DNA of 64,000 bases from a virus (taxonomy: Duplodnaviria; Heunggongvirae; Uroviricota; Caudoviricetes). The stretch lies in the IMG/VR virus record IMGVR_UViG_3300035698_027074. The stretch is one strand, 5' to 3'. Shown piece by piece: positions 1-64,000 of this stretch. The translations under genes and the position numbers were made by a program. Every line of letters starts with the position of its first letter. The first letter of the stretch is position 1. A model generated the notes under the pieces. The model did not search any database. It had not been told where the DNA came from and saw only the letters and a list, made by a program, of their open reading frames with translations.

Positions 1-1231
1 CTTTCCCCTTACCTTTTTCAAGTAAGTTTCAATTATTTGGTATGCTAGTCCTGCTGGTTGGTTTTCATAACCATCACTTAACAACACCAATAGTTCTGGG
101 TCATCTCTTAATGCTCTTGCTATGACTGATAAATCTGTTGAACCAACTAATTTAACCAAGAATGTTGATTTTCTCTTTATTTCGTCACCCATCAAATCAG
201 ATGATTGTTCTGTATCATATATTCTGAAGTCATCAGTCAAACCAGATAGTATTTGTGATACTGACTCTGAGACTGAAATTGGATGAAATTTCTTCACTCT
301 TGAACCAAACATACTTTTACTGTTGTCTAAAACGACAGCTATTGACTCGAAATTGAATGGTATTCTGTCTGATATTCTCTTACAGGATTTTTCGTATGCG
401 TCCCTGTCTGATTTATCTGGATGTTCCCTGAAATATTTCAACATTTTTATTGGTGGGTATTTATCTAAACTAATATCTACCTTAACACCATGTTTTTCTG
501 CTGTTGATTGGACCCTTAATTTTTCTCCATGTGTCAATTTCCCTTTTATTTTTTCATAGAATTCTTTGTCTGGTATTTTATGTAGTTCCTTGTAACCTAC
601 TGCTATTGAGTAAGGTAATTCGTATATCTTATCTTTGTTTTTCTTCACTTCAATACATGTCTTCAAAAGAACTGATTTTTTAATTTTTGGTTTCTTTGAA
701 AATAAGAATTCCCAAACTTCTGGTAACATTTTCTTTAGTCTTAAATGGTTATGAACTGACATGTCATGAATCCATCTACTATACTTTACTGTTTCAAAAT
801 CAATGTTCTTCCTTGACAAAAGAAAGTCTCTTGCCAATGTCCTTGTTCTGTTATTGTTTACCTTGTTTAATTGAAGGATTTTAAATGTCTTGTAAGCTCT
901 GTTTGTTGGTAGATATGATAATGCAATTCTTACCAATCTATCTTCCCAAATCCTGTGTTCCAGTGACTTGATTTCCTTACCAGTCTTCAACAAATTAAAC
1001 ACAATCAATTGTTTATGTATGTCGTTGATTGGTAACAATAATGTCAAGGAATAGATTTCTCTTTGCTTTTCTTTCATTTTATTGTGTATATCTAAAACTT
1101 GTTTCATTTGTTCGTCTGGTTTACTGTAATATTCAGTTTGTATTGTACTTGTCATAACAGTATTCAAAAAAGAATCTAACAAACTAACATCCAAGTCTTT
1201 TCTCTCTTCTACTAATTCTTTCCAACCCATA
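1..1231 (-). CDS. Partial CDS, 5' part in window (start ATG at 1231-1229, runs off the window start). Protein with a C-terminal von Willebrand A domain (MIDAS-like VVLDNSKSM) after a roughly 300-aa helical N-terminal region; possible TROVE/Ro60-like architecture
   Basis: Manual translation of the minus strand from 1231 gives MGWKELVEERKDLDV...IAVVLDNSKSMFGSRV... with no stop before position 1. It is missing from the ORF track because it is open-ended. The DxSxS motif is typical of vWA MIDAS. The TROVE assignment is only architectural inference. Confidence 0.55.
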
Positions 1232-1330
1232 TTAATCATCTCCAGGAAGGTAAGGGGGATATTTACTGTTGGACAACAACGTTCCGTTTTCACGGATTTT
1301 GCGTCCTGGTTGTATGTTTACAATTTCATA

Positions 1331-1360
1331 CTTCGGTATTCTCCCTAAAGTCCTAGATTA
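1331..1360. repeat. 30-nt direct repeat copy 1 (cttcggtattctccctaaagtcctagatta)
   Basis: Near-identical copy at 1446-1475 (26/30 identical), 115 nt away, in the noncoding region upstream (minus-strand sense) of the vWA gene. Confidence 0.7.
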
Positions 1361-1445
1361 TCATTCAGACATTTTCCAGTCCTATATGACCATTAAACTA
1401 GGAAGGTAAAAGAGACATTTGAAGTTTACACATTGGCTGTATTTA

Positions 1446-1475
1446 TTTCGGTATTCTCTTTAAAGTCCTAGATAA
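1446..1475. repeat. 30-nt direct repeat copy 2 (tttcggtattctctttaaagtcctagataa)
   Basis: Pairs with 1331-1360; immediately abuts the conserved promoter-like motif at 1477-1508. Confidence 0.7.
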
Positions 1476-1476
1476 T

Positions 1477-1508
1477 AATTATATTGCATTTACTAATATA
1501 TAAATGTT
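1477..1508 (-). promoter_or_regulatory. Recurrent promoter-associated motif, site 1. Minus-strand sense: TATA-like TTTATATA followed by TAGTAAATGCAATATAATTA
   Basis: Plus-strand text taattatattgcatttactaatatataaatg. Close variants occur at 2307-2335, 6927-6956, 8797-8826 and 17164-17190, always oriented toward minus-strand genes or tRNAs. Confidence 0.45.
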
Positions 1509-1620
1509 TCTATATTAGAAAAAAAGTTTTAAATACTCAGTTCTCAATATTTTAATCATGTTTAGAATCAACTATCCACCATAAAAAATCACTTCGTTAG
1601 TAATACGAGGTGATGAATTT

Positions 1621-1785
1621 ATGCAATTTTTTGTTAAAAGACTCTCCTATTGGGAGAGAAGAGAAGGATATTTCATGACAAAAAAATGTCGTGTCGTATC
1701 AAGTAAATCTGGTATCCAGTACTGTAAATGTAAGGAATTTCCAGATTGTTTGTCGTGTAAGAAGTGGATGGGAATAAAAGAATAA
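1621..1785 (+). CDS. Small Cys-rich protein (54 aa, CxxC...CxxC zinc-ribbon-like), below the ORF-track size cut-off
   Basis: ATG at 1621 reads MQFFVKRLSYWERREGYFMTKKCRVVSSKSGIQYCKCKEFPDCLSCKKWMGIKE, stop at 1783-1785. It is one of the few plus-strand ORFs and is speculative. Confidence 0.3.
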   Translation: MQFFVKRLSYWERREGYFMTKKCRVVSSKSGIQYCKCKEFPDCLSCKKWMGIKE

Positions 1786-1860
1786 GGACTCATTTCGGGA
1801 ATCGAACCCAAACCTAGAGGGTCACAACCTCTTATGCTATACCACTACACCAAACGAGTC
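1786..1860 (-). tRNA. tRNA-His (anticodon GTG), no intron, G-1 encoded
   Basis: Reverse complement is GACTCGTTTGGTGTAGTGGTATAGCATAAGAGGTTGTGACCCTCTAGGTTTGGGTTCGATTCCCGAAATGAGTCC. Anticodon stem AGAGG/CCTCT, loop TTGTGAC, T-loop TTCGATT; the extra 5' G pairs with discriminator C, which is the His hallmark. Confidence 0.8.
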
Positions 1861-1867
1861 ATATTTA

Positions 1868-2020
1868 CGGTGGGGAGGAGATTTGAACTCCTGGTACCAT
1901 TTCTGGTACACCACATTTCTGTGTATCAGATTTAGCAGTTTAGCTGCTTTCCAGTTTAACTCTCAAGTTTAGCCCTGTTTTTCGAGTGTGGCTCATTAAA
2001 CCTGACTTTGATACCCCACC
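1868..2020 (-). tRNA. tRNA-Ser (anticodon CGA) with roughly 64-nt intron at the canonical 37/38 position; type II tRNA
   Basis: Acceptor GGTGGGG/CCCCACC with G73. D-arm TCA-AAGTCAGGTTTAA-TGA. Anticodon stem CCACA...TGTGG with loop CTCGAA interrupted by the intron. Long variable-arm hairpin GTACC-AGAAAT-GGTAC. T-arm AGGAG-TTCAAAT-CTCCT. The intron contains three TAAACT repeats. Confidence 0.6.
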
Positions 2021-2025
2021 ATCAA

Positions 2026-2182
2026 TGGCGGTGACAGGATTTGAACCTGTGTTGTTATCCACTAAGGTCGAGATTTCTCCGCGTTTTATCTTTTAAGTTT
2101 CGTGCATCTAAGTTTCACGCTAAGATTTGAGTTTCACGCTTCTTAGTCTCGTGCGTTCGACCAGACTCCGCTACACACCGCC
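2026..2182 (-). tRNA. tRNA-Leu-like type II tRNA with roughly 66-nt intron in the anticodon loop; anticodon ambiguous (AAG if cut canonically, or UAA)
   Basis: Acceptor GGCGGTG/CACCGCC with A73 (Leu identity). D-loop GAGTCTGGTCGAA matches the archaeal Leu pattern. Anticodon stem CGAGA...TCTCG separated by the intron. Long variable arm, T-arm ACAGG-TTCAAAT-CCTGT. It lies only 5 nt from the Ser gene. Confidence 0.55.
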
Positions 2183-2306
2183 ATTAGAAATAGTAATCAC
2201 TAAGAAAAACCAATGAGTCAATCACCTACTGAGTGACGACAGTAGATGTGACAATCCAGACAATAATATATCTCTCATCATAGATTTCAACTCTTTAATT
2301 TATAGG

Positions 2307-2335
2307 AATATATTTCCTTTGCAAGTATTTAAATG
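2307..2335 (-). promoter_or_regulatory. Recurrent promoter-associated motif, site 5 (variant), about 125 nt upstream of the His-Ser-Leu tRNA cluster on the minus strand
   Basis: aatatatttcctttgcaagtatttaaatg resembles the other four sites; minus-strand sense ATTTAAATACTTGCAAAGGAAATATATT. Confidence 0.4.
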
Positions 2336-2347
2336 TTAACTATTTAT

Positions 2348-2623
2348 TTATCTTCTCCTGGTTACCCTTTCCCATCTATCAGCTAATTTGCCAGAATAAA
2401 TATAATCCCATACACAAATCTCTCTGTCCGTATATAGTCTTTTCTTCTTGAAGTTCTTAGGGTCTACAAAAATCACATAAAAATGGTCATGACCAGACTT
2501 TGGAAATATCTTTGTCACATGTGCATAATTTGTTGATTTAAATTGTTTAGAATGAGTTCTAAATGTCATTCCTACCTTTACATTTTTCATTTTTGGTTTT
2601 TTTAATCTTACAATTCTTGACAT
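2348..2623 (-). CDS. Hypothetical basic protein (91 aa)
   Basis: ORF track; lysine/arginine-rich, co-directional with its neighbours. Confidence 0.4.
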   Translation of the reverse strand: MSRIVRLKKPKMKNVKVGMTFRTHSKQFKSTNYAHVTKIFPKSGHDHFYVIFVDPKNFKKKRLYTDREICVWDYIYSGKLADRWERVTRRR

Positions 2624-2929
2624 ATTTTCACCTTCACATTAACTTCAATTTTTTATAATCATTAAGTTAACAATTTCCTCTCTTATAACCAGATTTCTTT
2701 CCCTTTCTTCCAGATTTATACATAGCAGACCCTTTTCTTGGACCTTTTCCATCTCTATCTGACATTTTTCACACCTTTTGTTCCTTAATCCATTTTCTTA
2801 TTTTCTTGTTGTTTGTTGAACCTAACAATCCCAATTTTAATCCTTTTCTAAATTGTTTACTTTCACCTTTTATCTCTTTCTTCCAATATCTTTTATAATT
2901 ATTCAATGTTTTTTTCATTTGTTTCACCC

Positions 2930-3271
2930 TTAAAAGAACATAAAACCAGATAATGCTCTAGCAATTGTTATCATAACAAATAACACTATTAAGATAGGTA
3001 TCTGTGATAAAATCAAATATATTATCCATCCCTTTCTTTTTTTATGTTTGGTCTTTATAATTTTTATGATAGACATAATCAATGCAGTCAAAGAATATGG
3101 GACCAGATAAAATAATGATATAAAACCAGATATGAATGGTAATCCTATGTTTTCATACAAAAACCCTATTATTGTAAGTAATATTACAGATATGAACATA
3201 AAATAATTTATTCCTAAGAAAATCCATCTTAGTTTAATTTTTTTTGGTTTTTTTCTTTTCACCATATACAT
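2930..3271 (-). CDS. Hypothetical membrane protein (113 aa, about 3 TM helices)
   Basis: Hydrophobic stretches ISVILLTIIGFLY, LFYLVPYSLTALIMSIIKII, IIYLILSQIPILIVLFVMI. Confidence 0.45.
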   Translation of the reverse strand: MYMVKRKKPKKIKLRWIFLGINYFMFISVILLTIIGFLYENIGLPFISGFISLFYLVPYSLTALIMSIIKIIKTKHKKRKGWIIYLILSQIPILIVLFVMITIARALSGFMFF

Positions 3272-3522
3272 TACCCTTTAGGATGTGCTTTCATCCATTT
3301 CATTGTGAATTTATATGCCTTCAACTTGGTTTTCAGAACCTTAATTGTCCTTCCACCACCAGATTTGGTTGTTCCACCTTTCATAACATTACTGACCATT
3401 ACGTGATATGGAGATACACCAAAAACTCCTCTAATTGATATACTTCTTTTCTTTGGAACAAACCATCTATCTTTGCTCCATTTATCTTTTTTCCATCTTC
3501 CTATTTTTGGCATCTTTTTCAC
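3271..3522 (-). CDS. Hypothetical small basic protein (83 aa), paralog of 3519..3731
   Basis: K/R-rich; shares a G(I/V)SPY...GG motif with the adjacent ORF. The antisense plus-strand ORFs are Phe-rich artefacts of AAA codons. Confidence 0.4.
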   Translation of the reverse strand: MKKMPKIGRWKKDKWSKDRWFVPKKRSISIRGVFGVSPYHVMVSNVMKGGTTKSGGGRTIKVLKTKLKAYKFTMKWMKAHPKG

Positions 3523-3731
3523 CTTTTCTTTTTAGGATAATGTCTTCCCCAAATTATAGCATAAGCTCCACCGACTTTCCTGTATTTACCTTTTCTATAA
3601 GGAGAAATTCCATATCTTTCCTTGAATGTACTGGTAGTTATTATTTTAGTCCTTCCTATTTTCTTATCAGTCCATTTATCAAGAATTTCAACCTTCCATT
3701 TGACAGATGTTCTTTTCTTTTTTCTTACCAT
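3519..3731 (-). CDS. Hypothetical small basic protein (70 aa)
   Basis: K/R-rich, 4-nt overlap with the downstream gene, motif YGISPYRKGKYRKVGG. Confidence 0.4.
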   Translation of the reverse strand: MVRKKKRTSVKWKVEILDKWTDKKIGRTKIITTSTFKERYGISPYRKGKYRKVGGAYAIIWGRHYPKKKR

Positions 3732-3765
3732 ATTAATCTAATTAATTATATAACACCTTGAATAT

Positions 3766-4002
3766 TTAAATCTTTTTCAATATCTCATAAACGAATTCTG
3801 GGACTCTCTCTTTTGTTTGTATCTCCATGAATTTGATTGCAGTTCTCTTGTTTCCATCAAAAAATGGGTGTCTCTCTGCAATTATCTTTGCTATCTCTAT
3901 GTTTGTCTTGTTTGCAATACTATCTAAATCCCCGTCATACCTTATAGAACCGTCATGGAACTGTTTGTTTATCTCAATTATCTTGTTTTTCATAAAATTC
4001 AC
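3766..4002 (-). CDS. doc: Fic/Doc-family protein fragment (Doc-type motif HPFFDGNKRTA), 78 aa
   Basis: HxFx(D/N)(A/G)NKR is the Doc toxin active-site signature. The protein is shorter than canonical Doc and may start at GTG 4002 or ATG 3993. A 55-aa Cys-rich ORF (MSYRCCKCKVRC...) sits immediately upstream. Confidence 0.55.
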   Translation of the reverse strand: MNFMKNKIIEINKQFHDGSIRYDGDLDSIANKTNIEIAKIIAERHPFFDGNKRTAIKFMEIQTKERVPEFVYEILKKI

Positions 4003-4175
4003 TCTACTTTTATATTAGGTCTCCTTTTGAAACCCATTCTATGGTCTACTGGGTCAAACCAAAAATATTCTTTATGACCACAGTGGATACAGGGTTCGTT
4101 TGTATCAAACGTACCATAACTCATACTACATCTCACCTTGCATTTACAACACCTGTAACTCATACCATCTCCCCA

Positions 4176-4808
4176 TTAGAAGTTTGTTTCATTATTAACA
4201 CCCAATTTGTTTGATATAAGAGGTTTTCTCATCCAATGTTTTGAATCCTCTAGTTCTTTTTGAAATTTATGAGTAGTGTACTTGAACATCTGAATGTCAT
4301 TCCTTAGTGACTTAACAATAAACCCTTCCATTTGTTCTGAACCAAAGTTTGAAGTTCCTATGAGTTTTTTTGATTTTTCCAGTGTGGTTATTCCTGAAAA
4401 GAGAACTGGTACTATTTCAAACCCAACATCTTTACAAAACTTCCTTTTTTTCCTGTTTGGGAGGAATTTCTGACCTGTCCAGATGTCAAAACATATGAAC
4501 CAATCTGGTAGAAGATTATATGGTATGTTATGTTTAGCAAACATGTATTCCCCATAGACTATCCAACCTCTTGGTATTTTCTTGATTTTATCTAGATTCT
4601 TCCATGCCCATCTTTCAAAATGTCTATATTGTGGGTGTGTTTTACTCTCTATCCACCCTCTTCTACCCTGTAATTTAAATTTGTGTCCCTTCCAATGTAT
4701 TCCGACATTTGCTCCATCTACCTTTTCTTCTATTATGACTTCGTTGTCGAACACTTTCTCTGTATTCCTGAATATCTTTGGGTATTTTTTCCACATTTTA
4801 ATCACCAC
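4176..4808 (-). CDS. ATP-dependent polynucleotide ligase-like nucleotidyltransferase (minimal, 210 aa; Rnl2-like RNA/DNA ligase core)
   Basis: Motif I EEKVDGANVG (KxDG), motif III IVYGEYMF, motif IIIa FICFDIW, motif IV MEGFIVKS, motif V KYTTHKFQK, in the canonical order. Confidence 0.6.
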   Translation of the reverse strand: MVIKMWKKYPKIFRNTEKVFDNEVIIEEKVDGANVGIHWKGHKFKLQGRRGWIESKTHPQYRHFERWAWKNLDKIKKIPRGWIVYGEYMFAKHNIPYNLLPDWFICFDIWTGQKFLPNRKKRKFCKDVGFEIVPVLFSGITTLEKSKKLIGTSNFGSEQMEGFIVKSLRNDIQMFKYTTHKFQKELEDSKHWMRKPLISNKLGVNNETNF

Positions 4809-5142
4809 TGTTTAAATCAGACCCCCTTAACCCTCTTATTCCATCTGGATTCTCTTTATCCAAAACATAAAAACTGATAAAATAGAAATTAACCATACCT
4901 TTTTTTATTATATGAGTCTTAGGCATTCCCTTCCTTGGTGGGGATAATAAAATTTGGAATTTGTTATTTGTTACTAATGGGAAATCACTGATATATTCCC
5001 TCACTAATTTTCGTGAACAATTCCATTTCTTTGAAAGTGATTCCATAATTTTTGGAATTGGAACATAAGAAGAATGTGATTCAAAAGTAAGTCTAAAATA
5101 TTCTTCTATTAATTCTATTTGTTTGTTCTCCACATTATTCAC
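4798..5142 (-). CDS. Hypothetical protein (114 aa)
   Basis: ORF track; no recognisable motif. Confidence 0.35.
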   Translation of the reverse strand: MNNVENKQIELIEEYFRLTFESHSSYVPIPKIMESLSKKWNCSRKLVREYISDFPLVTNNKFQILLSPPRKGMPKTHIIKKGMVNFYFISFYVLDKENPDGIRGLRGSDLNSGD

Positions 5143-5294
5143 CCAGTTTCATTTTCTAGTTCATCCAATGCTCTTTTTATTACTGACCACCTTGGTTCTT
5201 TCTTTCCCCATTGGTCCATTGGTTCTTTTGATAGAATATCTACTCTTTTCATGTCTTCTTTTAATATTTTAATTGGACTTAAATCTAAAACCAT

Positions 5295-5897
5295 TTATTT
5301 CACCCCACTTTTAACTTTTTTAAGATTCTTAACGAAATGTTCACTGAAATTACATTTAGGAAATCCATGTCCTGTATGTTCACTATAATTTTTTAATGAT
5401 ATTACTAAACTTTTTGGTGCAACTATCTTTAAAACCATACTTATACCAGTATGACCTTCACCTCCATTCCAATACTGAGTTATGACAAATTTTTCTCTAA
5501 AAAGTTTACGTATTCTATTCCACCCTCTTTTAGATAATCCAATTTGTGAATGTGCAACCCAGTTTTCCCTCACTTTTAAGACTATCATCACTTCTTTGCC
5601 CTTTACATTTATAGATATACTGAAAATATCTGCTCTTGAATGAACACCGAAATGGTTACATATTAGTTTATCACTGTATGGGTACTTATTTAGTGCTTTA
5701 AGCATCGCCTGAACCTCTGGAACCAACAAATTTATATGCTCTTTTCGGCTATTCTCAATCAACTTCATTTTTTGAAGTACTTCACCTTTTTGTCTTAAAT
5801 CAACCCGTAAAGAATGAATATTATCATCTAATGAATTGATTGTTTTTTCTAATGTATCATATTCAGTTAATAGTTCATTTATTGTTGTACTTTTCAT
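5295..5897 (-). CDS. Hypothetical protein (200 aa) with N-terminal coiled coil
   Basis: ORF track. Confidence 0.45.
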   Translation of the reverse strand: MKSTTINELLTEYDTLEKTINSLDDNIHSLRVDLRQKGEVLQKMKLIENSRKEHINLLVPEVQAMLKALNKYPYSDKLICNHFGVHSRADIFSISINVKGKEVMIVLKVRENWVAHSQIGLSKRGWNRIRKLFREKFVITQYWNGGEGHTGISMVLKIVAPKSLVISLKNYSEHTGHGFPKCNFSEHFVKNLKKVKSGVK

Positions 5898-6221
5898 TTA
5901 TTTACACCTCTTTTTTATTTTGTATCTCCTTCTTTTAGGATTCTTACAGTTATAATTATCTAATGAATCTAGATATACCCCCTCCATTTGTGTACTGTTT
6001 AATTTTTTGAATTTTGGTACAATTTTCATTATTATATTTAGTTTCTTCTCCTTTGTTGCCCCTGTTTTTACTGAATTTATAAACTCTTGGTTTGTGGATA
6101 TTTTTATCATTAGGTGTTGGTATAACATATCTGGTGGTACAAAACCCATCATATAGAGATGTTCAGTCTCATCCATTTGAAAAAATTCTTTAATTGATTG
6201 AAATATTCTTAACATTTTCAT
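5898..6221 (-). CDS. Hypothetical protein (107 aa)
   Basis: ORF track; abuts the upstream gene. Confidence 0.4.
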   Translation of the reverse strand: MKMLRIFQSIKEFFQMDETEHLYMMGFVPPDMLYQHLMIKISTNQEFINSVKTGATKEKKLNIIMKIVPKFKKLNSTQMEGVYLDSLDNYNCKNPKRRRYKIKKRCK

Positions 6222-6673
6222 TCACCTTTTGGTTTTTCTACTATGTCTCTACCAAGCTTTACTATCAAATCAATTAAGTGGTCGTCTCTTTCCATTTGTC
6301 TTAATCTCTTTTCTTTCATGTTCTTATCCTCCTTTATTCTGTTCTTTCTCACATTTTTTACATACTACATACTGTTCTTTTCCATCTATCTCACATAATC
6401 TTAATGTAGATTTACCACAAAAATAACAACCTCTAATACTACTAAATCTGCTCCTACCCTTTGTATATAAGTATTTTACTTTCATATTTTCATTCACCTT
6501 TTAATATCATTAAATGAAGCGTAATAACTGTCATAATAAAATACACGATTCCAGCCTGTAATACCACCATTGGTATATAATTTATAAATACCATCCATAT
6601 CAAAAATGGTGACACCCCAACACCAAGTATACATGATAAAAGTATAAGTCTTTTCAATATGTTCATCTTTCAT

Positions 6674-6910
6674 TCACCTCTCAAATAAATTAATTATTTT
6701 GTCTATTACTTCTGAAAAAACACCATGCTGTAAATCTACTGATATTTCCCATTTATCCCCAATCTTAAAAAATCGTTGGACAGTATAACCCATTTCATAA
6801 GACTCTTCATATATTCTCAAGCTAAAATGATTAAAATCTTTTTCAAATATTTTTGAATATTTCTCTTGTTTCCAATCTTCTTTTACTTCTTTTAATGTTT
6901 CGTAACTCAT
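6674..6910 (-). CDS. Hypothetical protein (78 aa), preceded by promoter motif site 2
   Basis: ORF track; the motif at 6927-6956 lies roughly 20-45 nt upstream of the ATG. Confidence 0.45.
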   Translation of the reverse strand: MSYETLKEVKEDWKQEKYSKIFEKDFNHFSLRIYEESYEMGYTVQRFFKIGDKWEISVDLQHGVFSEVIDKIINLFER

Positions 6911-6926
6911 CTCCCATTACCTCTAG

Positions 6927-6956
6927 TAATATATTGCATTTACTAGCATATAAAGG
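6927..6956 (-). promoter_or_regulatory. Recurrent promoter-associated motif, site 2
   Basis: taatatattgcatttactagcatataaagg; minus-strand sense CCTTTATATGCTAGTAAATGCAATATATTA immediately upstream of ORF 6674..6910. Confidence 0.5.
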
Positions 6957-6999
6957 TATCGTTTGGGTACTAATAGGTATTAGAATAAGAAAAAAAGGT

Positions 7000-7103
7000 T
7001 GCCCCGCTGGGAGTCGAACCCAGTTTGACGGTTTACTCTTATGGTAAATTCAGATTACGTTTATTCAAAGACCGCCGTCCTTTACCACACTAGACTACGG
7101 GGC
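7000..7103 (-). tRNA. tRNA-Gln-like (anticodon TTG) with roughly 31-nt intron at 37/38; possible A1/A72 mismatch
   Basis: Reverse complement GCCCCGTAGTCTAGTGTGGTAAAGGACGGCGGTCTTTGA[intron]AACCGTCAAACTGGGTTCGACTCCCAGCGGGGCA. Anticodon stem GCGGT/ACCGT, loop CTTTGA|A, T-arm CTGGG-TTCGACT-CCCAG. The acceptor register is ambiguous. Confidence 0.5.
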
Positions 7104-7107
7104 TGTA

Positions 7108-7180
7108 TAGTCCCTATCGGATTCGAACCGATGCCAACAGTTCCAAAGACTGTTATCCTTGTCCACTAGACGAAGGGACT
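7108..7180 (-). tRNA. tRNA-Gln (anticodon TTG), no intron
   Basis: AGTCCCTTCGTCTAGTGGACAAGGATAACAGTCTTTGGAACTGTTGGCATCGGTTCGAATCCGATAGGGACTA. Acceptor AGTCCCT/AGGGACT with A73 matches archaeal tRNA-Gln; anticodon loop CTTTGGA. Confidence 0.8.
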
Positions 7181-7184
7181 GTGA

Positions 7185-7274
7185 TGGGAAGTATGGGATT
7201 TGAACCCATATATCATGCGTTCTTGGAAATAAATCATCCAAGGCACGGGTGATGCCAAATTACACTAACTCCCC
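7185..7274 (-). tRNA. tRNA-Pro (anticodon TGG) with 17-nt intron at the canonical position
   Basis: Acceptor GGGGAGT/ACTTCCC with A73. Anticodon stem CGTGC...GCATG, loop CTTGGA|intron TGATTTATTTCCAAGAA|C. T-arm ATGGG-TTCAAAT-CCCAT. Confidence 0.7.
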
Positions 7275-7686
7275 CTTTCACTTTTATTATATCATTCCAT
7301 CTCATTCCGAAAATATTCATACAAAAATGAACTCCTTCATGACATTTGCCACACAATAAAACCCATTTTTCTTTTTCTTTTATTGCTTTCCTGAGTTCTT
7401 TTGTACTACTTCTATGTCTCTTTCCATCTTTTTTGTGTAAAAACATCCTCTTATTATCTTTTCTACTAATTCCACAGAAAAAACATTCTATTCCAAATAC
7501 TTCATCCCTCTTTTTCCGCAGATTTTTCCTCCATTCTCTTCTACATTCATTGTTTCTTTTTTTAATTTCATTTTCTGTTAATTTTACTCTTTTTTTACTG
7601 GTTGGGAGACCTAACTTTTTTCTTCTTGCCCATTCTCTCTGGTATTCTCTGTTTTTTTGTTTATCTTTATATGGTATACATATCAC
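7234..7686 (-). CDS. HNH endonuclease-family protein (150 aa, very basic)
   Basis: CFFCG...LLCGKCHEGVHFC, i.e. the CxxC...CxxCH HNH zinc-finger nuclease motif. Its 3' end overlaps tRNA-Pro by about 40 nt. Confidence 0.55.
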   Translation of the reverse strand: MICIPYKDKQKNREYQREWARRKKLGLPTSKKRVKLTENEIKKRNNECRREWRKNLRKKRDEVFGIECFFCGISRKDNKRMFLHKKDGKRHRSSTKELRKAIKEKEKWVLLCGKCHEGVHFCMNIFGMRWNDIIKVKGGVSVIWHHPCLG

Positions 7687-7736
7687 CTAATATGTATATT
7701 AGGTTCAATCTATAAATACTCCCCATTGACTTTTAT

Positions 7737-8294
7737 TCAACTGATTCCTTGTCTTCCGAATATCATTTTAGATTTCTCCATTACTTTTTTGTGGAATTCT
7801 CTTACTGCCTCTTTGTGTATTCGTTGGTATCTTTTCTGGGACATTCCTCCTTTCCTGGTTTTTCTTGGTATGGGAGATGACATCTTTTTCAAGATTACTT
7901 CCCTACCATTCACTTCTTTTGAAATGACTGCTCTGTCCTTTGAAATATTCACCAAACCTACTATTTTTTGTGGTTCCAACATCTTTTTCAATGGTCTGAT
8001 GTAAAATTTACCGTCACAATAGTAGATTTTTTCAAATATTTCGTATCTTGGGTATATCACATGTAATTCCTTTCCTGAAGTAAACAATGCAATTCCTTTC
8101 TCGAATGGCTTGTTTTTCTTCAGATATTCAATCATTTTCTTCAGTCCCTTCAACACATCCTTCCTGACAACTCTTGATTTCACATTTCTTGCTGTTGAGA
8201 TTTCACTGTTTAGTCTGTTTAATGTGTTCTGTTCTTGTCCTGGTGGACAATATACACTTATCAGACTTGTTCCTCGTCCTTTTATTTTTGCCAA
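7737..8294 (-). CDS. Truncated peptide-chain release factor aRF1-like protein (domains 1-2 only, 185 aa) with a non-canonical GGMSQ in place of GGQ
   Basis: Aligns by eye to eRF1. GTSLISVYCPPGQ resembles GTSMISLIIPPKDQ. NVKSRV resembles the NIKS stop-recognition motif. YYCDGKFYIRPL resembles LYLCDNKFHTEAL. PRKTRKGGMSQKRYQRI resembles KKHGRGGQSALRFARL. The ORF stops where domain 3 would begin. Confidence 0.6.
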   Translation of the reverse strand: MAKIKGRGTSLISVYCPPGQEQNTLNRLNSEISTARNVKSRVVRKDVLKGLKKMIEYLKKNKPFEKGIALFTSGKELHVIYPRYEIFEKIYYCDGKFYIRPLKKMLEPQKIVGLVNISKDRAVISKEVNGREVILKKMSSPIPRKTRKGGMSQKRYQRIHKEAVREFHKKVMEKSKMIFGRQGIS

Positions 8295-8329
8295 TTCATT
8301 GACTTTATTTAGTCCAATTATATCACCTC

Positions 8330-8377
8330 TTTGAATGTAAGATTTACATGTAAGTTCTACATGTAAAATTTACATAG
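8330..8377. promoter_or_regulatory. Cluster of (C/A)ATGTAA(G/A) repeats, including two copies of the perfect palindrome TTACATGTAA, between tRNA-Ala and the aRF1-like start
   Basis: gaatgtaagaTTTACATGTAAgttcTACATGTAAaatTTACATag; looks like a dyad operator. Confidence 0.4.
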
Positions 8378-8451
8378 TGGAGCTGTCGGGATTTGAACCC
8401 GAAGCCTCTGATTTGCAAAACCAGCGTGATTACAATTGTCACCACAACCCC
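8378..8451 (-). tRNA. tRNA-Ala (anticodon TGC), no intron
   Basis: GGGGTTGTGGTGACAATTGTAATCACGCTGGTTTTGCAAATCAGAGGCTTCGGGTTCAAATCCCGACAGCTCCA. G3-U70 wobble (Ala identity), anticodon stem CTGGT/ATCAG, loop TTTGCAA, A73. Confidence 0.75.
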
Positions 8452-8455
8452 ATAA

Positions 8456-8525
8456 TCCCCCACGTCTGAATTGAACAGACTCCAATGGTTTTACAGACCA
8501 CGATGCACCTTTACACCTGTGAGGG
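8456..8525 (-). tRNA. tRNA-Tyr (anticodon GTA), no intron
   Basis: CCCTCACAGGTGTAAAGGTGCATCGTGGTCTGTAAAACCATTGGAGTCTGTTCAATTCAGACGTGGGGGA. C1-G72 (archaeal/eukaryal Tyr identity), anticodon stem GTGGT/ACCAT, loop CTGTAAA, A73. Confidence 0.65.
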
Positions 8526-8796
8526 TTAAAATGACCTCCCACAGAAATGTAAGAATGTTAGTAAAATCTGACGCTTGAAGTGTAAGATTCTGACAGAAAA
8601 AGTGAAAGGTCTAACCAATGCTCCCGCTATGCGGCGGGATACTGTTGTGGATAGTTTCCTTTCATGTTCATTTTTATCACGTTATCATTAATGGAGGTTA
8701 TTTGAGTATAATACTCAGGGAACCCCCAACCCTCTGTCTCCCTAATTTTTTTTCATTTATCATAAAATGTCACACGTTGGTCTACCCGTGACACTG

Positions 8797-8826
8797 TAAT
8801 ATATTGCATTTTCCTATATTTAAATA
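8797..8826 (-). promoter_or_regulatory. Recurrent promoter-associated motif, site 3, about 270 nt upstream (minus sense) of the tRNA-Tyr/Ala pair
   Basis: taatatattgcattttcctatatttaaata. Confidence 0.45.
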
Positions 8827-9091
8827 TTGAGGTTTAGGTTCAGTTCTGACGACACGAAATATTAACTCCGAACATCCCCAACTATACATTTCAAACCCCA
8901 TACACCTCAAGTCTGGAATTCTAGAGGAGCCTACGTGTGTTTCTCCCCACGGAATACATGTTTTCTTTGTATACTTACCATTTATTTAATATAATATTAT
9001 ACTTTGCAATATTTATATTTATCATTAAAAAAATTAGGATAGATGTATCTATATAAATCTAGGATATTTGATTTTATTCACTTTAACCATT

Positions 9092-9490
9092 CTACATTAC
9101 CATTCTTGGTTGTAAATCTTTGAGAGAAAGTCTTCCCCCGTTAGGTTTTAGAAGACCATCAGACTTCATCCTTGAAGTCTCTCTCTTGAAAGTTGATAAT
9201 TTCCATTTTATATTTTTCTTGCCAACCATTCTCTCGTAAATATCAAACAACTCAATAGGTTTTTCTAAATCATCATGACTTGTTAAGATATATGTTATTA
9301 CTTCTCTACATTTCTTGAAATCCTTTGTCGGTACTACTGCATTTGGAAATGATTTTTTCAGTTCCTCGAAAATCTTATGTTTATCTAGTTCCCCTTGTCT
9401 TATCGAGTTCCTTCTAATATCCTTTAGTGTGAGGTTTATCAAATACTCTACCTCGTTCCTATTTAAATTCATTTTTATCATGTTCAACAC
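9092..9490 (-). CDS. Hypothetical protein (132 aa)
   Basis: ORF track. Confidence 0.4.
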   Translation of the reverse strand: MLNMIKMNLNRNEVEYLINLTLKDIRRNSIRQGELDKHKIFEELKKSFPNAVVPTKDFKKCREVITYILTSHDDLEKPIELFDIYERMVGKKNIKWKLSTFKRETSRMKSDGLLKPNGGRLSLKDLQPRMVM

Positions 9491-9656
9491 CTTTTCATCA
9501 ACCCTTACATATACATGTCAACTATATAAATTTGACTAATTTCTAAGAAGGACAATGTATAAATATATTATTTTTAAAATTTAAATAGTTATTTGAATAT
9601 TTAACATTTGCAAGATTGAAATAATAATTATCTCAAAAAGAAAAAAGTAGGGAAAA

Positions 9657-10163
9657 TTAAATTGTTTCCCACTCAAACAAGTATTCTGATGGGTTCCAGT
9701 CTGTCATTCTTCCCATATAACAAGTGACATCACTTCTCTTCACTAACCAGAATTTTTCACCAACATCATTATCAATGAAAAACCACCCATAATATGGGAA
9801 TTTTGCTACTACATTTCCTGTTCTACCATTTGAACTTGTTTTCATGTGTTTTATACATGTTGCATAAGGCCATACATCGTTATGTGAACCATCAGTCCAC
9901 CCAGTATAAATCAAGGTATATTCACTGTTTGGTTCAAGACCATAACCACTAAAAGACAAATAACGTCCTCTGTGTCCCTGTAATAGACCCCATGAACCAT
10001 CTTCAACCACTGACCAATTGTCAGTTGGGTCTTTCTCAACAAGAGGCATTCTAAAGCTCTTGTCCTTAAAGATTTTCAACACATCAAGTCCTGATGGCAT
10101 TGCCATGACAGCAGATGAAAACAGAATACTTAACACTACTAAAGTGATAAATAAATTTTTCAT
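9657..10163 (-). CDS. Secreted hypothetical protein (168 aa) with N-terminal signal peptide, Trp/Gly-rich
   Basis: MKNLFITLVVLSILFSSAVMA followed by a hydrophilic W-rich domain. Confidence 0.5.
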   Translation of the reverse strand: MKNLFITLVVLSILFSSAVMAMPSGLDVLKIFKDKSFRMPLVEKDPTDNWSVVEDGSWGLLQGHRGRYLSFSGYGLEPNSEYTLIYTGWTDGSHNDVWPYATCIKHMKTSSNGRTGNVVAKFPYYGWFFIDNDVGEKFWLVKRSDVTCYMGRMTDWNPSEYLFEWETI

Positions 10164-10176
10164 TCTTATCTTCCTC

Positions 10177-10476
10177 CTATTTTTTAAGTTCTATGGTTAT
10201 TGTGCTGATATTTATTTTTCTTATTTCCTTTGTATCTCTCATCTCCATATCCCGTTCTTCTGTTCCTAATTCAACATTTGTGACCTTCAAATCTTTTATG
10301 TATTTATTTATAACTAACTGGGATACGTCAATAGCTTTTTGCATAGACCTTCCTCTTGCTTTCAGAAAAATTGGTGAAACATTTCTATTATGTTGTTCCA
10401 ATACTGAAAAAGCATATACTTTTGTTGGTTTCTGTCCTACAAAGATTGTATTGTAGTCTTTAGACTCCTTAGACAT
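10177..10476 (-). CDS. albA: Alba (Sac10b) DNA/RNA-binding chromatin protein
   Basis: NTIFVGQKPTKVYAFSVLEQ...IFLKARGRSMQKAIDVSQLV...ISTITIELKK matches the Alba consensus (KARGRAISKAVDV...EIKK). Confidence 0.75.
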   Translation of the reverse strand: MSKESKDYNTIFVGQKPTKVYAFSVLEQHNRNVSPIFLKARGRSMQKAIDVSQLVINKYIKDLKVTNVELGTEERDMEMRDTKEIRKINISTITIELKK

Positions 10477-10531
10477 CTCTTTCTAACCTCCTTTTCTGTT
10501 TTAAACCTAGTGATATTAAATGGTCATTTGA

Positions 10532-11074
10532 CTATTTTAACATCTCTCCTCTTTCCGTTAATGATTTAAGAGCATCATCATATTTTTTCTCTTCAGAGTC
10601 CAAAAGTACCCACTGTTCTTTTAGATTATCAGCATATTTAATGATTTCTCCTTTTTGTTCTTTTATACGATTCAACCTATCACTTATAGAAGTTGCTTCC
10701 TCTCCAATCATGGACAATAATTCACCTGTTCTATTCTGTAATTTTTTATGGAGTTCGTCAATCATAGATAATTCTCCCTCTGGTTTTGGAAATTCAAATG
10801 ATTTTGGTAATTTTACTTTCTTTTCCATTACTGTCAATTCTCTTCTTTGTGGTGGTTGAGGTTGTTGGGTTATCTGTTGTTCTTCGTGTAATAATTTTTC
10901 TGCTTCTTCTGCTGCTTTTTTAACGGATTCTAAGTTCTTTTTAGATTTTTTAGTTATTTTCATACCAGCTCCTCCTAACCGTTTTTTTCTTCGTATCAGT
11001 AATATTACTAATACTGTGAATAATAAAATAAATAATCCTAATAGTATATAAACTATGTTGTCTGTTAAATTCAT
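10532..11074 (-). CDS. Membrane-anchored coiled-coil protein (180 aa), N-terminal TM, Gln/Pro-rich linker
   Basis: TM YILLGLFILLFTVLVILLI, then charged helical segments. Confidence 0.45.
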   Translation of the reverse strand: MNLTDNIVYILLGLFILLFTVLVILLIRRKKRLGGAGMKITKKSKKNLESVKKAAEEAEKLLHEEQQITQQPQPPQRRELTVMEKKVKLPKSFEFPKPEGELSMIDELHKKLQNRTGELLSMIGEEATSISDRLNRIKEQKGEIIKYADNLKEQWVLLDSEEKKYDDALKSLTERGEMLK

Positions 11075-11841
11075 TTCCTATCCCCCTTTAAAAAACTAAA
11101 ATCTGGTCCTTTTTTTCTTGTTGTTTCTTGTGGTCGTTGGAATCTCTCTTTTGGTGTAACATCCCTTCTTGGTAGTTCTACTTCCTCAGACTTTGGTGGA
11201 GTCATTGGATAATTCCCCCTTTCTGGGTAATAGTCTGGTTCTTTAGACTTTGTTGGTTTTGTTTTCCTTAACACCATTACCACCACAACTAAAACAATTA
11301 TAAAGAAAATTAATAAACCAAATATCATTATTGTTGTCTTGTATTCTTCAAAAAAACTTTCTTCATTTGAAGTTAAGTCTTCTTCTTTTTCTAATGCACA
11401 ATCAACTTCACATATACAATCTGATGGTTTTGGAAGACTACATGTAAAGTTTCTTTTTATACAATCACTCAATGAAGTTTTTAGGTTATTTCTTTCAGAA
11501 GCAATTGTGTTTAAAAACTCGGTTCTGGAACCCCTTGTATTTATTTCAATATCACAATAAACAGTATCTATTTTATGTGTTGAATTTGCTTCAAGTGTAA
11601 GTGTCTCCCCACATAATGGAATTATAGGACAATGGTCAATTTCTATCTCAGCTGTCCCTATCAGTTGACTCGTGTTACTTTGATTATAAACTTTGATGTC
11701 ATACCGTCCTTCTTCGTCATATTCTATTTTCAACCAATTGGTATTTGAATCAAAACCCAAGTCAATATTACAAATATTAAGTTCTGCAAAGGTCATTGGT
11801 AATAAAAACAGTATTACACCTAAACTCACCAATTTCTTCAT
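11071..11841 (-). CDS. Secreted Cys-rich surface protein with C-terminal TM anchor (256 aa)
   Basis: Signal peptide MKKLVSLGVILFLLPMTFA; C-terminal TM IMIFGLLIFFIIVLVVVVMVL followed by a basic tail. Confidence 0.5.
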   Translation of the reverse strand: MKKLVSLGVILFLLPMTFAELNICNIDLGFDSNTNWLKIEYDEEGRYDIKVYNQSNTSQLIGTAEIEIDHCPIIPLCGETLTLEANSTHKIDTVYCDIEINTRGSRTEFLNTIASERNNLKTSLSDCIKRNFTCSLPKPSDCICEVDCALEKEEDLTSNEESFFEEYKTTIMIFGLLIFFIIVLVVVVMVLRKTKPTKSKEPDYYPERGNYPMTPPKSEEVELPRRDVTPKERFQRPQETTRKKGPDFSFLKGDRK

Positions 11842-12092
11842 CTATTCACTCCCCCTTCATTTCTGGATGATTCTCACATAAAAACTCCACAACTTGGGCT
11901 AATGCTACTCTCTCTTCCCCACCATACCTGTGAACAAGATTGTGTTTTTTTCCTACTTTCTCCATTTTTTTGATGGTTTTTAATGGAAATTTCACAAGAA
12001 TCTTCTGAATCTTAACATTTTTCATGGTATCATTCCAATCCTATATTTAATTGATTAATATTTAGTCTTATATAGTATAAATAGATTTCTAA

Positions 12093-12785
12093 CTACTTAT
12101 TACTTAATTCTCCGACCTCTTCTTGTTCATTCTTTTGCAATCTTTTTAAGACGATGTGTCTGTCAATAAGTAGTCCTATTGGGAAAACTATCATACAAAA
12201 AACTGCAATCCAAAACCAGTCTATTCTTTTTACTTCAACTTCAACTATTTTTTCAACTGTCTGATTTTGGTAAACTGGTACTTCTACTATCTTTTCAACC
12301 TCAATTTCTTTTATTATCTCTTCTATTTGTATTGGTGATTCATCACAAACAAGACTACCATCACATACGGTCTCTTTTATGATTTGGTATTCAATTCTTT
12401 CATCAACTACAAGTGTTAAATATGTGTATATTGTATAGTTTCCTGGGCATAGGTTTATCATTGTTTTTAAAAGATAACTCAACTCATTGAATCCTGACTT
12501 TGCCACTTCGGGACATATGAAAACCCCCCTACTGATTTCTTCACAACCAACAATTTCAAATTCATTTAAATTGGTATGTGGTGTTCCATCTGAAGGAACT
12601 ATTGTTATATTTGTGTAATAAGGTATTATTGACTTATCATTATTATAAAAATTTACATTGATTAATTTTTCAGCACCTGCAACAAAATCACTTGGTAATG
12701 ATATATTTACATTTTCAAAAATATCATCTGATAAAACCATCGGTATAAGTAAGATTATTACCATTAATTTAATGTTTTTTTTCAT
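12093..12785 (-). CDS. Secreted surface protein with C-terminal TM anchor (230 aa)
   Basis: Signal peptide MKKNIKLMVIILLIPMVLS; C-terminal WFWIAVFCMIVFPIGLLI. Confidence 0.5.
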   Translation of the reverse strand: MKKNIKLMVIILLIPMVLSDDIFENVNISLPSDFVAGAEKLINVNFYNNDKSIIPYYTNITIVPSDGTPHTNLNEFEIVGCEEISRGVFICPEVAKSGFNELSYLLKTMINLCPGNYTIYTYLTLVVDERIEYQIIKETVCDGSLVCDESPIQIEEIIKEIEVEKIVEVPVYQNQTVEKIVEVEVKRIDWFWIAVFCMIVFPIGLLIDRHIVLKRLQKNEQEEVGELSNK

Positions 12786-12829
12786 ACTATTTCCTCGTTA
12801 AAATAAAAAAAAGAAAAATCTTCGGTAAT

Positions 12830-13492
12830 TTAAACTGGTAACACCTTAACATCAAATGTGTATGTTCCTGGTACCAATGCTGGATTTGTTGAAATGTATA
12901 ATACACCATAAACTGTTGTTTCTGATGGTATTGTTGCATCTTCTAATAATAATGTATTTCCTGTATATCCTACTTCATTAAAACTATCGTCATTTGTATT
13001 AACGACTAATAAACTTGGATATAATGTATCACTGTATGCATGTGATGCGTCCCAATCATTCCAATCTATATTGTTTCCCATCCAAACTAGATAATCTGAT
13101 TCACAATTACTTATTCCTGTCATATTTCCCATACTTACGAAACAATAGTTGATGTCTTCAGTTAATGCCATTCTTATTCCACTTACATCTGGACTTACTG
13201 TAATTTCTATATCTCCAGTTATTTCTGTATCTGCACTGTTAATTAATTTAATTAATACAAATCCGTCTTCTCCACTATAATCCACTTCAAAATCAAATTC
13301 TGTTCCAATCAATTCTAATGGTGAATCGACTGTTATACTTGTAGATATTGTGTTACTCAAGTATCCTACTAGTGCCGCTGAACCTAGTCCACCTAACAAC
13401 AACAATGTTAAAATGAAAACAGGTATTCCTTTACCGAAGATATTAACTTTTCTTTTCAAAAAACTTTCATTTTTCTCCTCTTCCATTAACAT
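12830..13492 (-). CDS. Putative archaeal type IV pilin-like/adhesin protein with a class III-like signal peptide (220 aa)
   Basis: N-terminus ...KRKVNIFGKG/IPVFILTLLLLGGLGSAALVGY (basic residues, then G, then a hydrophobic stretch). The Thr/Asn-rich extracellular domain carries N-glycosylation sequons. Confidence 0.4.
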   Translation of the reverse strand: MLMEEEKNESFLKRKVNIFGKGIPVFILTLLLLGGLGSAALVGYLSNTISTSITVDSPLELIGTEFDFEVDYSGEDGFVLIKLINSADTEITGDIEITVSPDVSGIRMALTEDINYCFVSMGNMTGISNCESDYLVWMGNNIDWNDWDASHAYSDTLYPSLLVVNTNDDSFNEVGYTGNTLLLEDATIPSETTVYGVLYISTNPALVPGTYTFDVKVLPV

Positions 13493-13582
13493 CTTCCTCC
13501 GTTATATTTTTTTGAGAAAATACCTTTGAAAGTATTTTCCCCTTGTTAAGTAGTAAATATATAATAGTTAACATTTAAATCC

Positions 13583-13942
13583 TTATTCTTCCCCCTTTCT
13601 TCTATATTTGGGTACACCCATTAAAAAGATTATTATCAAAAATATTAACATTATAGTACAAATAAAATTTAATGTTATTGATAATACAAACAATGTAATC
13701 AAATATCTAAGTGACAAAATGTTTTTTGTAGGTGACTGTGTTTTATAGATTGATGTTGTCCTTGTACTACCATATATATTACTTATTGAAACACCTGAAC
13801 AATCTTCCGGGCAATTCTCAGTATTCTCTCCGTAATATACCCAATCACAGTTGTCGTCCCCACAATACTTTATTTCAATACCATTGGAAAAAACCATTGG
13901 TACTAAAAATAAAAATAAAATGGAAAATAAAATCTTTTTCAT
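13583..13942 (-). CDS. Secreted Cys-rich protein with C-terminal TM (119 aa)
   Basis: Signal peptide MKKILFSILFLFLVPMVFS; C-terminal TM. Confidence 0.45.
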   Translation of the reverse strand: MKKILFSILFLFLVPMVFSNGIEIKYCGDDNCDWVYYGENTENCPEDCSGVSISNIYGSTRTTSIYKTQSPTKNILSLRYLITLFVLSITLNFICTIMLIFLIIIFLMGVPKYRRKGEE

Positions 13943-14247
13943 CTGACCTCAACCTCCACTTCTTTTTCCTTTACTATTGTTGGGTGGAACATTGCAAAAA
14001 AACCAAAAGCAACCACCACAAATCCACACACACTTATGGTTATCACACTTAGGGTATCCATGAGTGTTGATATTGTTGAACCAACACTAGACGTTATATA
14101 AATCATTGCAAAACCAACCCATATCATAATCAGGGAAAATACTGTATATAAAGGTTCATATTCAGTTACTTCAACTTTTACCTTCCTAATCCTTTTTTGT
14201 TTTTTTGGTCTTCCTCTTCCTTGTTTCTTTTTTATCATCCTTATCAA
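13939..14247 (-). CDS. Small membrane protein (102 aa)
   Basis: Basic N-terminus followed by two TM helices. Confidence 0.4.
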   Translation of the reverse strand: MIRMIKKKQGRGRPKKQKRIRKVKVEVTEYEPLYTVFSLIMIWVGFAMIYITSSVGSTISTLMDTLSVITISVCGFVVVAFGFFAMFHPTIVKEKEVEVEVR

Positions 14248-14349
14248 CCTCTTTCTTTCTAATTCTCTCTGAGAGAGAATCTATAAATTTAGATATTTCT
14301 TTGTGGAATACAACGACCACAATCAAAAATGTTACAAATCCTAAAAACG

Positions 14350-16677
14350 TCATTTTCCTAACCTCTCCAATATTTTTTTAGCAGTTTCTTCATCTACCCG
14401 TGTATAAAGGTCTGGATGAAGTTCAGTCTTATCATCAAATTCCACTTGATATATTTTAACTTGATTATTAAAAAACAATAGGTGGAATTTATCAAGACCT
14501 ATTCCATTATAAAAGAATGTTTTTACAAATACACTTTCTTTTATTTCACCTGGAATATAAGCTACCATTCCCCTTTCTAAATCTAAATAAAGAACACCGT
14601 CTAAATGTGGCATGTGTGTCATTTCTTCCTCTAAACTATACAATTCAACATCAGGAATTCCCTCACCTTCTGTAACTATTGCCATATAGTTGATGATATA
14701 TTGATTCTGGAATACGGGAATATAACTTTCACCTTTCTTCATGAGTGTAAACTTAAGTCCAGAGAAGTCATAAACTATATTTTCATCCTGTTGACTTGCA
14801 GATTGCATCAACCATGGACACCATACCCATTGTTTAGATTCACCAGCTTCACATTGACCAGGAAGTATAACTCCTATGTCTTCTAAATATACTGGTTCGT
14901 GGGAATACCCACCAAAATAGTTCATCCAGACAAATTTCATAACCAAATCATCTGATGATATGAAAAATACCTTATCAACTGGTTCAAATGCTTCTTCAGG
15001 AATATCTGGGAATAGTTCTCTTGATGTTTCTATTTGTTCTGGTGTCATTGAAGTATATTTTCTTATCAATTCTAATGCCTCTGTCTCATTACTTGTTGAC
15101 ATCATTCTTCCCATATCTTGTATTCTTATATTATGTCCATATGGATAACACCATTGGTCACTACAATGTGCCCCATCTGCGTGGACTTTTAATCCTGTTT
15201 CATGTGCCAATATATGACCTGGGTCCCACCAAGTCATTATCAATGAATTGTTTGTTGCGTATGATTCATTTTTCAAATAATCCAAAGCCCATACCCATTC
15301 ATTCGAAATATCAAATCCTCTCATTTCATGTGATTGGGTTGAATACATTATTGATGGATATGTAGAAACCAACAACAAACCAATTACTATGGAAGAATAT
15401 ACTACCTTCGTTTTTTTAACATATTCTATTATATTTCCTACTACCACTCCAGTTGCGATAGCACTTGGAATAGAAAATAAGAGAGTAAACCTCCAACCCC
15501 AGTTCATCATATAAAAAGATGTAAAATACCATAAACCAATAAATAATAATGATATTGTTATTTTTTCCTTCTTGATAAATTTATATGTGAAAAGAGGGAG
15601 TATTAAAGCTCCTAAAATCATTGGATACCCTATCCTTCTGAAAATAGATGTTAATCCCCCTTTAGAGAACAACTTTCCTATAGGTTGTAATTCAGCTACT
15701 GATATGTTGACCATCATCTTCTTACCAACAAACCCTATACTCTCCATCATTGACTCCCAAATATTGATTGTTGGTGTGAATAGATTGAAAAATGTTACTA
15801 TAACTAGTATAGAAACCATAACAATTATAATCGGAAGTATCTCTTTGAATGGGAATTCTATCTTTTTCTTTGGTTGTGATTCTAACATATTCCTATATTC
15901 CCTCATTGCCCTTTTTCTTTCTTTTTTTGACATGTTATCCGTGTCTGGTTTTTTGATTTCTTTTTTCTTACTTACTAAATTCTGTGCAAAAAGGTAGACA
16001 AAATATGACGGGATTATTCCTAAAAGTAAAATGAATATGTACCAAGAAGCTTGCCAAAAATATGTCCATATTAACATGACAAGTGATGCTAAACCAATTG
16101 ACAAATATGTCTTCCATCCCCATTTGTTTTTAAGATATGATTCCAATGTGTTAAGTGTCACCAACACTACACTTACTATAAAGAAAACTACAATACCATC
16201 AGAATCAATATAACCTGCTGGTGAGACACCAATATACGCAGGTGCAAGTACTACGAAAAAAGTTGTTACAAGACCACCATATTTATTGGTTAATTTTGTT
16301 CCCAATATAAATGAAACTACTGCCGTGACTCCAACTACAACAAGATTTGCGTACATCATTGATTTAAAGAATGTAATCGTTGGTATGAACAATTTCATTA
16401 GATAATGAATTAAAATTAATGTATATTCCCAACCCAACTGATAAGGAAATGGTCTTCCAGGTGGTGAGAAACTTTTGAAATCCCATTCTGGTCTCTTAAG
16501 GTCATTATTAAGTATATCCTCAGCGTGTCTTCCATGCCAATGAGGGTCGTAGTCAAGTAATAATGGTGAATCAAAACTTCCTGACCTAGAATAGACTGCT
16601 AAAAAAATAATTCCACTCAAGGTTAACAAAATAAAAAGAAATTCCACCAATGACTTTAATTCTACTTTTATTTTCAT
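14350..16677 (-). CDS. aglB: Archaeal oligosaccharyltransferase AglB (STT3 family), 775 aa, multi-TM
   Basis: WWDPGH (WWDYG-type catalytic motif) in MTWWDPGHILAHETGL; conserved EL1 acidic motif LLDYDPHWHGRHAEDIL; about 13 N-terminal TM helices followed by a soluble C-terminal domain. Confidence 0.8.
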   Translation of the reverse strand: MKIKVELKSLVEFLFILLTLSGIIFLAVYSRSGSFDSPLLLDYDPHWHGRHAEDILNNDLKRPEWDFKSFSPPGRPFPYQLGWEYTLILIHYLMKLFIPTITFFKSMMYANLVVVGVTAVVSFILGTKLTNKYGGLVTTFFVVLAPAYIGVSPAGYIDSDGIVVFFIVSVVLVTLNTLESYLKNKWGWKTYLSIGLASLVMLIWTYFWQASWYIFILLLGIIPSYFVYLFAQNLVSKKKEIKKPDTDNMSKKERKRAMREYRNMLESQPKKKIEFPFKEILPIIIVMVSILVIVTFFNLFTPTINIWESMMESIGFVGKKMMVNISVAELQPIGKLFSKGGLTSIFRRIGYPMILGALILPLFTYKFIKKEKITISLLFIGLWYFTSFYMMNWGWRFTLLFSIPSAIATGVVVGNIIEYVKKTKVVYSSIVIGLLLVSTYPSIMYSTQSHEMRGFDISNEWVWALDYLKNESYATNNSLIMTWWDPGHILAHETGLKVHADGAHCSDQWCYPYGHNIRIQDMGRMMSTSNETEALELIRKYTSMTPEQIETSRELFPDIPEEAFEPVDKVFFISSDDLVMKFVWMNYFGGYSHEPVYLEDIGVILPGQCEAGESKQWVWCPWLMQSASQQDENIVYDFSGLKFTLMKKGESYIPVFQNQYIINYMAIVTEGEGIPDVELYSLEEEMTHMPHLDGVLYLDLERGMVAYIPGEIKESVFVKTFFYNGIGLDKFHLLFFNNQVKIYQVEFDDKTELHPDLYTRVDEETAKKILERLGK

Positions 16678-16678
16678 A

Positions 16679-16957
16679 TCAATCCTTTCCTGTTAGACTT
16701 ATCAACTTAGCCCTACCGACATTCCTGATTTTTATTATTTTTTTAACCTCAAGAATTGCAATGTACTTTGATATTGTTGGTTTTGAATATCCATTTGGTT
16801 TTTTATCTGAAACAAGAATACTCGTAATCTCTGTAATAGTTGGTGGTTCTTTTGTGTCTTCTAAGACCCTGACTATTCCTTTCTCTATTTCGTTCATATC
16901 AACCACTGATTGTTTATTCGGATTCATACGACTCTTCTGTTGTTTCTTCCTTTTCAA
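16679..16957 (-). CDS. Small winged-helix DNA-binding protein (92 aa)
   Basis: HTH-like PTITEITSILVSDKKPNGYSKPTISKYIAILEVKKII. Confidence 0.45.
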   Translation of the reverse strand: MKRKKQQKSRMNPNKQSVVDMNEIEKGIVRVLEDTKEPPTITEITSILVSDKKPNGYSKPTISKYIAILEVKKIIKIRNVGRAKLISLTGKD

Positions 16958-17102
16958 CTGGTTTAGTTTTTATACCAAGTGCTTCCCTAACTTTTACCAC
17001 AGCGTCTTCGTATGTTAAATCCTTTGGCAAAACTTTACAAAAATTCACACTCCCCTTATATCTCCCCTTTTCAGTTTCAACAACTCTTACAAGAACACCC
17101 AT
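16914..17102 (-). CDS. Hypothetical small protein (62 aa), acidic C-terminus
   Basis: ORF track; promoter motif site 4 lies upstream. Confidence 0.4.
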   Translation of the reverse strand: MGVLVRVVETEKGRYKGSVNFCKVLPKDLTYEDAVVKVREALGIKTKPVEKEETTEESYESE

Positions 17103-17163
17103 AATATAACCTCCTTGTTATTTAATGTCATAAACCATTGTCATCTCTTATTATCATATTATC

Positions 17164-17190
17164 TAATATTGCATAAACTTATATTTAAAG
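17164..17190 (-). promoter_or_regulatory. Recurrent promoter-associated motif, site 4 (variant)
   Basis: taatattgcataaacttatatttaaag; about 60-80 nt upstream of the 17102 start codon on the minus strand. Confidence 0.35.
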
Positions 17191-18204
17191 TTTACCACCC
17201 CTTATCATATATTTCATAAATTCAAAAGTTCCTCCAACCAAACCAATCATCCATGCTATGTTTCTTATTAAGAACATCTTATGGTAGAAAAGTACCTCGT
17301 TGAAGTTTCTTTTAATTCTCCATATATCAACAATCCACAAATTCCATGTCAGAAGTAAACCTCCACAAGACATTACTACAAACCCGTTTTTACCCGTCAA
17401 AATTCCGATAATCATTGAAATTAGACTGAAACCAAGAGTAAATAGTTGTAGTATCATATTTGGTTTTGAAATATGGTCACCCCCTGACTTATTTTTATGT
17501 TCCCAATATAATATTGGAACTGTTTTTGCATATTTTTTTTGTTGATTAAAAAATCCCTTCCATGTGGGTCTATGATAATGATATATTATTGCATTTGGGT
17601 TATAAGATATTAATCTTTTTTTATTTTCCGTCACCCTATACCCCATATCTGTATCATAAGCAACTGGTAAATTTTCTCTCCATTTTAAATTTTTCATTAT
17701 ATCTGTCCTTATCAATAAATTCATGGTAGCGGCTCTACTTATGAATTTACCGAAATGTTTATACCTATCTTCAAGTTCTCTCCCTATTAATTCTTGAAGT
17801 TTAGATTCAGGAATTTTAGGGTTTATAGCTATCCCAGCTACTGCAACGACTTCTTGCCCTTCCTCTGGTGGTCTCACATCCAAACCTTTGATAAGTTGTT
17901 TTAACCAATCCTTTTCTACTTCAACATCCCCGTCTGTTATTACAGTATATTCCGAATCTATTTCTTCCATTGCTTTGTTGTATACTGCAGGGACAGTTCC
18001 TACCATTTGGACAACTTTAAAATTCTTTAAACTTCCGTATTTTTTTTTCATAAACTCAAACGTTCCATCTGTGGACATATTATCCACTATTATTGCCTTG
18101 AAATTTGGATAATCTACATCTCTTATAGAGTCTAAACATCTTTCTATTGTTCTCATTGAGTCCTTTACACTCATCAGAACAGTTATTTCTGGATATTCCA
18201 TCAT
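17185..18204 (-). CDS. Family 2 glycosyltransferase (GT-A fold) with C-terminal membrane segments (339 aa)
   Basis: EITVLMSVKD...AIIVDNMSTDGT...VITDGDVEV, i.e. the GT2 DxD-type motifs. Confidence 0.65.
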   Translation of the reverse strand: MMEYPEITVLMSVKDSMRTIERCLDSIRDVDYPNFKAIIVDNMSTDGTFEFMKKKYGSLKNFKVVQMVGTVPAVYNKAMEEIDSEYTVITDGDVEVEKDWLKQLIKGLDVRPPEEGQEVVAVAGIAINPKIPESKLQELIGRELEDRYKHFGKFISRAATMNLLIRTDIMKNLKWRENLPVAYDTDMGYRVTENKKRLISYNPNAIIYHYHRPTWKGFFNQQKKYAKTVPILYWEHKNKSGGDHISKPNMILQLFTLGFSLISMIIGILTGKNGFVVMSCGGLLLTWNLWIVDIWRIKRNFNEVLFYHKMFLIRNIAWMIGLVGGTFEFMKYMIRGGKL

Positions 18205-18210
18205 TTCACC

Positions 18211-18669
18211 TCATCTGAAAACAGCACCTATCACACATCTTATATTATCCTTAGAAATTTTGTATGGGTCTGTTCCTGGATTATTAAAACCTTTTGTTAT
18301 ATACCAATCTCCTTCCTCTTCATAAATCATATGTAATGCGTATGGTGTTATCACATAATCACCTAGATTAATAGTAACATTCTTTGCGTCAAGACACACA
18401 ACCCAATCATTACCACCAATCAATGGAACCATTGACCCTGTCTCTGGTACTTCATAAAATGTTCTTATTGGTAAATCAAATGTTACGTTACATGACCTTC
18501 CCCTACATTCTATTGACTCCAAATGGGAAGATACATCATCATATGGAATATTTTCTCTTCTCCCTAAATCTTTCCACATTAAATATGTCCATGAAGCAAG
18601 AAATCCTGTTATAGATAAAAAAATCACGATGTTTCCAATAACTTTAAGTGTTTTAAACCAATCAACCAC
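18211..18669 (-). CDS. Signal peptidase I, Sec11/archaeal type (S26B), 152 aa
   Basis: N-terminal TM; box B ETGSMVPLI (catalytic Ser), box C GDYVI, His-containing YALHMIY, box E TKGFNNPGTDP. Confidence 0.55.
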   Translation of the reverse strand: MVDWFKTLKVIGNIVIFLSITGFLASWTYLMWKDLGRRENIPYDDVSSHLESIECRGRSCNVTFDLPIRTFYEVPETGSMVPLIGGNDWVVCLDAKNVTINLGDYVITPYALHMIYEEEGDWYITKGFNNPGTDPYKISKDNIRCVIGAVFR

Positions 18670-20116
18670 CGAATAACCTCCTTGTAGTTTTTATGAGTTC
18701 AGACAATTCTTTCAAACTCCTTATTTTTGATATTCTCATCCATAGATATTTTGGTCTCAAATAATATGATTTATAACACCATTTCACCCATTTTTCAAGT
18801 TCTTTATGTGACATATCAGGAAAATCAACTATAGATTCTTTATATGTGTCAACGGGCTCAAAATCATGTGATTTTGTGGCAAACCAATTGTTTTTTTGGA
18901 TTATTTTATAAAACTCTGTCTGTGGGTGTGGAATGACAACAGCAAAACTAACCCAATCAATCTCCAACATTTTAAGGACTTCCATATTCCATTTTATGGT
19001 TTCTTCAGTTTCAAGTGGGCTTGCACCAAGAAGTATATTAACTTTTGGTTCTATCCCAATTCTTTTCAGATTTAAAACTGCCGTGAATATATCCCCAACT
19101 TTTGTATTCTTCTTGGTGTAGTTTAGTATTTCTTGAGTAAAACTTTCAATTCCTATATCAACCCATTTAAATCCTGCACGTTTCAACCATTCACATGTTT
19201 CTATATCAGTCAATGTGTCTGCACGTAACAAACATCCCATTTCCAAATCCAATGGTTCAAGTAGTTTACATATCTCTATTGTTCTCTCTTTTCCGTTTAC
19301 AAAATTATCATCAATGAATGCTATTGAATTATAACCTTCTTCCTTTAACATTTTCACTTCTTCATATATGTTTTGTGGACTTCTTAATGACATCTGTGGT
19401 TTACACCCAAAATGTTTTTTATGTTCTATTTCCCTTGAGAATGTAAAGGATGATGGTATACAAAAAATACATTGTCCATAACAATTCCTACTCGCCATAA
19501 CTACAGTACTTGGTTTTTTTCTCAATTTAAAATTATAATATTTTCCTTTGTATTTATTTATTAGATGTCTTGATGGGAATGGTAACCTGTCTATATCAAA
19601 ATCTAATTTTCTTGGTGGATTACTTTTTGGATAATCTTTACCCATGTATGTTATCCCCATTATAGTTTTCAATTCTTTGAAGTTGTTACCCATTAATTCA
19701 ACTATCGTATCTTCTGGTTCACCCCTTACAACAAACGTATCTCTATCTGTTACAAAATCACTTGGTCTTCCAGTAGGTTCTGGTCCTAGAAATATTATCT
19801 TTACATTTTCTTTGATTTCCCTGATTTTATCTCTCCAGTATTTATCTAATTTTTCTGACAAGAAAACAGTATAGAAAATATAAACATCAGAGTTGTCTTC
19901 TTTTATAAATTCAATAAAATCTTTTGATTTTCTATCCGTGACTATAAAATCTTCAATAACAACTTCATGCCCCTCTTTTTCTAACATAGCAGCAGGATAG
20001 AGTATGAAAACTGGTTCTGAAAAATATAACCCGAAGTTGCAGCCGTACAAACGCTCGGGAGCTCTCCCATTATTTATTTCATCTATTGCTGGTGGTATTA
20101 AAAATGTTACTTTCAT
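18662..20116 (-). CDS. Cobalamin-binding (class B) radical SAM enzyme, 484 aa
   Basis: N-terminal B12-binding-like Rossmann segment (MKVTFLIPPAID...); radical SAM CxxxCxxC in SRNCYGQCIFCIPSS; C-terminal HKFY..RP..Y motif shared with the five paralogs. Confidence 0.7.
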   Translation of the reverse strand: MKVTFLIPPAIDEINNGRAPERLYGCNFGLYFSEPVFILYPAAMLEKEGHEVVIEDFIVTDRKSKDFIEFIKEDNSDVYIFYTVFLSEKLDKYWRDKIREIKENVKIIFLGPEPTGRPSDFVTDRDTFVVRGEPEDTIVELMGNNFKELKTIMGITYMGKDYPKSNPPRKLDFDIDRLPFPSRHLINKYKGKYYNFKLRKKPSTVVMASRNCYGQCIFCIPSSFTFSREIEHKKHFGCKPQMSLRSPQNIYEEVKMLKEEGYNSIAFIDDNFVNGKERTIEICKLLEPLDLEMGCLLRADTLTDIETCEWLKRAGFKWVDIGIESFTQEILNYTKKNTKVGDIFTAVLNLKRIGIEPKVNILLGASPLETEETIKWNMEVLKMLEIDWVSFAVVIPHPQTEFYKIIQKNNWFATKSHDFEPVDTYKESIVDFPDMSHKELEKWVKWCYKSYYLRPKYLWMRISKIRSLKELSELIKTTRRLFGG

Positions 20117-20400
20117 CTCAATCCCTCCGAATCATTAATGAAAAATTTCTTCAATCCTTTTTTTCCTAGATAAATTAAAAATCCTACAAAAAATACTAGA
20201 AATGCTAGTAAACCAAATATTAACCTAGAAGTCCTAATTCTCAATACAAATTGGGGAAGTGGAAGGAAAATCCAATTTGGCATAATTACCACCATGAAAA
20301 TATACGCACCCAAGAACATCAATAAAATACCAATGAATTTCTTGACTTCAAATTTATTCATTTCAACCCCTCCACAATTTCTTTTGCACTCAACATACAT
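20113..20400 (-). CDS. Small membrane protein (95 aa)
   Basis: Three hydrophobic helices. Confidence 0.4.
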   Translation of the reverse strand: MYVECKRNCGGVEMNKFEVKKFIGILLMFLGAYIFMVVIMPNWIFLPLPQFVLRIRTSRLIFGLLAFLVFFVGFLIYLGKKGLKKFFINDSEGLR

Positions 20401-21641
20401 TTGTCTATGTTGATATATTCAAAATAACCAAACCTTCCAGCCAATATCAACCCCTTTCTTTGATAATAACTTCTTATCTTTTCAATGTTTTTGTAATAAA
20501 AATTATCTGGAACAATGTAGGCAAATTTATTCTTTTTTAATTTTGTAAACATTATATCCTTTTCTTTGATTATTCCATTCTTGACCAAAATATTTACTGC
20601 TCTCTTCTCAACATTTTTTGGTTTCTTGTCTCTGAATGTTATTTCAGTAGTTATCATTCCCCTTCCTTTTGGAACATTATGAGGACTGTAATTGGCAGGA
20701 AAACTTGCTCTTGTTATGAAATCACCAAAATTAATCCAAGATACCCTTTTCATTGTAGGTTTCTTTAGAGCAATTAAAATTGTATATAGTGAATTCACCT
20801 TTAATTTCCCTATCTTTTCTTCTATGTCTTTACTTGTACCAATTACCGATGGTAAAAGAGGTAATGGTATTGTTGAAATCAGTTTATCAAATTTATAATA
20901 GTCTTTGTCTGTCTTAACTACCCACTTATTTCCTTTTTTTCTTATTTCAGTTACTTTTTCATTAAATATATATTCTCCAAAATCACAGACTTCAGAAAAT
21001 AATCCATCTGCAATTGTCTGACTTCCACCTTCCTTTGGATAATAAAATGTCGCTTGTGCCTTAAGACCAGTCACTTCCATGTCCAACGTAGATTTAATCA
21101 TTTCGTCTATTGTTGGTTGAGGTATTCTCTCTACTAATTTTACACTCAATTCCTTTGGGTCAATATTCCACCAAGTTCTATTGACTGGAATAAGATATTT
21201 ATCTGATAATGATTTACCAAAATACTGATAGAACCACTCCACAACGTTTTTTGGTTCTCTAAATTGGCCCTTCATCATTTTAGCTTCTATGAAATCCCTT
21301 AAGAATTCAAATCTATCCTCCTTATTCAATTTTCCTATTCCACTTTCAAATGGATATTTAATTATTTTTCCCTTATAAAAATTCTTTGCATACCTTGTCC
21401 TTTTGTAAAGATTCTCTTTCCCCATAACTTTGACAAAAATATCAAGGATGTCCTTATATTTAGACCAGAGTAAATGTTCACCACCTGTGTTGAATGTGAA
21501 TCCTTCTACAAAATCAGTGTTCATCAGTTCACCACCAGGTTTGTCTCTTTTTTCAATTACAGTAAATTCATGTTTGGTATCTTTCATAAAATAAGCCAAA
21601 CCTAAACCAGTTATTCCTGCTCCTATTATTCCTATTTTCAT
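20358..21641 (-). CDS. FAD-dependent oxidoreductase, UDP-galactopyranose mutase-like (427 aa)
   Basis: N-terminal GxGxxG (MKIGIIGAGITGLGLAY, EKRDKPGG). C-terminal GLILAGRFGYFEYINIDKCM resembles Glf GGRLAEYKYYDMHQV. Internal YLIPVNRTWWNIDPKEL resembles Glf YTEKQWG..ELP. Confidence 0.5.
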   Translation of the reverse strand: MKIGIIGAGITGLGLAYFMKDTKHEFTVIEKRDKPGGELMNTDFVEGFTFNTGGEHLLWSKYKDILDIFVKVMGKENLYKRTRYAKNFYKGKIIKYPFESGIGKLNKEDRFEFLRDFIEAKMMKGQFREPKNVVEWFYQYFGKSLSDKYLIPVNRTWWNIDPKELSVKLVERIPQPTIDEMIKSTLDMEVTGLKAQATFYYPKEGGSQTIADGLFSEVCDFGEYIFNEKVTEIRKKGNKWVVKTDKDYYKFDKLISTIPLPLLPSVIGTSKDIEEKIGKLKVNSLYTILIALKKPTMKRVSWINFGDFITRASFPANYSPHNVPKGRGMITTEITFRDKKPKNVEKRAVNILVKNGIIKEKDIMFTKLKKNKFAYIVPDNFYYKNIEKIRSYYQRKGLILAGRFGYFEYINIDKCMLSAKEIVEGLK

Positions 21642-21999
21642 CTTCCCACCTCAATCAATTATTTTCACAATTACAACAATCACCAATATAATAAGTATAA
21701 TCGGTGAGAGTATCAATATAATAGATGACAATACCATAAGGATTATCAACACAAATATTCCTATAACTAGGAAATATGGTATTGATAATAACAATAATAA
21801 TCCAAATATTATATTTTCCTTATCCATTTTTCATCTCCTTCAACATTTTTAGTATTTCATCCAATCTTTGGAGAATTATTCCATTCCCCCCATACAAACG
21901 GCTGAAATATGGTTCTTGTAAGACACCACAATGTGGGCAATATATTGCCCCATCACTTATTTTTGACTTACATCTATGACATTTCATTATCTCACTCTC

Positions 22000-22485
22000 C
22001 TACATTACATAATATTTTTCGCCTACTTTGAGACAGATTGTATTTCCATATCGAGACATGTCCACTTTATTTGGTGGTTTTACAAACTGAATCTTTTCAG
22101 CTTTCATAATTTCTTCCAATTCTTCTAATCCAAAATTGTAGAAGAGAGCACTAAAAACAATTTTTTTAAGTCTTTCTTCGACAAAATCAGTATGTTTTAA
22201 AATCTTATTTAGTTTTTCAGTTATTTGGTCTATCTTCTTTCCTGGTAAAGGTTTGTCCTTCATTTTAATATCAAAAATCAACTTTCTTCCAGTATCAGTA
22301 ATCTTTTCTATTCTTCCTTGTTCATCTCCAACTATTAGGTTCGTTACATTTTGTGTTTCAAGGAATGGAAAATAATTATATGGGTTTTCTGCAGTTCCCA
22401 TAAAAATATACTTACCAGCACGAATAGTCCCTGGTTTAACAAAAATTACATCCTCTGTCCTTGACTTGATTTTATTTTCTGGCAT
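22000..22485 (-). CDS. Hypothetical protein (161 aa)
   Basis: ORF track. Confidence 0.4.
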   Translation of the reverse strand: MPENKIKSRTEDVIFVKPGTIRAGKYIFMGTAENPYNYFPFLETQNVTNLIVGDEQGRIEKITDTGRKLIFDIKMKDKPLPGKKIDQITEKLNKILKHTDFVEERLKKIVFSALFYNFGLEELEEIMKAEKIQFVKPPNKVDMSRYGNTICLKVGEKYYVM

Positions 22486-22715
22486 TAAAATTCAACTATT
22501 GGTTTTTTTTCATTTGATTTTTTTATTTTGAAACATGATGTCCCATAATCTGGTTTTATTTCCTTGATTTCTTTATCTAGTTCTGTTTTCTTTTCTTCTA
22601 AGGCATCAGTAACATCTTCCTTTAGTCCTTCTAAAATGTTTTTTGTTATCTCACTTTCTATTCCTTTATTATTTAGGTATTTCTTTAATCCCAACTCTAT
22701 TTCTTTCATTCCCAT
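22485..22715 (-). CDS. Hypothetical small protein (76 aa)
   Basis: ORF track. Confidence 0.35.
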   Translation of the reverse strand: MGMKEIELGLKKYLNNKGIESEITKNILEGLKEDVTDALEEKKTELDKEIKEIKPDYGTSCFKIKKSNEKKPIVEF

Positions 22716-23097
22716 CCATTCTCTCCTCCAAATTTTTTAGGTCTTTTGAGGTTATATCCCCCATCATAATAGATTTTTCAATTGATTCAACAAAACTTGT
22801 AACAAGACCATATTTTGAATTATTGAAATGTTTATTTAAGATTAGATTGACCAAATCATATCTTTTTTTATCCTCTTTCTTTAAATTAACTCTTTTGAAG
22901 GTCAATTTTAACCTTGTTTTTTTATCTAAATATTCAAAATCTTCTAGTATATATTTTTCATAAATATTAACGTCTTCCATAACTGGTGACCAGTCACATA
23001 CCTCGACAGTAAATCCTTTTTTCAATTTAATGAATAATGACTTACTTGGGAATTCTCTCCCTTCATGAAATCTACTAAATACTTCCATTATTATCAC
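22669..23097 (-). CDS. Hypothetical protein (142 aa)
   Basis: ORF track. Confidence 0.35.
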   Translation of the reverse strand: MIIMEVFSRFHEGREFPSKSLFIKLKKGFTVEVCDWSPVMEDVNIYEKYILEDFEYLDKKTRLKLTFKRVNLKKEDKKRYDLVNLILNKHFNNSKYGLVTSFVESIEKSIMMGDITSKDLKNLEERMDGNERNRVGIKEIPK

Positions 23098-23218
23098 TTC
23101 AGAGATGAAATTATACTAGCACATTTTGCCATTTTATGAAATTTCATTTTACATGTTTTTTTGTAGGAACAATGTTCACAATATTTGTTCCTAAACTCTT
23201 TAATTCTATCTATCATTA

Positions 23219-24634
23219 TTAAACCCCTATTAATTGTTTTAACACCTTTGTCATCATACTTGGGTTCTTAAGGAAATAAGAACCTAAAGATATTGGATGA
23301 GAAATATTACTTCTTACTTTTGATATTGTACATGCACCTAACACCTTCTTATAAATCTCACTGAACTTCTCTTTATCCATTTTACTTAGAATAACATTAT
23401 CACCATGGAAGAACTGGTTTATTTTATTCCAGTCCATATTATCAGAAACAAGACCTTGTTTTTTTGCATATTCCCATAACTCTGTTCCAGGTAATGGTGT
23501 TGTTATATAAGCTGTACAACTATCCATATCGTTCCCTTTAATGAATTTTAATGTATCATTCATTTCTTCTTCAGTTTCTTCTGGATTTCCCAACATAAAA
23601 CCAGAACCCATTGCAAATCCATGTTTTTTACATTGTTTTACGGCATTCCTGTTATCTTCAACTGTTACAGTTCCACGTTTTAAATATTTTAAAACTCTCT
23701 CATTTCCACTTTCCAGTCCAAAACCAATATAATAAACATTCATTTTTTTAAGGAGTTCACATACTTTATCTGACATCATATTTGCTCTTCCCTGTATTCC
23801 AAATTCAACTTTTTCATGTATTCCTTCTTCCCTAACTAAATCAACTATTTTTTTGAGTCTTTCAATGTTAACTGCGAATATATCATCAAAAATGTTGATA
23901 TATTTGACATTATATTTTTCTATCAAAAACTTCATTACATCAACAGAATACTCTGGTGAATTATATCTAAGGACCTTCCAGAAATGTGAACTTCCACAAA
24001 ATACACAATTATAAGGACATCCTCTAGAAGTCATCATAGACATTCCTTTACCGAATTTTCTTGGAAAGTGGTCCTGTTTTCTTAGATAATATTTTAGATT
24101 AAAGGAATCATAATCAGGAACACCAACTTTATCCAATGGTTTGATAAGTTCCCTTCTTCCAGTATTGATTCTTTCCTTATTTCTATGAAAAACTAGACCT
24201 TTTATTTTCTTTAATTTCTTGTTATCCCAACCCATTTTTGAGCTGTCTTTTTCAAATAAATTCAATAATTCAACTAAAGTTTCTTCACCCTCACCCAAAA
24301 TACCAACATCAAAACAATCCTGTAACATATGAGGTAATGCCGTCACATGATGACCACCAATCATTATTGGGATTCCATCATCCTCTTGTATTTTCTCTGC
24401 CAAGAGTATCGTCTCATGAAATTCCAGTGTTGATGATGAAATTCCTATAACATCTGGTTTGTCTTGTTTCAATCTTTGTTGTATATTATCACAAGCAGCA
24501 TCAATAATAGAAGTCTTCCAATCTGTATGTTGTTTAATAAAGGACGATAAAAAACCTACACCCAATGGTGGATAATGAAGACTAAGTGGAGTAGGTTTAT
24601 ACATTGCTAAAAAACTTATTTTGATAATTCCCAC
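23219..24634 (-). CDS. Cobalamin-binding (class B) radical SAM enzyme, 471 aa
   Basis: TSRGCPYNCVFCGSS (CxxxCxxC); N-terminal B12-domain-like region with GISSSTLEF...GGHHVT. Confidence 0.7.
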   Translation of the reverse strand: MGIIKISFLAMYKPTPLSLHYPPLGVGFLSSFIKQHTDWKTSIIDAACDNIQQRLKQDKPDVIGISSSTLEFHETILLAEKIQEDDGIPIMIGGHHVTALPHMLQDCFDVGILGEGEETLVELLNLFEKDSSKMGWDNKKLKKIKGLVFHRNKERINTGRRELIKPLDKVGVPDYDSFNLKYYLRKQDHFPRKFGKGMSMMTSRGCPYNCVFCGSSHFWKVLRYNSPEYSVDVMKFLIEKYNVKYINIFDDIFAVNIERLKKIVDLVREEGIHEKVEFGIQGRANMMSDKVCELLKKMNVYYIGFGLESGNERVLKYLKRGTVTVEDNRNAVKQCKKHGFAMGSGFMLGNPEETEEEMNDTLKFIKGNDMDSCTAYITTPLPGTELWEYAKKQGLVSDNMDWNKINQFFHGDNVILSKMDKEKFSEIYKKVLGACTISKVRSNISHPISLGSYFLKNPSMMTKVLKQLIGV

Positions 24635-24975
24635 CTCACTATTATAAAATCCATCGGTAGTTTGTACATTTTGTCAAACCATTTACACATCTCTTCTGAA
24701 TTTTCAAATCCATCCTTTCTTGCTATCTCATCGGGATGTTCATCTGTACCGTAAAATATTGGATAAACACAAACGTCATTCTTTTCAAATTTCATCTTTA
24801 TTACGTCTGTTATTGTTCCTTCCCCTAACTTTTCACAATTCTTTGTCCTCATTCCTTTGTATAAATATGCTGTCTGACCAACCTTTGGCATGTTCTTCCT
24901 GATTGTTCTTATTGTCTGTGTTTTTTCTCCTGACTTCACTTTGTCTAAAAAGACACTGAAACTGAATGATGGCAT
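24616..24975 (-). CDS. ASCH (PUA-like) domain protein, 119 aa
   Basis: N-terminal FLDKVKSGEKTQTIRT is typical of the ASCH fold. Confidence 0.4.
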   Translation of the reverse strand: MPSFSFSVFLDKVKSGEKTQTIRTIRKNMPKVGQTAYLYKGMRTKNCEKLGEGTITDVIKMKFEKNDVCVYPIFYGTDEHPDEIARKDGFENSEEMCKWFDKMYKLPMDFIIVRWELSK

Positions 24976-25268
24976 TATTTTTTCCCTCGTTTTTCCTCAA
25001 GATATGTTATTTTTATGATTGCTGTCTTTTTCGGAAATATGTGAAGATATTTGAAACCACCTTCTTCCCATATTTCTTTTGCAATATAATAATTATTCTT
25101 GTTCTCATGTACCAACCAACCAATAATACTACATTTAGATGGTTCTAGGTCTTTAATATCTTCTACTTCTAAAATAGAACTATCCCAACTCTGGACATCT
25201 ATCCAATCTATCTTTACCATTTTTGGTAATTTCTCTTTCATGTATGTATCATCTCTTTTTCTAACCAC
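24975..25268 (-). CDS. Hypothetical protein (97 aa)
   Basis: ORF track. Confidence 0.35.
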   Translation of the reverse strand: MVRKRDDTYMKEKLPKMVKIDWIDVQSWDSSILEVEDIKDLEPSKCSIIGWLVHENKNNYYIAKEIWEEGGFKYLHIFPKKTAIIKITYLEEKRGKK

Positions 25269-26305
25269 TTGTCAAATTTATCAACAACATTCTTCCAGTT
25301 GAATTCACGTGCTGTTTCAAGTCCATTTTTACTTAATTTCTTCCTTAATTCGTCATCTCCTAAGACCTTCAAGATTGCATCTGCCATTATTTTTGGTTTT
25401 TGTGGTTCAATAACAAGACTATTCTTTCCGTCTACTGCGTAGTCCTCTGTTCCATATTTAGTTGTGAGTATTGGAGTCCCACATGCCATTGCTTCTAGTG
25501 GTGGGAGAGGGAATGACTCATACCATGACGGGCAAACAACCAAATCAGCAGAATTATAAAGTTTGACTAATTCTTCATCAGATGGGAATTTAACGAATTT
25601 ATGTGGTATTTTCAGGTCTTTTGGACCCCTTAGACCATAAAAAGTAAGTTCAATTTTATCAAACATCTTCTTGTTTTCTTTCTTTATGATTTCCATTGAT
25701 TTTATTAAATCTGGTAATCCTTTCCATTCTATATAATCCTTAGCCAATGATATTATCCTGAATTTTCCCTCTTCTTTTGGTTCATATGTATTATATTCTT
25801 CTTCTTTCATTGGTCTGAATAGTTTGGTATCAATACCATTTGGTATGTACTCACTTTCTATCCCCTCCTCTTTAAATAACCTCTTTTTAGCCCATGTTGA
25901 ATTTATTGTACCTTTAAAACCTAAATGATAACTCTTCTTTGCAAAATATTTCATCACAAAATTATCAAAAAATAATGGTTCATAATGTTGTATCCTGTAA
26001 ACCTTAAAACCAGAATGTAATTTTACTGGGAATGTGGTGAAACACCAGGTAGCTACTTGAACTTCTGCTTTTGGTATACCCATAGCAAGTTTCTTAAGAC
26101 CGAACAACATATGTGGTAATGATGGATATTTGAATGGTGTGTTCAATAAATTTATCTCGGCTCTCAGAGGAAACCAAGATACATCACCACTAGCAGCAGT
26201 GACACTCACATTATGACCCTTGTCAACAAGTCCATTAGCTAATTCAAAAATACATCGGTTTCCACCTGTACATTTACTGTTAAAAATTGTAAAGTTTATT
26301 CTCAT
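25238..26305 (-). CDS. Family 4 glycosyltransferase (GT-B fold), 355 aa
   Basis: EAMACGTPILTTKYGTEDYAVDGKNSLVIE (the GT4 E-x7-E motif). Confidence 0.7.
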   Translation of the reverse strand: MRINFTIFNSKCTGGNRCIFELANGLVDKGHNVSVTAASGDVSWFPLRAEINLLNTPFKYPSLPHMLFGLKKLAMGIPKAEVQVATWCFTTFPVKLHSGFKVYRIQHYEPLFFDNFVMKYFAKKSYHLGFKGTINSTWAKKRLFKEEGIESEYIPNGIDTKLFRPMKEEEYNTYEPKEEGKFRIISLAKDYIEWKGLPDLIKSMEIIKKENKKMFDKIELTFYGLRGPKDLKIPHKFVKFPSDEELVKLYNSADLVVCPSWYESFPLPPLEAMACGTPILTTKYGTEDYAVDGKNSLVIEPQKPKIMADAILKVLGDDELRKKLSKNGLETAREFNWKNVVDKFDKWLEKEMIHT

Positions 26306-26661
26306 CTTGATAACACCCCAAAAAATACACTGAAATCATTAAATGCGTCCATAAACGCAACCAAAAGGAACATCGTAGTGATTATATCTAACATGATAGG
26401 TTCAACGACAATCTTTCCTCTTCTAACCATTACATATATACTTAAAATGAAAGTTGGTAATATTATATAAGTTATGAACTCTGCCATTCCACCCAAAGTA
26501 TATGATAACCTTGCTAGAGGATTTATCTCAATAATTGACGATACTTCCTGTGTAGTCCCACATAAATCCGATGTTTTATAAATGATGACTCTTGAAAACA
26601 TATATGCGAATAACAGGAAAAATATTCCCATAATTACATACCAATCATTTCTAATCATCAT
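26302..26661 (-). CDS. Small polytopic membrane protein (119 aa)
   Basis: Four hydrophobic helices; overlaps both neighbours by 4 nt. Confidence 0.4.
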   Translation of the reverse strand: MMIRNDWYVIMGIFFLLFAYMFSRVIIYKTSDLCGTTQEVSSIIEINPLARLSYTLGGMAEFITYIILPTFILSIYVMVRRGKIVVEPIMLDIITTMFLLVAFMDAFNDFSVFFGVLSR

Positions 26662-26777
26662 AATTCAACTCCCTTAACCTATAGATGATATTATCACTGT
26701 TCATGAATATTGGTTCGTATAAATTTACGTCATTCCCTATAACTTCTACAAACATAGGAGTCATAGCACCGATTAAA

Positions 26778-28202
26778 TTAGATTCTGGAAGTACATACTT
26801 CTCTGCCATTATTCCCCTCACACATGAATGTAAGAACATTATATCCTATCAATGTATCAAATATAAACCTTGAATCTGTTGTTGTCATTAGTTCAGGAAA
26901 TTCCTCCATTGCCCATACATTTTCCTGCCCACTAAAATATTTCACACTTCCACCATATGCTGTAAAAACACCGACAGTCTCATTACCAGCGTATTTCTTA
27001 ATTTCTGAAAGTCCTTCAATATAATTTTGTGGCCAACGATGTATCATGGTAGTGTTCCTAGCTTGTACTATTCCACTGTAAATACACCATCCACAAATTA
27101 TAAAAATTATGAAAATAAACCATCTGTCCTCATCAAAGAGTTTTCCCAAAAATAGTCCACCAATTATTGCCAATTGTGGGAATATGATTGACAAATATCT
27201 ACTTTCTATTACCATCAATTTTGTGAAATAAAGGAAAAAGAATAGTGTGGAAAACGTGACCAAGAAAATCATTGGTAAAACCATTTTTTCGTCTGTTGAT
27301 TGTATATAATAAATAATACCAAAAATACAAAGAACGGTAGTTATTTGACCAAATGTTGCTAATATATCCAATTTAGGACTAATCAGTTTGAATGCTGATA
27401 ACATCCATTCTGGATGTTGTGTTGGAGATTTCCCTTTAAAGAAAATATCCAATGGTTGGAAATACGGAAAACCATATGCAACAAGATTTCTTATGATTAT
27501 AGGACTAAAAACAAGAGCTGCTACTATACAACTCATAATAGAAAATTTCAGGAATTTATAATCATTATTCTTTAATACCTTCCATAATGCATAAATCATT
27601 AAAAATATTGGGAAAACAAATCCACTTGTCTTGATATACATTGAAAGACCCATAAAAATACCTGTTAATATAGAAGATTTCATTGAAGTCATTTTTAAAA
27701 TAGAATATGTAATCAGTATTGAAAAGAATGCTATTGGTATATCAACATAAGCTAGTAATGAATAATGTGTAAAGGTTGGAATAACCATCAATAATGAAAC
27801 AGATGCCACAGAAGCTATAGGGAATATCTCAATGTCACCCCACATACTCTTTTTTGACAGTTCTTTTGAAACTATATAAACCATAACCAGTGTTCCTGTC
27901 GCAAACAATGCAGATACCATTTTACAGACTGAGAGTGAAACACCAAAAATCTTGAAGAAAATAGCGTATATTATTGGTATACCCAGTGAATATGATAATG
28001 GTCTTGGGTTTATGGTTCTAAAATATGTTGGTAACTTTCCAGTGGATATTAATTCACCAATTTCCATATAGAGGATTTCATCTTCACCCAAATAATCAGT
28101 TTTAGTAGAATAGTAGACTAAAATCCCACCTAATAGTATTAAGATGATTATAGGTAGGTGTTTTAATTGTTTTAAACTTATATCCACTTCCATTAGTATC
28201 AA
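26778..28202 (-). CDS. GT-C fold membrane glycosyltransferase, ArnT/PMT-like (GT39/83 family), 474 aa
   Basis: First extracytoplasmic loop GEDEILYMEIGELISTGKLPTYFRTINPRPLSY (DE catalytic motif plus PL.Y) followed by about 10 more TM helices. Confidence 0.6.
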   Translation of the reverse strand: MILMEVDISLKQLKHLPIIILILLGGILVYYSTKTDYLGEDEILYMEIGELISTGKLPTYFRTINPRPLSYSLGIPIIYAIFFKIFGVSLSVCKMVSALFATGTLVMVYIVSKELSKKSMWGDIEIFPIASVASVSLLMVIPTFTHYSLLAYVDIPIAFFSILITYSILKMTSMKSSILTGIFMGLSMYIKTSGFVFPIFLMIYALWKVLKNNDYKFLKFSIMSCIVAALVFSPIIIRNLVAYGFPYFQPLDIFFKGKSPTQHPEWMLSAFKLISPKLDILATFGQITTVLCIFGIIYYIQSTDEKMVLPMIFLVTFSTLFFFLYFTKLMVIESRYLSIIFPQLAIIGGLFLGKLFDEDRWFIFIIFIICGWCIYSGIVQARNTTMIHRWPQNYIEGLSEIKKYAGNETVGVFTAYGGSVKYFSGQENVWAMEEFPELMTTTDSRFIFDTLIGYNVLTFMCEGNNGREVCTSRI

Positions 28203-28378
28203 CTTTTCGATTCTTTTCTTTTTTTAACAATTACATCAATAAAATCCCCTTTCTTGATAAATTCCTTCATATCATTTGGGATTTTTATGTAAAGCATCGT
28301 CCCTGTACTCTTGATTTTTGTGAAAAATTTATATTCAGAACCCATTAGTTTACACCTTCTCATATTTATTTGTATCTT

Positions 28379-29449
28379 TCAGTATTTAAAATTACCTCGA
28401 CTTTGATAATCTTTATCATTCCTAAGACCTTTTACAAATTCGTCAATCTTTTCTATAACCTCTGGTGTTGGATGGTGTGGGATTAATACCTCATAATAAT
28501 TTGTTTTGAGTTCTGAAAAGTTTTTTCCCATCATTTCTTTAAAATCATCTATAACATTATTGTAAGATAATGAATTAATAGCTTCCAACATGTTATCCAA
28601 TTCAAAATTATTTATCAGTTTTAACTTTCGTACTGCTGTTTTTTTTGGTATTTTCCTTATGTGTATTTCATCCCTGTTACATTTGGTCAAGATGAAAATT
28701 CCCCCTATATCCGTTGGTTTGTCTATTATATATTTGGTTATAGTCTCCACATTGACATCTATTGGTATTTGTGCCCATTTCATACTTAAGTTGTAAATCA
28801 AACTCTTTATTTCAAGTTCTAACCTTTGTTTATTGTTCAATCTCTTTTTTAAAAATGGACATGATAAAAAGTTGTGGTTCATTAATCTTATGGTAGTTGC
28901 ATAATCATGTATCTTGTTCCCTCTCAATAAATTATACTCATCACCCAAGAAACCATAACCTTTATTTGATAGATAAAGAGCTGTTGATGTCTTACCTGTA
29001 TGAGCACATGCCGAGAAAAGATATGTCTTCTCTTTGATTGGGTCAAACAGTCCAGAAGAATGAATGAAAACAAATCCCTTTTTTGCCATAAGATATATTA
29101 TGACTGGTTCTACAACCATTCTCCATATAAACCTTTCAGAAAATAGTTTGTTACCACACGTAACTATTCTAACTGGCTTTTCACCAAAATTAACTATTGA
29201 TTTCCATTTGACAAACTTATAGGATTCTTCAAAGTAAACTGATTTTCTTTTTACATAATATTTCCCATCTAAAAGCATTTCCCAATCTTTTGGTTTTTCA
29301 AATTTAGTAAATATAACTTCCAAATCAACATCAGACGGTTCTGCAGTATATCTGTAATACATCTCACTAATAAATTTCATTGGAACACTTTTACTGTCAC
29401 CAATCAACTTAAACTTAAACCCATGTAGGTTAAAATAAACTGTTTTCAT
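28379..29449 (-). CDS. HprK-related (HPr kinase C-terminal domain-like) P-loop kinase, 356 aa
   Basis: GFVFIHSSGL...YLFSACAHTGKTSTALYLSNKGYGFLGDEYNLL matches the HprK core G.L.HG....G.GVLI.G.SG.GKSE.AL.L...G..L.ADD. Confidence 0.55.
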   Translation of the reverse strand: MKTVYFNLHGFKFKLIGDSKSVPMKFISEMYYRYTAEPSDVDLEVIFTKFEKPKDWEMLLDGKYYVKRKSVYFEESYKFVKWKSIVNFGEKPVRIVTCGNKLFSERFIWRMVVEPVIIYLMAKKGFVFIHSSGLFDPIKEKTYLFSACAHTGKTSTALYLSNKGYGFLGDEYNLLRGNKIHDYATTIRLMNHNFLSCPFLKKRLNNKQRLELEIKSLIYNLSMKWAQIPIDVNVETITKYIIDKPTDIGGIFILTKCNRDEIHIRKIPKKTAVRKLKLINNFELDNMLEAINSLSYNNVIDDFKEMMGKNFSELKTNYYEVLIPHHPTPEVIEKIDEFVKGLRNDKDYQSRGNFKY

Positions 29450-29455
29450 TATTCA

Positions 29456-29695
29456 TCAACACACAACAACTCTCATACAAATTTTACATTGAAATCCTTC
29501 AACTGCTCCATAACCAGCGTAACCAGCCATTGCCTTTAATTCCATCTTTTTTCCACAACAAGTTGGTGGCATATATGTATCTTTAATTGGAGGAACACGA
29601 TTTCTATGTTCTTCTTGTTCTTCTTCTTGCCTTTTTAATTCCTGTTTTCTTTCTTTTTTCATTTCTTCTTTTGTTTTAATTCTTAAACCAAACAT
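29456..29695 (-). CDS. Small peptide (79 aa) with a charged helical N-terminus and a Cys/Gly/Ala/Tyr-rich C-terminus; possible RiPP-like precursor or metal-binding peptide
   Basis: MFGLRIKTKEEMKKERKQELKRQEEEQEEH then RVPPIKDTYMPPTCCGKKMELKAMAGYAGYGAVEGFQCKICMRVVVC. It lies immediately upstream of the HprK-like kinase. Confidence 0.4.
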   Translation of the reverse strand: MFGLRIKTKEEMKKERKQELKRQEEEQEEHRNRVPPIKDTYMPPTCCGKKMELKAMAGYAGYGAVEGFQCKICMRVVVC

Positions 29696-29697
29696 TG

Positions 29698-30054
29698 TTA
29701 ATCCTCTCTTAATTTCTTTTTTACTTCTTTCATCTGTCCTATAGCATATTCTCTATTTTCAAGTTCCATTAAAACAGATAATCTTTGAATAACCCAGTTT
29801 TGAACATTATGTGATTTCAACATCTCCTTGACTTTTTTTAGTAAATATTCTTTCCCTTTTGGTTGCATTATCCCAAAAAGAAAATTCAAGTTTCCTATAA
29901 TTTCTTCCATTTCATTGAATGTTAATTCCTGTCTTTCTTTCTCTTCATTTTTAAATGTCTTTAAAACATTTGGATAATTTGTTTTAACCCATTCTGGATT
30001 AAGAACTTCTTGTTTTGTTCCTTTTGGAATATAAAATTTTTCAATCTTTCCCAT
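29698..30054 (-). CDS. Hypothetical protein (118 aa)
   Basis: ORF track. Confidence 0.4.
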   Translation of the reverse strand: MGKIEKFYIPKGTKQEVLNPEWVKTNYPNVLKTFKNEEKERQELTFNEMEEIIGNLNFLFGIMQPKGKEYLLKKVKEMLKSHNVQNWVIQRLSVLMELENREYAIGQMKEVKKKLRED

Positions 30055-30144
30055 TCATTATCACCAATAAAAATAAAAAAACGAAGGTTTCCCTTCAAAC
30101 GAAAGTCTATCTTATTCTTTTGAAGAAGATTTGTGTTTCTAAGA

Positions 30145-30495
30145 TTATTCTGGTAAATGATAATTTGGTAAATTACATCTATTACCTGAAACTATCATGA
30201 TTTCTCCAGATTTACTCTCTTTGTATGTTGGTTTTTCTGTTGTTCCTGATTCAACAAGTACAACTTGCCCCCAACTGTCTTCTTTGTAGATTGCCCCATT
30301 TCTTCCTCGAAATTCACCCTTTTTCAATTCTCTTGGTTCATTTTTAACTTCAAGAAATTCACTTTCTTGTTTTGGTTGGGTTTTGAATTCCTCTGGAACT
30401 TTTCTAGTGTTTTCTCCAAAGACTTCTCCCATTTTTCTGTCAATCATTTCAAAGACTGTTTCTCCTTCATAGTCTCCTATTCCTATTTTTCCCAT
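30145..30495 (-). CDS. Hypothetical protein (116 aa)
   Basis: ORF track. Confidence 0.4.
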   Translation of the reverse strand: MGKIGIGDYEGETVFEMIDRKMGEVFGENTRKVPEEFKTQPKQESEFLEVKNEPRELKKGEFRGRNGAIYKEDSWGQVVLVESGTTEKPTYKESKSGEIMIVSGNRCNLPNYHLPE

Positions 30496-30507
30496 TTGTT
30501 TTTCACC

Positions 30508-31452
30508 TTATTTAGATTTTTTAGATTTTGGTACCTGTAACCCTGATGTTGCTGACATTGTCTCTCTTAATGCTTCAAGTGGTACTGCGAAAACTATTGT
30601 ATTACTTTGGTCTTGACTTATATCTGAAAGTGTCGAAAGTCTTCTTAATTCCATTGCTCCTCTTGTTTTCAAAAGTTCGTCTGCTGCTAACTTCAAGTTC
30701 TTTGCTGCTTCTAGTTCACCTGTTGATTTAATTACTACAGCTCTCTTTTCTCTTTCTGCCTCTGCTTGTCGAGCCATGATTCTTTCCATGTCTCCTTCTA
30801 GTTTTATGTTCTGTAACTCAACTGATTGTATGTCAATTCCCCATGCTTCAACATGTTTGTCTACTTGTTTCTTGATTTCTTTTGCAATTTCTTCCCTCTT
30901 TGCTAGTAAACCATCAAGTTCATACTGACCTGATATATTTTTAAGTGTTACTTGTGATTTGTTCATCACTGCGTGTCTGTAATCTTCTATGTTCAATATA
31001 CTCTTTTTTGTGTTAACCACTTTCATATAGACAACACCATCTATGTTAACTGAAACATTATCTTTTGTCAAAACTCTCTGTGGTTCAATGTCCATAACCC
31101 TAATTCTTGTATCTCTCCAAATTACTGATTCTATGAAAGGTATTTTGAAATAAATACCTGCACCAACTTTCCTGTTGAATTTTCCTAATTTTAGAATTAT
31201 AGCTTCTTCCCATTGTTTATTGACACCAAAAGAAGAAAATAATACACCTAACCCTAAAATAACAGCTATACCTGTTCCGATAAGTCCACCTAATTGTATT
31301 CCACCAAAAATAAGACTATACCCGAAATATACCATTGCTATTATTGTTGGTATTAAAACAAACCAAAGAAGTGTTCCTCCTGATTTTTCTGGTTCACTTG
31401 TCTTCACTATCTCTTCTTCATATTCTTCATCTTCGTGTTCTTCATCTGTCAT
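30508..31452 (-). CDS. SPFH/Band 7 family protein, stomatin-like, 314 aa
   Basis: N-terminal TM region then IILKLGKFNRKVGAGIYFKIPFIESV...VNIDGVVYMKVVN and coiled-coil AEREKRA. Confidence 0.7.
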   Translation of the reverse strand: MTDEEHEDEEYEEEIVKTSEPEKSGGTLLWFVLIPTIIAMVYFGYSLIFGGIQLGGLIGTGIAVILGLGVLFSSFGVNKQWEEAIILKLGKFNRKVGAGIYFKIPFIESVIWRDTRIRVMDIEPQRVLTKDNVSVNIDGVVYMKVVNTKKSILNIEDYRHAVMNKSQVTLKNISGQYELDGLLAKREEIAKEIKKQVDKHVEAWGIDIQSVELQNIKLEGDMERIMARQAEAEREKRAVVIKSTGELEAAKNLKLAADELLKTRGAMELRRLSTLSDISQDQSNTIVFAVPLEALRETMSATSGLQVPKSKKSK

Positions 31453-31514
31453 TTCTTCACCAATTTGTATTTATCTGTATCTACTTGTATCTTCTAGTAT
31501 TTATATTTAACTCA

Positions 31515-32174
31515 CTAATTCTGAGAAGTTTTCTCAAATTTGATTATATTAAAGAGTGGTAATAAGAAAGGTATTCTGACTTTCTTCATCATTTTAAAAC
31601 GTTCTTTGATTAATTTTTCAACATTCTTTGTTGACTGAATGTGTTTCTCTTTCATTGAATGTTTTTTAAACCCTGTAAAATTTTGTAAAAATCTATATAC
31701 CAAAGAATCTGACGGATTTGAAACAACAAACTTCCCTTCTGGTTTTAAGACCCTGTGAATTTCTTTAATAGTAAAATATATGTTATTAATATGTTCAAGG
31801 ACATCAGAACAAAAAACAATATCAAATTTATTATCTTCAAATGGAAGTGATTTCCTTATATCATGTTCAATTAATTCTATGTCATCATACTCACAATGAT
31901 TTTCAATTATTTTTTTAGTTCCTTCTTCTATTTTTTTATCAAGGGCAACTACGTGAGAAAATTCTTGTAATGTTGGAATAAACAATCCACTCCCACAACC
32001 TAAATCCAATACATTTAATTCATCTACTCCCCCATCCCAATCTATTTCCGAAATTTCTAACATGACATTCAATCTCTTCCAGAACAACCATCCTGTCTTG
32101 AAATTGGTATATGCTTTACATCTGGTTAACCCATATTCTTTTATCTTCTTATTGGATATTTTATACAGTGACAT
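31515..32174 (-). CDS. Class I SAM-dependent methyltransferase, 219 aa
   Basis: Motif I VLDLGCGSGLF; motif II/III DIVFCSDVLEHI. Confidence 0.65.
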   Translation of the reverse strand: MSLYKISNKKIKEYGLTRCKAYTNFKTGWLFWKRLNVMLEISEIDWDGGVDELNVLDLGCGSGLFIPTLQEFSHVVALDKKIEEGTKKIIENHCEYDDIELIEHDIRKSLPFEDNKFDIVFCSDVLEHINNIYFTIKEIHRVLKPEGKFVVSNPSDSLVYRFLQNFTGFKKHSMKEKHIQSTKNVEKLIKERFKMMKKVRIPFLLPLFNIIKFEKTSQN

Positions 32175-33447
32175 TCAACACATCCCCCGTTCTCTTTATC
32201 CACCCTTCGTCTACATTAACATACCATACTGAATCATTTATACTTACTATATTCAATTTACATCTGTGAATAACAAACCAATCGTGGTATGCTTTTAGAT
32301 AAGTTGGTTCATCTTTCGTTATATCTTTTATTTGAATACATGACCTATCTACATAATCAGAAAATTCTCCCCTGTAGGAATATTTTGGTATATTAAATAA
32401 CCATATAAAAAGTAAAATAAAACATATTCCATATAAATACAACCTATACTTTTCTGGTATGGATTTCACTATTTCCATAGCAAGGAATGGGAAAATAATT
32501 ATGTAATATCTCCAACTCATAAAAAAGTTAATTCCTATTATCTGAACTACTATAAACAAAAGAAGAAAAACCGATATAAAAATTGTTGATACCCCTATTT
32601 CTTTTGTCTTGATAAGATTATAAATAGTTGATAAAATACCGATAATCAAAAGTAAATCTATTGGAAGAAGGTAGAAACCACTCCCATCTATGAAATTTCT
32701 TTCTGGTTGATTGGATTGTATCCCCTCTTTCAACCATTCCTCACCAGACTCTATATTCGTTAGAGATTGACCAGTAAATGTTGCTATTATATCCCCATTT
32801 GTAAAAATAAAATTCCTTAAATATAATGGAGTAATAATCAATAATGCAATCAATATTGATAAGAAATATGGGTTCTTATAAAATTGTTTGGTAAATATTT
32901 CTTTCCATTTAAAAATAAGAACAGAAAGACCATAACACCCTAAAATCAAAAACCCTGTTCCTTTCACTAAAGGGCATAGACCAGCAAAGATACCAGATAA
33001 TATTGGTTTTTTATGGAAAAAATAATAACATGATAATGCAAAAACCAACATTATAGTATCGTTAGCTCCGAATATTAATAATCTTACGAACATAAATGAC
33101 AAGAAAAGGACTGGTATAGCCTCTTTCTTTATCTTCCACATCAAAACACCAAGTGAAATCATTATTAAAACATCAACTATACTTGGTGTTAACCCGATTA
33201 TTATAAAGAAACCATATAATAATGGTCCTAGTGGTGGATAAAAATATGGATATGTTTTATAAACAAAAACCCTTTTGTTTGCAGTAAACCCCTCACCAGT
33301 AAACATTTTAATTGGGTCTTGATAAATCTCTTTTCCTGTAACATAATGGACATAATTATCTGAATGTGAAGAAATATAATAGAGGGACATTATTGGCATC
33401 ACTATTACCAAAATGAAAAGGAATATTTTTTCAATTTCAATTTTCAT
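32161..33447 (-). CDS. Polytopic membrane protein, GT-C-like glycosyltransferase candidate (428 aa, about 11 TM helices)
   Basis: YPYFYPPLGPLLYG loop after the first TM and a large hydrophobic core. GT-C membership is inferred from topology and context. Confidence 0.4.
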   Translation of the reverse strand: MKIEIEKIFLFILVIVMPIMSLYYISSHSDNYVHYVTGKEIYQDPIKMFTGEGFTANKRVFVYKTYPYFYPPLGPLLYGFFIIIGLTPSIVDVLIMISLGVLMWKIKKEAIPVLFLSFMFVRLLIFGANDTIMLVFALSCYYFFHKKPILSGIFAGLCPLVKGTGFLILGCYGLSVLIFKWKEIFTKQFYKNPYFLSILIALLIITPLYLRNFIFTNGDIIATFTGQSLTNIESGEEWLKEGIQSNQPERNFIDGSGFYLLPIDLLLIIGILSTIYNLIKTKEIGVSTIFISVFLLLFIVVQIIGINFFMSWRYYIIIFPFLAMEIVKSIPEKYRLYLYGICFILLFIWLFNIPKYSYRGEFSDYVDRSCIQIKDITKDEPTYLKAYHDWFVIHRCKLNIVSINDSVWYVNVDEGWIKRTGDVLNVTV

Positions 33448-33644
33448 TGGTCTACACCCACCACTTTAATAATTACTTCTACATCATCACCTTCACCAAA
33501 TGAATAATCACCATCAAACATTCTTGAAACAGATTGGGATATATTAATGATAAAGGATTTATTTCCCAAAATTCTGAGAAATCTTCCATGTTCATTGGTT
33601 TTCATTTTAGATACTTTCCCTATTATTTTCAGTTCGTTTTTCAT
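33444..33644 (-). CDS. Small hypothetical protein (66 aa)
   Basis: ORF track; wedged between a radical SAM gene and the GT-C-like gene, overlapping both by 4 nt. Confidence 0.35.
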   Translation of the reverse strand: MKNELKIIGKVSKMKTNEHGRFLRILGNKSFIINISQSVSRMFDGDYSFGEGDDVEVIIKVVGVDQ

Positions 33645-35065
33645 TCAGGCACCTGTTTCTGATTACTCAAGAGATAATGAAAAACTGGTTTGACAAACCT
33701 CAACATTCTAAACATCTCCATTGGTTTGAATATGATTCTTCTTATATAACCAAGATTGAAATAACATTCTCTGATTGCCTTCTTACACCAGTTATCCAAA
33801 TCCTTGAATGTTAAATGTGGATAACTTACCTTCCCATTTTCATTTAAATGATTATCTTGTTTTAATTTGTAATACAAAGGTGTTTCTTTATAGACCCTTG
33901 GAACAGCGAATTGATATGTTGATATTTTTAAATTTTTAGCCCAATTTATTGTTTCTTTTATGGTCTCATCAGTTTCTAATTTTGATGTTCCAAAAAGAAA
34001 ATCACCATGTATCTCAATATCAAGTTCATTACATACTTTTGTGAATTCTTCCAATTGTTTTTTTGTTACTCCCTTATTCATTTCTTTTAATATCTTGTCA
34101 CTACCAGACTCATAACCAACATGTAATACATGAAGACCACTCTTCTTACATTTCTTCAGAATTTCTTTTGTGTACAACATGTCTCCTCTTGCGTATGTTG
34201 ACCATCTTATTTTTATTCCTCTCTCCAAAATCCCTTCTGCAATTTTTTCCAACCTTTCTGGAGGAACAGTTCCGTCCTGAAAAAATACTTCTTTTATTTT
34301 TGGTGGTTTTCCTATACAAAATGATGTTATATGTTGTTTTGAAATCCAATTAATTTCATTTAATACGTCATCCAATTTTCTTTCTGATGTACCACATGTT
34401 TTGAAAATTGTGTTTGGATAAAGACAAAATGTACAATTTCCCCAATAACATCTTCTAGAACTAACAAACATATCAACAAATGGATGGAATAAACTACCTA
34501 TCCTATAATTTTTTATATTAAGGTATTTCAGATATGTTTTTGATACCCAAGGTAAATCATCTATTTCTTCTTGGTTCATTCTACCCCCAAGAATAACTTT
34601 ATCAAAATTTTCACCGTCTGCAATTCTTTTAACAATATATTCGAATTCACCTAAAACATAATGGTCAACAAACTTAGAATCTGTTGGTATCATACTAACC
34701 CAAGGACCCACAAATATTGTTTTAGAACCTATCGTCTTGAACATCTTTGCTAACTCTAAATTAACCTTCAGGCCATCTTCTGATATGTATATTACAACAA
34801 CATCTGGTTCTGGATTATCTTTCATAGTTCTTGAATCATAATAATCATAAAAACATGAATATTTTTCAAAAACAAAATCGTTGGGTATGCCCTCAGTTTC
34901 TGCATCTATTATTTTACATTTATGTTTATGTTTTTCGAGTAACCCAAGTGTTGATGCAAGAAATATTGGTGGCCATTGACTCCCACTAATCGTTGTGCCA
35001 TCCCATCTAGCATTGTGGATATAATTTTTCCTAATAAATGGATTAATCAATAATACTTTTGTCAT
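33641..35065 (-). CDS. Cobalamin-binding (class B) radical SAM enzyme, 474 aa (tandem array member 1)
   Basis: SSRRCYWGNCTFCLYP (CxxxxxCxxC variant); N-terminal MTKVLLINPF... B12-domain-like region. Confidence 0.65.
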   Translation of the reverse strand: MTKVLLINPFIRKNYIHNARWDGTTISGSQWPPIFLASTLGLLEKHKHKCKIIDAETEGIPNDFVFEKYSCFYDYYDSRTMKDNPEPDVVVIYISEDGLKVNLELAKMFKTIGSKTIFVGPWVSMIPTDSKFVDHYVLGEFEYIVKRIADGENFDKVILGGRMNQEEIDDLPWVSKTYLKYLNIKNYRIGSLFHPFVDMFVSSRRCYWGNCTFCLYPNTIFKTCGTSERKLDDVLNEINWISKQHITSFCIGKPPKIKEVFFQDGTVPPERLEKIAEGILERGIKIRWSTYARGDMLYTKEILKKCKKSGLHVLHVGYESGSDKILKEMNKGVTKKQLEEFTKVCNELDIEIHGDFLFGTSKLETDETIKETINWAKNLKISTYQFAVPRVYKETPLYYKLKQDNHLNENGKVSYPHLTFKDLDNWCKKAIRECYFNLGYIRRIIFKPMEMFRMLRFVKPVFHYLLSNQKQVPE

Positions 35066-35697
35066 TATTTATCATCTTTTCTTTTAAATAACATTACCCA
35101 AAAACCATTCAAACATGTTGTCTCAAAATCAAATAAAATAAAATTATTTTTCTTGAACGATTCTGTAAATTCGTCAAATTCATAGTCTTGTTCTGGTGGT
35201 CCTTTTTCTGGAGTAAATTTGTAATATAAATCTGCTAATTTTCTGAACAAGGAATCCTTGTTTGGTTGAACTAGAAGGACATATTTATCACTTATCCTAC
35301 ACATCTCATCCACGTAAGGTTGAAGGTTTGACTTATTAAAATGTTCTATCAATCCTTCAGAATGTATCAAACCGATTTCCCTGTCTTCAAAATTAGTGTC
35401 AAATGCATCCATACAATAGACCTTCAATCCCAATTTTTTACTACAGTGTTGGGCTGATGTTTCTGAAGTGTCTATACCGACTATATCCTTAAATCCCATT
35501 TCTTTATACCATAACATAGACCTCCCTGTTCCACATCCAATATCAACCATCTTCAAATCTCTTGGTATATTTTTTAGAATTTTTTTCATACTTCTCTTAA
35601 CAATCCCCAAAAAAAATCTAGCTAAGAAACTCAACTTCATTTCTGGGAAATCTTTCCATGTCTTTTCCCACTCCTCTATTACTTCTTTTCTATCCAT
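35065..35697 (-). CDS. Class I SAM-dependent methyltransferase, 210 aa
   Basis: MVDIGCGTGRS (motif I); LIHSEGLIEH. Confidence 0.6.
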   Translation of the reverse strand: MDRKEVIEEWEKTWKDFPEMKLSFLARFFLGIVKRSMKKILKNIPRDLKMVDIGCGTGRSMLWYKEMGFKDIVGIDTSETSAQHCSKKLGLKVYCMDAFDTNFEDREIGLIHSEGLIEHFNKSNLQPYVDEMCRISDKYVLLVQPNKDSLFRKLADLYYKFTPEKGPPEQDYEFDEFTESFKKNNFILFDFETTCLNGFWVMLFKRKDDK

Positions 35698-35701
35698 ATT
35701 C

Positions 35702-37141
35702 TCACCCCGTTACATAAAAAAATGCTCTTGCCATTTCCTTAATTTCTTTCCATGACCTTATTCTCGTCAATCTTTTCAGAATATATTTTGGTCTCATATA
35801 AAATTTTTTATGAACATACCTCAATGCTTTCATTAAATCTACATTACTCATCTCATCTGTCCTTATTACAGCCTCTTCAGCTAATCCATATGCGTCATAA
35901 CCACCAAAATTATAATCCCTAATAAGGTAACCATTTTCTTTAAAAAAATCATATAATTTTGTTCCTGGGTATGGTGTTGTCAATACAAATTGACAGAATT
36001 CTGGTTCTAATTCAAGAGCAAATTGTAATGTATTTTCAACTGTTTCCCATGTCTCACCTGGTAATCCTATCATAAATGACCCTGAAGCATGTATTCCAGA
36101 CTTTTTTGTCAGTTCAAACGTTTTTCTGATGTCATCAATTTTTATACCTTTGTTGACAATATCCAATAACTTTTGGTTTCCTGACTCCACCCCAAAAAGA
36201 ATATTCCAACAACCAGATTTTTTCATCACTTTTAACATTTCCTCATCTAGTGTATCAACACGACTATTACATGACCATGAAACCTTTATTTTTCTTTCAA
36301 TAATTCCATTGCATACTTCTATTACTCTTTTCTTGTTTACTGTAAACGTCTCGTCAAATATGTAAATTTCTTTGATTCCATATTTGTTCACTAGAAGTTC
36401 TATTTCATCAAGTATATTTTCTGATGACCTAGAATACCATCCTTTCCCAGAACCTCTCCATACAGTAGAACCACCAACAATACAAAAATCACATTTATAT
36501 GGGCATCCCCTACTTGAAATTAATGTCATAAATGGAAACTTTTTTGCAAAAGTGATTGAATTATATTTTTTAATTGATAATAAATCATATGCAGGAAATG
36601 GTAGGTCATCTAAATTTTTGAATGGTTCTGTTGGTGGGGTACTTATTATCTCCTTGTCTTTTCTGTAACTGATTCCAGTAACCCATTCCAAATCTCCATT
36701 ATTTTCCAAAACATTTAATAATTTTTCCAGTGTTTTTTCTGACTCACCACGAATCAAAATATCAATATCCATGAATGTCTCTAATGTTCTCTCTGGTAGG
36801 ATTGGTGCTATGTGAGCATCATCAAGAATTGTTATAATTTTTTTGTTGACTCTCTTCGCTACCGTAGCTGTCTGTGCATCAAAAGACATTGTAGATGGTG
36901 AAGATTTAAACAGAACTATGTCTGGACTGAACTCCTCAATTATCTTTTCTATATCAATCCATTTCAAATCAAGAGCATTTGCATCTAAAAGTTTTATATC
37001 AACCTTGTCCCTCAGATAAGACGCAATGTAAGCTAAATCTATTGGTGGATATATTGAAACTGGGGAAGTTCCAGCACATCTTATCTCTCTGACTACGGGT
37101 ATTCCGTGAAATCTTGGGGGGTTAATTAACATCAACTTCAT
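35702..37141 (-). CDS. Cobalamin-binding (class B) radical SAM enzyme, 479 aa (tandem array member 2)
   Basis: SSRGCPYKCDFCIVGG; N-terminal MKLMLINPPRF...; C-terminal HKKFYMRPKYI. Confidence 0.7.
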   Translation of the reverse strand: MKLMLINPPRFHGIPVVREIRCAGTSPVSIYPPIDLAYIASYLRDKVDIKLLDANALDLKWIDIEKIIEEFSPDIVLFKSSPSTMSFDAQTATVAKRVNKKIITILDDAHIAPILPERTLETFMDIDILIRGESEKTLEKLLNVLENNGDLEWVTGISYRKDKEIISTPPTEPFKNLDDLPFPAYDLLSIKKYNSITFAKKFPFMTLISSRGCPYKCDFCIVGGSTVWRGSGKGWYSRSSENILDEIELLVNKYGIKEIYIFDETFTVNKKRVIEVCNGIIERKIKVSWSCNSRVDTLDEEMLKVMKKSGCWNILFGVESGNQKLLDIVNKGIKIDDIRKTFELTKKSGIHASGSFMIGLPGETWETVENTLQFALELEPEFCQFVLTTPYPGTKLYDFFKENGYLIRDYNFGGYDAYGLAEEAVIRTDEMSNVDLMKALRYVHKKFYMRPKYILKRLTRIRSWKEIKEMARAFFYVTG

Positions 37142-38757
37142 TTTTTATCACCCACCGACTTCAATAATGATAAGGCACTCTTTATGTTTTCCTTGAATTC
37201 TGAAAATGACCTTATTGAAAAGAATTTTCTCATTATATATTTTGGTCTAAAATAGAACTCTTTATATGCAGTTTTTACTGCTTCTTCCAAGTCTTCTGGT
37301 GTTAAATTGTCATATTTGACAACTGCTTTATTTGTAGCACTATAGAAGTCCGACCAATCATCTACAAACAACTTCACCAACCACCCGTTATCAACACACA
37401 TATTATAGAATTCAGTACCAGGATATGGCATACATATAGGAAATTGTGCTGTATCTGGATTTAATTCTTTTGCAAAATCAATTGTTTGTCTTATTGTTTC
37501 TTTTGTTTCCCCTGGTGCTCCAAACATGAATGTAGCATGAATCCTTATCCCAACCTTCTTTGTATTCTTTATTGTTTCTCTTATTTGTTTAAGAGTTATA
37601 CCTTTTTTCATATTATTTAATATTTTTTGACTTCCTGATTCTACCCCATAAACAATCATGTCACACCCTGACTTCTTCATTCTTTCCAACATCTCTAAAT
37701 CAATTGAATTCACTCTGGATAATGTTCCCCATCTGATTTTCTTATGGATTCCTTTCTCAATCATTAGGTCACAAATATCTAGAACACGTTGCTTGTCAAT
37801 TGTGAATGTGTCATCGTCTATGTAAATATATTTTACTTTATAGTCATCAAGAAGGAATTCCATCTCTTTTATTACATTTTTCGGACTCCTAGCACGGAAT
37901 TGTCTATTGAACAGAACTTGATTCCATACACAAAAAATACATCTACCATAACACCCACGTGACGATAACATTCTAACAAATGGTGTTCTTGTTGTGTTTG
38001 TTTCACGATATTTTCTCATTGGAAGATGGTGTCTTGCAGGAAATGGTAGGTCATCCAAGTTTTGGATTAGTTCTCTGGGTTGTGTTATAATAACTTTTCC
38101 GTCTTTTTTAAATCCTATTCCCTTAACCTTTTCTAGATTATCCAAATTATTAACAACATCCCTTACAGTGTAATCAAATTCACCTATAGCAACCACATCA
38201 ACTGGATATTTTTCCAACAATTCTTTGGGAAAAACCGATGGGTGTGTTCCGACCATCATTAATTTTGAACCATATCTCTTGACTATATCAAATATTTTTT
38301 TGTCATTATCAAATGATGGTGTAGAAGTTTCTATAATTATTAAATCTGGTCTCTGGATTTGGACATATTTCTCAAAACCATCCCAACCTCCCCCTTCAGC
38401 TAAAAAATCACCTAACTTCACTTCTACATTAGTATCCCTTTCAAGGACTGCTGTCGCATAAGCTAATAATAATGGTTCTGAATATGTCCCTGAAACTGAT
38501 TTAGAACTCCATCTACTAAATCTGTTGAATCCTTCTTCCCATGGTAAATTTGCCAATAATACTTTCATTCTCTTTGTTTTCTTGAACATATGATTTTTCT
38601 TGAAATAGTCCTGTGACTCTTTAGATATTCCCAAATCTTTCATCTCTCCCATTGTTGTTCCCTGAATTCCTTCATTTTCTTGAATAGTTAAATCCCATTC
38701 ATTTGTAGTAAATGATAACAATTCTTTTAGAATTTTATTTTCTTTATTAACATCCAT
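37138..38757 (-). CDS. Cobalamin-binding (class B) radical SAM enzyme, 539 aa (tandem array member 3), with an N-terminal extension
   Basis: SSRGCYGRCIFCVWNQ; KEFYFRPKYIM. Confidence 0.7.
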   Translation of the reverse strand: MDVNKENKILKELLSFTTNEWDLTIQENEGIQGTTMGEMKDLGISKESQDYFKKNHMFKKTKRMKVLLANLPWEEGFNRFSRWSSKSVSGTYSEPLLLAYATAVLERDTNVEVKLGDFLAEGGGWDGFEKYVQIQRPDLIIIETSTPSFDNDKKIFDIVKRYGSKLMMVGTHPSVFPKELLEKYPVDVVAIGEFDYTVRDVVNNLDNLEKVKGIGFKKDGKVIITQPRELIQNLDDLPFPARHHLPMRKYRETNTTRTPFVRMLSSRGCYGRCIFCVWNQVLFNRQFRARSPKNVIKEMEFLLDDYKVKYIYIDDDTFTIDKQRVLDICDLMIEKGIHKKIRWGTLSRVNSIDLEMLERMKKSGCDMIVYGVESGSQKILNNMKKGITLKQIRETIKNTKKVGIRIHATFMFGAPGETKETIRQTIDFAKELNPDTAQFPICMPYPGTEFYNMCVDNGWLVKLFVDDWSDFYSATNKAVVKYDNLTPEDLEEAVKTAYKEFYFRPKYIMRKFFSIRSFSEFKENIKSALSLLKSVGDKK

Positions 38758-40194
38758 CTAATTAACCTCCTTTCTGTCTTTCCCACTCTGGGTATGAAAT
38801 ATCGCTTTAAGAAATGCAATACCAGCGTTTGTCATCATTTTAAATTGTCTCCAATTTCTGATACTTATTGCTCGTTTAATTATATATTTTGGTCTCATAT
38901 AAAATTCTTTATGTGCTTTTGCATAAAATTCTTCCACCACTTCTGGATTTGGAACATCTGGGTGTGTGAACATAAATTTTCCTGATGTGTGCTGAATGTT
39001 TTCCCAACTGTTAGTATCAAAAAGGAATTTTCCATCTTTTTTAATCATTTCATACATTCTCGTCCCTGGATATGGTGTTGCCATATTGAACAATGCAACA
39101 TCAACATCTAATTCTTTTGCAAAATCAATTGTTTGTCTCATGGAATATATCGTATCACCAAATAAACCAAACATAAAAAATCCCGATATGATTTGTATTT
39201 TTGCTTCCTTAGCACATTTTACTGCGTTTCTTGACATATCTAAAGTAATTGATTTAGGTATTTTATTTAAAACCTCTTGATTACCAGACTCAAACCCAAA
39301 AGCTACATAATCACAACCAGCTTTCTTCATTTTAACCATAAACTCTTTTGTTACCCCATTTACCCTTATTCCATTAGTTGTTCTGATGTGAATCTTAAGA
39401 CCAGAATCAATAATCAAATCCAACATTTTTTCAGCCCTTTTCATGTCCATATTAAAATTATCATCATAAATTGCAATTTCTTTTACACCATATTCATTAA
39501 CCAAAAATTTAATCTCTTTGAAAACATTTTCTGGTGTTCTTGCTCTGAATTTATATCCGAATATTTTTTTACAACAAAAATTACAGTCAAAAGGACAACC
39601 ACGTGAAGTAAATATACATGCCCATGGGGTATATTGAGTTCCTGCTGAGATATATGGTTTATCAACACCATTACTTTCTAGTAGATGTCTTGATGGGAAT
39701 GGAATTTTATTTGGGTCAAGTGGTTCTCTAGATGGATTATGAAATATTTTCTCATTCTTCTTATAAGATATTCCTTTTATTTTTTCCAATGATTTTCCTT
39801 GAACTATTTCTAAAAATGTATACTCACCTTCAGCCCTGACAACAATATCAAATCCTTGTCTTAAAATATCATCTGGTAATGCAGTAGGGTGTGGACCACC
39901 ACAAACTTTGAGAACATTATCTGGAAGTAAATTGATAAAATCAGTACTCCATTTTTGAGCTGGACTTAATATACTAACTCCAATAATATTATAATCTTTT
40001 GCATATTCTAAAGTCTGTTCTGGTGACAGATTTTTGAGATTAGCATCAAAAATTTTAGGTTTAAAACCATTTTCTTCAAGAACTGATGCTATATAACACA
40101 AACCTATTGGTGGATTGAGCATCCATGCACCAGACTTTCTTGCTTCTGCATAATTTGGTTGGACCAATAATATTTTTTTATTCATCCTTATCAA
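38758..40194 (-). CDS. Cobalamin-binding (class B) radical SAM enzyme, 478 aa (tandem array member 4)
   Basis: TSRGCPFDCNFCCKK; MIRMNKKILLVQPNY...; HKEFYMRPKYI. Confidence 0.7.
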   Translation of the reverse strand: MIRMNKKILLVQPNYAEARKSGAWMLNPPIGLCYIASVLEENGFKPKIFDANLKNLSPEQTLEYAKDYNIIGVSILSPAQKWSTDFINLLPDNVLKVCGGPHPTALPDDILRQGFDIVVRAEGEYTFLEIVQGKSLEKIKGISYKKNEKIFHNPSREPLDPNKIPFPSRHLLESNGVDKPYISAGTQYTPWACIFTSRGCPFDCNFCCKKIFGYKFRARTPENVFKEIKFLVNEYGVKEIAIYDDNFNMDMKRAEKMLDLIIDSGLKIHIRTTNGIRVNGVTKEFMVKMKKAGCDYVAFGFESGNQEVLNKIPKSITLDMSRNAVKCAKEAKIQIISGFFMFGLFGDTIYSMRQTIDFAKELDVDVALFNMATPYPGTRMYEMIKKDGKFLFDTNSWENIQHTSGKFMFTHPDVPNPEVVEEFYAKAHKEFYMRPKYIIKRAISIRNWRQFKMMTNAGIAFLKAIFHTQSGKDRKEVN

Positions 40195-40582
40195 CTCTCT
40201 TTATATAAGTAGTATTCCATGGGTCATGAAATACCCTATCTGAAATTGTCTTTAAACTTCCTCTATGATAATCTGGTTTCATCTTTCCCTGAACAATATA
40301 GTTATCATATGCAGAAACATTATTTTCAAACATGTGGCTATAAGATGGAGCGTCTATTAAAAAGACGTGAATAAATAATCCTATTCCAAAAAATAAAATA
40401 AAATATCTTATGAAATCATGTTGAAGGAACTTAATATTACTAGAGAAATATGCTAAAATCATCCCTATTGATGCCATTAAAAACCACATAAAATGGTGTA
40501 CAAATATCATTTTTCCTTCCCTCCTGTGAATATAAAAAATCCTATTGCAAAGAATGTAATAAAAAATACTGTACCTAACCAA
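40178..40582 (-). CDS. Small membrane protein (134 aa)
   Basis: Three TM helices. Confidence 0.4.
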   Translation of the reverse strand: MVRYSIFYYILCNRIFYIHRREGKMIFVHHFMWFLMASIGMILAYFSSNIKFLQHDFIRYFILFFGIGLFIHVFLIDAPSYSHMFENNVSAYDNYIVQGKMKPDYHRGSLKTISDRVFHDPWNTTYIKRVDKDE

Positions 40583-40688
40583 TGAAAAATGTATATAGGA
40601 AATATTCTAAGATGGTCAACATCAATGAGTATTTCAGAAAGAAATCCAAAAATTGATGATATTAATATTATAATTTTTTTTTCATTTT

Positions 40689-41708
40689 TCATTTTATCAC
40701 ACCAAATTGATTTTTTCTTATATTTTTCTCAGTTATTTCAAAATATTTGTTTTTCAATGATTTTTTTAATAATTTAGAAACAGAATTTATACTCACATTA
40801 TATAATTTTGAAATTTCTTTGAGTGTTGTTCCATTTAAATATTTTTTTTTCACATTGTCTCTCTTATTTTTCATTCTTATTTGGGGTGTATTATTCATCA
40901 AATTAATAACATCAAAATCAATCAAACAACATCTTGGTTTCTTTCCATGTAATAAACACCACACTATCCTCTCTTTGATACCCATTATTTTTGATATTTT
41001 TCTCCTCCCAAATCCAAAATTAATTCTATAATATTTTATTTTTTCATAATCTTTTTTACTTATGATTTTTAAAGGATTTATTTCTAGATATTTATTTATT
41101 TTATACTGTTTTCTTTTAATTGTAAAACCTATTTTTTCATTAAATTTTTTAAGATTTCTAACATTTGATATATTTAAATTAAATACGATATTGTTTTTAA
41201 CTGTCCTTCTCTTTACTGTTAATATTTTTGATTCGATTCCTATTTTGTTTAAAAGTTCCCATATTTGAAACAATCCATTTCTATTAATACTTTGAATACT
41301 AATAGTACAACCAGAAAAACTACCTTCTGAATCAACATAACCTTTTAAAAAATTACAAATAATATTTTCATTTTTAGAATTCATTATTTCTCTAGGAACA
41401 GCCCATGATTTTGTTCTGAATAACCCAAATTTTTTTTCTATATAATTTATTAAAATGATGGAATTAATCCCAGTATAAAAAATCCCTTTACTTTCAAAAA
41501 AGAATGACTTACCAAACTTTTTTTTGACTTCATTCTTAAATTTAAGAACAAACTCTTTATCCTTTGCAGATAAACGGATTTTACCAGATTTTTGATATTT
41601 TGAAATAGACCCATCACCACATAAAGTACCCAAAATGTATGAAAAGGAATTTGTAATATCCATCCTATTTAGATTCATTGTTTTATTTCTCATTCTTCTC
41701 CACCACAT
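40689..41708 (-). CDS. LAGLIDADG homing endonuclease-family protein (two motifs) with a C-terminal HTH domain, free-standing, 339 aa
   Basis: YILGTLCGDGSI and FLKGYVDSEGSF (two LAGLIDADG-type motifs); C-terminal TLKEISKLYNVSINSVSKLLKK helix-turn-helix. Confidence 0.6.
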   Translation of the reverse strand: MWWRRMRNKTMNLNRMDITNSFSYILGTLCGDGSISKYQKSGKIRLSAKDKEFVLKFKNEVKKKFGKSFFFESKGIFYTGINSIILINYIEKKFGLFRTKSWAVPREIMNSKNENIICNFLKGYVDSEGSFSGCTISIQSINRNGLFQIWELLNKIGIESKILTVKRRTVKNNIVFNLNISNVRNLKKFNEKIGFTIKRKQYKINKYLEINPLKIISKKDYEKIKYYRINFGFGRRKISKIMGIKERIVWCLLHGKKPRCCLIDFDVINLMNNTPQIRMKNKRDNVKKKYLNGTTLKEISKLYNVSINSVSKLLKKSLKNKYFEITEKNIRKNQFGVIK

Positions 41709-41834
41709 GAAATGTCACTGTAGATTGTGGTGCTTTGCCACATTGTGATTGGTTAAGAATCCAACTTTGCATGTTTTTACAATCCTCCTTGTTTTCAAAA
41801 CCCAATTCAAGTACGTATTTCTCTTTCATTTCAT

Positions 41835-42089
41835 TCACCCCATTACCCTCTCCAAAACTAATGCCAATGCAAGTAAAAAAAATAATAGACCCATATACAA
41901 CCATGCCTCTCTTTTCCTAAACCATTTTGATATTTTTTCCAGACCACCACTCTTTTCATTGATTGTTATAAGTATCATTAATCCTATTATCCATTTCCAA
42001 AGTCCCCAGTTGTAGTCAATACAGAACTGTCTGAGTAACCACCCTATTATTATTGACAATATAACAGTTACTTCATAAAATTGAACCAA
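41835..42089 (-). CDS. Small membrane protein (84 aa)
   Basis: Two or three TM helices. Confidence 0.35.
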   Translation of the reverse strand: MVQFYEVTVILSIIIGWLLRQFCIDYNWGLWKWIIGLMILITINEKSGGLEKISKWFRKREAWLYMGLLFFLLALALVLERVMG

Positions 42090-42093
42090 TATA

Positions 42094-42909
42094 TCACCTT
42101 GACAACCTCTGTGTTAATATTATCTTTGTTAAACACAACGTAACTCCTATTGCATTCATTACACCATCAATTGTTTTAGTCCCTGTCCTTAGATATGGTG
42201 TTTTTATGTCAACGTATTTGACGTTATATCCTCTTCTCGTCACCTTGTCTTTAACTCTACCTGCGATTACATTCATTTCTCCTTCTATAGCATATCTTCT
42301 ACTACTGGAAAATCTCAGGACATCCTTAAGAAATGAAACAGTGAATGCACGAAAACCAGATTCACTATCAATGACATTAAAACCAGATATTACTCTTCCC
42401 CATATATTTAAAAACTTGTTACCAAACTTCTTATAATCTGGGTAGTCTGATGTATCTCTTGCCCCGACCACAAGGTCGACAACCTCTTCTTCATTTTCCA
42501 TTGCTTCAATAAGTTTAGGCAAATCTTCTGGGTTGTGTTGACCATCTGAATCCATCGTAATAATAATATCATTATTTAGTTCTGAAATATTCCTATTACA
42601 CAATAACCACCAAAAGGCGTATCTTAGTGTTGCTCCCTTACCTAAATTAATAGGATTAGAAATAACATCATTTGCACCACTGGATTTGGATATTAAACTA
42701 GTTGTATCTGTTGAACCATCGTCAAAAACACATATGTTCGCATATGGTAATACATGTCTACATCCCTTTATAACATCACTAATCGTTTTTTCTTCATTTT
42801 TAGCAGGGATTACAATAAAAATCCTCTGTTTTCTTCCATACAAATCTTTTTTCATTTGTTCATCAAAATCTTTTTGATTCATTAATTCACACCTCCAGTT
42901 ACAAACCAA
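42094..42909 (-). CDS. GT2 polyprenyl/dolichyl-phosphate sugar synthase (DPM1/ArnC/AglD-like), 271 aa
   Basis: IVIPAKNEEKTISDVI...VFDDGSTDTT...IITMDSDGQHNPEDL (GT2 DPM-synthase-type motifs). Confidence 0.7.
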   Translation of the reverse strand: MVCNWRCELMNQKDFDEQMKKDLYGRKQRIFIVIPAKNEEKTISDVIKGCRHVLPYANICVFDDGSTDTTSLISKSSGANDVISNPINLGKGATLRYAFWWLLCNRNISELNNDIIITMDSDGQHNPEDLPKLIEAMENEEEVVDLVVGARDTSDYPDYKKFGNKFLNIWGRVISGFNVIDSESGFRAFTVSFLKDVLRFSSSRRYAIEGEMNVIAGRVKDKVTRRGYNVKYVDIKTPYLRTGTKTIDGVMNAIGVTLCLTKIILTQRLSR

Positions 42910-43292
42910 ACTCCTATAAATGTAATAATCATTCCAAAAGTTGAGAACCCAAGACCCATTAATTGAGAAGATGTTAGAACCTCATTAAGAATTTTTGTAT
43001 TGAGGTACATATTTATCAATAAAATTGGGATTCCCATTCCCATGAAAGCAACAATGACCTTACTTGCGTCTGTTAGAGAAAATGCCCACATTGTTACTCC
43101 CCACATCACAAAATTCAATGATAAAATCAAAATTGCATGGGGGTTTGTTAGTAATTTAAACCAAGTATCAAAACTCAAGAAACTCTTTAATGTTATCTCT
43201 CCAAAACTTGTCATTATGTATTTCTTTGATATATTAATGAAAATATTCACTAAACTCACCAACACAACTAATCCCCATACCAATAATCTCAC
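42882..43292 (-). CDS. Small 4-TM membrane protein (136 aa), candidate ArnE/F- or GtrA-like flippase partner of the adjacent GT2
   Basis: Four hydrophobic helices; overlaps the GT2 gene. Function is inferred from context only. Confidence 0.35.
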   Translation of the reverse strand: MRLLVWGLVVLVSLVNIFINISKKYIMTSFGEITLKSFLSFDTWFKLLTNPHAILILSLNFVMWGVTMWAFSLTDASKVIVAFMGMGIPILLINMYLNTKILNEVLTSSQLMGLGFSTFGMIITFIGVWFVTGGVN

Positions 43293-43918
43293 TTCTTATC
43301 ACCTTCTAATAATATTACTGTTTTAGTGTTTCCCATCCATTTGACCTTGACTTTTCCTTCTTTTTCTAAAATATCAACATATTTTGAAACTGTTGCAGAA
43401 CATATAGTTGATTTCTTTGCAATTTTATTAATCCATGTAAATTTTCCCAAATCACGTATTGTATCCAAAATATGTTCTTTTACAAGGCCATGAGACCCAG
43501 AACTTTTTCTGTATTTTGCCCATTTTCCCCCATTATTATAAAGAGGATTAAGTTTATTTATCAATTTTTTTTCTGACTCCAATATTTCTTTCCAATCTTT
43601 ATCATTTTCATTTTTCATTTTAATATAAGAAAAATATTTTACCTCATCAAAATGTAAACTGTTGCTTTTATGACCTTCTCTAATTCTTTTACCTATATTT
43701 GAACTGGCACCAATATATAATGGTTCCTTTCTTTCATTAAATAATATATATAAACCAGAAATTTTGAAAAGTTTTTCTATATCCTCTATTTCTATCATAT
43801 CAGAGTTTTCTTTTTTAATAAGTTCTGATATAACATCTGCTAACCTTTTCTTATTCATATCTATTTTAATTTTTGAAAGTTTACTCCAGTCACCATCATA
43901 AACCTTAACATTCTTCAT
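43289..43918 (-). CDS. GIY-YIG nuclease-family protein with a C-terminal winged-helix domain, 209 aa
   Basis: ISGLYILFNERKEPLYIGASSNIGKRIREGH...NKLNPLYN (GIY...YIG...R...E...N); C-terminal CSATVSKYVDILEKEGKV. Confidence 0.55.
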   Translation of the reverse strand: MKNVKVYDGDWSKLSKIKIDMNKKRLADVISELIKKENSDMIEIEDIEKLFKISGLYILFNERKEPLYIGASSNIGKRIREGHKSNSLHFDEVKYFSYIKMKNENDKDWKEILESEKKLINKLNPLYNNGGKWAKYRKSSGSHGLVKEHILDTIRDLGKFTWINKIAKKSTICSATVSKYVDILEKEGKVKVKWMGNTKTVILLEGDKK

Positions 43919-44218
43919 AAAAAATATGTTATCTTTTTATATTTATATACTTTTATCTTTTTACCACTATAAAGTTATCAACAAGTATCATCTGATAACT
44001 TTATATACTTGTTTGCACAATAATAATTATGAAAAAAAATATAAAACCCCATTGTTGGGAAAAATCCAAGAGGAACGTGTTGGTAGATAAAATTAATCCT
44101 TTCTTCCACCAACATGGAAAAATAAAAATTTTTTTCTTAACTCACCGTTCAATTCCTCGATTCCAGTCAACATTGGGGTTTATGGTTTTTCCAAAAAAGT
44201 CACTAAATTGGTGAAATT

Positions 44219-44536
44219 ATGTATAAATATAATCTTGAACCCGATGTTAAAAGAATAATGAATATTGTTCCTGTTTTTTCTTCTAAAAGGGCATTACAAC
44301 TATTGATGAAGATGAATAAGTTTGAAGAACCACTTACAACATATAGAATTATAAAATTGGTAACAAACACCTCTAAACCAGTTGTTGGTTGTACGTGGTA
44401 CAATGCAATGAGAATACTGAGAGAATCGGGGTGTGTTGTAACTATCAAAGATAAATTCTCAAAACTCAAAAGGTATAGAATAAGTAAAAGGGGAATTAAA
44501 GTACTTGAATTCCTCAATGAGATGGTAGAAACATGA
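44219..44536 (+). CDS. Winged-helix transcriptional regulator (ArsR/TrmB/MarR-like), 105 aa
   Basis: RALQLLMKMNKFEEPLTTYRIIKLVTNTSKPVVGCTWYNAMRILRESGCV. Confidence 0.5.
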   Translation: MYKYNLEPDVKRIMNIVPVFSSKRALQLLMKMNKFEEPLTTYRIIKLVTNTSKPVVGCTWYNAMRILRESGCVVTIKDKFSKLKRYRISKRGIKVLEFLNEMVET

Positions 44537-44817
44537 AAGGTTCGTTTGCTATTGCATTAGTTATATCATTAGTATTTGTTGCAGGGTTATTCTTATTATA
44601 TCTTATAACTTACACATACAACCCACCAATGAATCGGAGGGTATGTTGTGAAGAGATGTGTAAAGACAAAGAACTAACATTTTATGAAACCAAATATATA
44701 GAAAAGACGTTAATGTGTATTTGTAAAGATAAGTCAGGGTCATTTAGTGATTTTGAATTAAATGATGATGTTTGTATTAAAATACTAGGTGGTAACAATG
44801 AAACAGAAAATGGGTAA
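44533..44817 (+). CDS. Small membrane-anchored Cys-rich protein (94 aa)
   Basis: N-terminal TM then a Cys-rich ectodomain; 4-nt overlap with the upstream gene. Confidence 0.4.
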   Translation: MKGSFAIALVISLVFVAGLFLLYLITYTYNPPMNRRVCCEEMCKDKELTFYETKYIEKTLMCICKDKSGSFSDFELNDDVCIKILGGNNETENG

Positions 44818-44995
44818 ACATTATTTTTGTCGAATTCCAAACAACGAAATTGTTGATATAAATGGAAAGAATTATGAACTCCATGAACTATTAGAAGAAA
44901 TAAGGATATATTATGCTTCAAGGTCTAAAAAACAAGCTTTAATTCAATTAATAATTGAAAAAAATAAAGAAATTAAAAAGGAGGTAGAAAAGTAA
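44789..44995 (+). CDS. Hypothetical small protein (68 aa)
   Basis: ORF track; stop overlaps the prohibitin start. Confidence 0.35.
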   Translation: MVTMKQKMGKHYFCRIPNNEIVDINGKNYELHELLEEIRIYYASRSKKQALIQLIIEKNKEIKKEVEK

Positions 44996-45888
44996 TGCCA
45001 ATAAAAACAGAAAAAGACCGACCAATGTATGAAATTCCTGGTTATTTGAAAGTAATGATAGGAATTTTTGTAATTTTGGTCATTGGTTTGATTTTTAACC
45101 CCCTTGTATTTGTAGGAGCAGGTGAACGAGGAGTAGTGATGAAGTTCGGAGCGGTACAGGACAAGATAATGGGTGAAGGTTTGAATTTCAAAACACCTAT
45201 TGTTGAATCAGTGGAGAAAATGGATGTTAAAAAACAGAAATATGAAACAGATTCTTCAGCAGCATCAAAGGATTTACAGATAGTCAGTTCAATAGTAGCA
45301 GTGAATTACAGATTGAATGAACATTCAGTTAATTGGTTGTACCAGAATATCGGTTTGAACTATAAACAACTGATAATTGAACCATCTGTACAGGAAGCAG
45401 TGAAAGCAGCGACAGCACAATATACAGCAGAAGAACTAATAACACAAAGACCATTAGTGAGGGATTTGATGTTACAAAAATTCAGAGAAAAAATGTCAGA
45501 ACTTTCAAGTGGCTCTATAATTGTTGAGGATATTAATATCATTGATTTTGATTTCTCAGAAGAGTTTAACGACGCTATTGAAAAGAAAGTTACAGCAGAA
45601 CAGAAAGCATTGGAAGAAGAGTGGAATTTGGAAAAAGTCAAATTTGAAGCACAACAATCTATAGAGAGAGCAACAGCTGAAGCGAAAGCATTACAGCTAC
45701 AGGGAGAATCAGTAAGAGAATCACCAGAACTTATAGAACTTAGAAAAGTTGAAGTTGAAAAATTAAAACTAGAAGTTCAAACTCAAGCAATAGAAATGTA
45801 CAAGGAAAAATGGGATGGTAAATTACCAATGTGGGTAACAGAAGGTAATATGATGCCATTCATTAGTGTGGGAGGGGTCCCAAGTTAA
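44995..45888 (+). CDS. SPFH/Band 7 family protein, prohibitin/HflK-like, 297 aa
   Basis: SD AGGAGGT 8 nt upstream; TM then GERGVVMKFGAVQD...GLNFKTPIVESVEKMDVK...; coiled-coil AEAKALQ. Confidence 0.7.
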   Translation: MPIKTEKDRPMYEIPGYLKVMIGIFVILVIGLIFNPLVFVGAGERGVVMKFGAVQDKIMGEGLNFKTPIVESVEKMDVKKQKYETDSSAASKDLQIVSSIVAVNYRLNEHSVNWLYQNIGLNYKQLIIEPSVQEAVKAATAQYTAEELITQRPLVRDLMLQKFREKMSELSSGSIIVEDINIIDFDFSEEFNDAIEKKVTAEQKALEEEWNLEKVKFEAQQSIERATAEAKALQLQGESVRESPELIELRKVEVEKLKLEVQTQAIEMYKEKWDGKLPMWVTEGNMMPFISVGGVPS

Positions 45889-45927
45889 GTTTTTTTTTCT
45901 TTTTTCTTTTTTTAAGACCAAATATTG
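45889..45927 (+). terminator. T-rich tract (archaeal-type terminator) after the prohibitin-like gene
   Basis: taagtttttttttcttttttctttttttaag. Confidence 0.5.
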
Positions 45928-46088
45928 GAATTCTATTATTAAGTGGTTGTACTAAGAAAGGAGAAGAAAGACCGATATGTATTGGAAACCGTTAAAGATA
46001 AGATATTAAACCTTGAAAAGTCATTAAATAAACTAAACAAATAATTCATATCTATGTAGGATTGAAATAAGTACAATAAAGAGAAGGG

Positions 46089-46388
46089 ATGTTAACATTG
46101 AAAAGTCCATATTATTTCTCATTAAGAGAAGTTAAATTATACTGTTCTAAACTACACTTAAGTACAAAAATTGCAAAAAAATCAAAGAAAATGATGGATA
46201 AGATACGGTCAAATGGTGGAATAGATGGTACATCACCAAAATCATGGTTAGCAGCATCAATATATATTTCTGCAAGTTCAGAGAATGAAATAAGGACACA
46301 AGAAGAACTTTCAGATATAATGTGTTGTGGAAAAAGTACTATAAATGGTAAAATAAAAAGAGTTCTAGAAATCAGTCAGAAATGGTAA
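46089..46388 (+). CDS. Standalone TFB/TFIIB second-cyclin-repeat protein (99 aa)
   Basis: YCSKLHLSTKIAKKSKKMMDKIRSNGGIDGTSPKSWLAASIYISASSENEIRTQEELSDIM...TINGKIKRVLE aligns with the TFB C-terminal repeat (GRSPISVAAAAIYMASQ...KRTQKEIGDIAGV...TIRQSYRLI). It has no zinc ribbon, B-reader or first cyclin repeat, and there is an in-frame stop 12 nt upstream. Confidence 0.55.
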   Translation: MLTLKSPYYFSLREVKLYCSKLHLSTKIAKKSKKMMDKIRSNGGIDGTSPKSWLAASIYISASSENEIRTQEELSDIMCCGKSTINGKIKRVLEISQKW

Positions 46389-47354
46389 TTACCAATTTTG
46401 ACATTTGTTTATTAACCATTCATCAGATATTGAACATTGTTGCATTGTTCTAATTGGATTCTTGTAATAAACATCATAATCCAGACATTCTGTTGGATAC
46501 ATTACACCACGTGTTGACTCTACAAACACCCACCCTTTATCTGGTAACCAAGAAGATAACCATGAATGTCCACCACCAGCTACTAACATTACACCATCTT
46601 CCATCTTTGATGGTCCTACCAAAGAAATTGTCGTCAATTCAGGACATCTACCACTAGGTTTTACACAACCAGTATTTTGATGTGATGCTATCCCCATACA
46701 CCTGAGTAATGCTAAGTTTACTCTTGACATTGTTGAACATACACCCTTGCCAACTTCTATTATACCTGTAGCATCAGTGTCTCTACAATAACTGAGTGAA
46801 TAGATTTCATCTGACAAGTCATATTTTATATTGTTTCTTGTCCATGAGATGGTATTTCTTATTGACTGTTCTGGGTCATCATCGACTCTTAATTCATTTA
46901 CTAGATTTTGTATTGTTTCATCAGAACAACTGAACATATTTTCTTCCAAATAAGAATCTGATATTGAATATTCTAACATGTTGTTCCTATATTCATCTGA
47001 AAAGATTTCCTTTCTTTCACATGTTGAAGTATAGTCTGGTAACCACTCACTATTGAAACAAATATATGGTATATTTCCAAAACAATCCCTTTGCCCTTCA
47101 TAACAATCTATTGAATAACAACTACCATCAAGGCAATTTCCTCCACAAACATCAACTACAACATAACCAACATTCTCCTTACAATACAAAACAAAATTAC
47201 CAGCACATGCGTATTCTCCCACTTCACAATCCATATCTTGGTAACTTATTAACTTCAATCTATAATAAATGAATAAACCACCGAGTATTATAATCACTGG
47301 TATTAAGATTAAAAATACTTTTTTGAATTTTTTATCCTTAGACTTCTTTGCCAT
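46389..47354 (-). CDS. Transglutaminase-like Cys-protease-fold protein with N-terminal TM and a Cys-rich ectodomain, 321 aa
   Basis: GVCSTMSRVNLALLRCMGIASH (the Cys of the TGase core) and later GGGHSWLSSWL...GWVFVESTRG (the His/Asp part). Confidence 0.55.
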   Translation of the reverse strand: MAKKSKDKKFKKVFLILIPVIIILGGLFIYYRLKLISYQDMDCEVGEYACAGNFVLYCKENVGYVVVDVCGGNCLDGSCYSIDCYEGQRDCFGNIPYICFNSEWLPDYTSTCERKEIFSDEYRNNMLEYSISDSYLEENMFSCSDETIQNLVNELRVDDDPEQSIRNTISWTRNNIKYDLSDEIYSLSYCRDTDATGIIEVGKGVCSTMSRVNLALLRCMGIASHQNTGCVKPSGRCPELTTISLVGPSKMEDGVMLVAGGGHSWLSSWLPDKGWVFVESTRGVMYPTECLDYDVYYKNPIRTMQQCSISDEWLINKCQNW

Positions 47355-47433
47355 GTATAATTATTGTAATAAGAAATATTTAAATATTAGTGATGTTATA
47401 TAATTAATTAGTTAATTAGTTGGAGGTAATAAT

Positions 47434-47640
47434 ATGGTAAGAAAATCAAACAGAAAGACCTACAAAAAGAAAACTACAGCTAAGAATGCTAGGAAGAAAG
47501 GTCAGTCTCTTTATAAAGTAAAGGGTGGATACAGATTGACTAAACCAAGAAGAACAAAGAGAAGAACTACTAGAAGAAAAACCACAAGGAGAAGGACTAC
47601 AAAGAGAAAATCCACTAGAAGAAGGTCAAAAAGAAGGTAA
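47434..47640 (+). CDS. Protamine/histone H1-like extremely basic protein (68 aa) with RRTT/KRK repeats
   Basis: SD GGAGGT upstream; MVRKSNRKTYKKKTTAKNARKKG...RRTKRRTTRRKTTRRRTTKRKSTRRRSKRR. Confidence 0.5.
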   Translation: MVRKSNRKTYKKKTTAKNARKKGQSLYKVKGGYRLTKPRRTKRRTTRRKTTRRRTTKRKSTRRRSKRR

Positions 47641-47744
47641 GTAGATGATTTTAATGGGTCTTGGAAATCTAAATGACCGATTTAGGTTTGTTTAGGTTGA
47701 AGAGTAACCCTCTATTCTACTCCTTATAACTAGGTGTCTTTCAA

Positions 47745-48500
47745 ATGAAAAAGAAAAAAAATAGAAAGTGGTTAATTGTTGTTTTATTTATATTTTTCAT
47801 TGGTATTTCTCTTTCTCTCATAAAATTTTTTAATGTTGACTTACCATTTGAAATAAAATGGACTGGTGGTGTTGTAACACATCCTCCAAGTATATGTGAT
47901 GACGTGTCCGTAGAGGATATTTGTGTCAGATGTGTAAAGGAAGATACAAAATATAAATGTTCCTTTGAATTGATAGAAGAAAATGACTGGTATGTTGAAA
48001 GTGGTGATGAAAATTACTATTGTTCACCAACAAGTGCTTTTGAAGATGGAAAGGAAAAGACTTTCATTTGTAGTAATGAAGATTGTTTAAATGATGTTTA
48101 TAATGAAGTTAAGAAATGTACTGGTTCGTATGGACAAGCATATAAAATAGAACAACTGTATGTCAAAGACGAAGATATGCAGAGAATTAAAGAAGGGATT
48201 GAATTAGATAGTGGTGAATATAAACTTTATATAACTGGTGGAACTGAAAGATTTCATAAACTAAAATTTTATGTTGATTTATGTGATGATTCAGATGGTA
48301 TTTATTGTGTTCAAATAAGAATGGAAGGAAGAAAGGGTGTTTTCCCTGAATCATGTTCAATAACTGACAATATTGGATTTGGAACATCGGAAGAAGTTAC
48401 CCTTGTTCCTGGTGTCAGAGAAGTTTTCCTAAAGGTCAATACTCCAACGAAATTGAAAGTATGTGATGTCTACGCAGAAGGGATTTACCTATGGGATTAA
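47745..48500 (+). CDS. Membrane-anchored Cys-rich extracellular protein (251 aa)
   Basis: N-terminal TM LIVVLFIFFIGISLSLI then 14 Cys. Confidence 0.5.
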   Translation: MKKKKNRKWLIVVLFIFFIGISLSLIKFFNVDLPFEIKWTGGVVTHPPSICDDVSVEDICVRCVKEDTKYKCSFELIEENDWYVESGDENYYCSPTSAFEDGKEKTFICSNEDCLNDVYNEVKKCTGSYGQAYKIEQLYVKDEDMQRIKEGIELDSGEYKLYITGGTERFHKLKFYVDLCDDSDGIYCVQIRMEGRKGVFPESCSITDNIGFGTSEEVTLVPGVREVFLKVNTPTKLKVCDVYAEGIYLWD

Positions 48501-48547
48501 TTTAAATATTAGAATACATATATAATTAATTAGTTACTGGTGATTAT

Positions 48548-48748
48548 ATGTGTGGAATTTGTGGAGTTATAAATTTAAAGGGTCTTACAAAGCATGACCT
48601 AGATTATTTTACTGAAGTTTTAAAGAAATCTACTCCTAGAGGGACTGATGCTTCTGGTGTTGCGGTACAAAGTTTATCATATACAAAATCTAGTGTACCA
48701 TCAACTAAATTGGTTAAAACTGACCAGATAAATATAAACCCAGCCTGA
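48548..48748 (+). pseudogene. N-terminal remnant (66 aa) of a class II glutamine amidotransferase / asparagine synthetase (AsnB-like)
   Basis: MCGICGVINLKG...KSTPRGTDASGVAV matches the AsnB N-terminus (MCGI.G......RGPD.SG). The ORF ends after 66 codons with no continuation in any frame. Confidence 0.5.
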
Positions 48749-48864
48749 CACGTCTGTTCATACTGGGGACTTTATAATTATAATTAAATTCCTATATATA
48801 AATAACCATATTAAAAAATAAAAAAAAGAAAAAAAGTCAATTTGGACTAATGTCCATACGTCAG

Positions 48865-51105
48865 TTACAATGGTGTTATTACTGCGGTTTGAAGTGATGT
48901 ACCCTCAATCTTAACTCCTGCGGAATTAAAATCAAGATAATCTTCATATTTCTGTGCAATTTCAGATGCTAGTCTTGTCTCTTCTTTCTCGTACCCTGCT
49001 ATTAGAGTTACTGTTTTACCTTCGGTAAATGCGTCTTCTACAACAAGAATGTACCCTGTGTTGTCAACCCATGCTGAACCCCCACATTTGAAAGTCTCGT
49101 CTAATTTACCTGTATCAACTAATTGTTGAGCTAGGTCATTAGCACAAGGACCCCCAACTAAAACGAGGTTTCTGTCTTTCAAACCAGCTTCATTGTCTAG
49201 TTTTCCAACAGATTGTTTCATTGGATTGATTGTTTCCTTAGTACATCCAGATTCTTCAACGTCTGGTTTACCAAAATATGTCTCTACTTCCAAGTCTTTT
49301 GATGGAACTCTGAAAACTACTGAATCATCTTCACTATTTTCTTCAGGAGAAAGTAAAATTAATCCTGAGTCATCTAATATTTCATTCAAGTCTTCATCAC
49401 CAACATCATAACTTGTTCCTTCAGACATTACTGTTACATCTGTATCTTCTGCAGAACTATCTATTCCGAGTTTGAATTCAGGTGGTTGTGTTGTTGTCCA
49501 TGCATCTGATTTCATATAATCAAATGTCATCCCTCCTACTGAGAACATATCTATAATATCTGAGTTTGTTCCTGTTTCAGAAACACCAACATCTAGACTA
49601 TATGATACATCCCCTACACTTCCATAATTCAGTTCAAATGAATAAACTGTAGATGGATTTCCTGTGTTCAAAATCTCTTCAGATTCGAGAACAATTTTTC
49701 CCATTACATCGTCATAGTATGCAAAGTAAACAGGATAATCTGTTCCTGATACTTCACCAAACAAGACGTAGGCTTTTGAATAACCTGTTCCTGATGGGTC
49801 TACAATTGTTCCACTAACATCAGAGATAATCTCAAAACCGTTAGTTCCTGTTACATAACTTGTTCCACTTGGTAAGTAAATTCTTCTAGAGTCAATAGGT
49901 TCAACTTTAACTTCAGCAAATTTGTCTGTGTTAAAACCAAGAAATCCTAATTCACCAAAATCATTTGGTAATTTGACTTCTGATTCAGACTCGAAATAAA
50001 TCGTGTCTTCTGGTTTATAGACTACTTGAACCGTGTCTCCAACATCAATTACATTGTCCGTTGCAAATCCAATAACTTGGATTCCCCATTCTGTTGTCTC
50101 TGGGAACTCATCCCCATCTTCTACGTCTGCAAAAGTATCGTATATCTTCTCAACAGAACCAGTTTCTCCAACGACTAATTCAACGTATATGTAATCTCCT
50201 GTCTCGAACACTTCAGTTAACTGAATTGTCAAGTCTGCTTCAGATAAATCTTTACTATCACCTATCTTCACAATAGTTGCATCTACTATATTACCACTTT
50301 TGTCTCTTACTTCAACTTTTGCCCAGTCTTCATCACTTCCATATGGAGTGTAAATATCATAATCCCCATATTTTAATGGTGTCGTATCTGTGGCTGAACC
50401 AACTTTTCCCTGTAAAACTTTTATTCTGTTTCCTCCTGTACCAACTATCATGAAATCTTTTCCTAATAGTTGAATACTTACAGGATTTGAATATTCAGGG
50501 TCACTGATTGTTCCTTTTCCATTTGCGTCTGAGAGGTCTAATTGTTTGTCAAAAACATATTCATAAAGAATATCTCCTGAACCAACAACCATCTTTTCCA
50601 TACCATCAATTTTACTTGGACTGACAGCATATCTCATCTCGACTTCGGAAATGTCTATCTGTTCATGGTAATCATAGTCATCTCCTCTCCAAGTGATAAC
50701 ATCATCACTCAATACATCATAATGAAATGTTTTGAGGACTCCATTTCCTGGATAGGAAACACCTAACTTTCCCGATAATGGTATTTCTCTTCTGATACCA
50801 TTTATTACTGCAGTGTCTGTTGACACAACTTCTGTCTCTTTTAAGAGTTCTGGATACCTAGATGCTACATCAAGTGCTCCGATAACATCTGATGTGTGAG
50901 CTTTATGACCCACTACAACATATGTATCAAAATTACTCTCGTCTACCAAATAACTTGGATAGTCTTGTATTACTGTTCCCTGTGATAATATCACAAGGTC
51001 TTCACCACTTGTCCCTCCGCCTGTACCATCCGCTAATGCAATAGTACCAAACGAACTGACGATTGTCATTACTGACAATACCAGTGCTAAGATTTTATCT
51101 TTCAT
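48865..51105 (-). CDS. Large secreted acidic surface protein (746 aa), candidate S-layer/surface glycoprotein
   Basis: Signal peptide MKDKILALVLSVMTIVSSFGTIALA; very D/E/T/S/G-rich, predicted beta-rich; no internal TM. Confidence 0.5.
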   Translation of the reverse strand: MKDKILALVLSVMTIVSSFGTIALADGTGGGTSGEDLVILSQGTVIQDYPSYLVDESNFDTYVVVGHKAHTSDVIGALDVASRYPELLKETEVVSTDTAVINGIRREIPLSGKLGVSYPGNGVLKTFHYDVLSDDVITWRGDDYDYHEQIDISEVEMRYAVSPSKIDGMEKMVVGSGDILYEYVFDKQLDLSDANGKGTISDPEYSNPVSIQLLGKDFMIVGTGGNRIKVLQGKVGSATDTTPLKYGDYDIYTPYGSDEDWAKVEVRDKSGNIVDATIVKIGDSKDLSEADLTIQLTEVFETGDYIYVELVVGETGSVEKIYDTFADVEDGDEFPETTEWGIQVIGFATDNVIDVGDTVQVVYKPEDTIYFESESEVKLPNDFGELGFLGFNTDKFAEVKVEPIDSRRIYLPSGTSYVTGTNGFEIISDVSGTIVDPSGTGYSKAYVLFGEVSGTDYPVYFAYYDDVMGKIVLESEEILNTGNPSTVYSFELNYGSVGDVSYSLDVGVSETGTNSDIIDMFSVGGMTFDYMKSDAWTTTQPPEFKLGIDSSAEDTDVTVMSEGTSYDVGDEDLNEILDDSGLILLSPEENSEDDSVVFRVPSKDLEVETYFGKPDVEESGCTKETINPMKQSVGKLDNEAGLKDRNLVLVGGPCANDLAQQLVDTGKLDETFKCGGSAWVDNTGYILVVEDAFTEGKTVTLIAGYEKEETRLASEIAQKYEDYLDFNSAGVKIEGTSLQTAVITPL

Positions 51106-51245
51106 AGTCCAAAATATTAACCTGACATCCCTATATATCTTTATTGTAACTGTTTCTGAGGAGAATTTAATATTACATAAGACATATTTAAATTTAAAAA
51201 TGGGTTCTTAAAAGTTAGATAAAAGTTTTTAGGTAGATTTAACGT

Positions 51246-52178
51246 TTATATGAAATCTTTCCTCAGTAATGTAACCTTATTTCTCCGACCCATTCTTTCA
51301 ACACCGACTAATTTACGTCTCTCTGATAAATCTTTAATTATCCTACTGACCTTTGCTTTGGAGAAACCACTTTCCTTTACTATTATATTCTGGGAAGTAG
51401 AACCACCATGTTCTTTAATTATTTCCATCACTTTTCTTTCGTAATCATCCAGTATGGATATGACTGATTTTTGTGTCTTTTTGAATTTTATTCTTACATA
51501 AATATATATCGGGATACTAAAAACTAAAACAATTGAGAGTATCAATAATCCCCAGTTCCTTTGTGGTGGATTTATGTATTCATAATACATCAAAATACTT
51601 CTTTCTGGTATCTCTTCCAGTTCCCATATAAGTATGACAGACCTTCCATCACTGACTATTGATGTCTGTTCTGGTGATGAAATCGTATTTTTATGTATTC
51701 CTGCACCCTCTGGTAATTTTATTGTTAAAAGTAATTTATTAAATTCCAAATCTTCACCTATAAAAGCAAGGACTCTATTGGTCTTTATGGTTTCTTCAAC
51801 AACTTGATTGTAAAATTCATATTTTTTTTCAATAAAATCATTTGTTTCATAACTGAATTTTATTGTCTTGATGTCACTTAAGGATGAACACTTCACAAAT
51901 GAACTATATTCAGTTGGATATAATTGGCATCTTTGTTCTGTTTCCAAATCAAATTTAAATTTATCTATCTTTCCTCTTATTAGATAACCAAATTCTGTTT
52001 CATTCTCTGGTAATGTCATTGTTATATCAACAAAAGACCTTCCTTTGTCGTCAATTTCCATGTTCATCTCGAAATAATTCACCCGTTTGTTATCAGGAAC
52101 CAAAACAACTGAATTAACAGAAATAAAAGTAAGCAAAAATAAAAATAAAACTAACTGAAATCTTCTTTGACTTTTCAT
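51246..52178 (-). CDS. Membrane-anchored transcription regulator: signal/TM, an extracytoplasmic domain of about 190 aa, a second TM, and a C-terminal winged HTH (310 aa)
   Basis: TM LLILSIVLVFSIPIYIYV followed by KVMEIIKEHGGSTSQNIIVKESGFSKAKVSRIIKDLSERRKLV (wHTH). Confidence 0.5.
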   Translation of the reverse strand: MKSQRRFQLVLFLFLLTFISVNSVVLVPDNKRVNYFEMNMEIDDKGRSFVDITMTLPENETEFGYLIRGKIDKFKFDLETEQRCQLYPTEYSSFVKCSSLSDIKTIKFSYETNDFIEKKYEFYNQVVEETIKTNRVLAFIGEDLEFNKLLLTIKLPEGAGIHKNTISSPEQTSIVSDGRSVILIWELEEIPERSILMYYEYINPPQRNWGLLILSIVLVFSIPIYIYVRIKFKKTQKSVISILDDYERKVMEIIKEHGGSTSQNIIVKESGFSKAKVSRIIKDLSERRKLVGVERMGRRNKVTLLRKDFI

Positions 52179-52188
52179 GTAATCACTT

Positions 52189-52941
52189 TTAATCGTCAGT
52201 AACTCTTGGTGCTATGATGAATTCCATCAATAATTTGTCTTCAGTTTCAAATTTTATCTTGATTGGATAGTCTTGTGACCATTTTAATTCCACTTCATCA
52301 GATATTTTTGAAGCTTTTGCCACCTTTTCCATATATTCCAATGGGTATTTTGATGTTGTTTTTTCTGGTACAATAAAGTCCTTCACTTGTTCTTTATCTA
52401 ACTTAAGTTCATTTGATGTTAAATCACCACTAGATTTCATTATAAAGTCGTTTTTTTCACCAACTATACTAATTGCATCTGATGTGATTTTTGAATCTTG
52501 TAAACCTTCTTTAAAAACTTCTGAAGACAATTTAACTGTACATTTGAACTCCATATCTTCTATTGGTGGTATTGCCTCTTCTTGTAATTCCAATATTGGT
52601 ATAGTGAATTTTCTTGTCATGTCTCCTGTCATTCCAATCTTCAATTTATTCCCATCTAATTTCATTTCCAGTTTATCATTTGATTTCAATCTTTTCAGAA
52701 CAGATGATAAATTTGTTATATTTAATGACAATTTCGGATTTCCTTCTTGTTCAAATACTTCAAACATCTCTTTTGGCATCTTAAAGTTAACCACTGCTAC
52801 CATTGCCCTGTCTGCTGCTTTGAAGGAAAGACCATCATCCTTGACTTCAAATATACCTTCATCTATTAACTCTCCTATAGTTGTTATAGAATCTTTCAAA
52901 AGACTACTTCTTGTTAATTCACAAATAAATTTTTTAGTCAT
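52189..52941 (-). CDS. pcn: DNA polymerase sliding clamp PCNA, 250 aa
   Basis: Length, N-terminus (MTKKFICELTRSSLLKDSITTIGELIDEGIFEVKDDGLSFKAADRAMVAVVNFKMP) and overall pattern are typical of archaeal PCNA. Confidence 0.7.
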   Translation of the reverse strand: MTKKFICELTRSSLLKDSITTIGELIDEGIFEVKDDGLSFKAADRAMVAVVNFKMPKEMFEVFEQEGNPKLSLNITNLSSVLKRLKSNDKLEMKLDGNKLKIGMTGDMTRKFTIPILELQEEAIPPIEDMEFKCTVKLSSEVFKEGLQDSKITSDAISIVGEKNDFIMKSSGDLTSNELKLDKEQVKDFIVPEKTTSKYPLEYMEKVAKASKISDEVELKWSQDYPIKIKFETEDKLLMEFIIAPRVTDD

Positions 52942-53164
52942 TCTTCTTACCCCCCCTTTTTAAATGTTTATAATAATTATGGACAATTTTCCAGTGCCTT
53001 GAACAATATCCAAATGTTTCTTGTTTTGTTTTGCCCTTGTCCTCGAACTCGACAGTTACGAATTCTTTTGCTGGTCTATCACATTCCTTTTCATCTTCTC
53101 CTTTTCCGACATGAAATGAACAATTCATAAATTCTGGTTTTAAGTCAAATCTCTTTTTATCCAC
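52934..53164 (-). CDS. Hypothetical small Cys/His-containing protein (76 aa)
   Basis: ORF track; overlaps the PCNA start. Confidence 0.35.
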   Translation of the reverse strand: MDKKRFDLKPEFMNCSFHVGKGEDEKECDRPAKEFVTVEFEDKGKTKQETFGYCSRHWKIVHNYYKHLKRGGKKND

Positions 53165-53172
53165 TACACCAC

Positions 53173-53607
53173 CTACTTTCTTAATTCTCTTGTTACATGA
53201 ATAAACAAAGTATTCACTATGTCATTATCTACTTTTTCCATTACTTGTTCACATGCTTTCTTACATTTTGACAAGATATTAGCTGCTTCCGAAACAATAG
53301 TGTCTACATCAGTAATTTCAGATGCTCTTTTCATATCTAATTTCTTCTCTCCTTCTTCCGTTTCTTTTGTCCCTAATGTTGATTGGTTTGGGTTCTTTTC
53401 TATAATTCTAATTTCACCATCTACATTATTGTACTGTCCTGATTTCTTTGAATTGAACTCTATTTTATCTCCGTTCATCAGCCCTTCTGGTATTATACTA
53501 AATGCGGAATACATCACATCCTCTACTTTAAATGTATAGTAACACTTACCTTCTGTTTTTGTTGGTCTTTTTTCCAATTCCTTACATACTCCCCTAATTT
53601 CATCCAT
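53173..53607 (-). CDS. Hypothetical protein (144 aa)
   Basis: ORF track. Confidence 0.4.
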   Translation of the reverse strand: MDEIRGVCKELEKRPTKTEGKCYYTFKVEDVMYSAFSIIPEGLMNGDKIEFNSKKSGQYNNVDGEIRIIEKNPNQSTLGTKETEEGEKKLDMKRASEITDVDTIVSEAANILSKCKKACEQVMEKVDNDIVNTLFIHVTRELRK

Positions 53608-53642
53608 TATTCTTCACCCCTTTTTTTATTATTTTATTGTTG

Positions 53643-54470
53643 TCATTTTTTACTTACTTCTATATTTTTAATAATTTTTTTGATGTCTTTTGGTGTTACT
53701 TTACCCTTCTTGTTTTTAACTTTCTTTACCTCCCTGTCTAACTGGGTAGTTATTGGTACTTTAATATCGTTTGGTATTGAACCTTCGTTTATAATCATGT
53801 TTCGCCTTAGTTTTTTCAAATAGGTTTTATAAGTTTTTCTCTGCCATTCAACACCTTTATACTTAACTCCATTCTTGCCTAAATTAGATATATGTTCATG
53901 AGTTGGGTTCTTGCAATAACCACACATAATATCCTTAATACCATCTAAGTCAAGCCAATCTCTTCCCAATCCTATTATTCCGATATTACCCCAACTAGCA
54001 TATTTGCTTCTTGGTGGTCTGTGTTCTTTAAGAACCCACAGTAATGAGTGAATCCTACCCCATCTCTCATCAATATTTAACCAATCATCTCTAGCTATCA
54101 AGATTTCGAAAGCAGTCTTTGCTATCTGCAATCTTATGTCATATTCATCAACCTTCTTCCAGTGTCTTGTAATTAGTGGTCTCTTATCTATATCTGCCCA
54201 TCTCTTCTTCCGTTGTCTTTCGTGTTTTCTCTTTTCCTCTTTTGTCATTTTTTTGTATTCTTCTCTTTGTTTCTTGAACATATCTACAAACAAATCATTA
54301 TCATGTCTTATTCTAAATATAACTCCAAACCTGTCATCAACATACATATCTACCAATGTCCACATCTTATCTTTACAGTCTTTCCTAATAAAATTATGTT
54401 TCATATGTTTTGTTAAGTGGTAAAAACTAGCTACTCTCTCTTTTTTATCCCAATTTATTTGTTTAACCAT
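53643..54470 (-). CDS. Hypothetical basic protein (275 aa)
   Basis: ORF track; Lys/Arg-rich with a CGYCKNPTHEH motif. Confidence 0.45.
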   Translation of the reverse strand: MVKQINWDKKERVASFYHLTKHMKHNFIRKDCKDKMWTLVDMYVDDRFGVIFRIRHDNDLFVDMFKKQREEYKKMTKEEKRKHERQRKKRWADIDKRPLITRHWKKVDEYDIRLQIAKTAFEILIARDDWLNIDERWGRIHSLLWVLKEHRPPRSKYASWGNIGIIGLGRDWLDLDGIKDIMCGYCKNPTHEHISNLGKNGVKYKGVEWQRKTYKTYLKKLRRNMIINEGSIPNDIKVPITTQLDREVKKVKNKKGKVTPKDIKKIIKNIEVSKK

Positions 54471-54770
54471 TTATTTCACACCTCTTTTTAAATATTCAGG
54501 TTCATTGGTTGTTTTCTTGCCTTTTGTCTTGTTTCCAATGAAATCAACAAATATAAATCCTATTGGAGTAAAGTAAAAAAACATTCCCATAACACATAAA
54601 AATAAACCTGTAATTCCTATTATATCAAATCCAGTTATAGGTGTATTCAAGTAATTACCACCACCTATTATTTTAACTAAAATAAGCAAAATGCCTATAA
54701 ACATTAAAAATATACTGACACCATCAGATTTATGTAATATATCATTCATTATTCTAACACCCTTAAACAT
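54471..54770 (-). CDS. Small membrane protein (99 aa)
   Basis: Three TM helices. Confidence 0.4.
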   Translation of the reverse strand: MFKGVRIMNDILHKSDGVSIFLMFIGILLILVKIIGGGNYLNTPITGFDIIGITGLFLCVMGMFFYFTPIGFIFVDFIGNKTKGKKTTNEPEYLKRGVK

Positions 54771-55300
54771 ATATTTTTTGAATACTTATCACAAACAACT
54801 CCTTGTAGTTCATCATAAGTTACATTTTCTTTTATTAATTTGTTATCAAAATAACAATCATACGTCCACTTACATTCGGGAATTCTAATCAAGAATCTAA
54901 GTAATGCCATACATGGAATTTGTTTTGTTTGTTCAAATCCTTCTATAACTGGGGTTTTTATTGTTATATTTGCTCCTTCCATAACTCTTGTTTCAGTAAA
55001 TCTTCTTGAACCAACGACATAGTCTTCTCTATGATTTACTTGGTTACATTCCACGATTAAACCCCCCATATCGGTAACATAACCATTATCACAGTTTACT
55101 TCATAGGAATATGAGAATGGAACATTTTCCAAAGGTTCATAATTATAATCCCTGAATTCTACATCTATATCTATTTCATTTATTTCACATCTTGGAAAGT
55201 CAAATTCAACTTCTGGAATTGTTTTTTTAGTACACCCACTAAGTAAAAGAATTCCAATTATTGATAATATAATTAATATTCTTTTCATTCTAACTACCAT
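54749..55300 (-). CDS. Cys-rich lipoprotein-like secreted protein (183 aa)
   Basis: MKRILIILSIIGILLLSGCTKK (lipobox-like LSGC). The N-terminus is paralogous to that of 61857..62528. Confidence 0.45.
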   Translation of the reverse strand: MVVRMKRILIILSIIGILLLSGCTKKTIPEVEFDFPRCEINEIDIDVEFRDYNYEPLENVPFSYSYEVNCDNGYVTDMGGLIVECNQVNHREDYVVGSRRFTETRVMEGANITIKTPVIEGFEQTKQIPCMALLRFLIRIPECKWTYDCYFDNKLIKENVTYDELQGVVCDKYSKNICLRVLE

Positions 55301-55504
55301 TATCCAGTATTTTATCTTTCTCTATTACCTTTTTAAGTCTTTTTTTAATATCATCAACAGAAAGTTTACAGTCATGAACTGGAAGTGTCTTACTTCCTAT
55401 CTGTGTTTTACCATCTATAATTCCTTGAATAATAATTTGATGAGTTTTATTTTTTTCAACTGTTACCATACATTCACCCATAAAAAATAAAAAAAGAAAA
55501 AAAA

Positions 55505-55735
55505 TTATTTCCTTTTTGATACTCTCTTTTGATTACGTCCTGTTCTTGACACCCTTCTTCTTTGAGTTCTTTTTGCAACTCTTTTCTTCACTACTCTCTT
55601 TTTAGGTTTCAATTTTTCTCTTCTCTTTTTTGTCCTATAACTTCTTAAAGTATCTGTTAGAAGTCTTGTCTCTGCTCTATTGAGTGGTTCAACTCTTGGA
55701 CCACCTGTTTTTCTTTCATGTACTAGAAATCCCAT
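55505..55735 (-). CDS. Small very basic protein (76 aa), possible nucleic-acid-binding or ribosomal-like
   Basis: HERKTGGPRVEPLNRAETRLL... then a KRK-rich tail. Confidence 0.4.
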   Translation of the reverse strand: MGFLVHERKTGGPRVEPLNRAETRLLTDTLRSYRTKKRREKLKPKKRVVKKRVAKRTQRRRVSRTGRNQKRVSKRK

Positions 55736-55915
55736 TTATTCACCATTTTAACATTTAATTAATGTTTTATTAATAAATTATTAACTTTCTAGTTTAAATA
55801 CTTTTCTTTCCTTTAGAATTCTCAAATTTTCTTAAAAGAAATATATATCCGATGAATAATAGTAACAAAATAAATGTTAATATCCATGCTCTTGGGTCTG
55901 TTGGAAATCCTTCTA

Positions 55916-56137
55916 TCATTTCACCACATCCATTTTCTTCCTAATACGATTTGTTCCTATGATACTCATCTGTTTGTCAGCATGTTCTTTACAATAATAT
56001 CCTTTCACATCTGATAATGGGTGAATGAGTATATCAGTTGCCTTTTTATGGCAACAGTGGTCTTTCGTCCCACGTTCTACGGCTTTATATTCACATTCTA
56101 TACACTGCATGTTACACACTGACCACAATTTGGACAT
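55916..56137 (-). CDS. Small zinc-finger protein (73 aa)
   Basis: CNMQCIECEYK...HCCHKK...YCKEH. Confidence 0.35.
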   Translation of the reverse strand: MSKLWSVCNMQCIECEYKAVERGTKDHCCHKKATDILIHPLSDVKGYYCKEHADKQMSIIGTNRIRKKMDVVK

Positions 56138-56715
56138 ATTCTTCCATTAGTTTCACAACCACAGTTTGGACATATTTTCGGATTCATAATTTATACCTCA
56201 TATTATCTCTATTTAATTAATTTTTTTCCAATAATTATTTTGTTTGATTTTGATTTCTGAAAATTCAAAGTGTTTTAGTAGTATTGTAAAAGATAAGAGG
56301 ACTGTCATCATTAAACCTACTACAATACCTTCTAAAAATGTGAAAAATATTGTTATAAGAAATATTGGATAAAAAATTTCAATATTACCTATCCTTACAA
56401 ATAGATAATCAATTATTCTCATTCCACCACCTCAAATATTATTGTGTCTTGGTCCGAACAGTATTTCTTTCCTCCAATATAACTACATTCCATCTCTGGT
56501 TTACAATAAAATGTAGATGTTCCATAGTAATCATCACATTCCATCTCAACCTTTCTACAAAAACTTTCACATAAATCTCTTGATGGATTTAAGTCTGTAC
56601 TTTCAGATGTTTCAGATGTTTCATTTGAATTTGGTAAATTAAAAAATGTCATTAAAAGTGGTGTCATTGTAACCACCATCATTATAACTAACCCATTCCT
56701 TTCCAACCAACCCAT

Positions 56716-57225
56716 TTAAACACCTGCCATTACCTTTAACTCGGATATTTTTCCTTCCATCTCATCTGGTTCTGTAACTGTCCTTCTTAAAACAGTCAAT
56801 TTCTCCCCTAGTATTCTCAAGTCTTCATCCATTCTATTCGCCTCCCTCATTACATATTCTATAAATCTTTTTGGGGGTTTATAGTTATGTACTTCCATAT
56901 AATGAAAAATCATTCCTGGGAAAATATATTCAATTTTATTCTTATAATCTGGTAGTATTTTCTCACGACTACTTTTATGTGGTTCTTTCCCCTCTGTTAT
57001 ACAAAATTCACACTCATGAAACCCTAGTGTCGCTATCATTGGTCCTGTTTCAAAAAGTTTTCTTAATTTTTTAACAAACTCTTCTGATACATCTCCCTTT
57101 TCATATTCTTCAGTTACATCCAACCAACCCACAGCAACAGTCTTAAATAATTCCTCCTTAAACCCCTCTTTTCTCATTCTCTCTTTTAATTTGTTGTGTA
57201 TGTTCTCTACTTCTTTATTATTCAT
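56716..57225 (-). CDS. Hypothetical protein (169 aa)
   Basis: ORF track. Confidence 0.4.
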   Translation of the reverse strand: MNNKEVENIHNKLKERMRKEGFKEELFKTVAVGWLDVTEEYEKGDVSEEFVKKLRKLFETGPMIATLGFHECEFCITEGKEPHKSSREKILPDYKNKIEYIFPGMIFHYMEVHNYKPPKRFIEYVMREANRMDEDLRILGEKLTVLRRTVTEPDEMEGKISELKVMAGV

Positions 57226-57671
57226 TCTATCACATCCTTATCTAAATTTTCATTCTTTTCTTTCAAAGAATTGAATGCTTTCTCATCTTCGTCCAGTGAC
57301 ATATCATTTTTTGAAGTGGTTTCTTCTTCAAATTGTTCCATTGAAAAATCAAGAAATGTTTTCCAGTCTTCCAACCACTCTTTCCAAATATTTTTGTGTC
57401 TGTTCTTAAGGAAATTGTTCATGTGTGTATATTTTATCGCATTCATTCTATTATAACCATCAAACCTCTGATACATAATCAGGTGTTCTATGAATGCAAA
57501 ATGTATTCCCCTATGACATCTATCACAAACGTCTATTTTCCAATGTTTCAATGAACATTTTGGATTAATTCTTCTCATTACACTCCATGGTATGACATGG
57601 TGTCTTGAAGTTGATTTATTTTTTTCACAAATTTGACATAAACCACCTATTGGCATGTTCTCATCCTCCAT
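57222..57671 (-). CDS. HNH endonuclease-family protein (149 aa)
   Basis: CQICEKNKSTSRHHVIPWS...VCDRCHRGIHF. Confidence 0.5.
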   Translation of the reverse strand: MEDENMPIGGLCQICEKNKSTSRHHVIPWSVMRRINPKCSLKHWKIDVCDRCHRGIHFAFIEHLIMYQRFDGYNRMNAIKYTHMNNFLKNRHKNIWKEWLEDWKTFLDFSMEQFEEETTSKNDMSLDEDEKAFNSLKEKNENLDKDVIE

Positions 57672-58066
57672 TTTTTAAACAATCTTTTAATTATATTATT
57701 AATAGAAACTTTACAACTTTTTGTGAGAGTATTTGATTCAAAAGTATTGAATAACCACTTTTCAATAACTGATATGTTATCATAAGATGTACATGTCTCC
57801 TTAGATTCTTCCCTCAACAACAAATGATGCATGAACTCATGAGAGATTACTGGTAAGACTAAATTTATTGCCATATTCCTATTTTTTTCATTCCAATTAG
57901 AAATACACATAAAAGCAGATTCTTTTGACCCCTGATAAGTTGCTAAGACAGATGTATCATTAATAAAATGTCTTATTTTTTCAAAAACCCCTGGATTACA
58001 AGAACTACAGTTTTTGTTTTTACAATGAATTTTTATTTCCATATGGTCTATTAACATTCTTATCAC
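57647..58066 (-). CDS. HExxH zinc metallopeptidase-like protein (SprT-like), 139 aa
   Basis: VISHEFMHHLLL (HExxH); Cys cluster CKNKNCSSC. Confidence 0.4.
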   Translation of the reverse strand: MIRMLIDHMEIKIHCKNKNCSSCNPGVFEKIRHFINDTSVLATYQGSKESAFMCISNWNEKNRNMAINLVLPVISHEFMHHLLLREESKETCTSYDNISVIEKWLFNTFESNTLTKSCKVSINNIIKRLFKKWRMRTCQ

Positions 58067-58485
58067 TCTGACAAAATTTTTTGTATTAGTTCTTCTTTTC
58101 GTTTTTCTATTTCAAAATCTAAATCAATCGTGTCTAACATCTTCTTAGCTAGTATAACAGCTCCTTCGTTTGGTTTGTGTTTTATAATTGAACCATCATC
58201 CACCTGATAACTACATACTTCTTTAGTTTCTCCATCTATCCTTTTGGTACTTCTTGCTAAAATTGGATTCCCATTGATTGAAATCACCACACTAATCATT
58301 ATATAAACTCCAATAATTTTTTGGTTTAATTCCTTCATTTGCAAATTTTGTAATAACTGTAGACATTACAAAAGCCAAAGACGTGAAAAATACTGTCCTG
58401 AATATTCCCCAGAATGTTCCTTCATGATTCATAGCCAACCCTAAATAAGAACTGACCATCATTATCACAAATAAATTTGCCCTTT

Positions 58486-59142
58486 TCAACATTCCCACCT
58501 ATCACTAACCTCATGTAGTAGTTGAGCAAATAGATATGCAATTTCTAATTTTCCACCACAATATTCAGCCATTCTATTTTCTTTGACTTTTAGATGTTCA
58601 CCATCTTTTTCAAATTCAGGTTCAAATTTTGTTTTATCCTTGTTAATCACACACATTGGATATTTTTTCTTTAATATCTCTCTCTGCTTATTTTCAATAA
58701 TTTTGATGAAACTTTTCCTAAAAGTTTCTAGTCCTCTATGGACAACCACCTCTTTAGGTGGGGTGTTTAGACTCTTTGTTTCTCCTTTTCCTGTTTTCGG
58801 ATTATATTCATACCAATTATCCCCTACTTTCAAATCTTCTTTTTTATCTTTCTCACATTCTTCTATTGTGAAGTCCATTATCATATCCCAATGTATATTT
58901 ACATCGTTGTCTATTGCTTTCTTTAATTTCTCTAACACTCTCTTTTTTATCTCAGTTTTGTTGAAACTTTTTCTAAAAGTTTCTAGTCCTTTAGGGACAA
59001 CCACCTCTTTAGGTGGAGTATATCCTATCTTTCCAAACTTTTCCATTTGATAATCAACAAATAATCCTTCATCCATTACTCTAAGTATTCTCTCCAATAC
59101 TGCTCTTAAACATTTTATTTCTTGTAATTCTTCTTTATCCAT
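58486..59142 (-). CDS. Hypothetical protein (218 aa) containing an internal 54-nt tandem duplication
   Basis: Protein repeats YTPPKEVVVPKGLETFRKSFNK and NTPPKEVVVHRGLETFRKSFIK; DNA repeats at about 58708-58762 and 58963-59016. Confidence 0.45.
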   Translation of the reverse strand: MDKEELQEIKCLRAVLERILRVMDEGLFVDYQMEKFGKIGYTPPKEVVVPKGLETFRKSFNKTEIKKRVLEKLKKAIDNDVNIHWDMIMDFTIEECEKDKKEDLKVGDNWYEYNPKTGKGETKSLNTPPKEVVVHRGLETFRKSFIKIIENKQREILKKKYPMCVINKDKTKFEPEFEKDGEHLKVKENRMAEYCGGKLEIAYLFAQLLHEVSDRWEC

Positions 59143-59150
59143 AATGACAC

Positions 59151-59501
59151 CTACGGTTTTGTGCTTTCCTCATCATCTATTTTCCATGTGCGGTATTCTA
59201 CGCTAAATTCTTTTGATAGTTTATATTTTTTATTACAACTTCCACAATCTATTACTTGTTCATCGTTAGATAATTCCCAAGCATCTTCATCTATATCTCC
59301 ACAATGAGGGCATATTGCTCCAAAACTAGAACAAGCCTCTCCATTTTCTATTGCCATTTCACTTTCTCTTATTATATCTTTTAATCTTTCTTCTTTCATA
59401 TTACACCAAATACATATCCCTCTCCAAAATTTATCCATATTAGTTTTTGTGTCGTTTATTTTTCCACATTTTGGACATGGTACTTTCTTTTCTTTATCCA
59501 T
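59151..59501 (-). CDS. Multi-zinc-ribbon protein (116 aa)
   Basis: CPKCGK...CIWC...CPHCGD...CGSCNKK. Confidence 0.4.
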   Translation of the reverse strand: MDKEKKVPCPKCGKINDTKTNMDKFWRGICIWCNMKEERLKDIIRESEMAIENGEACSSFGAICPHCGDIDEDAWELSNDEQVIDCGSCNKKYKLSKEFSVEYRTWKIDDEESTKP

Positions 59502-61856
59502 CTATATCAACTCTCATCCATGTTCCAACCAATATTCCTATACAAATTCCAATTACTACGAAAAGAGTATAAATAAAATAAATTTTATCCATCTAATATC
59601 TCCTTCTCACCTATGACCAATAACCTATATATTAGACTATCCATGTTTTTCATTCCAGATTTAACCTTTAATATAGTCAATCTAGACCAAGTATTATCTT
59701 CTATTGATATTGTTTTCATTTACTTCCTCTCTTTAATATAATTTCAAATCCACCTAAATTTTTAAAAAGCATGATCCAAGAAATTACAAATAAAATATTC
59801 GTTAAAAGAAATAATCTTGTTTCAAAAAGAATACCTGAACTAAACCCCAATAATGCTGTTAAACTACACCAAACTAAACCCATTGTTTTTTTACTCATAT
59901 TTCCAACCTCTCTTTTAGTTTTCATTTTTCATCAACTTAACAATTGTTTTAGTTTAAAAATATCATCATTGTTATCAAACAATATACCACGTCTTCTGAG
60001 TTCATGTTTAATATCAACTCTATTTTTAGCTAATTCCATTTTATCTAGCCATTTTAGAGTTTCTTCTTCCATTTCTTCTTCTGTTTCAAAATCTATTTGT
60101 TTTTCAATCATTCAATCCCCACATTGTAAACAAACTCCATTTTTATGAATTAAATTTACTCCACATCTATCACACCATTCAAAAGTATATTTCTCAATTT
60201 TCTTACCAAATATACCGTACTTCCCTATATTCCATCCAATACCTAAAAACAATATCATAAAAAGAATTGAATCCCAAAAACAATTACAACTCATAATTCA
60301 CTCATCCCTTTTGACCCCTAATTTTCTTAAGTCTTTGATAAACATCACAACCATCTCTGCCATACATGGATTATTTTTTCTGAAATGATTAAATTCCTCT
60401 GTGTCTATCAGATCATCATAAGTTAGTTTTTTTCCTAAGATATTGTATTTTATTCTTATCCAATTCTCGAATATCTCATCGACAATCCTCTGTTTGTCAA
60501 TAATAGTGTTAGTGTCTTTGTCAATCAGACTCCTTCCTTCAATAAACAATTCATCCATAACAAATTAATAGATTAATAGATTTATAAGAATTTCTATATT
60601 TATTTAGTAGTGTCATTTTATACATTTCTTTATATTTTAGTTTTACTGTAATTATATTATGAAAAGAACATGGGGAACTATTAAGGAACAAAGAAAAAAA
60701 ACAAGAGCAAAACATCAATCTTTTAAAGAAACAAAAAGAATGAAAGGAGAAACAGCAGGAAGTTATCTTGATAGAGTAAACAAAAAATATTTGAAGAAAT
60801 TAAAATAAATAATCTTTTATATTCTCACTAGTCCATTTTCACATCTAAAGAGGAATGGAAATAATAAACACACTAACAATTTCTGGATAACACTAAGGTT
60901 TTCGTATTCTATTCCACAAATTTTAATTTTAGTCATTCAATCCCCGATTTTTTTTCTATTTCTTTAATTACATATCCTTCGTCTTTACAAGTATCCAAAA
61001 ATGACTCGTAAAGGGTCTTGACAACCAAATATTTTGTTGCTAAATTTAATCCCATACCACTAATAAAATCTATTACTTTATTACAAACATCTGTTAGTTC
61101 ATCGTCTGTTAGTGTTGTCTGTTGTTCATTAACCATTTTAATCATCCCACACTCATTATTAGATTAGGTTCACATTCACAAACCCAAGAGTGTTCTTGTA
61201 ACTGACCTTTAAATTCTCCCTCTGTTGGTATGTACCTTTTCATTGCCTTTTTACATACTGGGCATCGTGGTGTCTTTCCGTCTGGCATAAACATAATTTC
61301 TTTCATTTCCTTTTCTTTGTCCATTTTAATCACTACTGTTCTTTATTCAACTCATCTTGTCACATACTTTACCTATTAAGTCATGACCACAGGTAGTTTT
61401 ACCTTTTTTCCATTCAGTCAAAGCAACTTCTTCCCTTCTTTCATTCAAAAAATACTCAAAAAAATTTTCGTTTGTTGAAGCAAAACATAAAGCTTCATGA
61501 ATACAAAGCCAATCTTTTCTTGTTAATTCTCCAGTCATTCAACCACCTTTTCTATTGTTATTTTAACTTTTCCCTTCCATATATTTTTAGTGAATATAAC
61601 ATTTCTGTGAGTTTTTGTTTCAAAGCTGGTTTCATATAATCCAGCATGATTATAATCCGAACCATCTGCTTCTGCTAGGATTTCCTCTTTCTTATTCATT
61701 TTTACACCTTCCATTCATGATTTTTATCTGGGACAAATGTCAACCCACCAGTACTTGTAGTTCTTGAAACTAACCATCCACCAAATACTTTTAACCTCAC
61801 TAGTTTTATTGCACCACCATCATTTAATTCAATTGATTCCCAATCTTTTTCTTCTA

Positions 61857-62528
61857 TCATTTAATCACTTCCCAATTTTTTGTTGTATAGTTCCAGTAAT
61901 AATTATCTGGATTATGATAACAACCAATTAATGTACAACTACAAATTCCACCAGGAATACAACAACACCAATTACAATCTTGTCTAACACAACCTGCTAA
62001 TGTTCCATTTCTACTACAATCCATAGTTCCTCTACATCTATCTAAAATTGTAGTAGTTGTAGTTCCTATTGTTGTTGTAGTTGTTTTCAAACAAACATGG
62101 TTATCTAGAAATCCTCTTATCATTTCTAATCCATCGGTATCTGTATCATAAACATACCCACATTCCTTACATATCCATTTGTATCTAATTTCACCTTCAT
62201 CACCGTAATATGTTTCAAAGTGATATTCTTCTGAATAATCAAAATTCTCTTCTATTGTGGTTGTGGTTGTTGTTAAATTAATTTCAATATATACAATATC
62301 CCAAGCACTTGTCTGATTCTTTGGTAATTCTTTAAACCTATATTCTATACACACATCTCCGCAAATCCATCCACATTTACAACCAATACAAAATTTATTA
62401 CATGGTTCATAATGACAAACAGTAGTATATTCTGAACAATAAAAATCATCTAAAAAATCATCTAACTTAGTGCATCCACTCAGGAATAATATTCCAAGTA
62501 AACAAATTATCAATATTATTTTTTTCAT
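61857..62528 (-). CDS. Cys-rich lipoprotein-like secreted protein with poly-Thr linkers (223 aa)
   Basis: MKKIILIICLLGILFLSGCTKL (lipobox-like), 20 or more Cys, two TTTTT runs. Confidence 0.45.
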   Translation of the reverse strand: MKKIILIICLLGILFLSGCTKLDDFLDDFYCSEYTTVCHYEPCNKFCIGCKCGWICGDVCIEYRFKELPKNQTSAWDIVYIEINLTTTTTTIEENFDYSEEYHFETYYGDEGEIRYKWICKECGYVYDTDTDGLEMIRGFLDNHVCLKTTTTTIGTTTTTILDRCRGTMDCSRNGTLAGCVRQDCNWCCCIPGGICSCTLIGCYHNPDNYYWNYTTKNWEVIK

Positions 62529-64000
62529 TGTTCATCCTCTCCTATTAATAAACTAACAAATATGTAACAAAAACTAAAAAATGTTAATCCTGCACCTAAC
62601 GAAAAAATACTATTTATAACATCTAAACCTTCACACATTAAAAAAATCCCAACACCTAAAGTAATTGAAAATCCTAATATATCATCATCTTTCATTTTTA
62701 TCACGTTTATTTTTATTATTTGTCTTCTATCATGACCTCAGTCTTGTTCCAGTTTGCTCTTACAAATAAATCTACATTACCTTTCAATATTTTTTTAACT
62801 TTCTCAAGATTTTCTGGTAAGACCATCAATTCAAATTTATAAGCTTTTCTCATATTTATTTCACCCCTTTCTTTTTAACTTTTTTCTTCTTTGATTTTAA
62901 TTTTTTTTGTTTTAGTCTTTCTTTTTCTTTACTATCCTCCCATAATTCAGGATTAACCCAAATTATTATAATAAACATAGTATATAGTAAACTAAAAAAC
63001 AAACAATACCAAAAATTTAGTTTAAATTCAACAGTGCCTGCTCTTAATGCCGATAATACTCCAAATGCACCCAATAAATAAAATAAAAACCACATCGGAA
63101 CATCAACCATTGCAAATGTTGGTAATGGTATCATCATTTTTTTTCACCTCCTATTTTTATAGTTCTCACTCTAAATGTAGCAAAATTTCTATTAAGATGA
63201 TTTTTTATAGATTCTTCTATTTGTTTTTTTGTTATCTCTGGTATTTTTATAGTTCTATCCACTTTTTTCTCGATTACTTCTTTTGCAACTTTTTTAACTA
63301 TGATTCCTAACTCATAATGACTCCAATTTACTCTTGTTCTTATTACTTCTTCAATTATTTCTTTTAAACTTCCATCTGACATTTTATTTTTAATCTCTGC
63401 ATTAATTGTCTTCTGCATCTCTGTCCTAATCACACTTTTTATTTGAGATTTTATCATCTCTTTTGTAGATTTTCTCATTTCTTCATCGTTTATATTAATA
63501 GTTAATTTCATCATCATTACCTCATTTCAATGTTTTAATTTCCCAGTTTCCATCTTCACTTGGAATATCCACAATCTTAACTTGGTCTACATGAACTCTT
63601 CCTTCCAGACCAATTGTTGTCATATCCCAAAAAGACAGATACCTCTCTTTAATATCCTCTTTCGTTTTGCATCCTTTGAAGACCTCATTCTTTTCTGTGT
63701 CAATAAATTCTGTCCTGTATGCAATATCTCCTGTTTTCTCATCCATTCCTCTGGACCATATCTTTGTTATCACTTGTTTCACCTCAATCATTCACTTTTG
63801 TAATTAAATCTTCCATACCTTTATCATCATAATATCTACTAAAACGAACTCTTTTTCTTGTTTTCTTACCATTTGGATTATTTAATTTTTTTATCATTTT
63901 GTAATATTTATCCAATTCTTCATAATTCCTCTCACCAACTTTAGAATTATCAAGAATCTTAATTACTTCCATCATGATTTCACATTGTTTCTTCTTAACC

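Follow-up and report, generated by a model that had tools for sequence, protein, structure and literature searches.

Split and tri-split tRNAs of Caldivirga maquilingensis and Nanoarchaeum equitans are reportedly the subject of Fujishima et al. 2009 and Randau et al. 2005, and archaeal tRNAs with multiple BHB introns, or with BHB introns at non-canonical positions, are said to have been presented by Sugahara et al. 2008. In the Caldivirga tri-split tRNA, the anticodon pieces are encoded separately and are swapped in trans, which gives synonymous tRNAs (PMC4033280). This is the nearest known concept to the pair of genes examined here. On the enzyme side, motifs that are relaxed or sit at non-canonical positions need broad-specificity enzymes such as those of TACK and several DPANN lineages, disrupted tRNA genes have been connected with the endonucleases of DPANN archaea, whose tRNA sets could in some cases not be completed (PMC5829648). 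The pair consists of adjacent tRNA-Leu and tRNA-Ser genes in a 64,000-nucleotide stretch of DNA, all of which was analysed and which is called the window below. Going by this one locus, we put forward that several isoacceptors may come out of one gene by alternative cis-splicing, and rate the proposal at an even chance of being right. With the chances balanced in the same way, it would be the first case of alternative tRNA cis-splicing, in which the BHB endonuclease and a ligase would build every isoacceptor of a six-codon amino acid.

The window has a G+C content of 31% and carries nearly every gene on the minus strand. An early reading of it as phage was abandoned because it encodes PCNA, Alba, an AglB/STT3 oligosaccharyltransferase and an S-layer-like protein, and contains BHB introns. 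The PCNA has its top matches, at ~50% identity, in Aenigmarchaeota (DPANN) MAGs, the archaeal marks include a tRNA-His with encoded G-1 and C73 as well as the Pro and Gln BHB introns, and a search of a phage collection with the window gave no match. The replicon is archaeal in type, either a large element of archaea or the genome of a DPANN-like cell, and the original prediction of an intron-rich archaeal-type replicon is upheld. Its count of four intron-containing genes among eight tRNAs stands as far as Ser, Leu, Gln (7104..6999) and Pro (7274..7185) are concerned, but the eighth tRNA is weak. It is a tRNA-Tyr(GUA)-like sequence at 8464-8536 (-), upstream of tRNA-Ala, which standard ARAGORN and Rfam miss and which surfaces only at a lowered ARAGORN threshold. 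Two neighbouring tRNA-Gln(UUG) genes at 6999-7180 (-) differ in their bodies: one is intron-less, and the other has an A1.A72 mismatch and a strict BHB intron of 31 nt. No EndA gene is seen in the 64-kb window.

The tRNA-Ser and tRNA-Leu genes lie on the minus strand where they had been predicted (2020..1868 and 2182..2026), and with introns allowed ARAGORN calls both loci, with an intron of 64 nt for Ser and of 66 nt for Leu, but types the Leu locus as Ser(aga). The features are collected in Table 1. On the minus strand the order is Leu, Ser, His, and because the spacers are only 5 and 7 nt the three genes are probably one transcript. The Rfam tRNA model at its gathering score reports Leu, with a 69-nt insertion, and not Ser, which lies below that score. 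The Ser and Leu identities are supported, with G73 and A73 in place, and all eight predicted spliced products are called tRNA-Ser or tRNA-Leu by ARAGORN. [quoted passage not shown]

Some further pairings in the two genes are recorded here. The variable region of Leu (2068..2064, -) has an additional CUUAG, complementary to the default loop CUAAG, and the Leu leader and trailer lengthen the acceptor helix by 3 bp (AAU/AUU). In Ser, 9 bp can form between the D-loop sequence GUCAGGUUU (2006..1998) and the last intron spacer AAAUCUGAU (1934..1926), both on the minus strand, and this pairing is seen in the minimum-energy fold. As modelled, it could hold the Ser precursor in a non-cloverleaf state.

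Table 1. Features of the Ser, Leu and neighbouring tRNA genes of the window. A caret marks the cut within a bulge; splice sites and units are those of the proposed scheme.
Feature	Position	Strand	Remarks
tRNA-His(GUG)	1787..1860	-	encoded G-1, C73; 7 nt downstream of Ser gene
tRNA-Ser gene	1868..2020	-	pre-tRNA 153 nt; G73
Ser 5' exon (up to position 30)	2020..1988	-	
Ser exon helix strand H5' AGCC (tRNA positions 25-28), then bulge AC^A (29-31)	1990..1993	-	proposed 5' splice site 30/31
Ser default anticodon loop CUCGAAA (CGA)	1980..1986	-	partner of CUCGA is UUGAG in the cassette that follows
Ser unit 1, GGCU AA^A CU UGA GA	1961..1974	-	GGCU is the perfect complement of exon AGCC
Ser unit 2, AGUU AA^A CU GGA AA	1948..1961	-	exon 3/4 (plus 5-bp inner helix); unit 1 4/4
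Ser unit 3, AGCU AA^A CU GCU AA	1932..1945	-	exon 3/4; units 1 and 2 4/4
Ser common 3' splice site ACAG AA^A, before UGUGG (anticodon stem 3' strand)	1916..1922	-	partner of ACAG is CUG (GGA, GCU cassettes)
Ser 3' exon (A38 on)	1916..1868	-	
tRNA-Leu gene	2026..2182	-	pre-tRNA 157 nt; A73
Leu 5' exon (up to position 30)	2182..2148	-	
Leu exon helix strand H5' CACG (positions 25-28), then bulge AG^A	2150..2153	-	proposed 5' splice site 30/31
Leu default loop CUAAGAA (AAG)	2140..2146	-	CUAAGA with UCUUAG (2125..2120) forms a 6-bp inner helix
Leu unit 1, CGUG AA^A CU CAA AU	2125..2138	-	CGUG is the perfect complement of exon CACG
Leu unit 2, CGUG AA^A CU UAG AU	2106..2119	-	perfect exon complement; pseudo-cassette CUUAGCG (2124..2118) precedes and gives inner helix
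Leu unit 3, CACG AA^A CU UAA AA	2091..2104	-	perfect with units 1 and 2; exon unpaired
Leu common 3' splice site GGAG AA^A, before UCUCG	2074..2080	-	partner of GGAG is CUC or CUU (CAA, UAG, UAA cassettes)
Leu 3' exon (A38 on)	2074..2026	-	
tRNA-Gln(UUG)	7104..6999	-	strict hBHBh' intron at 37/38; internal control
tRNA-Gln, intron-less	7180..7108	-	
tRNA-Pro(UGG)	7274..7185	-	strict hBHBh' intron at 37/38; internal control

Long introns in the anticodon loop had been predicted for both genes, and insertions of that length are present, but they are not plain introns, and the picture of simply one canonical intron each does not hold. Each insertion (64-66 nt) is an array of 14-nt units made of a 4-nt helix strand, AA^A, CU, the anticodon, and R N. 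The Ser loop region reads CCACA [CUCGAAA] aacagggcuaaa [CUUGAGA] guuaaa [CUGGAAA] gcagcuaaa [CUGCUAA] aucugauacacagaaa UGUGG, and the Leu loop region reads CGAGA [CUAAGAA] gcgugaaa [CUCAAAU][CUUAGCG] ugaaa [CUUAGAU] gcacgaaa [CUUAAAA] gauaaaacgcggagaaa UCUCG, in which the bracketed heptamers are shaped like anticodon loops, with C32, U33, three nucleotides and a purine. The anticodons of the Ser array, CGA, UGA, GGA and GCU, are the complete Ser isoacceptor set, and those of the Leu array are AAG, CAA, UAG and UAA. The Leu anticodon had rightly been called ambiguous, since four different Leu anticodon loops are encoded. The three TAAACT repeats noticed in the Ser intron (GCTAAACTT, GTTAAACTG and GCTAAACTG) are present and exceed chance by shuffles; a better reading would be that in each the 3' bulge (AA^A) is followed by C32-U33 and then by an alternative Ser anticodon, and the Leu array has the same layout with GAAACU. 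The Leu heptamer CUUAGCG would put C at 37, and looks like a structural partner of CUAAGA rather than a cassette. An A34, as in Leu AAG, is atypical in archaea, and its main role here may be pairing with UCUUAG in the intron helix. The Gln and Pro introns of the window contain no cognate cassettes. Tandem Repeats Finder reports nothing on the Ser and Leu arrays because the units are too diverged.

Known kinds of insertion or disruption were compared with the two arrays. A box C/D guide, which the original prediction had suggested for the introns, has pairs of a C box (RUGAUGA) and a D box (CUGA) with a k-turn, as in the archaeal pre-tRNA-Trp that hosts one. Neither intron has a C box, a single CUGA is found (in Ser), and there is no Rfam snoRNA match at E<=1, and the suggestion is dropped. 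A group I intron is likewise rejected, the insertions being 64-66 nt versus the >200 nt of an intron with a P1-P9 core, with no Rfam intron match. The genes are also not split or tri-split, each having all its parts in one run on a single strand (153 and 157 nt).

The register of the units was read by a BHB rule in which both strands of a 4-bp helix have a 3-nt bulge and are cut past its second nucleotide. For Pro and Gln, whose introns in the window are strict, only the cuts set by this rule produce 7-nt loops. The rule was then used on Ser and Leu, taking positions 25-28 as the fixed exon strand and 29-31 as its bulge, and the 4-mer ahead of AAACU complements exon 25-28 as AGCC/GGCU in Ser and CACG/CGUG in Leu. 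Ser exon AGCC AC^A pairs 4/4 with GGCU AA^A and 3/4 with both AGUU AA^A and AGCU AA^A, and at the AGUU AA^A site CUCGA/UUGAG adds an inner helix of 5 bp. In Leu, each of the two CGUG AA^A units pairs 4/4 with exon CACG AG^A, and CUAAGA/UCUUAG gives the second of them an inner helix of 6 bp. At all productive sites so listed for the exon strand, the junction is ...N30^A31-C32-U33 followed by a cognate anticodon. When every intronic site with at most one mismatch to the fixed exon strand is considered, 3 of 4 in Ser and 2 of 3 in Leu are in frame and have a cognate anticodon. The bulge AA^A is common to all eight 3' splice sites, that is, the six units and the two final sites.

How often such a pattern arises without design was gauged on dinucleotide shuffles of the introns. 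At least three distinct cognate anticodons in context appear in 683/20000 shuffles for Ser (3.4%) and 13/20000 for Leu (0.07%). The observed number of productive sites (3 in Ser, 2 perfect ones in Leu) is reached in 0/50000 shuffles for each gene, and even one perfect site is found in only 187/50000 for Ser (0.37%) and 37/50000 for Leu (0.07%). These tests are weakened because they were designed after the pattern was known, as the splicing hypothesis too was framed after the data had been seen; the BHB geometry itself is a fixed external rule. Unconstrained minimum-energy folds give no cloverleaves, and are not taken as evidence by themselves.

In the scheme we propose, each gene would comprise one tRNA body and a cis array of anticodon loops, among which an archaeal endonuclease and ligase would choose. 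A first step would cut past exon position 30 and past the second A of a unit bulge and ligate the ends, so that upstream cassettes would be lost and A31-C32-U33 restored before the chosen anticodon. The imperfect units (Ser 2 and 3, Leu 3) could first be spliced unit to unit, beside a "master" unit; since they pair perfectly with the master unit, such a splice can place them. Two steps would be needed for the UAA cassette, since its unit (Leu 3) is unable to pair with the exon. In the second step, the anticodon stem (5-6 bp) would form, loop positions 32-34 would pair with ACAG AA^A or GGAG AA^A, and cuts 5' after position 37 and 3' before A38 would remove the downstream cassettes. The end state would be a 7-nt loop of the form C-U-NNN-R-A, and the predicted products are tRNA-Ser CGA, UGA, GGA and GCU and tRNA-Leu AAG, CAA, UAG and UAA. 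Their predicted mature junctions are GAGCCACACU-(CGAA, UGAG, GGAA or GCUA)-AUGUGGUG for Ser and GCACGAGACU-(AAGA, CAAA, UAGA or UAAA)-AUCUCGACC for Leu. Such a scheme would be workable only where the synthetase ignores the anticodon. The Ser synthetase does so, and the arrays are found in the Ser and Leu genes only, these being the two type II tRNAs. In H. volcanii, Leu identity depends on A73 and the variable arm, with the anticodon not needed (PMC9976931).

The point of concern is whether such motifs would be cut. The step-1 motifs are relaxed, with an outer helix of 1 bp only, inner helices of 2-6 bp, and bulges AC^A or AG^A plus AA^A, and they pair only if the D stem gives up its last pair and the anticodon stem opens at its top. 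A strict endonuclease would not cut them. The sequence does have the helix, bulge, flanking helix and in-frame junction of the relaxed, non-canonical BHB classes (HBh'/BHL), and by analogy their cleavage by a broad-specificity host endonuclease is plausible only, because of the PCNA affinity to DPANN and the literature on DPANN EndA. The step-2 motif at 37/38 has an outer helix of 5-6 bp with bulges in register, and its central helix has 3/4 pairs for GGA, GCU, CAA, UAG and UAA and 2/4 pairs for CGA, UGA and AAG. For AAG, an inner helix of 4 bp helps. The weak step-2 helices include that of UGA, the cassette in greatest demand.

Codon usage indicates what need there would be for the cassettes. 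In 36 window ORFs, Ser codons are UCG 2%, UCA 40%, AGU/AGC 31% and UCU/UCC 26%, and the default CGA thus serves 2% of them, as compared to 40% for UGA, 31% for GCU and 26% for GGA. With UCG at that level, a gene for Ser(CGA) only would be of little use, and the cassettes fit the demand, although ordinary Ser and Leu genes may lie elsewhere in the genome, outside the window. Leu codons are dominated by UUA, UUG, CUU and CUA, which fits UAA, CAA, AAG and UAG.

Because the units resemble exon segment 25-38, the arrays were probably born when this segment was duplicated in tandem over the exon-intron border, and compensatory changes came later. Where the helix strands depart from the exon copy (AGCC versus GGCU, CACG versus CGUG), the changes are precisely the compensating ones, and the helix differs between the genes with pairing kept, AGCC/GGCU in Ser and CACG/CGUG in Leu. 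Positions 29-30 are AA in all six units, while the exon copy must pair there in the anticodon stem. The strand changes, the AA at 29-30 and the differing anticodons would fit selection for pairing rather than neutral copies. GCU is 2-3 substitutions from the other Ser anticodons, so drift inside a codon box does not explain it; the others within each family are one mutation apart, and to that extent part of the pattern could also come from duplication followed by drift. If the scheme is true, it suggests how a tandem duplication over an exon-intron border, with a near-palindromic 4-mer, can give self-removing repeats that may diverge freely.

The main rival holds that these are ordinary long BHB introns at 37/38, that the repeats are passive vestiges of anticodon-arm duplications, and that the products are Ser(CGA) and Leu(AAG) only. 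We consider this rather unlikely, and well worth weighing. ARAGORN in intron mode does give a single 64- or 66-nt intron for each gene, the likeness of the units to exon 25-38 is what duplication predicts, adjacent anticodons within a family differ by one substitution, and the default Leu site is hBHBh'-like, with an outer helix of 5 bp and an inner helix of 4 bp. Yet the canonical central helix has 2/4 pairs in both genes, as against perfect motifs in Pro and Gln, and in constrained folds, which are indicative only, the gap to the minimum is 6.5-8.4 kcal/mol for the canonical single-intron conformers and 0-5.6 kcal/mol for the alternative ones. Under the rival, the CGA product would also read 2% of the Ser codons and the AAG product would have an A34 that is unusual for an archaeon, and drift leaves GCU, the uniform AA^A, the compensatory changes and the exact register unexplained. 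Decay of the genes in a region rich in mobile elements, the insertions being slippage products with no role, is improbable to a further degree. It would go with the HNH, LAGLIDADG and GIY-YIG ORFs, the many orphan ORFs and the truncated aRF1-like gene nearby, the irregular Leu body (4-nt connector, weak variable arm) and the Ser score under the Rfam gathering level, but the acceptor, T and anticodon stems are intact, G73 and A73 are retained, every predicted product folds as a tRNA, and the regularity of the units is hard to square with decay.

Two other accounts strike us as very improbable. The excised intron might itself be the product, with multiple Ser or Leu loop mimics that, as decoy or sponge, would draw off a modification enzyme, an anticodon nuclease or some other loop binder. 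Each intron has several cognate loop-like heptamers, and an RNA ligase gene lies 2 kb off, as in phage tRNA-repair systems; against this, the heptamers are without anticodon-like stems and are mostly paired or in spacers in predicted folds, and neither the complementarity to exon 25-28 nor the in-frame junctions would be accounted for. An assembly artefact, in which one locus was made by collapsing or chaining reads from several isoacceptor genes whose bodies are identical, is just as poor a prospect. Positions 1868-2182 are not covered by any independent contig, the public contigs of the organism (1-4 kb) ending before the locus, but chained genes would repeat whole tRNA halves and not 14-nt units with unique spacers, two adjacent genes have the same layout with different sequences, and the flanks match independent contigs where such contigs exist. 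Alternative cis-splicing is the reading carried forward below.

Several observations were made on the surroundings of the tRNA genes. An ATP-dependent RNA ligase (PF09414) is encoded at 4176-4808 (-), 2 kb from tRNA-Leu. Its nearest homologues, at ~40% identity, are in large viruses and phages, and some of them adjoin RtcB, Thg1 or T4-type Rnl1; going by sequence, a connection of the ligase with tRNA processing is possible. A truncated aRF1-like ORF at 7737-8294 (-), 185 aa with Pfam eRF1_2, has NVKS in place of NIKS and GGM in place of GGQ, and is followed by an HNH-like ORF at 7234-7686 (-) that overlaps the 5' end of tRNA-Pro. A 3.9-kb ENA contig carries an identical copy. Free-standing endonuclease ORFs (LAGLIDADG, GIY-YIG and HNH-like) are found at 40689-41708, 43289-43918 and 57222-57671, all on the minus strand, and homing-type nucleases are dense for a 64-kb stretch. 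At 18662-40194 (-), adjoining AglB, six paralogous B12-binding radical SAM genes alternate with SAM methyltransferases, an amine-oxidase-like flavoprotein and glycosyltransferases, and the region looks like a large surface-glycan or modification cluster. There is a local flip of GC skew and gene orientation at 44000-50000, with plus-strand genes at 44995-45888 and 47745-48500 in the otherwise uniformly minus-strand window.

Relatives were sought in several ways. Exact-protein look-ups find the same organism as 1-4 kb contigs from several samples (JGI 3300005935, 3300031227 and 3300025736; ENA ERZ27316532 and ERZ27315525; SRR8526178), none of them reaching the Ser and Leu genes. A related contig from another sample, JGI 3300031227, has the same 70-aa and 91-aa proteins as window positions 2350-4360 with differing small ORFs in between, which points to strain-level indel variation immediately upstream of the tRNA-Leu gene. 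The exact 3'-exon words of Ser, Leu and His had no match in viral, metagenome and genome collections, and cassette-order patterns in the collections (for genomes, among the matches listed) gave only chance hits or low-complexity coding repeats with no tRNA context. RNA ligase homologues led to unrelated large viruses without such tRNAs. The literature searched on alternative tRNA splicing and multiple anticodons, a search beyond which many subscription papers lie, describes no such gene, nor any cis array of anticodon loops picked by alternative BHB pairing.

If the alternative cis-splicing is real, it would be a new mode of encoding the decoding apparatus, in which RNA folding after transcription picks the anticodon and one gene equals four tRNAs. 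The incomplete tRNA sets predicted for some archaeal lineages would be explained, and Ser and Leu isoacceptors apparently missing from DPANN, from other reduced archaea and from their elements may hide in "long introns," for which current tRNA finders would give one of several products. It would also be a natural bridge from intron-containing to tri-split tRNAs.

The canonical hBHBh' intron at 37/38, represented by Pro and Gln in the window, has the same type of 3' site as Ser and Leu, with a helix, the AA^A bulge and the anticodon stem, whereas the default central helix of Ser and Leu has 2/4 pairs and further in-frame splice sites lie inside. The multi-intron archaeal tRNAs of Thermoproteales, Korarchaeum and ARMAN share introns off 37/38, relaxed motifs (HBh', hBH) and a broad-specificity EndA, and in them too several introns leave one precursor. 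Known multi-intron genes, however, lead to one product, whereas here an intron at 30/31 with alternative 3' sites would alter the anticodon, and the segment between two introns would be a selectable micro-exon. With the split tRNAs of Caldivirga maquilingensis and Nanoarchaeum equitans, the likeness is in a shared body for synonymous tRNAs, an exchangeable anticodon piece and BHB-type joining. Split tRNAs have been shown experimentally, whereas the alternative intramolecular BHB pairing here is a proposal drawn from sequence. The pieces of split and tri-split tRNAs come from separate genes and meet in trans by way of long complementary leaders, while the Ser and Leu genes of the window have their alternatives as 7-nt loops in cis.

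What the first reader, a model, noticed from the sequence alone, without database searches (positions are those of the whole stretch)
7737..8294. Truncated aRF1-like gene (domains 1-2 only) with the catalytic GGQ replaced by GGMSQ, embedded between tRNA clusters and an HNH endonuclease
From the sequence, the 185-aa ORF aligns residue by residue with the N-terminal half of class I release factor eRF1/aRF1. GTSLISVYCPPGQ corresponds to GTSMISLIIPP. NVKSRV corresponds to the NIKS stop-codon recognition motif. YYCDGKFYIRPL corresponds to LCDNKFHTEAL. KGGMSQKRYQRI corresponds to RGGQSALRFARL. It terminates exactly where domain 3, the aRF3/aEF1A-binding domain, should begin, and no continuation exists in any frame. 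The universally conserved GGQ, required for peptidyl-tRNA hydrolysis, reads GG-M-S-Q. From established knowledge, a stop-codon-recognising, catalytically dead, domain-3-less aRF1 would be expected to act as a decoy or readthrough/recoding modulator, or to be a pseudogene remnant. Its placement directly downstream of tRNA-Tyr/Ala and upstream of HNH plus tRNA-Gln/Gln/Pro, with a palindromic operator in its 5' region, argues for an expressed, regulated gene rather than random decay.
Basis: partly seen in the sequence, partly recalled or inferred. Interest (0 to 1): 0.65.

Follow-up and report, generated by a model that had tools for sequence, protein, structure and literature searches.

The report
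Half-size archaeal release factor in virus-like tRNA island
A virus-like archaeal mobile element carries, among its own tRNA genes, a half-length copy of the protein that ends protein synthesis; a second, distant element has the same short gene in the same setting, so it is probably a working translation tool and not debris, although its catalytic loop is altered and its function is untested.

Summary
The ORF (7737-8294, minus strand) is a real aRF1 homologue. It scores E=1e-42 against the NCBIfam aRF-1 model but matches only positions 8-201 of 403. It holds the stop-codon-reading N domain (GTS, NVKS, YYCDGKF) plus only the first half of domain 2: three strands, the catalytic loop and the following helix. 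It therefore ends mid-domain 2, not at the domain 2/3 border. No remainder exists in any frame of the window.

GGMSQ is a Q-to-M substitution in a GGQSQ-type loop. The result is GGxSQ, a motif described for the VLRF-1 release-factor relatives. I also found it in full-length proteins that pass the aRF-1 model cut-off, from genomes labelled as DPANN archaea. "Catalytically dead" is therefore not supported.

Only one other homologue of this short type turned up in the protein and contig collections searched. It is 38-42% identical, has the same GGMSQK and loses aRF1 homology at the same point. It also lies inside a tRNA cluster (Tyr, Gln, Gln, His, Pro) next to a homing endonuclease, on a virus-like contig. 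The loop and helix are the best-conserved part (75-86% identity at saturated synonymous sites).

Best reading: a minimal release-factor derivative that works without its GTPase partner. A decoy role or decay cannot be excluded. This is a new variant of a known kind.

The parts
7737..8294 (-). Mini-aRF1 ORF as called from the first canonical start (TTG), 185 aa, TGA stop at 7737-7739. It holds the N domain plus the first half of the M domain of aRF1.
8295..8329 (-). Possible 5' extension. A Shine-Dalgarno-like GAGGTGAT (8322-8329) is followed by in-frame ATA (8319-8321) and ATT (8316-8318). Homology to aRF1 helix 1 already starts near 8306. The true start is uncertain.
7974..8321 (-). Stop-codon-recognition (N) domain: GTS in GRGTSLISVY, NVKS (8175-8186), YYCDGKF (8004-8024).
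7740..7973 (-). Partial M (RNase H-fold) domain: three beta strands, the catalytic loop and one long basic helix. Strands 4-5 and the later helices are missing.
7836..7850 (-). GGMSQ codons (GGA GGA ATG TCC CAG): a GGxSQ variant of the GGQ loop.
8335..8375 (-). 13-nt tandem repeat with two TACATGTA palindromes. As RNA it forms a hairpin of about 16 bp between tRNA-Ala and the ORF. Function unknown; not conserved in L002.
8378..8451 (-). tRNA-Ala(UGC)
8456..8523 (-). Marginal tRNA-Tyr(GUA)-like sequence with a degenerate D arm. Detected only at a relaxed ARAGORN threshold.
7234..7686 (-). Free-standing HNH homing-endonuclease-like ORF, inserted between the mini-aRF1 and tRNA-Pro. The homologous locus L002 has no gene here. 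Its 3' end overlaps tRNA-Pro by 40 nt.
7185..7274 (-). tRNA-Pro(UGG) with a short intron in the anticodon loop. It shares 64 identical positions with the 73-nt tRNA-Pro that follows the mini-aRF1 in L002.
7108..7180 (-). tRNA-Gln(UUG)
6999..7104 (-). tRNA-Gln(UUG) with an intron of about 31-33 nt. The A1:A72 pair is mismatched.
4176..4808 (-). RNA ligase (PF09414) on the same strand of the same tRNA-rich island. Any link to the mini-aRF1 is only positional.
1787..2182 (-). A further tRNA group: tRNA-His(GUG) at 1787-1859 and two long tRNA-like genes with inserts of about 65 nt (1867-2021, 2026-2182).

Best explanation
WHAT IT IS
The ORF is a maintained gene of a large virus-like archaeal mobile element. 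[quoted passage not shown] The protein has the complete stop-codon-reading N domain, the three-stranded start of the M domain, the catalytic loop in its GGxSQ form (GGMSQ) and the basic helix that follows. The rest of the M domain and the whole C domain are absent.

INFERRED MECHANISM
- The N domain binds a stop codon in the ribosomal A site.
- The loop and helix reach the peptidyl-transferase centre.
- Without the C domain, the protein cannot be delivered by aEF1alpha-GTP and cannot recruit ABCE1 for ribosome splitting.
- I consider it most likely still a peptidyl-tRNA hydrolase. It would be a stand-alone, GTPase-independent auxiliary terminator made from the element's translation island, alongside tRNAs tuned to the element's A-ending codons.

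SHOWN: homology, architecture, motif content, a second homologue in conserved synteny, and purifying selection on the loop and helix.
INFERRED: ribosome binding, catalysis and benefit to the element.
For: - Homology and architecture. The AlphaFold model has pLDDT 93.9. Its best PDB matches are accommodated eRF1 on the ribosome, TM about 0.8.
- The ORF of about 190 codons is open in 31% GC DNA, where I estimate a stop roughly every 13 codons by chance (composition).
- A second family member exists: P0002/L002, 38-42% identical, with the same KGGMSQK. Homology to an aRF1 profile ends at position 207 in L002 and 219 in the window, of 363.
- It sits in the same context. The window has Ala/[mini-aRF1]/HNH/Pro/Gln/Gln, with His 5 kb away. 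L002 has Tyr/LAGLIDADG/Gln/Gln/His/Pro/[mini-aRF1]/Pro. The downstream tRNA-Pro genes are related, with 64 identical positions over the 73-nt L002 gene.
- Between the two copies the catalytic loop is 86% identical and the helix 75%, against 34% for the N domain. Synonymous sites are saturated (pS 0.8-0.9, pN 0.14-0.19). That pattern is typical of active release factors. Inactive relatives (Dom34, most baeRF-1 families) have poorly conserved loops (PMC6514570).
[quoted passage not shown] The same paper treats VLRF-1 Gln loops as catalytic.
- GGxSQ also occurs in full-length proteins that pass the aRF-1 cut-off, mostly from genomes labelled as DPANN archaea. The two examined have housekeeping neighbours.
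- By its title (reference list seen), Seit-Nebi et al. 2000 reports that mutating the Gln of GGQ in human eRF1 does not abolish activity completely.
- The tRNAs match the element's codon bias: CAA 74% of Gln codons, CCA 76% of Pro, GCA 63% of Ala. This fits a translation-support island.
Against: - No experiment or expression data exist.
- Half of the RNase H-fold core is missing. Stability of the fragment rests on an AlphaFold model driven by an alignment of full-length relatives.
- One of the only two known copies (L002) has a 1-nt deletion right after GGMSQK. It puts the conserved helix out of frame. If the deletion is real, that copy is damaged.
- P0002 has RIKN in place of NIKS, so stop-codon reading may be relaxed.
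- The family is extremely rare: two distinct sequences in the protein and contig collections searched.
- No canonical start codon with a Shine-Dalgarno sequence is present.
- Met at the Q position has never been tested in any release factor that I know of.
Confidence: 0.4

Rival explanations
1. Non-catalytic A-site competitor (decoy). The protein reads stop codons but cannot hydrolyse peptidyl-tRNA and cannot recruit ABCE1. It would compete with host aRF1, so it would delay termination, raise readthrough by near-cognate tRNAs or throttle host translation.
For: - The canonical Gln of GGQ is replaced.
- The C domain and half of the M domain are gone.
- Relatives without a catalytic Gln are proposed to occupy the A site without releasing the peptide (PMC6514570). 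Balon, a ribosome hibernation factor, appears among the structural matches.
- tRNA-Gln and tRNA-Tyr are, from my own knowledge, the usual near-cognate readers of UAA/UAG. They are encoded beside the gene in L002 and, for Gln, in the window.
Against: - The loop is the most strongly conserved segment and keeps G-G, S-Q and the flanking basic residues. Families proposed to be inactive have variable loops.
- GGxSQ occurs in proteins that pass the aRF-1 model cut-off, and the two examined have housekeeping neighbours.
- Nothing in the window needs readthrough.
- The tRNA set is explained more simply by codon bias.
- A general inhibitor would also hit the element's own genes.
Confidence: 0.25
2. Non-functional remnant. 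A once full-length aRF1 gene, acquired from a host, was cut short and is decaying in a recombination-prone tRNA and homing-endonuclease region.
For: - The truncation falls mid-domain. There is faint residual similarity to the next strand across the stop codon (GIS*IKVNG against the 'giliGGp' consensus).
- No canonical start with a Shine-Dalgarno sequence.
- The L002 copy is frameshifted.
- An HNH gene lies immediately downstream.
- The family is very rare.
Against: - Both copies lose aRF1 homology at the same point although only 38-42% identical, so the truncation predates their divergence. The HNH gene is absent from L002 and so is not the cause.
- About 190 codons remain open in AT-rich DNA.
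- Nearly all family-invariant residues are kept.
- Selection on the loop and helix is strong at saturated synonymous sites.
- The out-of-frame L002 helix still matches at 13 of 16 residues, with synonymous differences, so the shift is recent or an error.
Confidence: 0.13
3. Rescue or repair factor of the Vms1/VLRF-1 or PrfH-RtcB kind. The GGxSQ loop would act on stalled or damaged ribosomes by peptidyl-tRNA hydrolysis or CCA-end cleavage. It would work with the island's tRNAs and RNA ligase to counter host nucleases that target tRNA or ribosomes.
For: - The GGxSQ loop and the lack of a Pelota domain are traits of aVLRF-1.
- The sub-threshold Pfam hits are to acVLRF1 and baeRF_family10.
- An RNA ligase lies 3 kb away on the same strand of the same tRNA island.
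- A pairing of a release-factor homologue with an RNA ligase (RFH-RtcB) is described as an RNA-repair system in biological conflicts (PMC6514570).
Against: - The stop-codon-reading motifs are retained, which points to codon-dependent action.
- The long N-terminal coiled coil of aVLRF-1 is absent.
- No RNA ligase lies within the 20 kb of L002 that I could see.
- By sequence, the protein scores against three-domain aRF1-type proteins, not against rescue families.
Confidence: 0.12
4. One piece of a two-piece factor. The missing half of the M domain plus the C domain would be encoded elsewhere in the element, or supplied by a host protein, and the pieces would assemble.
For: - The cut falls inside a fold, which would leave an exposed sheet edge.
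- Only 64 kb of the element (window) and 20.5 kb of the 45.6-kb contig behind L002 could be examined.
- Giant-virus release-factor genes are annotated as fragments and need recoding to be expressed (PMC3521657).
Against: - tblastn finds no second half in the window or in L002.
- The sequence after the helix is not conserved between the two copies (8% identity).
- No intein or split-intein sequence is present at the end of the ORF.
Confidence: 0.07

Closest known systems
Classical archaeal/eukaryotic class-I release factor aRF1/eRF1 (NCBIfam TIGR03676; Pfam eRF1_1, eRF1_2, eRF1_3)
   Same: Clear homologue at 30-40% identity over about 190 residues. It has the same N-domain fold and decoding motifs (GTS, N[IV]KS, YxCxxxF), the same position of the Gly-Gly loop and the same basic helix after it.
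   Different: Only model positions 8-201 of 403 are present. There is no second half of the M domain and no C domain, so no aEF1alpha or ABCE1 interface. The loop reads GGM, not GGQ. It scores 146 bits against a cut-off of 234.7. It is encoded in a tRNA island of a mobile element, not in a cellular housekeeping locus.
aVLRF-1 / acVLRF-1, the archaeal and actinobacterial/chloroflexi Vms1-like release factors (Burroughs & Aravind 2019, PMC6514570)
   Same: GGxSQ catalytic-loop motif. aVLRF-1 also keeps a stop-codon-binding domain and lacks the C-terminal Pelota domain. Sub-threshold Pfam hit to acVLRF1.
   Different: It lacks the long N-terminal coiled coil of aVLRF-1. Its RNase H domain is incomplete. 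By sequence it scores as aRF1, and affinity to aVLRF-1 itself could not be tested.
Full-length GGxSQ-type aRF-1 proteins (GGWSQ, GGFSQ, GGMSQ), mostly from genomes labelled as DPANN archaea, some carrying inteins
   Same: Same loop variant. They are among the best full-length matches, at 100-115 bits. They show that GGxSQ occurs in proteins that pass the aRF-1 model cut-off.
   Different: They are full-length three-domain proteins. The two examined have housekeeping neighbours in cellular genomes.
Release factors encoded by giant eukaryotic viruses (Mimivirus R726 / Megavirus mg280; Jeudy et al. 2012, PMC3521657)
   Same: A virus-borne eRF1/aRF1-type factor in a genome that also carries tRNAs and other translation genes. 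The only viral structural matches to the model are of this kind.
   Different: Those are full-length, keep GGQ and the C-domain motifs, and are expressed through a frameshift plus a readthrough. Their hosts are eukaryotes. Here the gene is truncated, reads GGMSQ, has no continuation and belongs to an archaeal-type element. No phage or archaeal-virus record in the phage collection searched encodes a homologue.
Plasmid-borne prf1 paralogues of haloarchaea (for example Haloferax mediterranei pHM100, WP_004060444.1)
   Same: An aRF1 gene carried on an extrachromosomal element of archaea.
   Different: Full length (358 aa) with canonical NIKS and GGQSAQRFER. About 25% identity.
Small stand-alone GGQ proteins of bacteria and mitochondria (ArfB/YaeJ, ICT1) and PrfH with the RtcB ligase. 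These are functional analogues only, cited from my own knowledge.
   Same: The concept is the same: a cut-down release factor that works without the full delivery machinery, in the PrfH case together with an RNA ligase.
   Different: They belong to the unrelated bacterial release-factor fold. ArfB is codon-independent, whereas this protein keeps a codon-reading domain.

Membership tests
aRF1/eRF1 class-I release factor | N domain with stop-codon decoding motifs (GTx, TASNIKS, YxCxxxF) | tested here: met
   GRGTS, TARNVKS and YYCDGKF align to the motifs. Pfam eRF1_1 alone is weak (E=0.075).
aRF1/eRF1 class-I release factor | [quoted passage not shown] | tested here: not met
   The loop reads GGM, with a Gln two residues later (GGMSQ).
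aRF1/eRF1 class-I release factor | Complete M (RNase H-fold) domain | tested here: not met
   Pfam eRF1_2 positions 5-67 of 133. The protein ends before the 'GIIIGGPG' strand.
aRF1/eRF1 class-I release factor | C domain (eRF1_3) that binds aEF1alpha/eRF3 and ABCE1 | tested here: not met
   There is no match to residues beyond about 220 of 12 full-length aRF1s in any frame of the window. TIGR03676 is matched at 8-201 of 403.
aRF1/eRF1 class-I release factor | Score above the curated equivalog cut-off (234.7 bits) | tested here: not met
   146.2 bits. Full-length GGxSQ relatives score 262-464 bits.
aVLRF-1 (archaeal Vms1-like RF; PMC6514570) | GGxSQ catalytic loop | tested here: met
   GGMSQ
aVLRF-1 (archaeal Vms1-like RF; PMC6514570) | Stop-codon-binding domain present, C-terminal Pelota domain absent | tested here: met
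aVLRF-1 (archaeal Vms1-like RF; PMC6514570) | [quoted passage not shown] | tested here: not met
   At most about 24 in-frame codons lie upstream of the TTG before a stop. At most 13-14 residues can precede GRGT from any plausible start.
aVLRF-1 (archaeal Vms1-like RF; PMC6514570) | Sequence clustering with aVLRF-1 members | not tested
   No aVLRF-1 model or reference sequence was available. NCBIfam and Pfam hold only acVLRF1, which gave a sub-threshold hit (23 bits against 27).
Pelota/Dom34 | Sm-like N domain without NIKS/YxCxxxF, and no Gly-Gly-Gln-type loop | tested here: not met
   The query has both motif sets. There was no pelota hit at E<=0.01.
Virus-encoded class-I RF of the Mimivirus R726 type | Full three-domain protein with GGQ, expressed through internal frameshift and readthrough | tested here: not met
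   Nothing aRF1-like follows the stop codon in any frame. The loop reads GGM. R726 features are taken from PMC3521657.
Viral tRNA/translation island with free-standing homing endonucleases | Cluster of tRNA genes interspersed with small ORFs and homing-endonuclease genes on a virus-like element | tested here: met
   - At least 6 tRNAs lie within 7 kb, with an HNH gene between the mini-aRF1 and tRNA-Pro.
- LAGLIDADG and GIY-YIG genes occur elsewhere in the window.
- The L002 island has a LAGLIDADG gene.
- Virus identity itself is only inferred: no capsid or terminase gene was found.

The most novel reading that the evidence does not exclude
Archaeal viruses, or virus-like giant elements, encode a previously unrecognised class of minimal release factor. 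It consists of a codon-reading domain plus a bare GGxSQ catalytic arm. It would terminate translation without aEF1alpha and without recruiting ABCE1.

Uncoupling peptide release from ribosome splitting could favour reinitiation on the element's tightly packed, overlapping genes. It could also let the element end translation independently of a host factor that is limiting, inhibited or has different codon specificity.

A corollary is that GGxSQ, with the Gln shifted by two residues, is a working alternative to the 'universal' GGQ in the aRF-1 of many archaea labelled as DPANN.
Probability: 0.2. Interest if true: 0.85.

Novelty: new variant of a known kind. Interest (0 to 1): 0.6.

Why it matters
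Release factors are among the most conserved parts of the translation machinery. GGQ is routinely called universal, and the three-domain architecture is thought necessary for delivery and recycling.

A half-size, codon-reading release-factor derivative maintained in two distant virus-like elements would be the first release-factor gene of the aRF1 type in a virus-like element of prokaryotes. It would define the minimal module that selection keeps: decoding domain, catalytic loop and helix. It would also give a direct handle on how mobile elements interfere with termination and recycling in archaea.

The side observation may matter more broadly. Hundreds of archaeal species representatives, those shown being mostly labelled as DPANN, carry aRF-1-like genes with GGWSQ, and related full-length proteins with GGW/GGF/GGM pass the aRF-1 model cut-off. 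This makes an old question testable: what does the Gln of GGQ actually do?

Tried and rejected
- Continuation of the gene. tblastn with 12 full-length aRF1s against the window and L002 found nothing beyond residue ~220. Readthrough of the TGA gives 8 codons and then another stop. The HNH ORF is in another frame.
- Split intein. Many homologues carry an intein right after GGx, but this ORF runs 30 residues past that site with normal aRF1 sequence.
- Stop-codon recoding or suppressor tRNAs. All three stops are used (26/22/10), coding density is 86% under the standard code and domains are uninterrupted. The anticodons that could be assigned are UGC, UGG, UUG, UUG and GUG. The two long tRNA-like genes at 1867-2182 could not be assigned.
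- tRNAs as readthrough helpers. Codon bias explains them more simply.
- Programmed frameshift in L002. There is no slippery site at the required place. The A AAA AAG heptamer further on would skip the conserved helix. It is a plain 1-nt deletion relative to the window.
- More family members. The IMG/VR viral contigs scan and the first metagenome scan confirmed no relative. The second metagenome scan returned only an identical copy of the window and a different GGMSQ paralogue. The 5.8-billion-protein word search and the exhaustive 1.84-billion-representative search gave only P0001 (the window's own protein) and P0002. The phage collection gave nothing.
- Host or lineage assignment. A genome scan with the S-layer-like protein found nothing. 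PHROGs gave no structural genes for the window or L002. A literature search for the sample accessions found nothing. PolB and PCNA resemble those of tailed archaeal viruses only distantly.
- Borg hypothesis. I raised it because of low GC and single-strand gene orientation, but the window has few and imperfect tandem repeats. It was left open.
- 'Operator'. The motif count is not above chance and the hairpin is not conserved.
- Neighbour-joining tree to place the protein. The tree is star-like and unreliable. Only the window-P0002 pairing is clear.
- Haloarchaeal plasmid prf1 as a GGMSQ relative. It has canonical GGQ.
Full report
THE OBSERVATION

An intact ORF lies on the minus strand at 7737-8294. 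Its product is unmistakably related to aRF1/eRF1.
- phmmer against PDB sequences gives Aeropyrum pernix aRF1 (3agk) at E=6e-18, with query 23-201 aligned to chain residues 21-207 of 373. About twenty eRF1 chains follow at around 1e-16.
- The NCBIfam aRF-1 equivalog TIGR03676 matches at E=1.2e-42 and 146 bits.
- Pfam eRF1_2 matches above its gathering score.

Two corrections are needed.
- The protein does not stop at the domain 2/3 boundary. It stops in the middle of domain 2. Only positions 5-67 of the 133-position eRF1_2 model and positions 8-201 of the 403-position aRF-1 model are matched. The alignment with full-length relatives ends just before the conserved 'GIIIGGPG' strand. [quoted passage not shown]
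- GGMSQ is not an insertion. Many archaeal aRF1s read GGQSQRRYERI, so the change is Q to M with a Gln remaining two residues later.

tblastn with twelve full-length aRF1s finds no trace of the missing part in any frame of the 64 kb.

The sequence across the GGMSQ codons and the stop codon is identical in an ENA contig and a JGI contig. This argues against an assembly artefact, although I cannot tell whether the underlying reads are independent.

The start is uncertain. The first canonical start (TTG, 8294) has no Shine-Dalgarno sequence, whereas most ATG genes in the window have one 3-9 nt upstream. A strong GAGGTGAT lies at 8322-8329, 3 nt before an in-frame ATT. That is the geometry of the SD-ATG pair in the homologous gene of L002.

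SURROUNDINGS

The window has 31% GC, and nearly all genes up to about 44 kb lie on the minus strand. Its genes include:
- AglB/STT3, several glycosyltransferases, seven B12-binding radical SAM genes and an S-layer-like protein;
- PCNA, Alba and an RNA ligase;
- homing endonucleases of three kinds, HNH, LAGLIDADG and GIY-YIG.

There are no ribosomal proteins or aminoacyl-tRNA synthetases. The tRNAs have archaeal-type introns. I read this as a large archaeal virus or virus-like element. No capsid or terminase gene was identified, so that reading is an inference.

On the coding strand the order is:
1. a marginal tRNA-Tyr-like sequence, found only at a relaxed ARAGORN threshold;
2. tRNA-Ala(UGC);
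3. a hairpin made of two TACATGTA palindromes;
4. the mini-aRF1;
5. an HNH-like ORF (PHROG E=1.9e-6);
6. tRNA-Pro(UGG, intron), tRNA-Gln(UUG) and tRNA-Gln(UUG, intron).

About 2 kb further on lies the RNA ligase (4176-4808), and about 5 kb beyond the tRNA-Gln genes lie two long tRNA-like genes and tRNA-His (1787-2182).

None of the anticodons that could be assigned is a suppressor. All three stop codons are used (TAA 26, TGA 22, TAG 10), and the standard code gives 86% coding density with uninterrupted domains. There is therefore no sign of recoding. The U34 tRNAs match the element's strong preference for CAA, CCA and GCA, which is the usual explanation for viral tRNAs.

RELATIVES

The word-indexed search of 5.8 billion proteins returned only the window's own protein.

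The exhaustive search of 1.84 billion representatives returned 954 aRF1-family proteins. One stands out: P0002, 193 aa, about 40% identical, also reading KGGMSQK and also short. It lies on a 45.6-kb JGI contig (L002). That contig carries a family B DNA polymerase distantly like those of tailed haloarchaeal viruses, an SNF2 helicase with HNH repeats and a run of small co-oriented ORFs.

There the gene is again embedded in a tRNA cluster: tRNA-Tyr, a LAGLIDADG gene, tRNA-Gln(CUG), tRNA-Gln(UUG, intron), tRNA-His, tRNA-Pro, the mini-aRF1, then tRNA-Pro. The tRNA-Pro after the gene is clearly the counterpart of the window's intron-containing tRNA-Pro, with 64 identical positions over the 73-nt L002 gene. 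The HNH gene of the window is therefore a later insertion between the two.

Against a profile of full-length aRF1s, homology ends at profile position 219 in the window and 207 in L002, out of 363. The truncation thus predates the divergence of the two copies.

Relative to the window, L002 has a single-base deletion right after GGMSQK. The -1 frame continues with YQRIHNEAVQGFHKKV, which is 13/16 identical to the window's RYQRIHKEAVREFHKKV, with synonymous differences. There is no slippery site at that position. It is either an error or a very recent lesion.

With the frame restored, identity by region is:
- N domain, 34%;
- strands of the M domain, 47%;
- catalytic loop, 86%;
- following helix, 75%;
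- tail, 8%.

Synonymous sites are saturated throughout (pS 0.7-0.9). pN is 0.14-0.19 in the loop and helix. The part that inserts into the peptidyl-transferase centre is thus the part under the strongest constraint.

Further scans confirmed no additional member of this short family. The viral contigs scan and the first metagenome scan found no relative, the profile-based protein search found none, and the second metagenome scan returned only an identical copy of the window and a different GGMSQ paralogue. No phage or archaeal-virus record in the phage collection encodes a homologue. In the library of predicted viral protein structures, only giant eukaryotic viruses match.

IS GGMSQ A DEAD LOOP?

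Several lines say this cannot be assumed.
- Among the 150 best homologues, 21 lack Q at the third position (W, M, F, A or S; one of the 21 is a mis-hit on the GGPG motif). Of these, 17 have Q at +2. Among those with GGQ the figure is 18 of 101 (Fisher p=5e-8). The test is not corrected for phylogeny, but the variants are scattered in a rough tree.
- Such proteins are full-length and pass the aRF-1 equivalog cut-off as comfortably as a canonical one: 262-464 bits for the variants against 468 bits for P0003.
- The two variants whose genomic context I examined have housekeeping neighbours such as tRNA synthetases, diphthamide synthase, TruD and SRP54.
- The pattern GGWSQ[AKR]R[YF][ERA]R alone found 352 confirmed loci among species-representative genomes. 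Among the 80 shown, most named records are Aenigmatarchaeota, Micrarchaeota and Iainarchaeum, and the weakest matches are bacterial acVLRF1-type genes.
- By its title (reference list seen), Seit-Nebi et al. 2000 reports that mutation of the Gln of GGQ in human eRF1 does not abolish activity completely. From my own knowledge, work on bacterial RFs (Shaw & Green 2007) points the same way.
- Families proposed to be non-catalytic have poorly conserved loops of variable length. The loop here is the most conserved segment.

None of this proves activity. Met at this position has, to my knowledge, never been assayed.

STRUCTURE

AlphaFold2, run with an alignment of 80 relatives, gives a confident model (pLDDT 93.9). 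It shows the N domain, a three-stranded meander, the loop and a 27-residue helix. Its best PDB matches are eRF1 in the accommodated state on the ribosome, with TM about 0.8 and rmsd 3-3.8 A over about 200 columns. Free or eRF3-bound eRF1 fits less well. The confidence derives largely from full-length relatives, so it does not show that the fragment is stable on its own.

MECHANISM

Best-supported reading (confidence about 0.4): this is a maintained, element-encoded minimal release-factor derivative. It reads stop codons with its N domain and places a GGxSQ loop in the peptidyl-transferase centre. It acts without aEF1alpha delivery and without ABCE1 recruitment, because the C domain is absent. 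It is probably still hydrolytic. It would serve as an auxiliary terminator in the same translation-support island as the tRNAs.

Rivals:
- a non-catalytic competitor of host aRF1 (0.25);
- a decaying remnant (0.13);
- a Vms1/PrfH-like rescue factor linked to the RNA ligase (0.12);
- one half of a two-piece factor (0.07).

Shown: homology, architecture, conserved synteny, a shared truncation point and selection on the loop. Inferred: ribosome binding, catalysis and benefit to the element.

COMPARISON WITH KNOWN SYSTEMS

- As a member of the aRF1 family it fails four of five defining features: GGQ, a full M domain, the C domain and the model cut-off.
- It shares two of the described features of aVLRF-1, the GGxSQ loop and the absence of a Pelota domain alongside a codon-binding domain. 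It lacks the N-terminal coiled coil and a complete catalytic domain.
- The nearest viral precedent is the full-length, GGQ-bearing, recoded release factor of Mimivirus and Megavirus.
- The nearest extrachromosomal archaeal precedent is the canonical prf1 paralogue on haloarchaeal megaplasmids.

I therefore rate it a new variant of a known kind.

VERDICT

The function remains untested, and one of the two known copies is frameshifted. Interest 0.6.

Noticed in passing
Related proteins P0004, P0016, P0019, P0061, P0070, P0075, P0080, P0088; loci L003, L006-L069: GGQ is not universal in aRF-1. Full-length three-domain proteins that pass the NCBIfam aRF-1 cut-off carry GGW, GGF, GGM or GGA, usually followed by SQ. 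The GGWSQ pattern alone gave 352 confirmed loci among species-representative genomes. Among the 80 shown, most named records are DPANN (Aenigmatarchaeota, Micrarchaeota, Iainarchaeum). The two variants I examined have housekeeping neighbours. I could not test whether these genomes also hold a GGQ copy.
   Followed up: partly
Related proteins, e.g. P0010, P0014, P0044, P0063, P0067, P0081, P0100, P0136, P0146; locus L004 6001-8124: About 25 of the 150 best aRF1 homologues are 500-970 aa long, with a Cys directly after GGx (GGQ|C..., GGM|C..., GGW|C...), as expected for an intein inserted in the catalytic loop. An intein splicing domain was confirmed only for P0010. In the non-Q cases the spliced products would read GGxSQ.
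   Followed up: partly
P0151-P0154; L086, L088; L090 5203-6300 (63% GC contig): A separate three-domain paralogue family of the aRF1/eRF1 superfamily lacks NIKS and YxCxxxF but also has KKGGMSQ[AK]RF. Its neighbours are cellular genes (an amino-acid permease and an M42 peptidase).
   Followed up: partly
L002 10507-10713: The only other short GGMSQK gene has a 1-nt deletion relative to the window directly after GGMSQK. The conserved helix continues in the -1 frame. There is no slippery site at that spot. It could be an error, a recent lesion or an unknown recoding event.
   Followed up: partly
window 18662-20116, 23219-24634, 33641-35065, 35702-40194: Seven paralogous radical SAM genes, six of them with a detected B12-binding domain, lie in one co-oriented block. 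They are interleaved with glycosyltransferases, two SAM methyltransferases, an amine oxidoreductase, AglB/STT3 (14350-16677) and a PMT_2 glycosyltransferase. This looks like a large surface-glycan or lipid modification cluster on a mobile element.
   Followed up: no
window 7234-7686, 40689-41708, 43289-43918, 57222-57671: Free-standing homing-endonuclease genes of three kinds (HNH, LAGLIDADG, GIY-YIG) occur within 64 kb. The HNH gene at 7234-7686 overlaps the 5' end of tRNA-Pro by 40 nt and is absent from the homologous position in L002.
   Followed up: partly
window 1867-2021 and 2026-2182 (minus strand): Two adjacent tRNA-like genes of about 155 nt carry inserts of about 65 nt containing GTGAAACT-type repeats. 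ARAGORN and Infernal disagree on the anticodon and intron position, so their identity (Ser or Leu class?) is unresolved.
   Followed up: partly
window 6999-7104: The intron-containing tRNA-Gln(UUG) has an A1:A72 mismatch at the top of the acceptor stem, whereas the neighbouring intron-less tRNA-Gln has A1:U72. ARAGORN miscalls the two intron-containing tRNAs as Lys(UUU) and Ser(UGA).
   Followed up: partly
window 8316-8329: A strong Shine-Dalgarno-like GAGGTGAT is followed by in-frame ATA and ATT but by no canonical start. The gene may start at AUU. Several other GTG/TTG starts called mechanically in the window also lack an SD.
   Followed up: partly
window 4176-4808: An RNA ligase (PF09414, E=2e-30) lies in the same tRNA-rich island. 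This is reminiscent of phage tRNA-repair modules and of pairings of a release-factor homologue with an RNA ligase. No ligase is visible in the 20 kb of L002.
   Followed up: no
window 44000-48500: This is the only stretch where gene orientation and GC skew flip to the plus strand. It holds a Band-7/SPFH gene at 44995-45888, an ORF at 47745-48500 and a 15/30-nt tandem repeat at 47547-47635.
   Followed up: no

Follow-up and report, generated by a model that had tools for sequence, protein, structure and literature searches.

A 30-kb region (14350–43918) of the window, the whole 64,000-nt stretch of DNA analysed, is a surface-sugar (cell-surface glycoconjugate) locus of a tiny uncultured DPANN archaeon related to Aenigmatarchaeota. 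Its invariant unit is a cassette of radical SAM enzymes (rSAMs), methyltransferases, a pair of GT-C glycosyltransferases and a GT2 glycosyltransferase. The core of this cassette is found, with its gene order kept, in at least eight independent Aenigmatarchaeota-like contigs. The locus, built around the conserved cassette, probably serves extracytoplasmic glycosylation of a three-component (ArnC/ArnT-like) kind, the sugar being modified by radical chemistry before a GT-C enzyme transfers it.

Gene content and extent of the island

All 32 ORFs of at least 84 aa between 14350 and 43918 are on the minus strand. An earlier note on this DNA had described an uninterrupted co-directional array; the direction holds, but nearly all of the window shares the minus-strand bias, so co-directionality cannot delimit the island. 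Many 4-nt overlaps had also been reported, but an overlap of exactly 4 nt occurs at only 4 junctions. With about ten intergenic gaps of more than 100 bp besides, several transcription units are likely, not one operon. Base composition is uniform.

Searches found AglB/STT3, two GT2, a GT4, two GT-C, two class I methyltransferases, a stomatin and a flavoprotein where that note had placed them. The core genes are:

42882–43292, minus: 4TM, a 136-aa 4-TM protein, candidate lipid-linked-sugar flippase; orthologs in L004 and L006 at 35–54% identity
42094–42909, minus: GT2dpm, a DPM1/ArnC/AglJ/PpgS-like polyprenyl-phosphate GT2 with one C-terminal TM; PF00535 E 5.1e-19
41835–42089, minus: s84, an 84-aa 2-TM protein; 72% identity to its L006 ortholog
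40178–40582, minus: s134, a 134-aa 2-TM protein; orthologs in L004 and L006 at 30–40% identity
38758–40194, minus: rSAM A, 478 aa, HpnJ-like; PF04055 88.1 bits, PF02310 58.9 bits
37138–38757, minus: rSAM B, 539 aa as ORF, HpnJ-like; HpnJ model 336 bits, E 3e-100
35702–37141, minus: rSAM C, 479 aa, HpnJ/BchE-like; PF04055 109.9 bits, PF02310 49.7 bits, HpnJ 277 bits
35065–35697, minus: MT210, a 210-aa class I SAM methyltransferase; PF13649 E 4.4e-13, orthologs at 45–54% identity
33641–35065, minus: rSAM D, 474 aa, HpnJ-like; PF04055 44.7 bits, HpnJ model 208.6 bits
32161–33447, minus: GTC428, a GT87-like protein of GT-C fold, 428 aa; no Pfam match, invariant D30 in the first outer loop
31515–32174, minus: MT219, a class I SAM methyltransferase; PF08241 E 1.3e-20, orthologs in L002 and L006 at 45–47% identity
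28379–29449, minus: P-loop kinase of PEPCK/HprK fold, 356 aa; AF2 pLDDT 92.5; G152-K153-T154, H130 and D170 conserved
26778–28202, minus: GT-C of PMT_2/ArnT type, 474 aa, 11 TM, GEDE loop; PF13231 E 8.2e-8, orthologs at 38–45% identity
18662–20116, minus: rSAM E, 484 aa, HpnJ-like; PF04055 56.7 bits, PF02310 40.9 bits, HpnJ 180.7 bits
17185–18204, minus: GT2a, a membrane-anchored GT2 with 2 C-terminal TM; PF00535 E 5.3e-15, PF13641; orthologs in L002 and L004 at 43–45% identity

The remaining genes of the island are:

43289–43918, minus: GIY-YIG nuclease domain with winged helix, at the upstream edge, not conserved; PF01541 E 2.6e-8, MarR E 2.6e-4
40689–41708, minus: LAGLIDADG homing-endonuclease-like ORF with C-terminal HTH; PF14528 E 4.6e-16
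30508–31452, minus: SPFH/stomatin-like protein; PF01145 E 2.3e-36
29698–30495, minus: two soluble ORFs (118 and 116 aa), no family; window-specific, no match in relatives
26302–26661, minus: 119-aa 3-TM protein by hydropathy; DUF5658 E 0.01 only
25238–26305, minus: GT4 glycosyltransferase; PF00534 E 4.7e-28, ortholog in L004 at 41% identity
24616–25268, minus: ASCH-domain protein (119 aa, PF04266 E 8.9e-6) and a 97-aa protein with no assignment
23219–24634, minus: rSAM F, 471 aa, BchE/MJ_1487-like; PF04055 83.3 bits, PF02310 60.8 bits, BchE 159 bits
22000–23097, minus: two soluble ORFs (161 and 142 aa), no Pfam match; window-specific, no match in relatives
20358–21641, minus: accessory FAD/NAD(P)-binding flavoprotein of the amine-oxidase superfamily; PF01593 E 1.8e-13, PRK07208-type 126 bits
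20113–20400, minus: 95-aa 2-TM protein by hydropathy, no family match
18211–18669, minus: 152-aa N-terminally anchored protein, possible S26B (Sec11-type) signal peptidase paralog; TIGR02228 E 7.3e-4
16679–16957, minus: 92-aa basic protein, possible winged-helix; faint Pfam matches only (DUF7343 E 0.027)
14350–16677, minus: AglB/STT3 oligosaccharyltransferase, 775 aa, at least 9 TM, WWDPGH motif; PF02516 E 5.6e-15, TIGR04154 archaeo_STT3 E 9.5e-10 (below cutoff)

About ten of the ORFs (roughly a third) are not conserved in relatives; they include the stomatin, both homing-endonuclease-like genes and several ORFs with no assignment. Compared with L004 and L006, the LAGLIDADG-like ORF is inserted, and relatives lack it at that spot; the stomatin-like gene is likewise missing at the corresponding position and lies outside the conserved core. 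Neither nuclease gene was in the earlier note's list. The 92-aa protein is not conserved in most relatives (one weak ORF match in L004), and a weak ASCH gene was found in L091 too.

Two of the earlier assignments hold in part. The putative Sec11 signal peptidase has S26-like motif boxes (GSMVP / LGDYV / LHMIY / KGFNNPGTD) and an L004 ortholog at 32% identity, but its profile match is sub-threshold (19.4 bits; cutoff 51.85). The supposed UGM-like protein is a flavoprotein of amine-oxidase type, but it resembles UGM only weakly, in the N-terminal part (39.8 bits; cutoff 304); a similar gene follows GT2a in L090. The HprK-like kinase was confirmed by structure: Foldseek matches PEPCK (E 1.6e-8, TM 0.60) and HprK/P (E 2e-5). 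TIGR04352 (HprK-related kinase A) is matched by 58 of the 64 members of its family, one member is a GT4 fusion, and orthologs are present in L002 and L006.

Conservation of the cassette in archaea and bacteria

The order 4TM-GT2dpm-s84-s134-A-B-C-MT210-D-(MT219/GTC428)-kinase-PMT_2-E-GT2a was found in L002/L007 (an Aenigmatarchaeota MAG), L004, L006, L090, L091 and L092–L102. With a syntenic core in independent contigs the island is not an assembly artefact, and the chimera that the earlier note had considered is not borne out. For the same reason the clustering exceeds chance. The PMT_2-type GT-C and GTC428 are paired in 13 of the 14 sufficiently long loci.

Parts of the cassette extend beyond these archaea. 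Orthologs of A, B, C and MT210, at 43–53% identity over the two loci, adjoin GT2 genes in Methanoperedens (L088) and, in the contig of a CPR bacterium, Gribaldobacteria (L089), genes for GT2, PMT_2 and LPG_synthase_TM; in both, a 210-aa methyltransferase is at the matching position beside the rSAM triad. In a Chloroflexia locus (L087), a B-type ortholog lies between GT2/GT4 genes and YfhO plus PMT_2. Among 79 GTDB loci sampled (L008–L086), 15 have three or more rSAMs; GT2 is present in 12 of these and a PMT_2-like gene in 8. Related islands contain an S-layer gene and a variable set of sugar-tailoring genes – NDP-sugar epimerase/dehydratase, Wzx flippase, carbamoyltransferase, DegT aminotransferase and a GDP-heptose-type gene set. 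The rSAM triad is thus conserved across domains with MT210 and GT2 or GT-C genes. The unusual rSAM richness pointed out earlier recurs across related loci, which supports its being a conserved, selected feature.

Radical SAM paralogs

All six rSAMs previously claimed are present, but only five pass the B12-binding gathering score. A, C, E and F combine a B12 domain with CX3CX2C; rSAM D has a CX4CX2C variant, with CYW[GS][KN]C[TS]FC kept across its orthologs, and a degenerate B12 domain (PF02310 17.7 bits, sub-threshold). The paralogs are mutually 24–39% identical and old, so each probably has a separate step. Within the island, conservation is highest for A, B and C (60–72% identity, against 34–54% for neighbours): A is 60–66% identical to its orthologs (51–52% in L088 and L089) and C 61–72% (53% in Methanoperedens). 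E is 47–52% identical to orthologs in L002 and L004; F is an accessory, window-specific gene with only about 30% identity to any relative's rSAM. Among the candidates scored, rSAM B has 3273 homologues at E<=1e-20, most of about 473 aa, so its true start may be an internal Met.

HpnJ is the best-matching model for five of the six, and none reaches an equivalog cutoff (best, HpnJ at 336 against 577.6 bits). The best PDB match of rSAM B is AprD4 (E 3.6e-23), followed by QCMT and OxsB. These closest characterised relatives, HpnJ by profile and AprD4 by structure, both act on sugar rings; AprD4 is a diol-dehydratase of an aminoglycoside sugar. The island enzymes may use cobalamin; against this, some rSAMs with a B12 domain make no use of it, and its synthesis is not known from DPANN archaea. 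AprD4 itself does not bind cobalamin (PMC12931638). HpnJ converts BHT-glucosamine to a cyclitol ether (PMC13459092). Enzymes resembling HpnJ, AprD4 and BchE would be compatible with C-methylation, deoxygenation or ring contraction, of which the heavily C-methylated glycan of the earlier note is only one outcome. They would act on a lipid-linked sugar, though nucleotide sugars, lipids or proteins may be the substrates instead.

A proposed pathway and its alternatives

The ArnC, small membrane protein and GT-C logic of a cell-surface glycoconjugate island, proposed earlier, is supported. The DPM1-like GT2 best matches Pyrococcus Dol-P-Man synthase (5mlz, E 8e-10) and ArnC (E 2e-9) in the PDB, and scores 76.7 bits with AglJ and 75.3 bits with PpgS. 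At the cytoplasmic face it would move a sugar from a nucleotide sugar to polyprenyl (dolichyl) phosphate, with s84, s134 and the 4-TM protein as possible partners. Its gene is overlapped by that of the 4-TM protein and directly followed, in a conserved position, by s84; s134 is conserved with the cassette and matches no family. While lipid-linked, or just earlier as a nucleotide sugar, the sugar would be tailored by rSAMs A, B, C, D and E (with accessory F), both methyltransferases and the kinase, through radical C-H chemistry, O-methylation or phosphorylation. The product may then be flipped by the 4-TM protein, a role suggested by position and topology; in HMM searches it matched nothing even at E 10, flippase families included, and the window yielded no flippase of Wzx type. 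Outside the membrane the GT-C pair would hand the product to secreted or S-layer proteins (O-linked) or to another glycan. In parallel, GT2a, GT4 and AglB may make and transfer a conventional lipid-linked glycan. Candidate acceptors outside the island are:

48865–51105, minus: S-layer protein, 746 aa, signal peptide; PF05124 E 1.3e-18
11071–14247, minus: five small secreted/membrane proteins with a signal peptide or pilin-like N-termini (from sequence and hydropathy); no Pfam family

The earlier note had centred the island on AglB. That the rSAM-modified sugars belong to a dolichol-linked N-glycan, which AglB transfers to S-layer and pilin-like proteins while the GT-C enzymes only decorate, is unlikely. 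The array does end with AglB, STT3 is beside the cassette in L004 and L098 as well, and of the five small genes just downstream of AglB two (12093–12785 and 11071–11841) encode 4 sequons each. However, no STT3 turned up within 10 kb of the cassette in L090, L091, L097 or L101, bacteria without AglB have the cassette too, and among the transferases it is the GT-C pair that is invariant. The S-layer protein has no N-X-S/T sequon, against 3.8 expected (1.5% of shuffles give zero), nor does its L091 homologue, making the proposed AglB transfer to it unlikely. AglB is therefore a frequent neighbour of the cassette, not the island's centre.

There is also a small chance that the product is a glycolipid, not a protein-linked glycan, with GT2a or GT4 glycosylating a (host-derived) lipid and HpnJ/Cds-like rSAMs turning its sugar into a head group of cyclitol or calditol-like type. 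The HpnJ matches fit this, as knock-outs assign ring contraction of a lipid-bound sugar to both HpnJ and the calditol synthase Cds (PMC13459092), and DPANN archaea are believed to obtain lipids from their hosts (PMC11868695). GT2a is a conserved partner of rSAM E, adjoining it or nearly so in the window, L002, L090, L092 and L098, and L089 has its LPG_synthase_TM gene. Yet GT2a does not match HpnI, and no locus table contains lipid-synthesis genes. The conserved DPM1/ArnC-like GT2 and two GT-C argue for extracytoplasmic use of polyprenyl-phosphate donors, and the S-layer and nucleotide-sugar pathway genes inside related islands also count against a glycolipid.

Modification of a ribosomal peptide or surface proteins (RiPP-like C-methylation, phosphorylation) by the B12-type rSAMs and the kinase, with the glycosyltransferases as bystanders or suppliers of a final sugar, is quite improbable. 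HprK-type kinases phosphorylate certain lasso-peptide precursors, 8 of the 64 kinase-family members match ScmC (SynChlorMet cassette protein), the island has many small ORFs, and RiPP-enzyme models (ApyD, up to 175 bits; rSAM_ocin_1) are secondary rSAM matches. But HpnJ outscores these models for five of the six rSAMs, and domain searches found RRE/PqqD or SPASM in none of the six. Of the small ORFs, the conserved ones (s84, s134 and 4TM) encode membrane proteins, not leader-core peptides, and the soluble ones are not conserved; the cross-phylum partners are GT2, GT4, GT-C and methyltransferase genes. That unrelated rSAMs, glycosyltransferases, stomatin and nucleases sit together by chance in a strand-biased stretch, as the window-wide bias, the gaps and the unconserved third of ORFs might suggest, is very improbable and largely refuted by the synteny, partly across domains.

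No paper describing the rSAM/GT-C cassette was found in the literature. The recurrence of its core in archaea and bacteria points to an undescribed cell-surface sugar chemistry.

Gene content and origin of the island

Every one of the 32 ORFs of at least 84 aa in the island (14350–43918) is on the minus strand. The earlier note had described a co-directional array in which many genes overlap by 4 nt. The common strand stands, but a minus-strand bias covers almost the entire window, so co-directionality does not delimit the island. Overlaps of exactly 4 nt occur at only four junctions, and about ten gaps exceed 100 bp. The gene list in that note fared better – nearly every call was borne out by profile searches, including AglB/STT3, the stomatin, the GT4, two GT2 and two class I methyltransferases.

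Principal features of the island, with the evidence for each
14350–16677, minus: STT3/AglB (PF02516 E 5.6e-15, WWDPGH)
17185–18204, minus: membrane GT2 (profile search)
18662, minus: radical SAM (rSAM) enzyme E (PF04055)
20358–21641, minus: amine-oxidase-type flavoprotein (profile search)
23219, minus: rSAM F (PF04055)
25238–26305, minus: GT4 (profile search)
26778–28202, minus: PMT_2-type GT-C enzyme (profile search)
30508–31452, minus: SPFH/stomatin (profile search)
31515–32174, minus: class I methyltransferase (profile search)
33641, minus: rSAM D (PF04055)
35065–35697, minus: class I methyltransferase (profile search)
35702, minus: rSAM C (PF04055)
37138, minus: rSAM B (PF04055)
38758, minus: rSAM A (PF04055)
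40689–41708, minus: LAGLIDADG endonuclease-like protein (missing from the earlier list)
42094–42909, minus: DPM1-like GT2 (PF00535; PDB and NCBIfam matches)
42882–43292, minus: 4-TM protein (gene overlaps the GT2 gene at 42094–42909)
43289–43918, minus: GIY-YIG nuclease with winged helix (missing from the earlier list)

The AglB match to PF02516 spans residues 15–431 at 56.2 bits (gathering cutoff 24.5), and the C-terminal WWDXG motif is present, as MTWWDPGH in the translation. The protein called UGM-like is indeed a flavoprotein, but it resembles UDP-galactopyranose mutase only weakly, at 39.8 bits where the cutoff is 304. The proposed Sec11 signal peptidase at 18211–18669 was not upheld: it reaches 19.4 bits against the 51.85-bit cutoff of TIGR02228 and has no Pfam match, and its S26-like boxes are visible by eye only. 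At E<=10, Pfam gave nothing usable for this protein, the pilin-like proteins, the 4-TM protein, or the 2-TM proteins of 84 aa (41835–42089) and 134 aa (40178–40582).

Two endonuclease-like genes lie among these. The LAGLIDADG homing-endonuclease-like ORF is free-standing, has a C-terminal HTH, sits between the genes for the 84- and 134-aa proteins, and is missing at the matching position in loci L004 and L006. At the upstream edge of the island, 43289–43918 encodes a GIY-YIG domain fused to a MarR-like winged helix and shares 4 nt with the 4-TM gene. This gene lacks conservation in relatives, and may encode a regulator or a second mobile endonuclease. Besides the SPFH/stomatin gene of the island, the window has another just outside it on the plus strand (44995–45888). 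L006 too has a Band_7 gene, upstream of its cassette.

Among named relatives, Candidatus Aenigmatarchaeota MAGs come closest: a protein of one (P0011) shares 64% identity with rSAM B, and a protein of another (P0129) shares 43% with the 428-aa GT-C enzyme. The presence of AglB, PCNA, an S_layer_C protein and long tRNAs that probably contain introns is consistent with an archaeon. Rfam found only tRNAs in the window and none inside the island; three, at 2026–2179, 6999–7104 and 7185–7274, are beyond those called by ARAGORN, and their length of 90–154 nt makes introns probable. Such introns are usual in archaea. In the region 52000–64000, very small minus-strand ORFs are densely packed, and several have zinc-ribbon-like CxxC pairs; this run adjoins the PCNA gene (52189–52941) and may be an integrated element or viral remnant.

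A chimeric assembly, which the earlier note had named as a possible refutation, left no sign. Base composition is uniform along the window, rSAM B is also found on a 4-kb ENA contig, where A and C are 100% identical, and the gene order recurs in relatives.

Conserved core and distribution of the cassette

Gene order was compared with the Aenigmatarchaeota MAG loci L002/L007, with L004, L006, L090 and L091, and with eleven JGI metagenome loci. The comparison with archaeal MAGs that the earlier note had proposed shows a core order conserved in the compared loci: the 4-TM protein, the DPM1-like GT2, the 84-aa and 134-aa 2-TM proteins, rSAM A, B and C, the 210-aa methyltransferase (35065–35697), rSAM D, the pair 219-aa methyltransferase/428-aa GT-C enzyme (31515–32174/32161–33447), the P-loop kinase, the PMT_2 enzyme, rSAM E and the GT2 at 17185–18204. 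The best-conserved genes of the island are rSAM A, B and C (60–72% identity), and the 428-aa GT-C enzyme is followed by the PMT_2 GT-C enzyme in 13 of the 14 loci of sufficient length. Conservation in relatives does not extend to the stomatin, the two endonuclease-like genes, rSAM F, an ASCH gene, or the ORFs of 92, 97, 116, 118, 142 and 161 aa.

Other genes are exchanged around this core. The island of L002 has an NDP-sugar epimerase/dehydratase and Wzx in place; that of L090 has a carbamoyltransferase and a flavoprotein of the window's type; and that of L091 has a GmhA/HddA/GmhB/HddC-like (GDP-heptose-type) set, DegT, a SPASM rSAM and an S-layer gene. A fixed core with swapped sugar-tailoring genes is, judged from gene content, the pattern of a hypervariable surface-glycan locus. 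In L091 the extra SPASM-type rSAM lies within 3602–9994, with SIS, GHMP-kinase, HAD-phosphatase and nucleotidyltransferase genes and the DegT aminotransferase.

Homologues of rSAM B are numerous – at least 3273 at E<=1e-20 among 8000 candidates scored. A scan of GTDB species representatives with an 8-sequence alignment found one close relative (66% identity, Aenigmatarchaeota); the others, at 34–43%, are in Chloroflexota, Iainarchaeota, Omnitrophota, Brocadiales, Saccharibacteria, Nitrospirae, Geobacter and others. Loci with several rSAM genes usually also hold GT2, methyltransferase, GT4 and PMT_2-like genes. Clear orthologs of A, B and C (43–53% identity), together with a 210-aa methyltransferase, adjoin GT2 genes and a Wzx flippase gene in Methanoperedens; in a Gribaldobacteria contig their neighbours are GT2, PMT_2 and LPG_synthase_TM genes. 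In a Chloroflexia genome, a B-type rSAM gene lies between GT2/GT4 genes and YfhO plus PMT_2. On this distribution, the cassette is cross-domain and AglB-independent.

The earlier note had centred the island on AglB. STT3 adjoins the cassette in the window, L004 and L098, but was not found within 10 kb of it in L090, L091, L097 or L101; together with the cross-domain distribution, this removes AglB from the centre.

Enzymes of the cassette

Six class B rSAM enzymes had been proposed. All six match PF04055, but only five reach the gathering score of the B12-binding domain (PF02310, 40.9–60.8 bits against 32.1); D (33641–35065) scores 17.7 bits. The same five have the CX3CX2C [4Fe-4S] motif, while D, with its degenerate B12 domain, has CX4CX2C (CYWGNCTFC), a variant kept in its L002/L007 and L006 orthologs. 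HpnJ is the top curated model for five of the six (180–336 bits). B matches it best (TIGR03471, 336.3 bits) and the other five score 113–277 bits, so that none of the six reaches the equivalog cutoff of 577.6 bits; no hopanoid context (shc, hpnH/I/K) was found among window ORFs or related loci. Among solved structures, B matches AprD4 first (E 3.6e-23), then QCMT and OxsB. AprD4 dehydrates a sugar diol and binds no cobalamin (PMC12931638). The role assigned to HpnJ, and likewise to Cds, is to contract the ring of a hexose bound to a lipid (PMC13459092).

The six paralogs are 24–39% identical to one another, which indicates that they are old and probably have separate roles, and which rules out recent tandem duplication. 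A DNA-level repeat search found only a shared C-terminal rSAM motif (FY.RPKY...IRS). The ORF of rSAM B (37138–38757) is 539 aa long; most homologues are ~473 aa and align from an internal Met (MKVLLANLP), and the 64-aa N-terminal extension is retained only by the two closest homologues.

The HprK-like kinase of the earlier note is a 356-aa P-loop protein (28379–29449, minus) that has no Pfam match but has the PEPCK/HprK fold in its predicted structure (pLDDT 92.5). Foldseek matched the model to ATP-dependent PEPCK (E 1.6e-8, TM 0.60) and HprK/P (E 2e-5). An exhaustive HMMER search supplied its homologues, where a word-indexed search gave one weak match; G152-K153-T154 of the Walker-A loop is invariant or nearly so in the family. 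Judged by E-value, 58 of 64 homologues match HprK-related kinase A (TIGR04352, best E 2e-11) and 20 match PF07475 (best E 2e-6). The window protein shares fold and P-loop with HprK-related kinases A and B (TIGR04352/TIGR04355), FomB and the PEPCK superfamily, but is above threshold in none of these models (FomB E 0.004 only).

The pairing of a DPM1-like synthase with an overlapping 4-TM partner holds. The GT2 at 42094–42909 is positive for PF00535, its best PDB matches are 5mlz (Pyrococcus Dol-P-Man synthase) and ArnC, and its best NCBIfam models are AglJ and PpgS (75–77 bits). The overlapping gene for the 136-aa 4-TM protein is conserved and has no HMM match at E<=10; none of the small TM proteins matches a GtrA or ArnE/F model. 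Within 41835–42909, the GT2 has one C-terminal TM and is followed by the 84-aa 2-TM protein, 72% identical to its L006 counterpart. Together the two may represent, in split form, the C-terminal multi-TM domain seen in archaeal Dol-P-Man synthases, or the small protein may be a DPM2/3-like subunit.

Two GT-C enzymes are likewise present. One is of the PMT_2 type; the 428-aa protein has no Pfam match and was assigned from structure prediction and fold search. Its family is tiny, with 14 members in a set of 5.8 billion proteins. Neither it nor the 356-aa protein had a match in PDB sequence searches.

A proposed pathway and its alternatives

A GT2 synthase, a small TM protein and a GT-C enzyme glycosylate outside the membrane in ArnC/ArnEF/ArnT, GtrABC and CsbB/GtcA/YfhO, and tailoring of a lipid-linked sugar has precedent in ArnD and DprE1/E2. 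The DPM1/ArnC-like synthase, small multi-TM protein and GT-C enzymes of the island are, by analogy, this known three-component extracytoplasmic logic. Like those systems and mycobacterial PpgS/DPA, the island has a GT2 polyprenyl-P-sugar synthase with an adjacent small TM gene, and GT-C enzymes (PMT_2; YfhO in the Chloroflexia locus) of the kind that use polyprenyl-P donors outside the membrane. It differs in having four to six rSAM paralogs, two methyltransferases and a PEPCK/HprK-fold kinase between synthase and transferases, two different paired GT-C enzymes, and small TM proteins with no GtrA or ArnE/F match.

This logic, with the chemistry of HpnJ and AprD4, points to an order of tailoring, flipping and transfer. 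The rSAM enzymes, methyltransferases and kinase would modify a sugar that is linked to polyprenyl phosphate (or to a nucleotide); rSAM enzymes need cytoplasmic SAM and reductant and must therefore act before flipping. The 4-TM protein is the candidate flippase, and the GT-C pair would transfer the tailored sugar outside the membrane. No match to Polysacc_synt, the mark of a Wzx/AglR-type flippase, was found among island ORFs; there is one in L002. A more specific version is advanced only tentatively: A, B and C (with D and E in Aenigmatarchaeota) may act in sequence on a polyprenyl-P-hexose to make a sugar derivative absent from known surface glycans, such as a carbocyclic (cyclitol/calditol-like) or multiply C-alkylated one, which the GT-C pair may move onto lipids or surface proteins, the S-layer among them, in DPANN, CPR and Methanoperedens cells. 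Were that so, the pathway would be one shared horizontally across domains, and its product a new class of glycoconjugate.

Remodelling of a glycolipid head group is a plausible but rather unlikely alternative. HpnI-HpnK-HpnJ (hopanoid cyclitol ether) and Cds (calditol synthase) share with the island a B12-domain rSAM enzyme that has a GT2 neighbour; in those systems its assigned role is to rearrange a lipid-attached hexose. The island differs from those systems in its rSAM scores (<=336 against 577.6 bits), its several distinct paralogs in place of one, and its lack of hopanoid or tetraether genes. The GT-C enzymes imply a polyprenyl-phosphate donor and not a membrane-lipid end product. Head-group remodelling would leave unexplained the core of Dol-P synthase and two GT-C enzymes, and the S-layer and nucleotide-sugar genes of relatives.

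An AglB-centred N-glycan, improbable to much the same degree, could apply to part of the island. As in archaeal Agl clusters (AglB, AglJ, AglP and others), AglB occurs together with soluble GTs, a class I methyltransferase and a Dol-P-hexose synthase resembling AglJ; unlike them, the cassette can do without AglB, and the searchable literature yielded no Agl cluster that contains rSAM enzymes. The earlier note had AglB or GT-C enzymes transfer the glycan to secreted, pilin-like and S-layer neighbours; these candidate acceptors differ in their sequons. The S-layer protein 5 kb upstream of the island (48865–51105; PF05124 E 1.3e-18) has no N-X-S/T sequon against 3.8 expected, a result seen in 1.5% of shuffles, and its L091 homologue (16579–18741, 26% identical) has none against 2.5 expected. 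Any decoration of the S-layer protein by the island cannot be a canonical AglB N-link, and the missing sequons suggest sequon avoidance, or O- rather than N-linked glycosylation in the lineage. Small secreted proteins downstream of AglB do carry sequons, two of them four each. The PMT-like GT-C enzymes are candidates for S-layer linkage.

Modification of a RiPP or protein by the rSAM enzymes is very improbable: the island has no precursor peptide, RRE/PqqD or SPASM domain, and its conserved small ORFs encode membrane proteins. Mere adjacency of unrelated genes is refuted by synteny.

The rSAM enzymes of the island also resemble those of aminoglycoside pathways, AprD4, GenK and GenD1, which have an N-terminal Rossmann domain and catalyse deoxygenation or C-methylation of sugar rings. 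The substrates of the aminoglycoside enzymes are soluble pseudo-oligosaccharides, in actinomycete secondary-metabolite clusters, whereas the island's setting appears to be a membrane-linked surface glycan in DPANN, CPR and methanotrophic archaea. None of the protein families is new; the novelty is their arrangement, a conserved multi-paralog set of HpnJ-like rSAM enzymes inside a three-component/GT-C locus, and no cassette of this kind was found described in the searchable literature. On the evidence of the compared loci, it is common to DPANN, Methanoperedens and CPR.

The lifestyle of DPANN archaea and CPR bacteria is one of attachment to host cells, and to our knowledge their surface chemistry is almost unstudied. 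Here a very small genome keeps six large iron-sulfur enzymes in a surface-glycan locus, and three of them travel with a methyltransferase, GT2 and GT-C enzymes between Archaea and Bacteria. For radical SAM enzymology this is a defined set of uncharacterised HpnJ-like enzymes that can be tested and whose class of substrate is probable; for glycobiology it is a candidate pathway to unusual sugars. Methanoperedens has the A/B/C triad and exists in enrichment culture, so the prediction is testable there.
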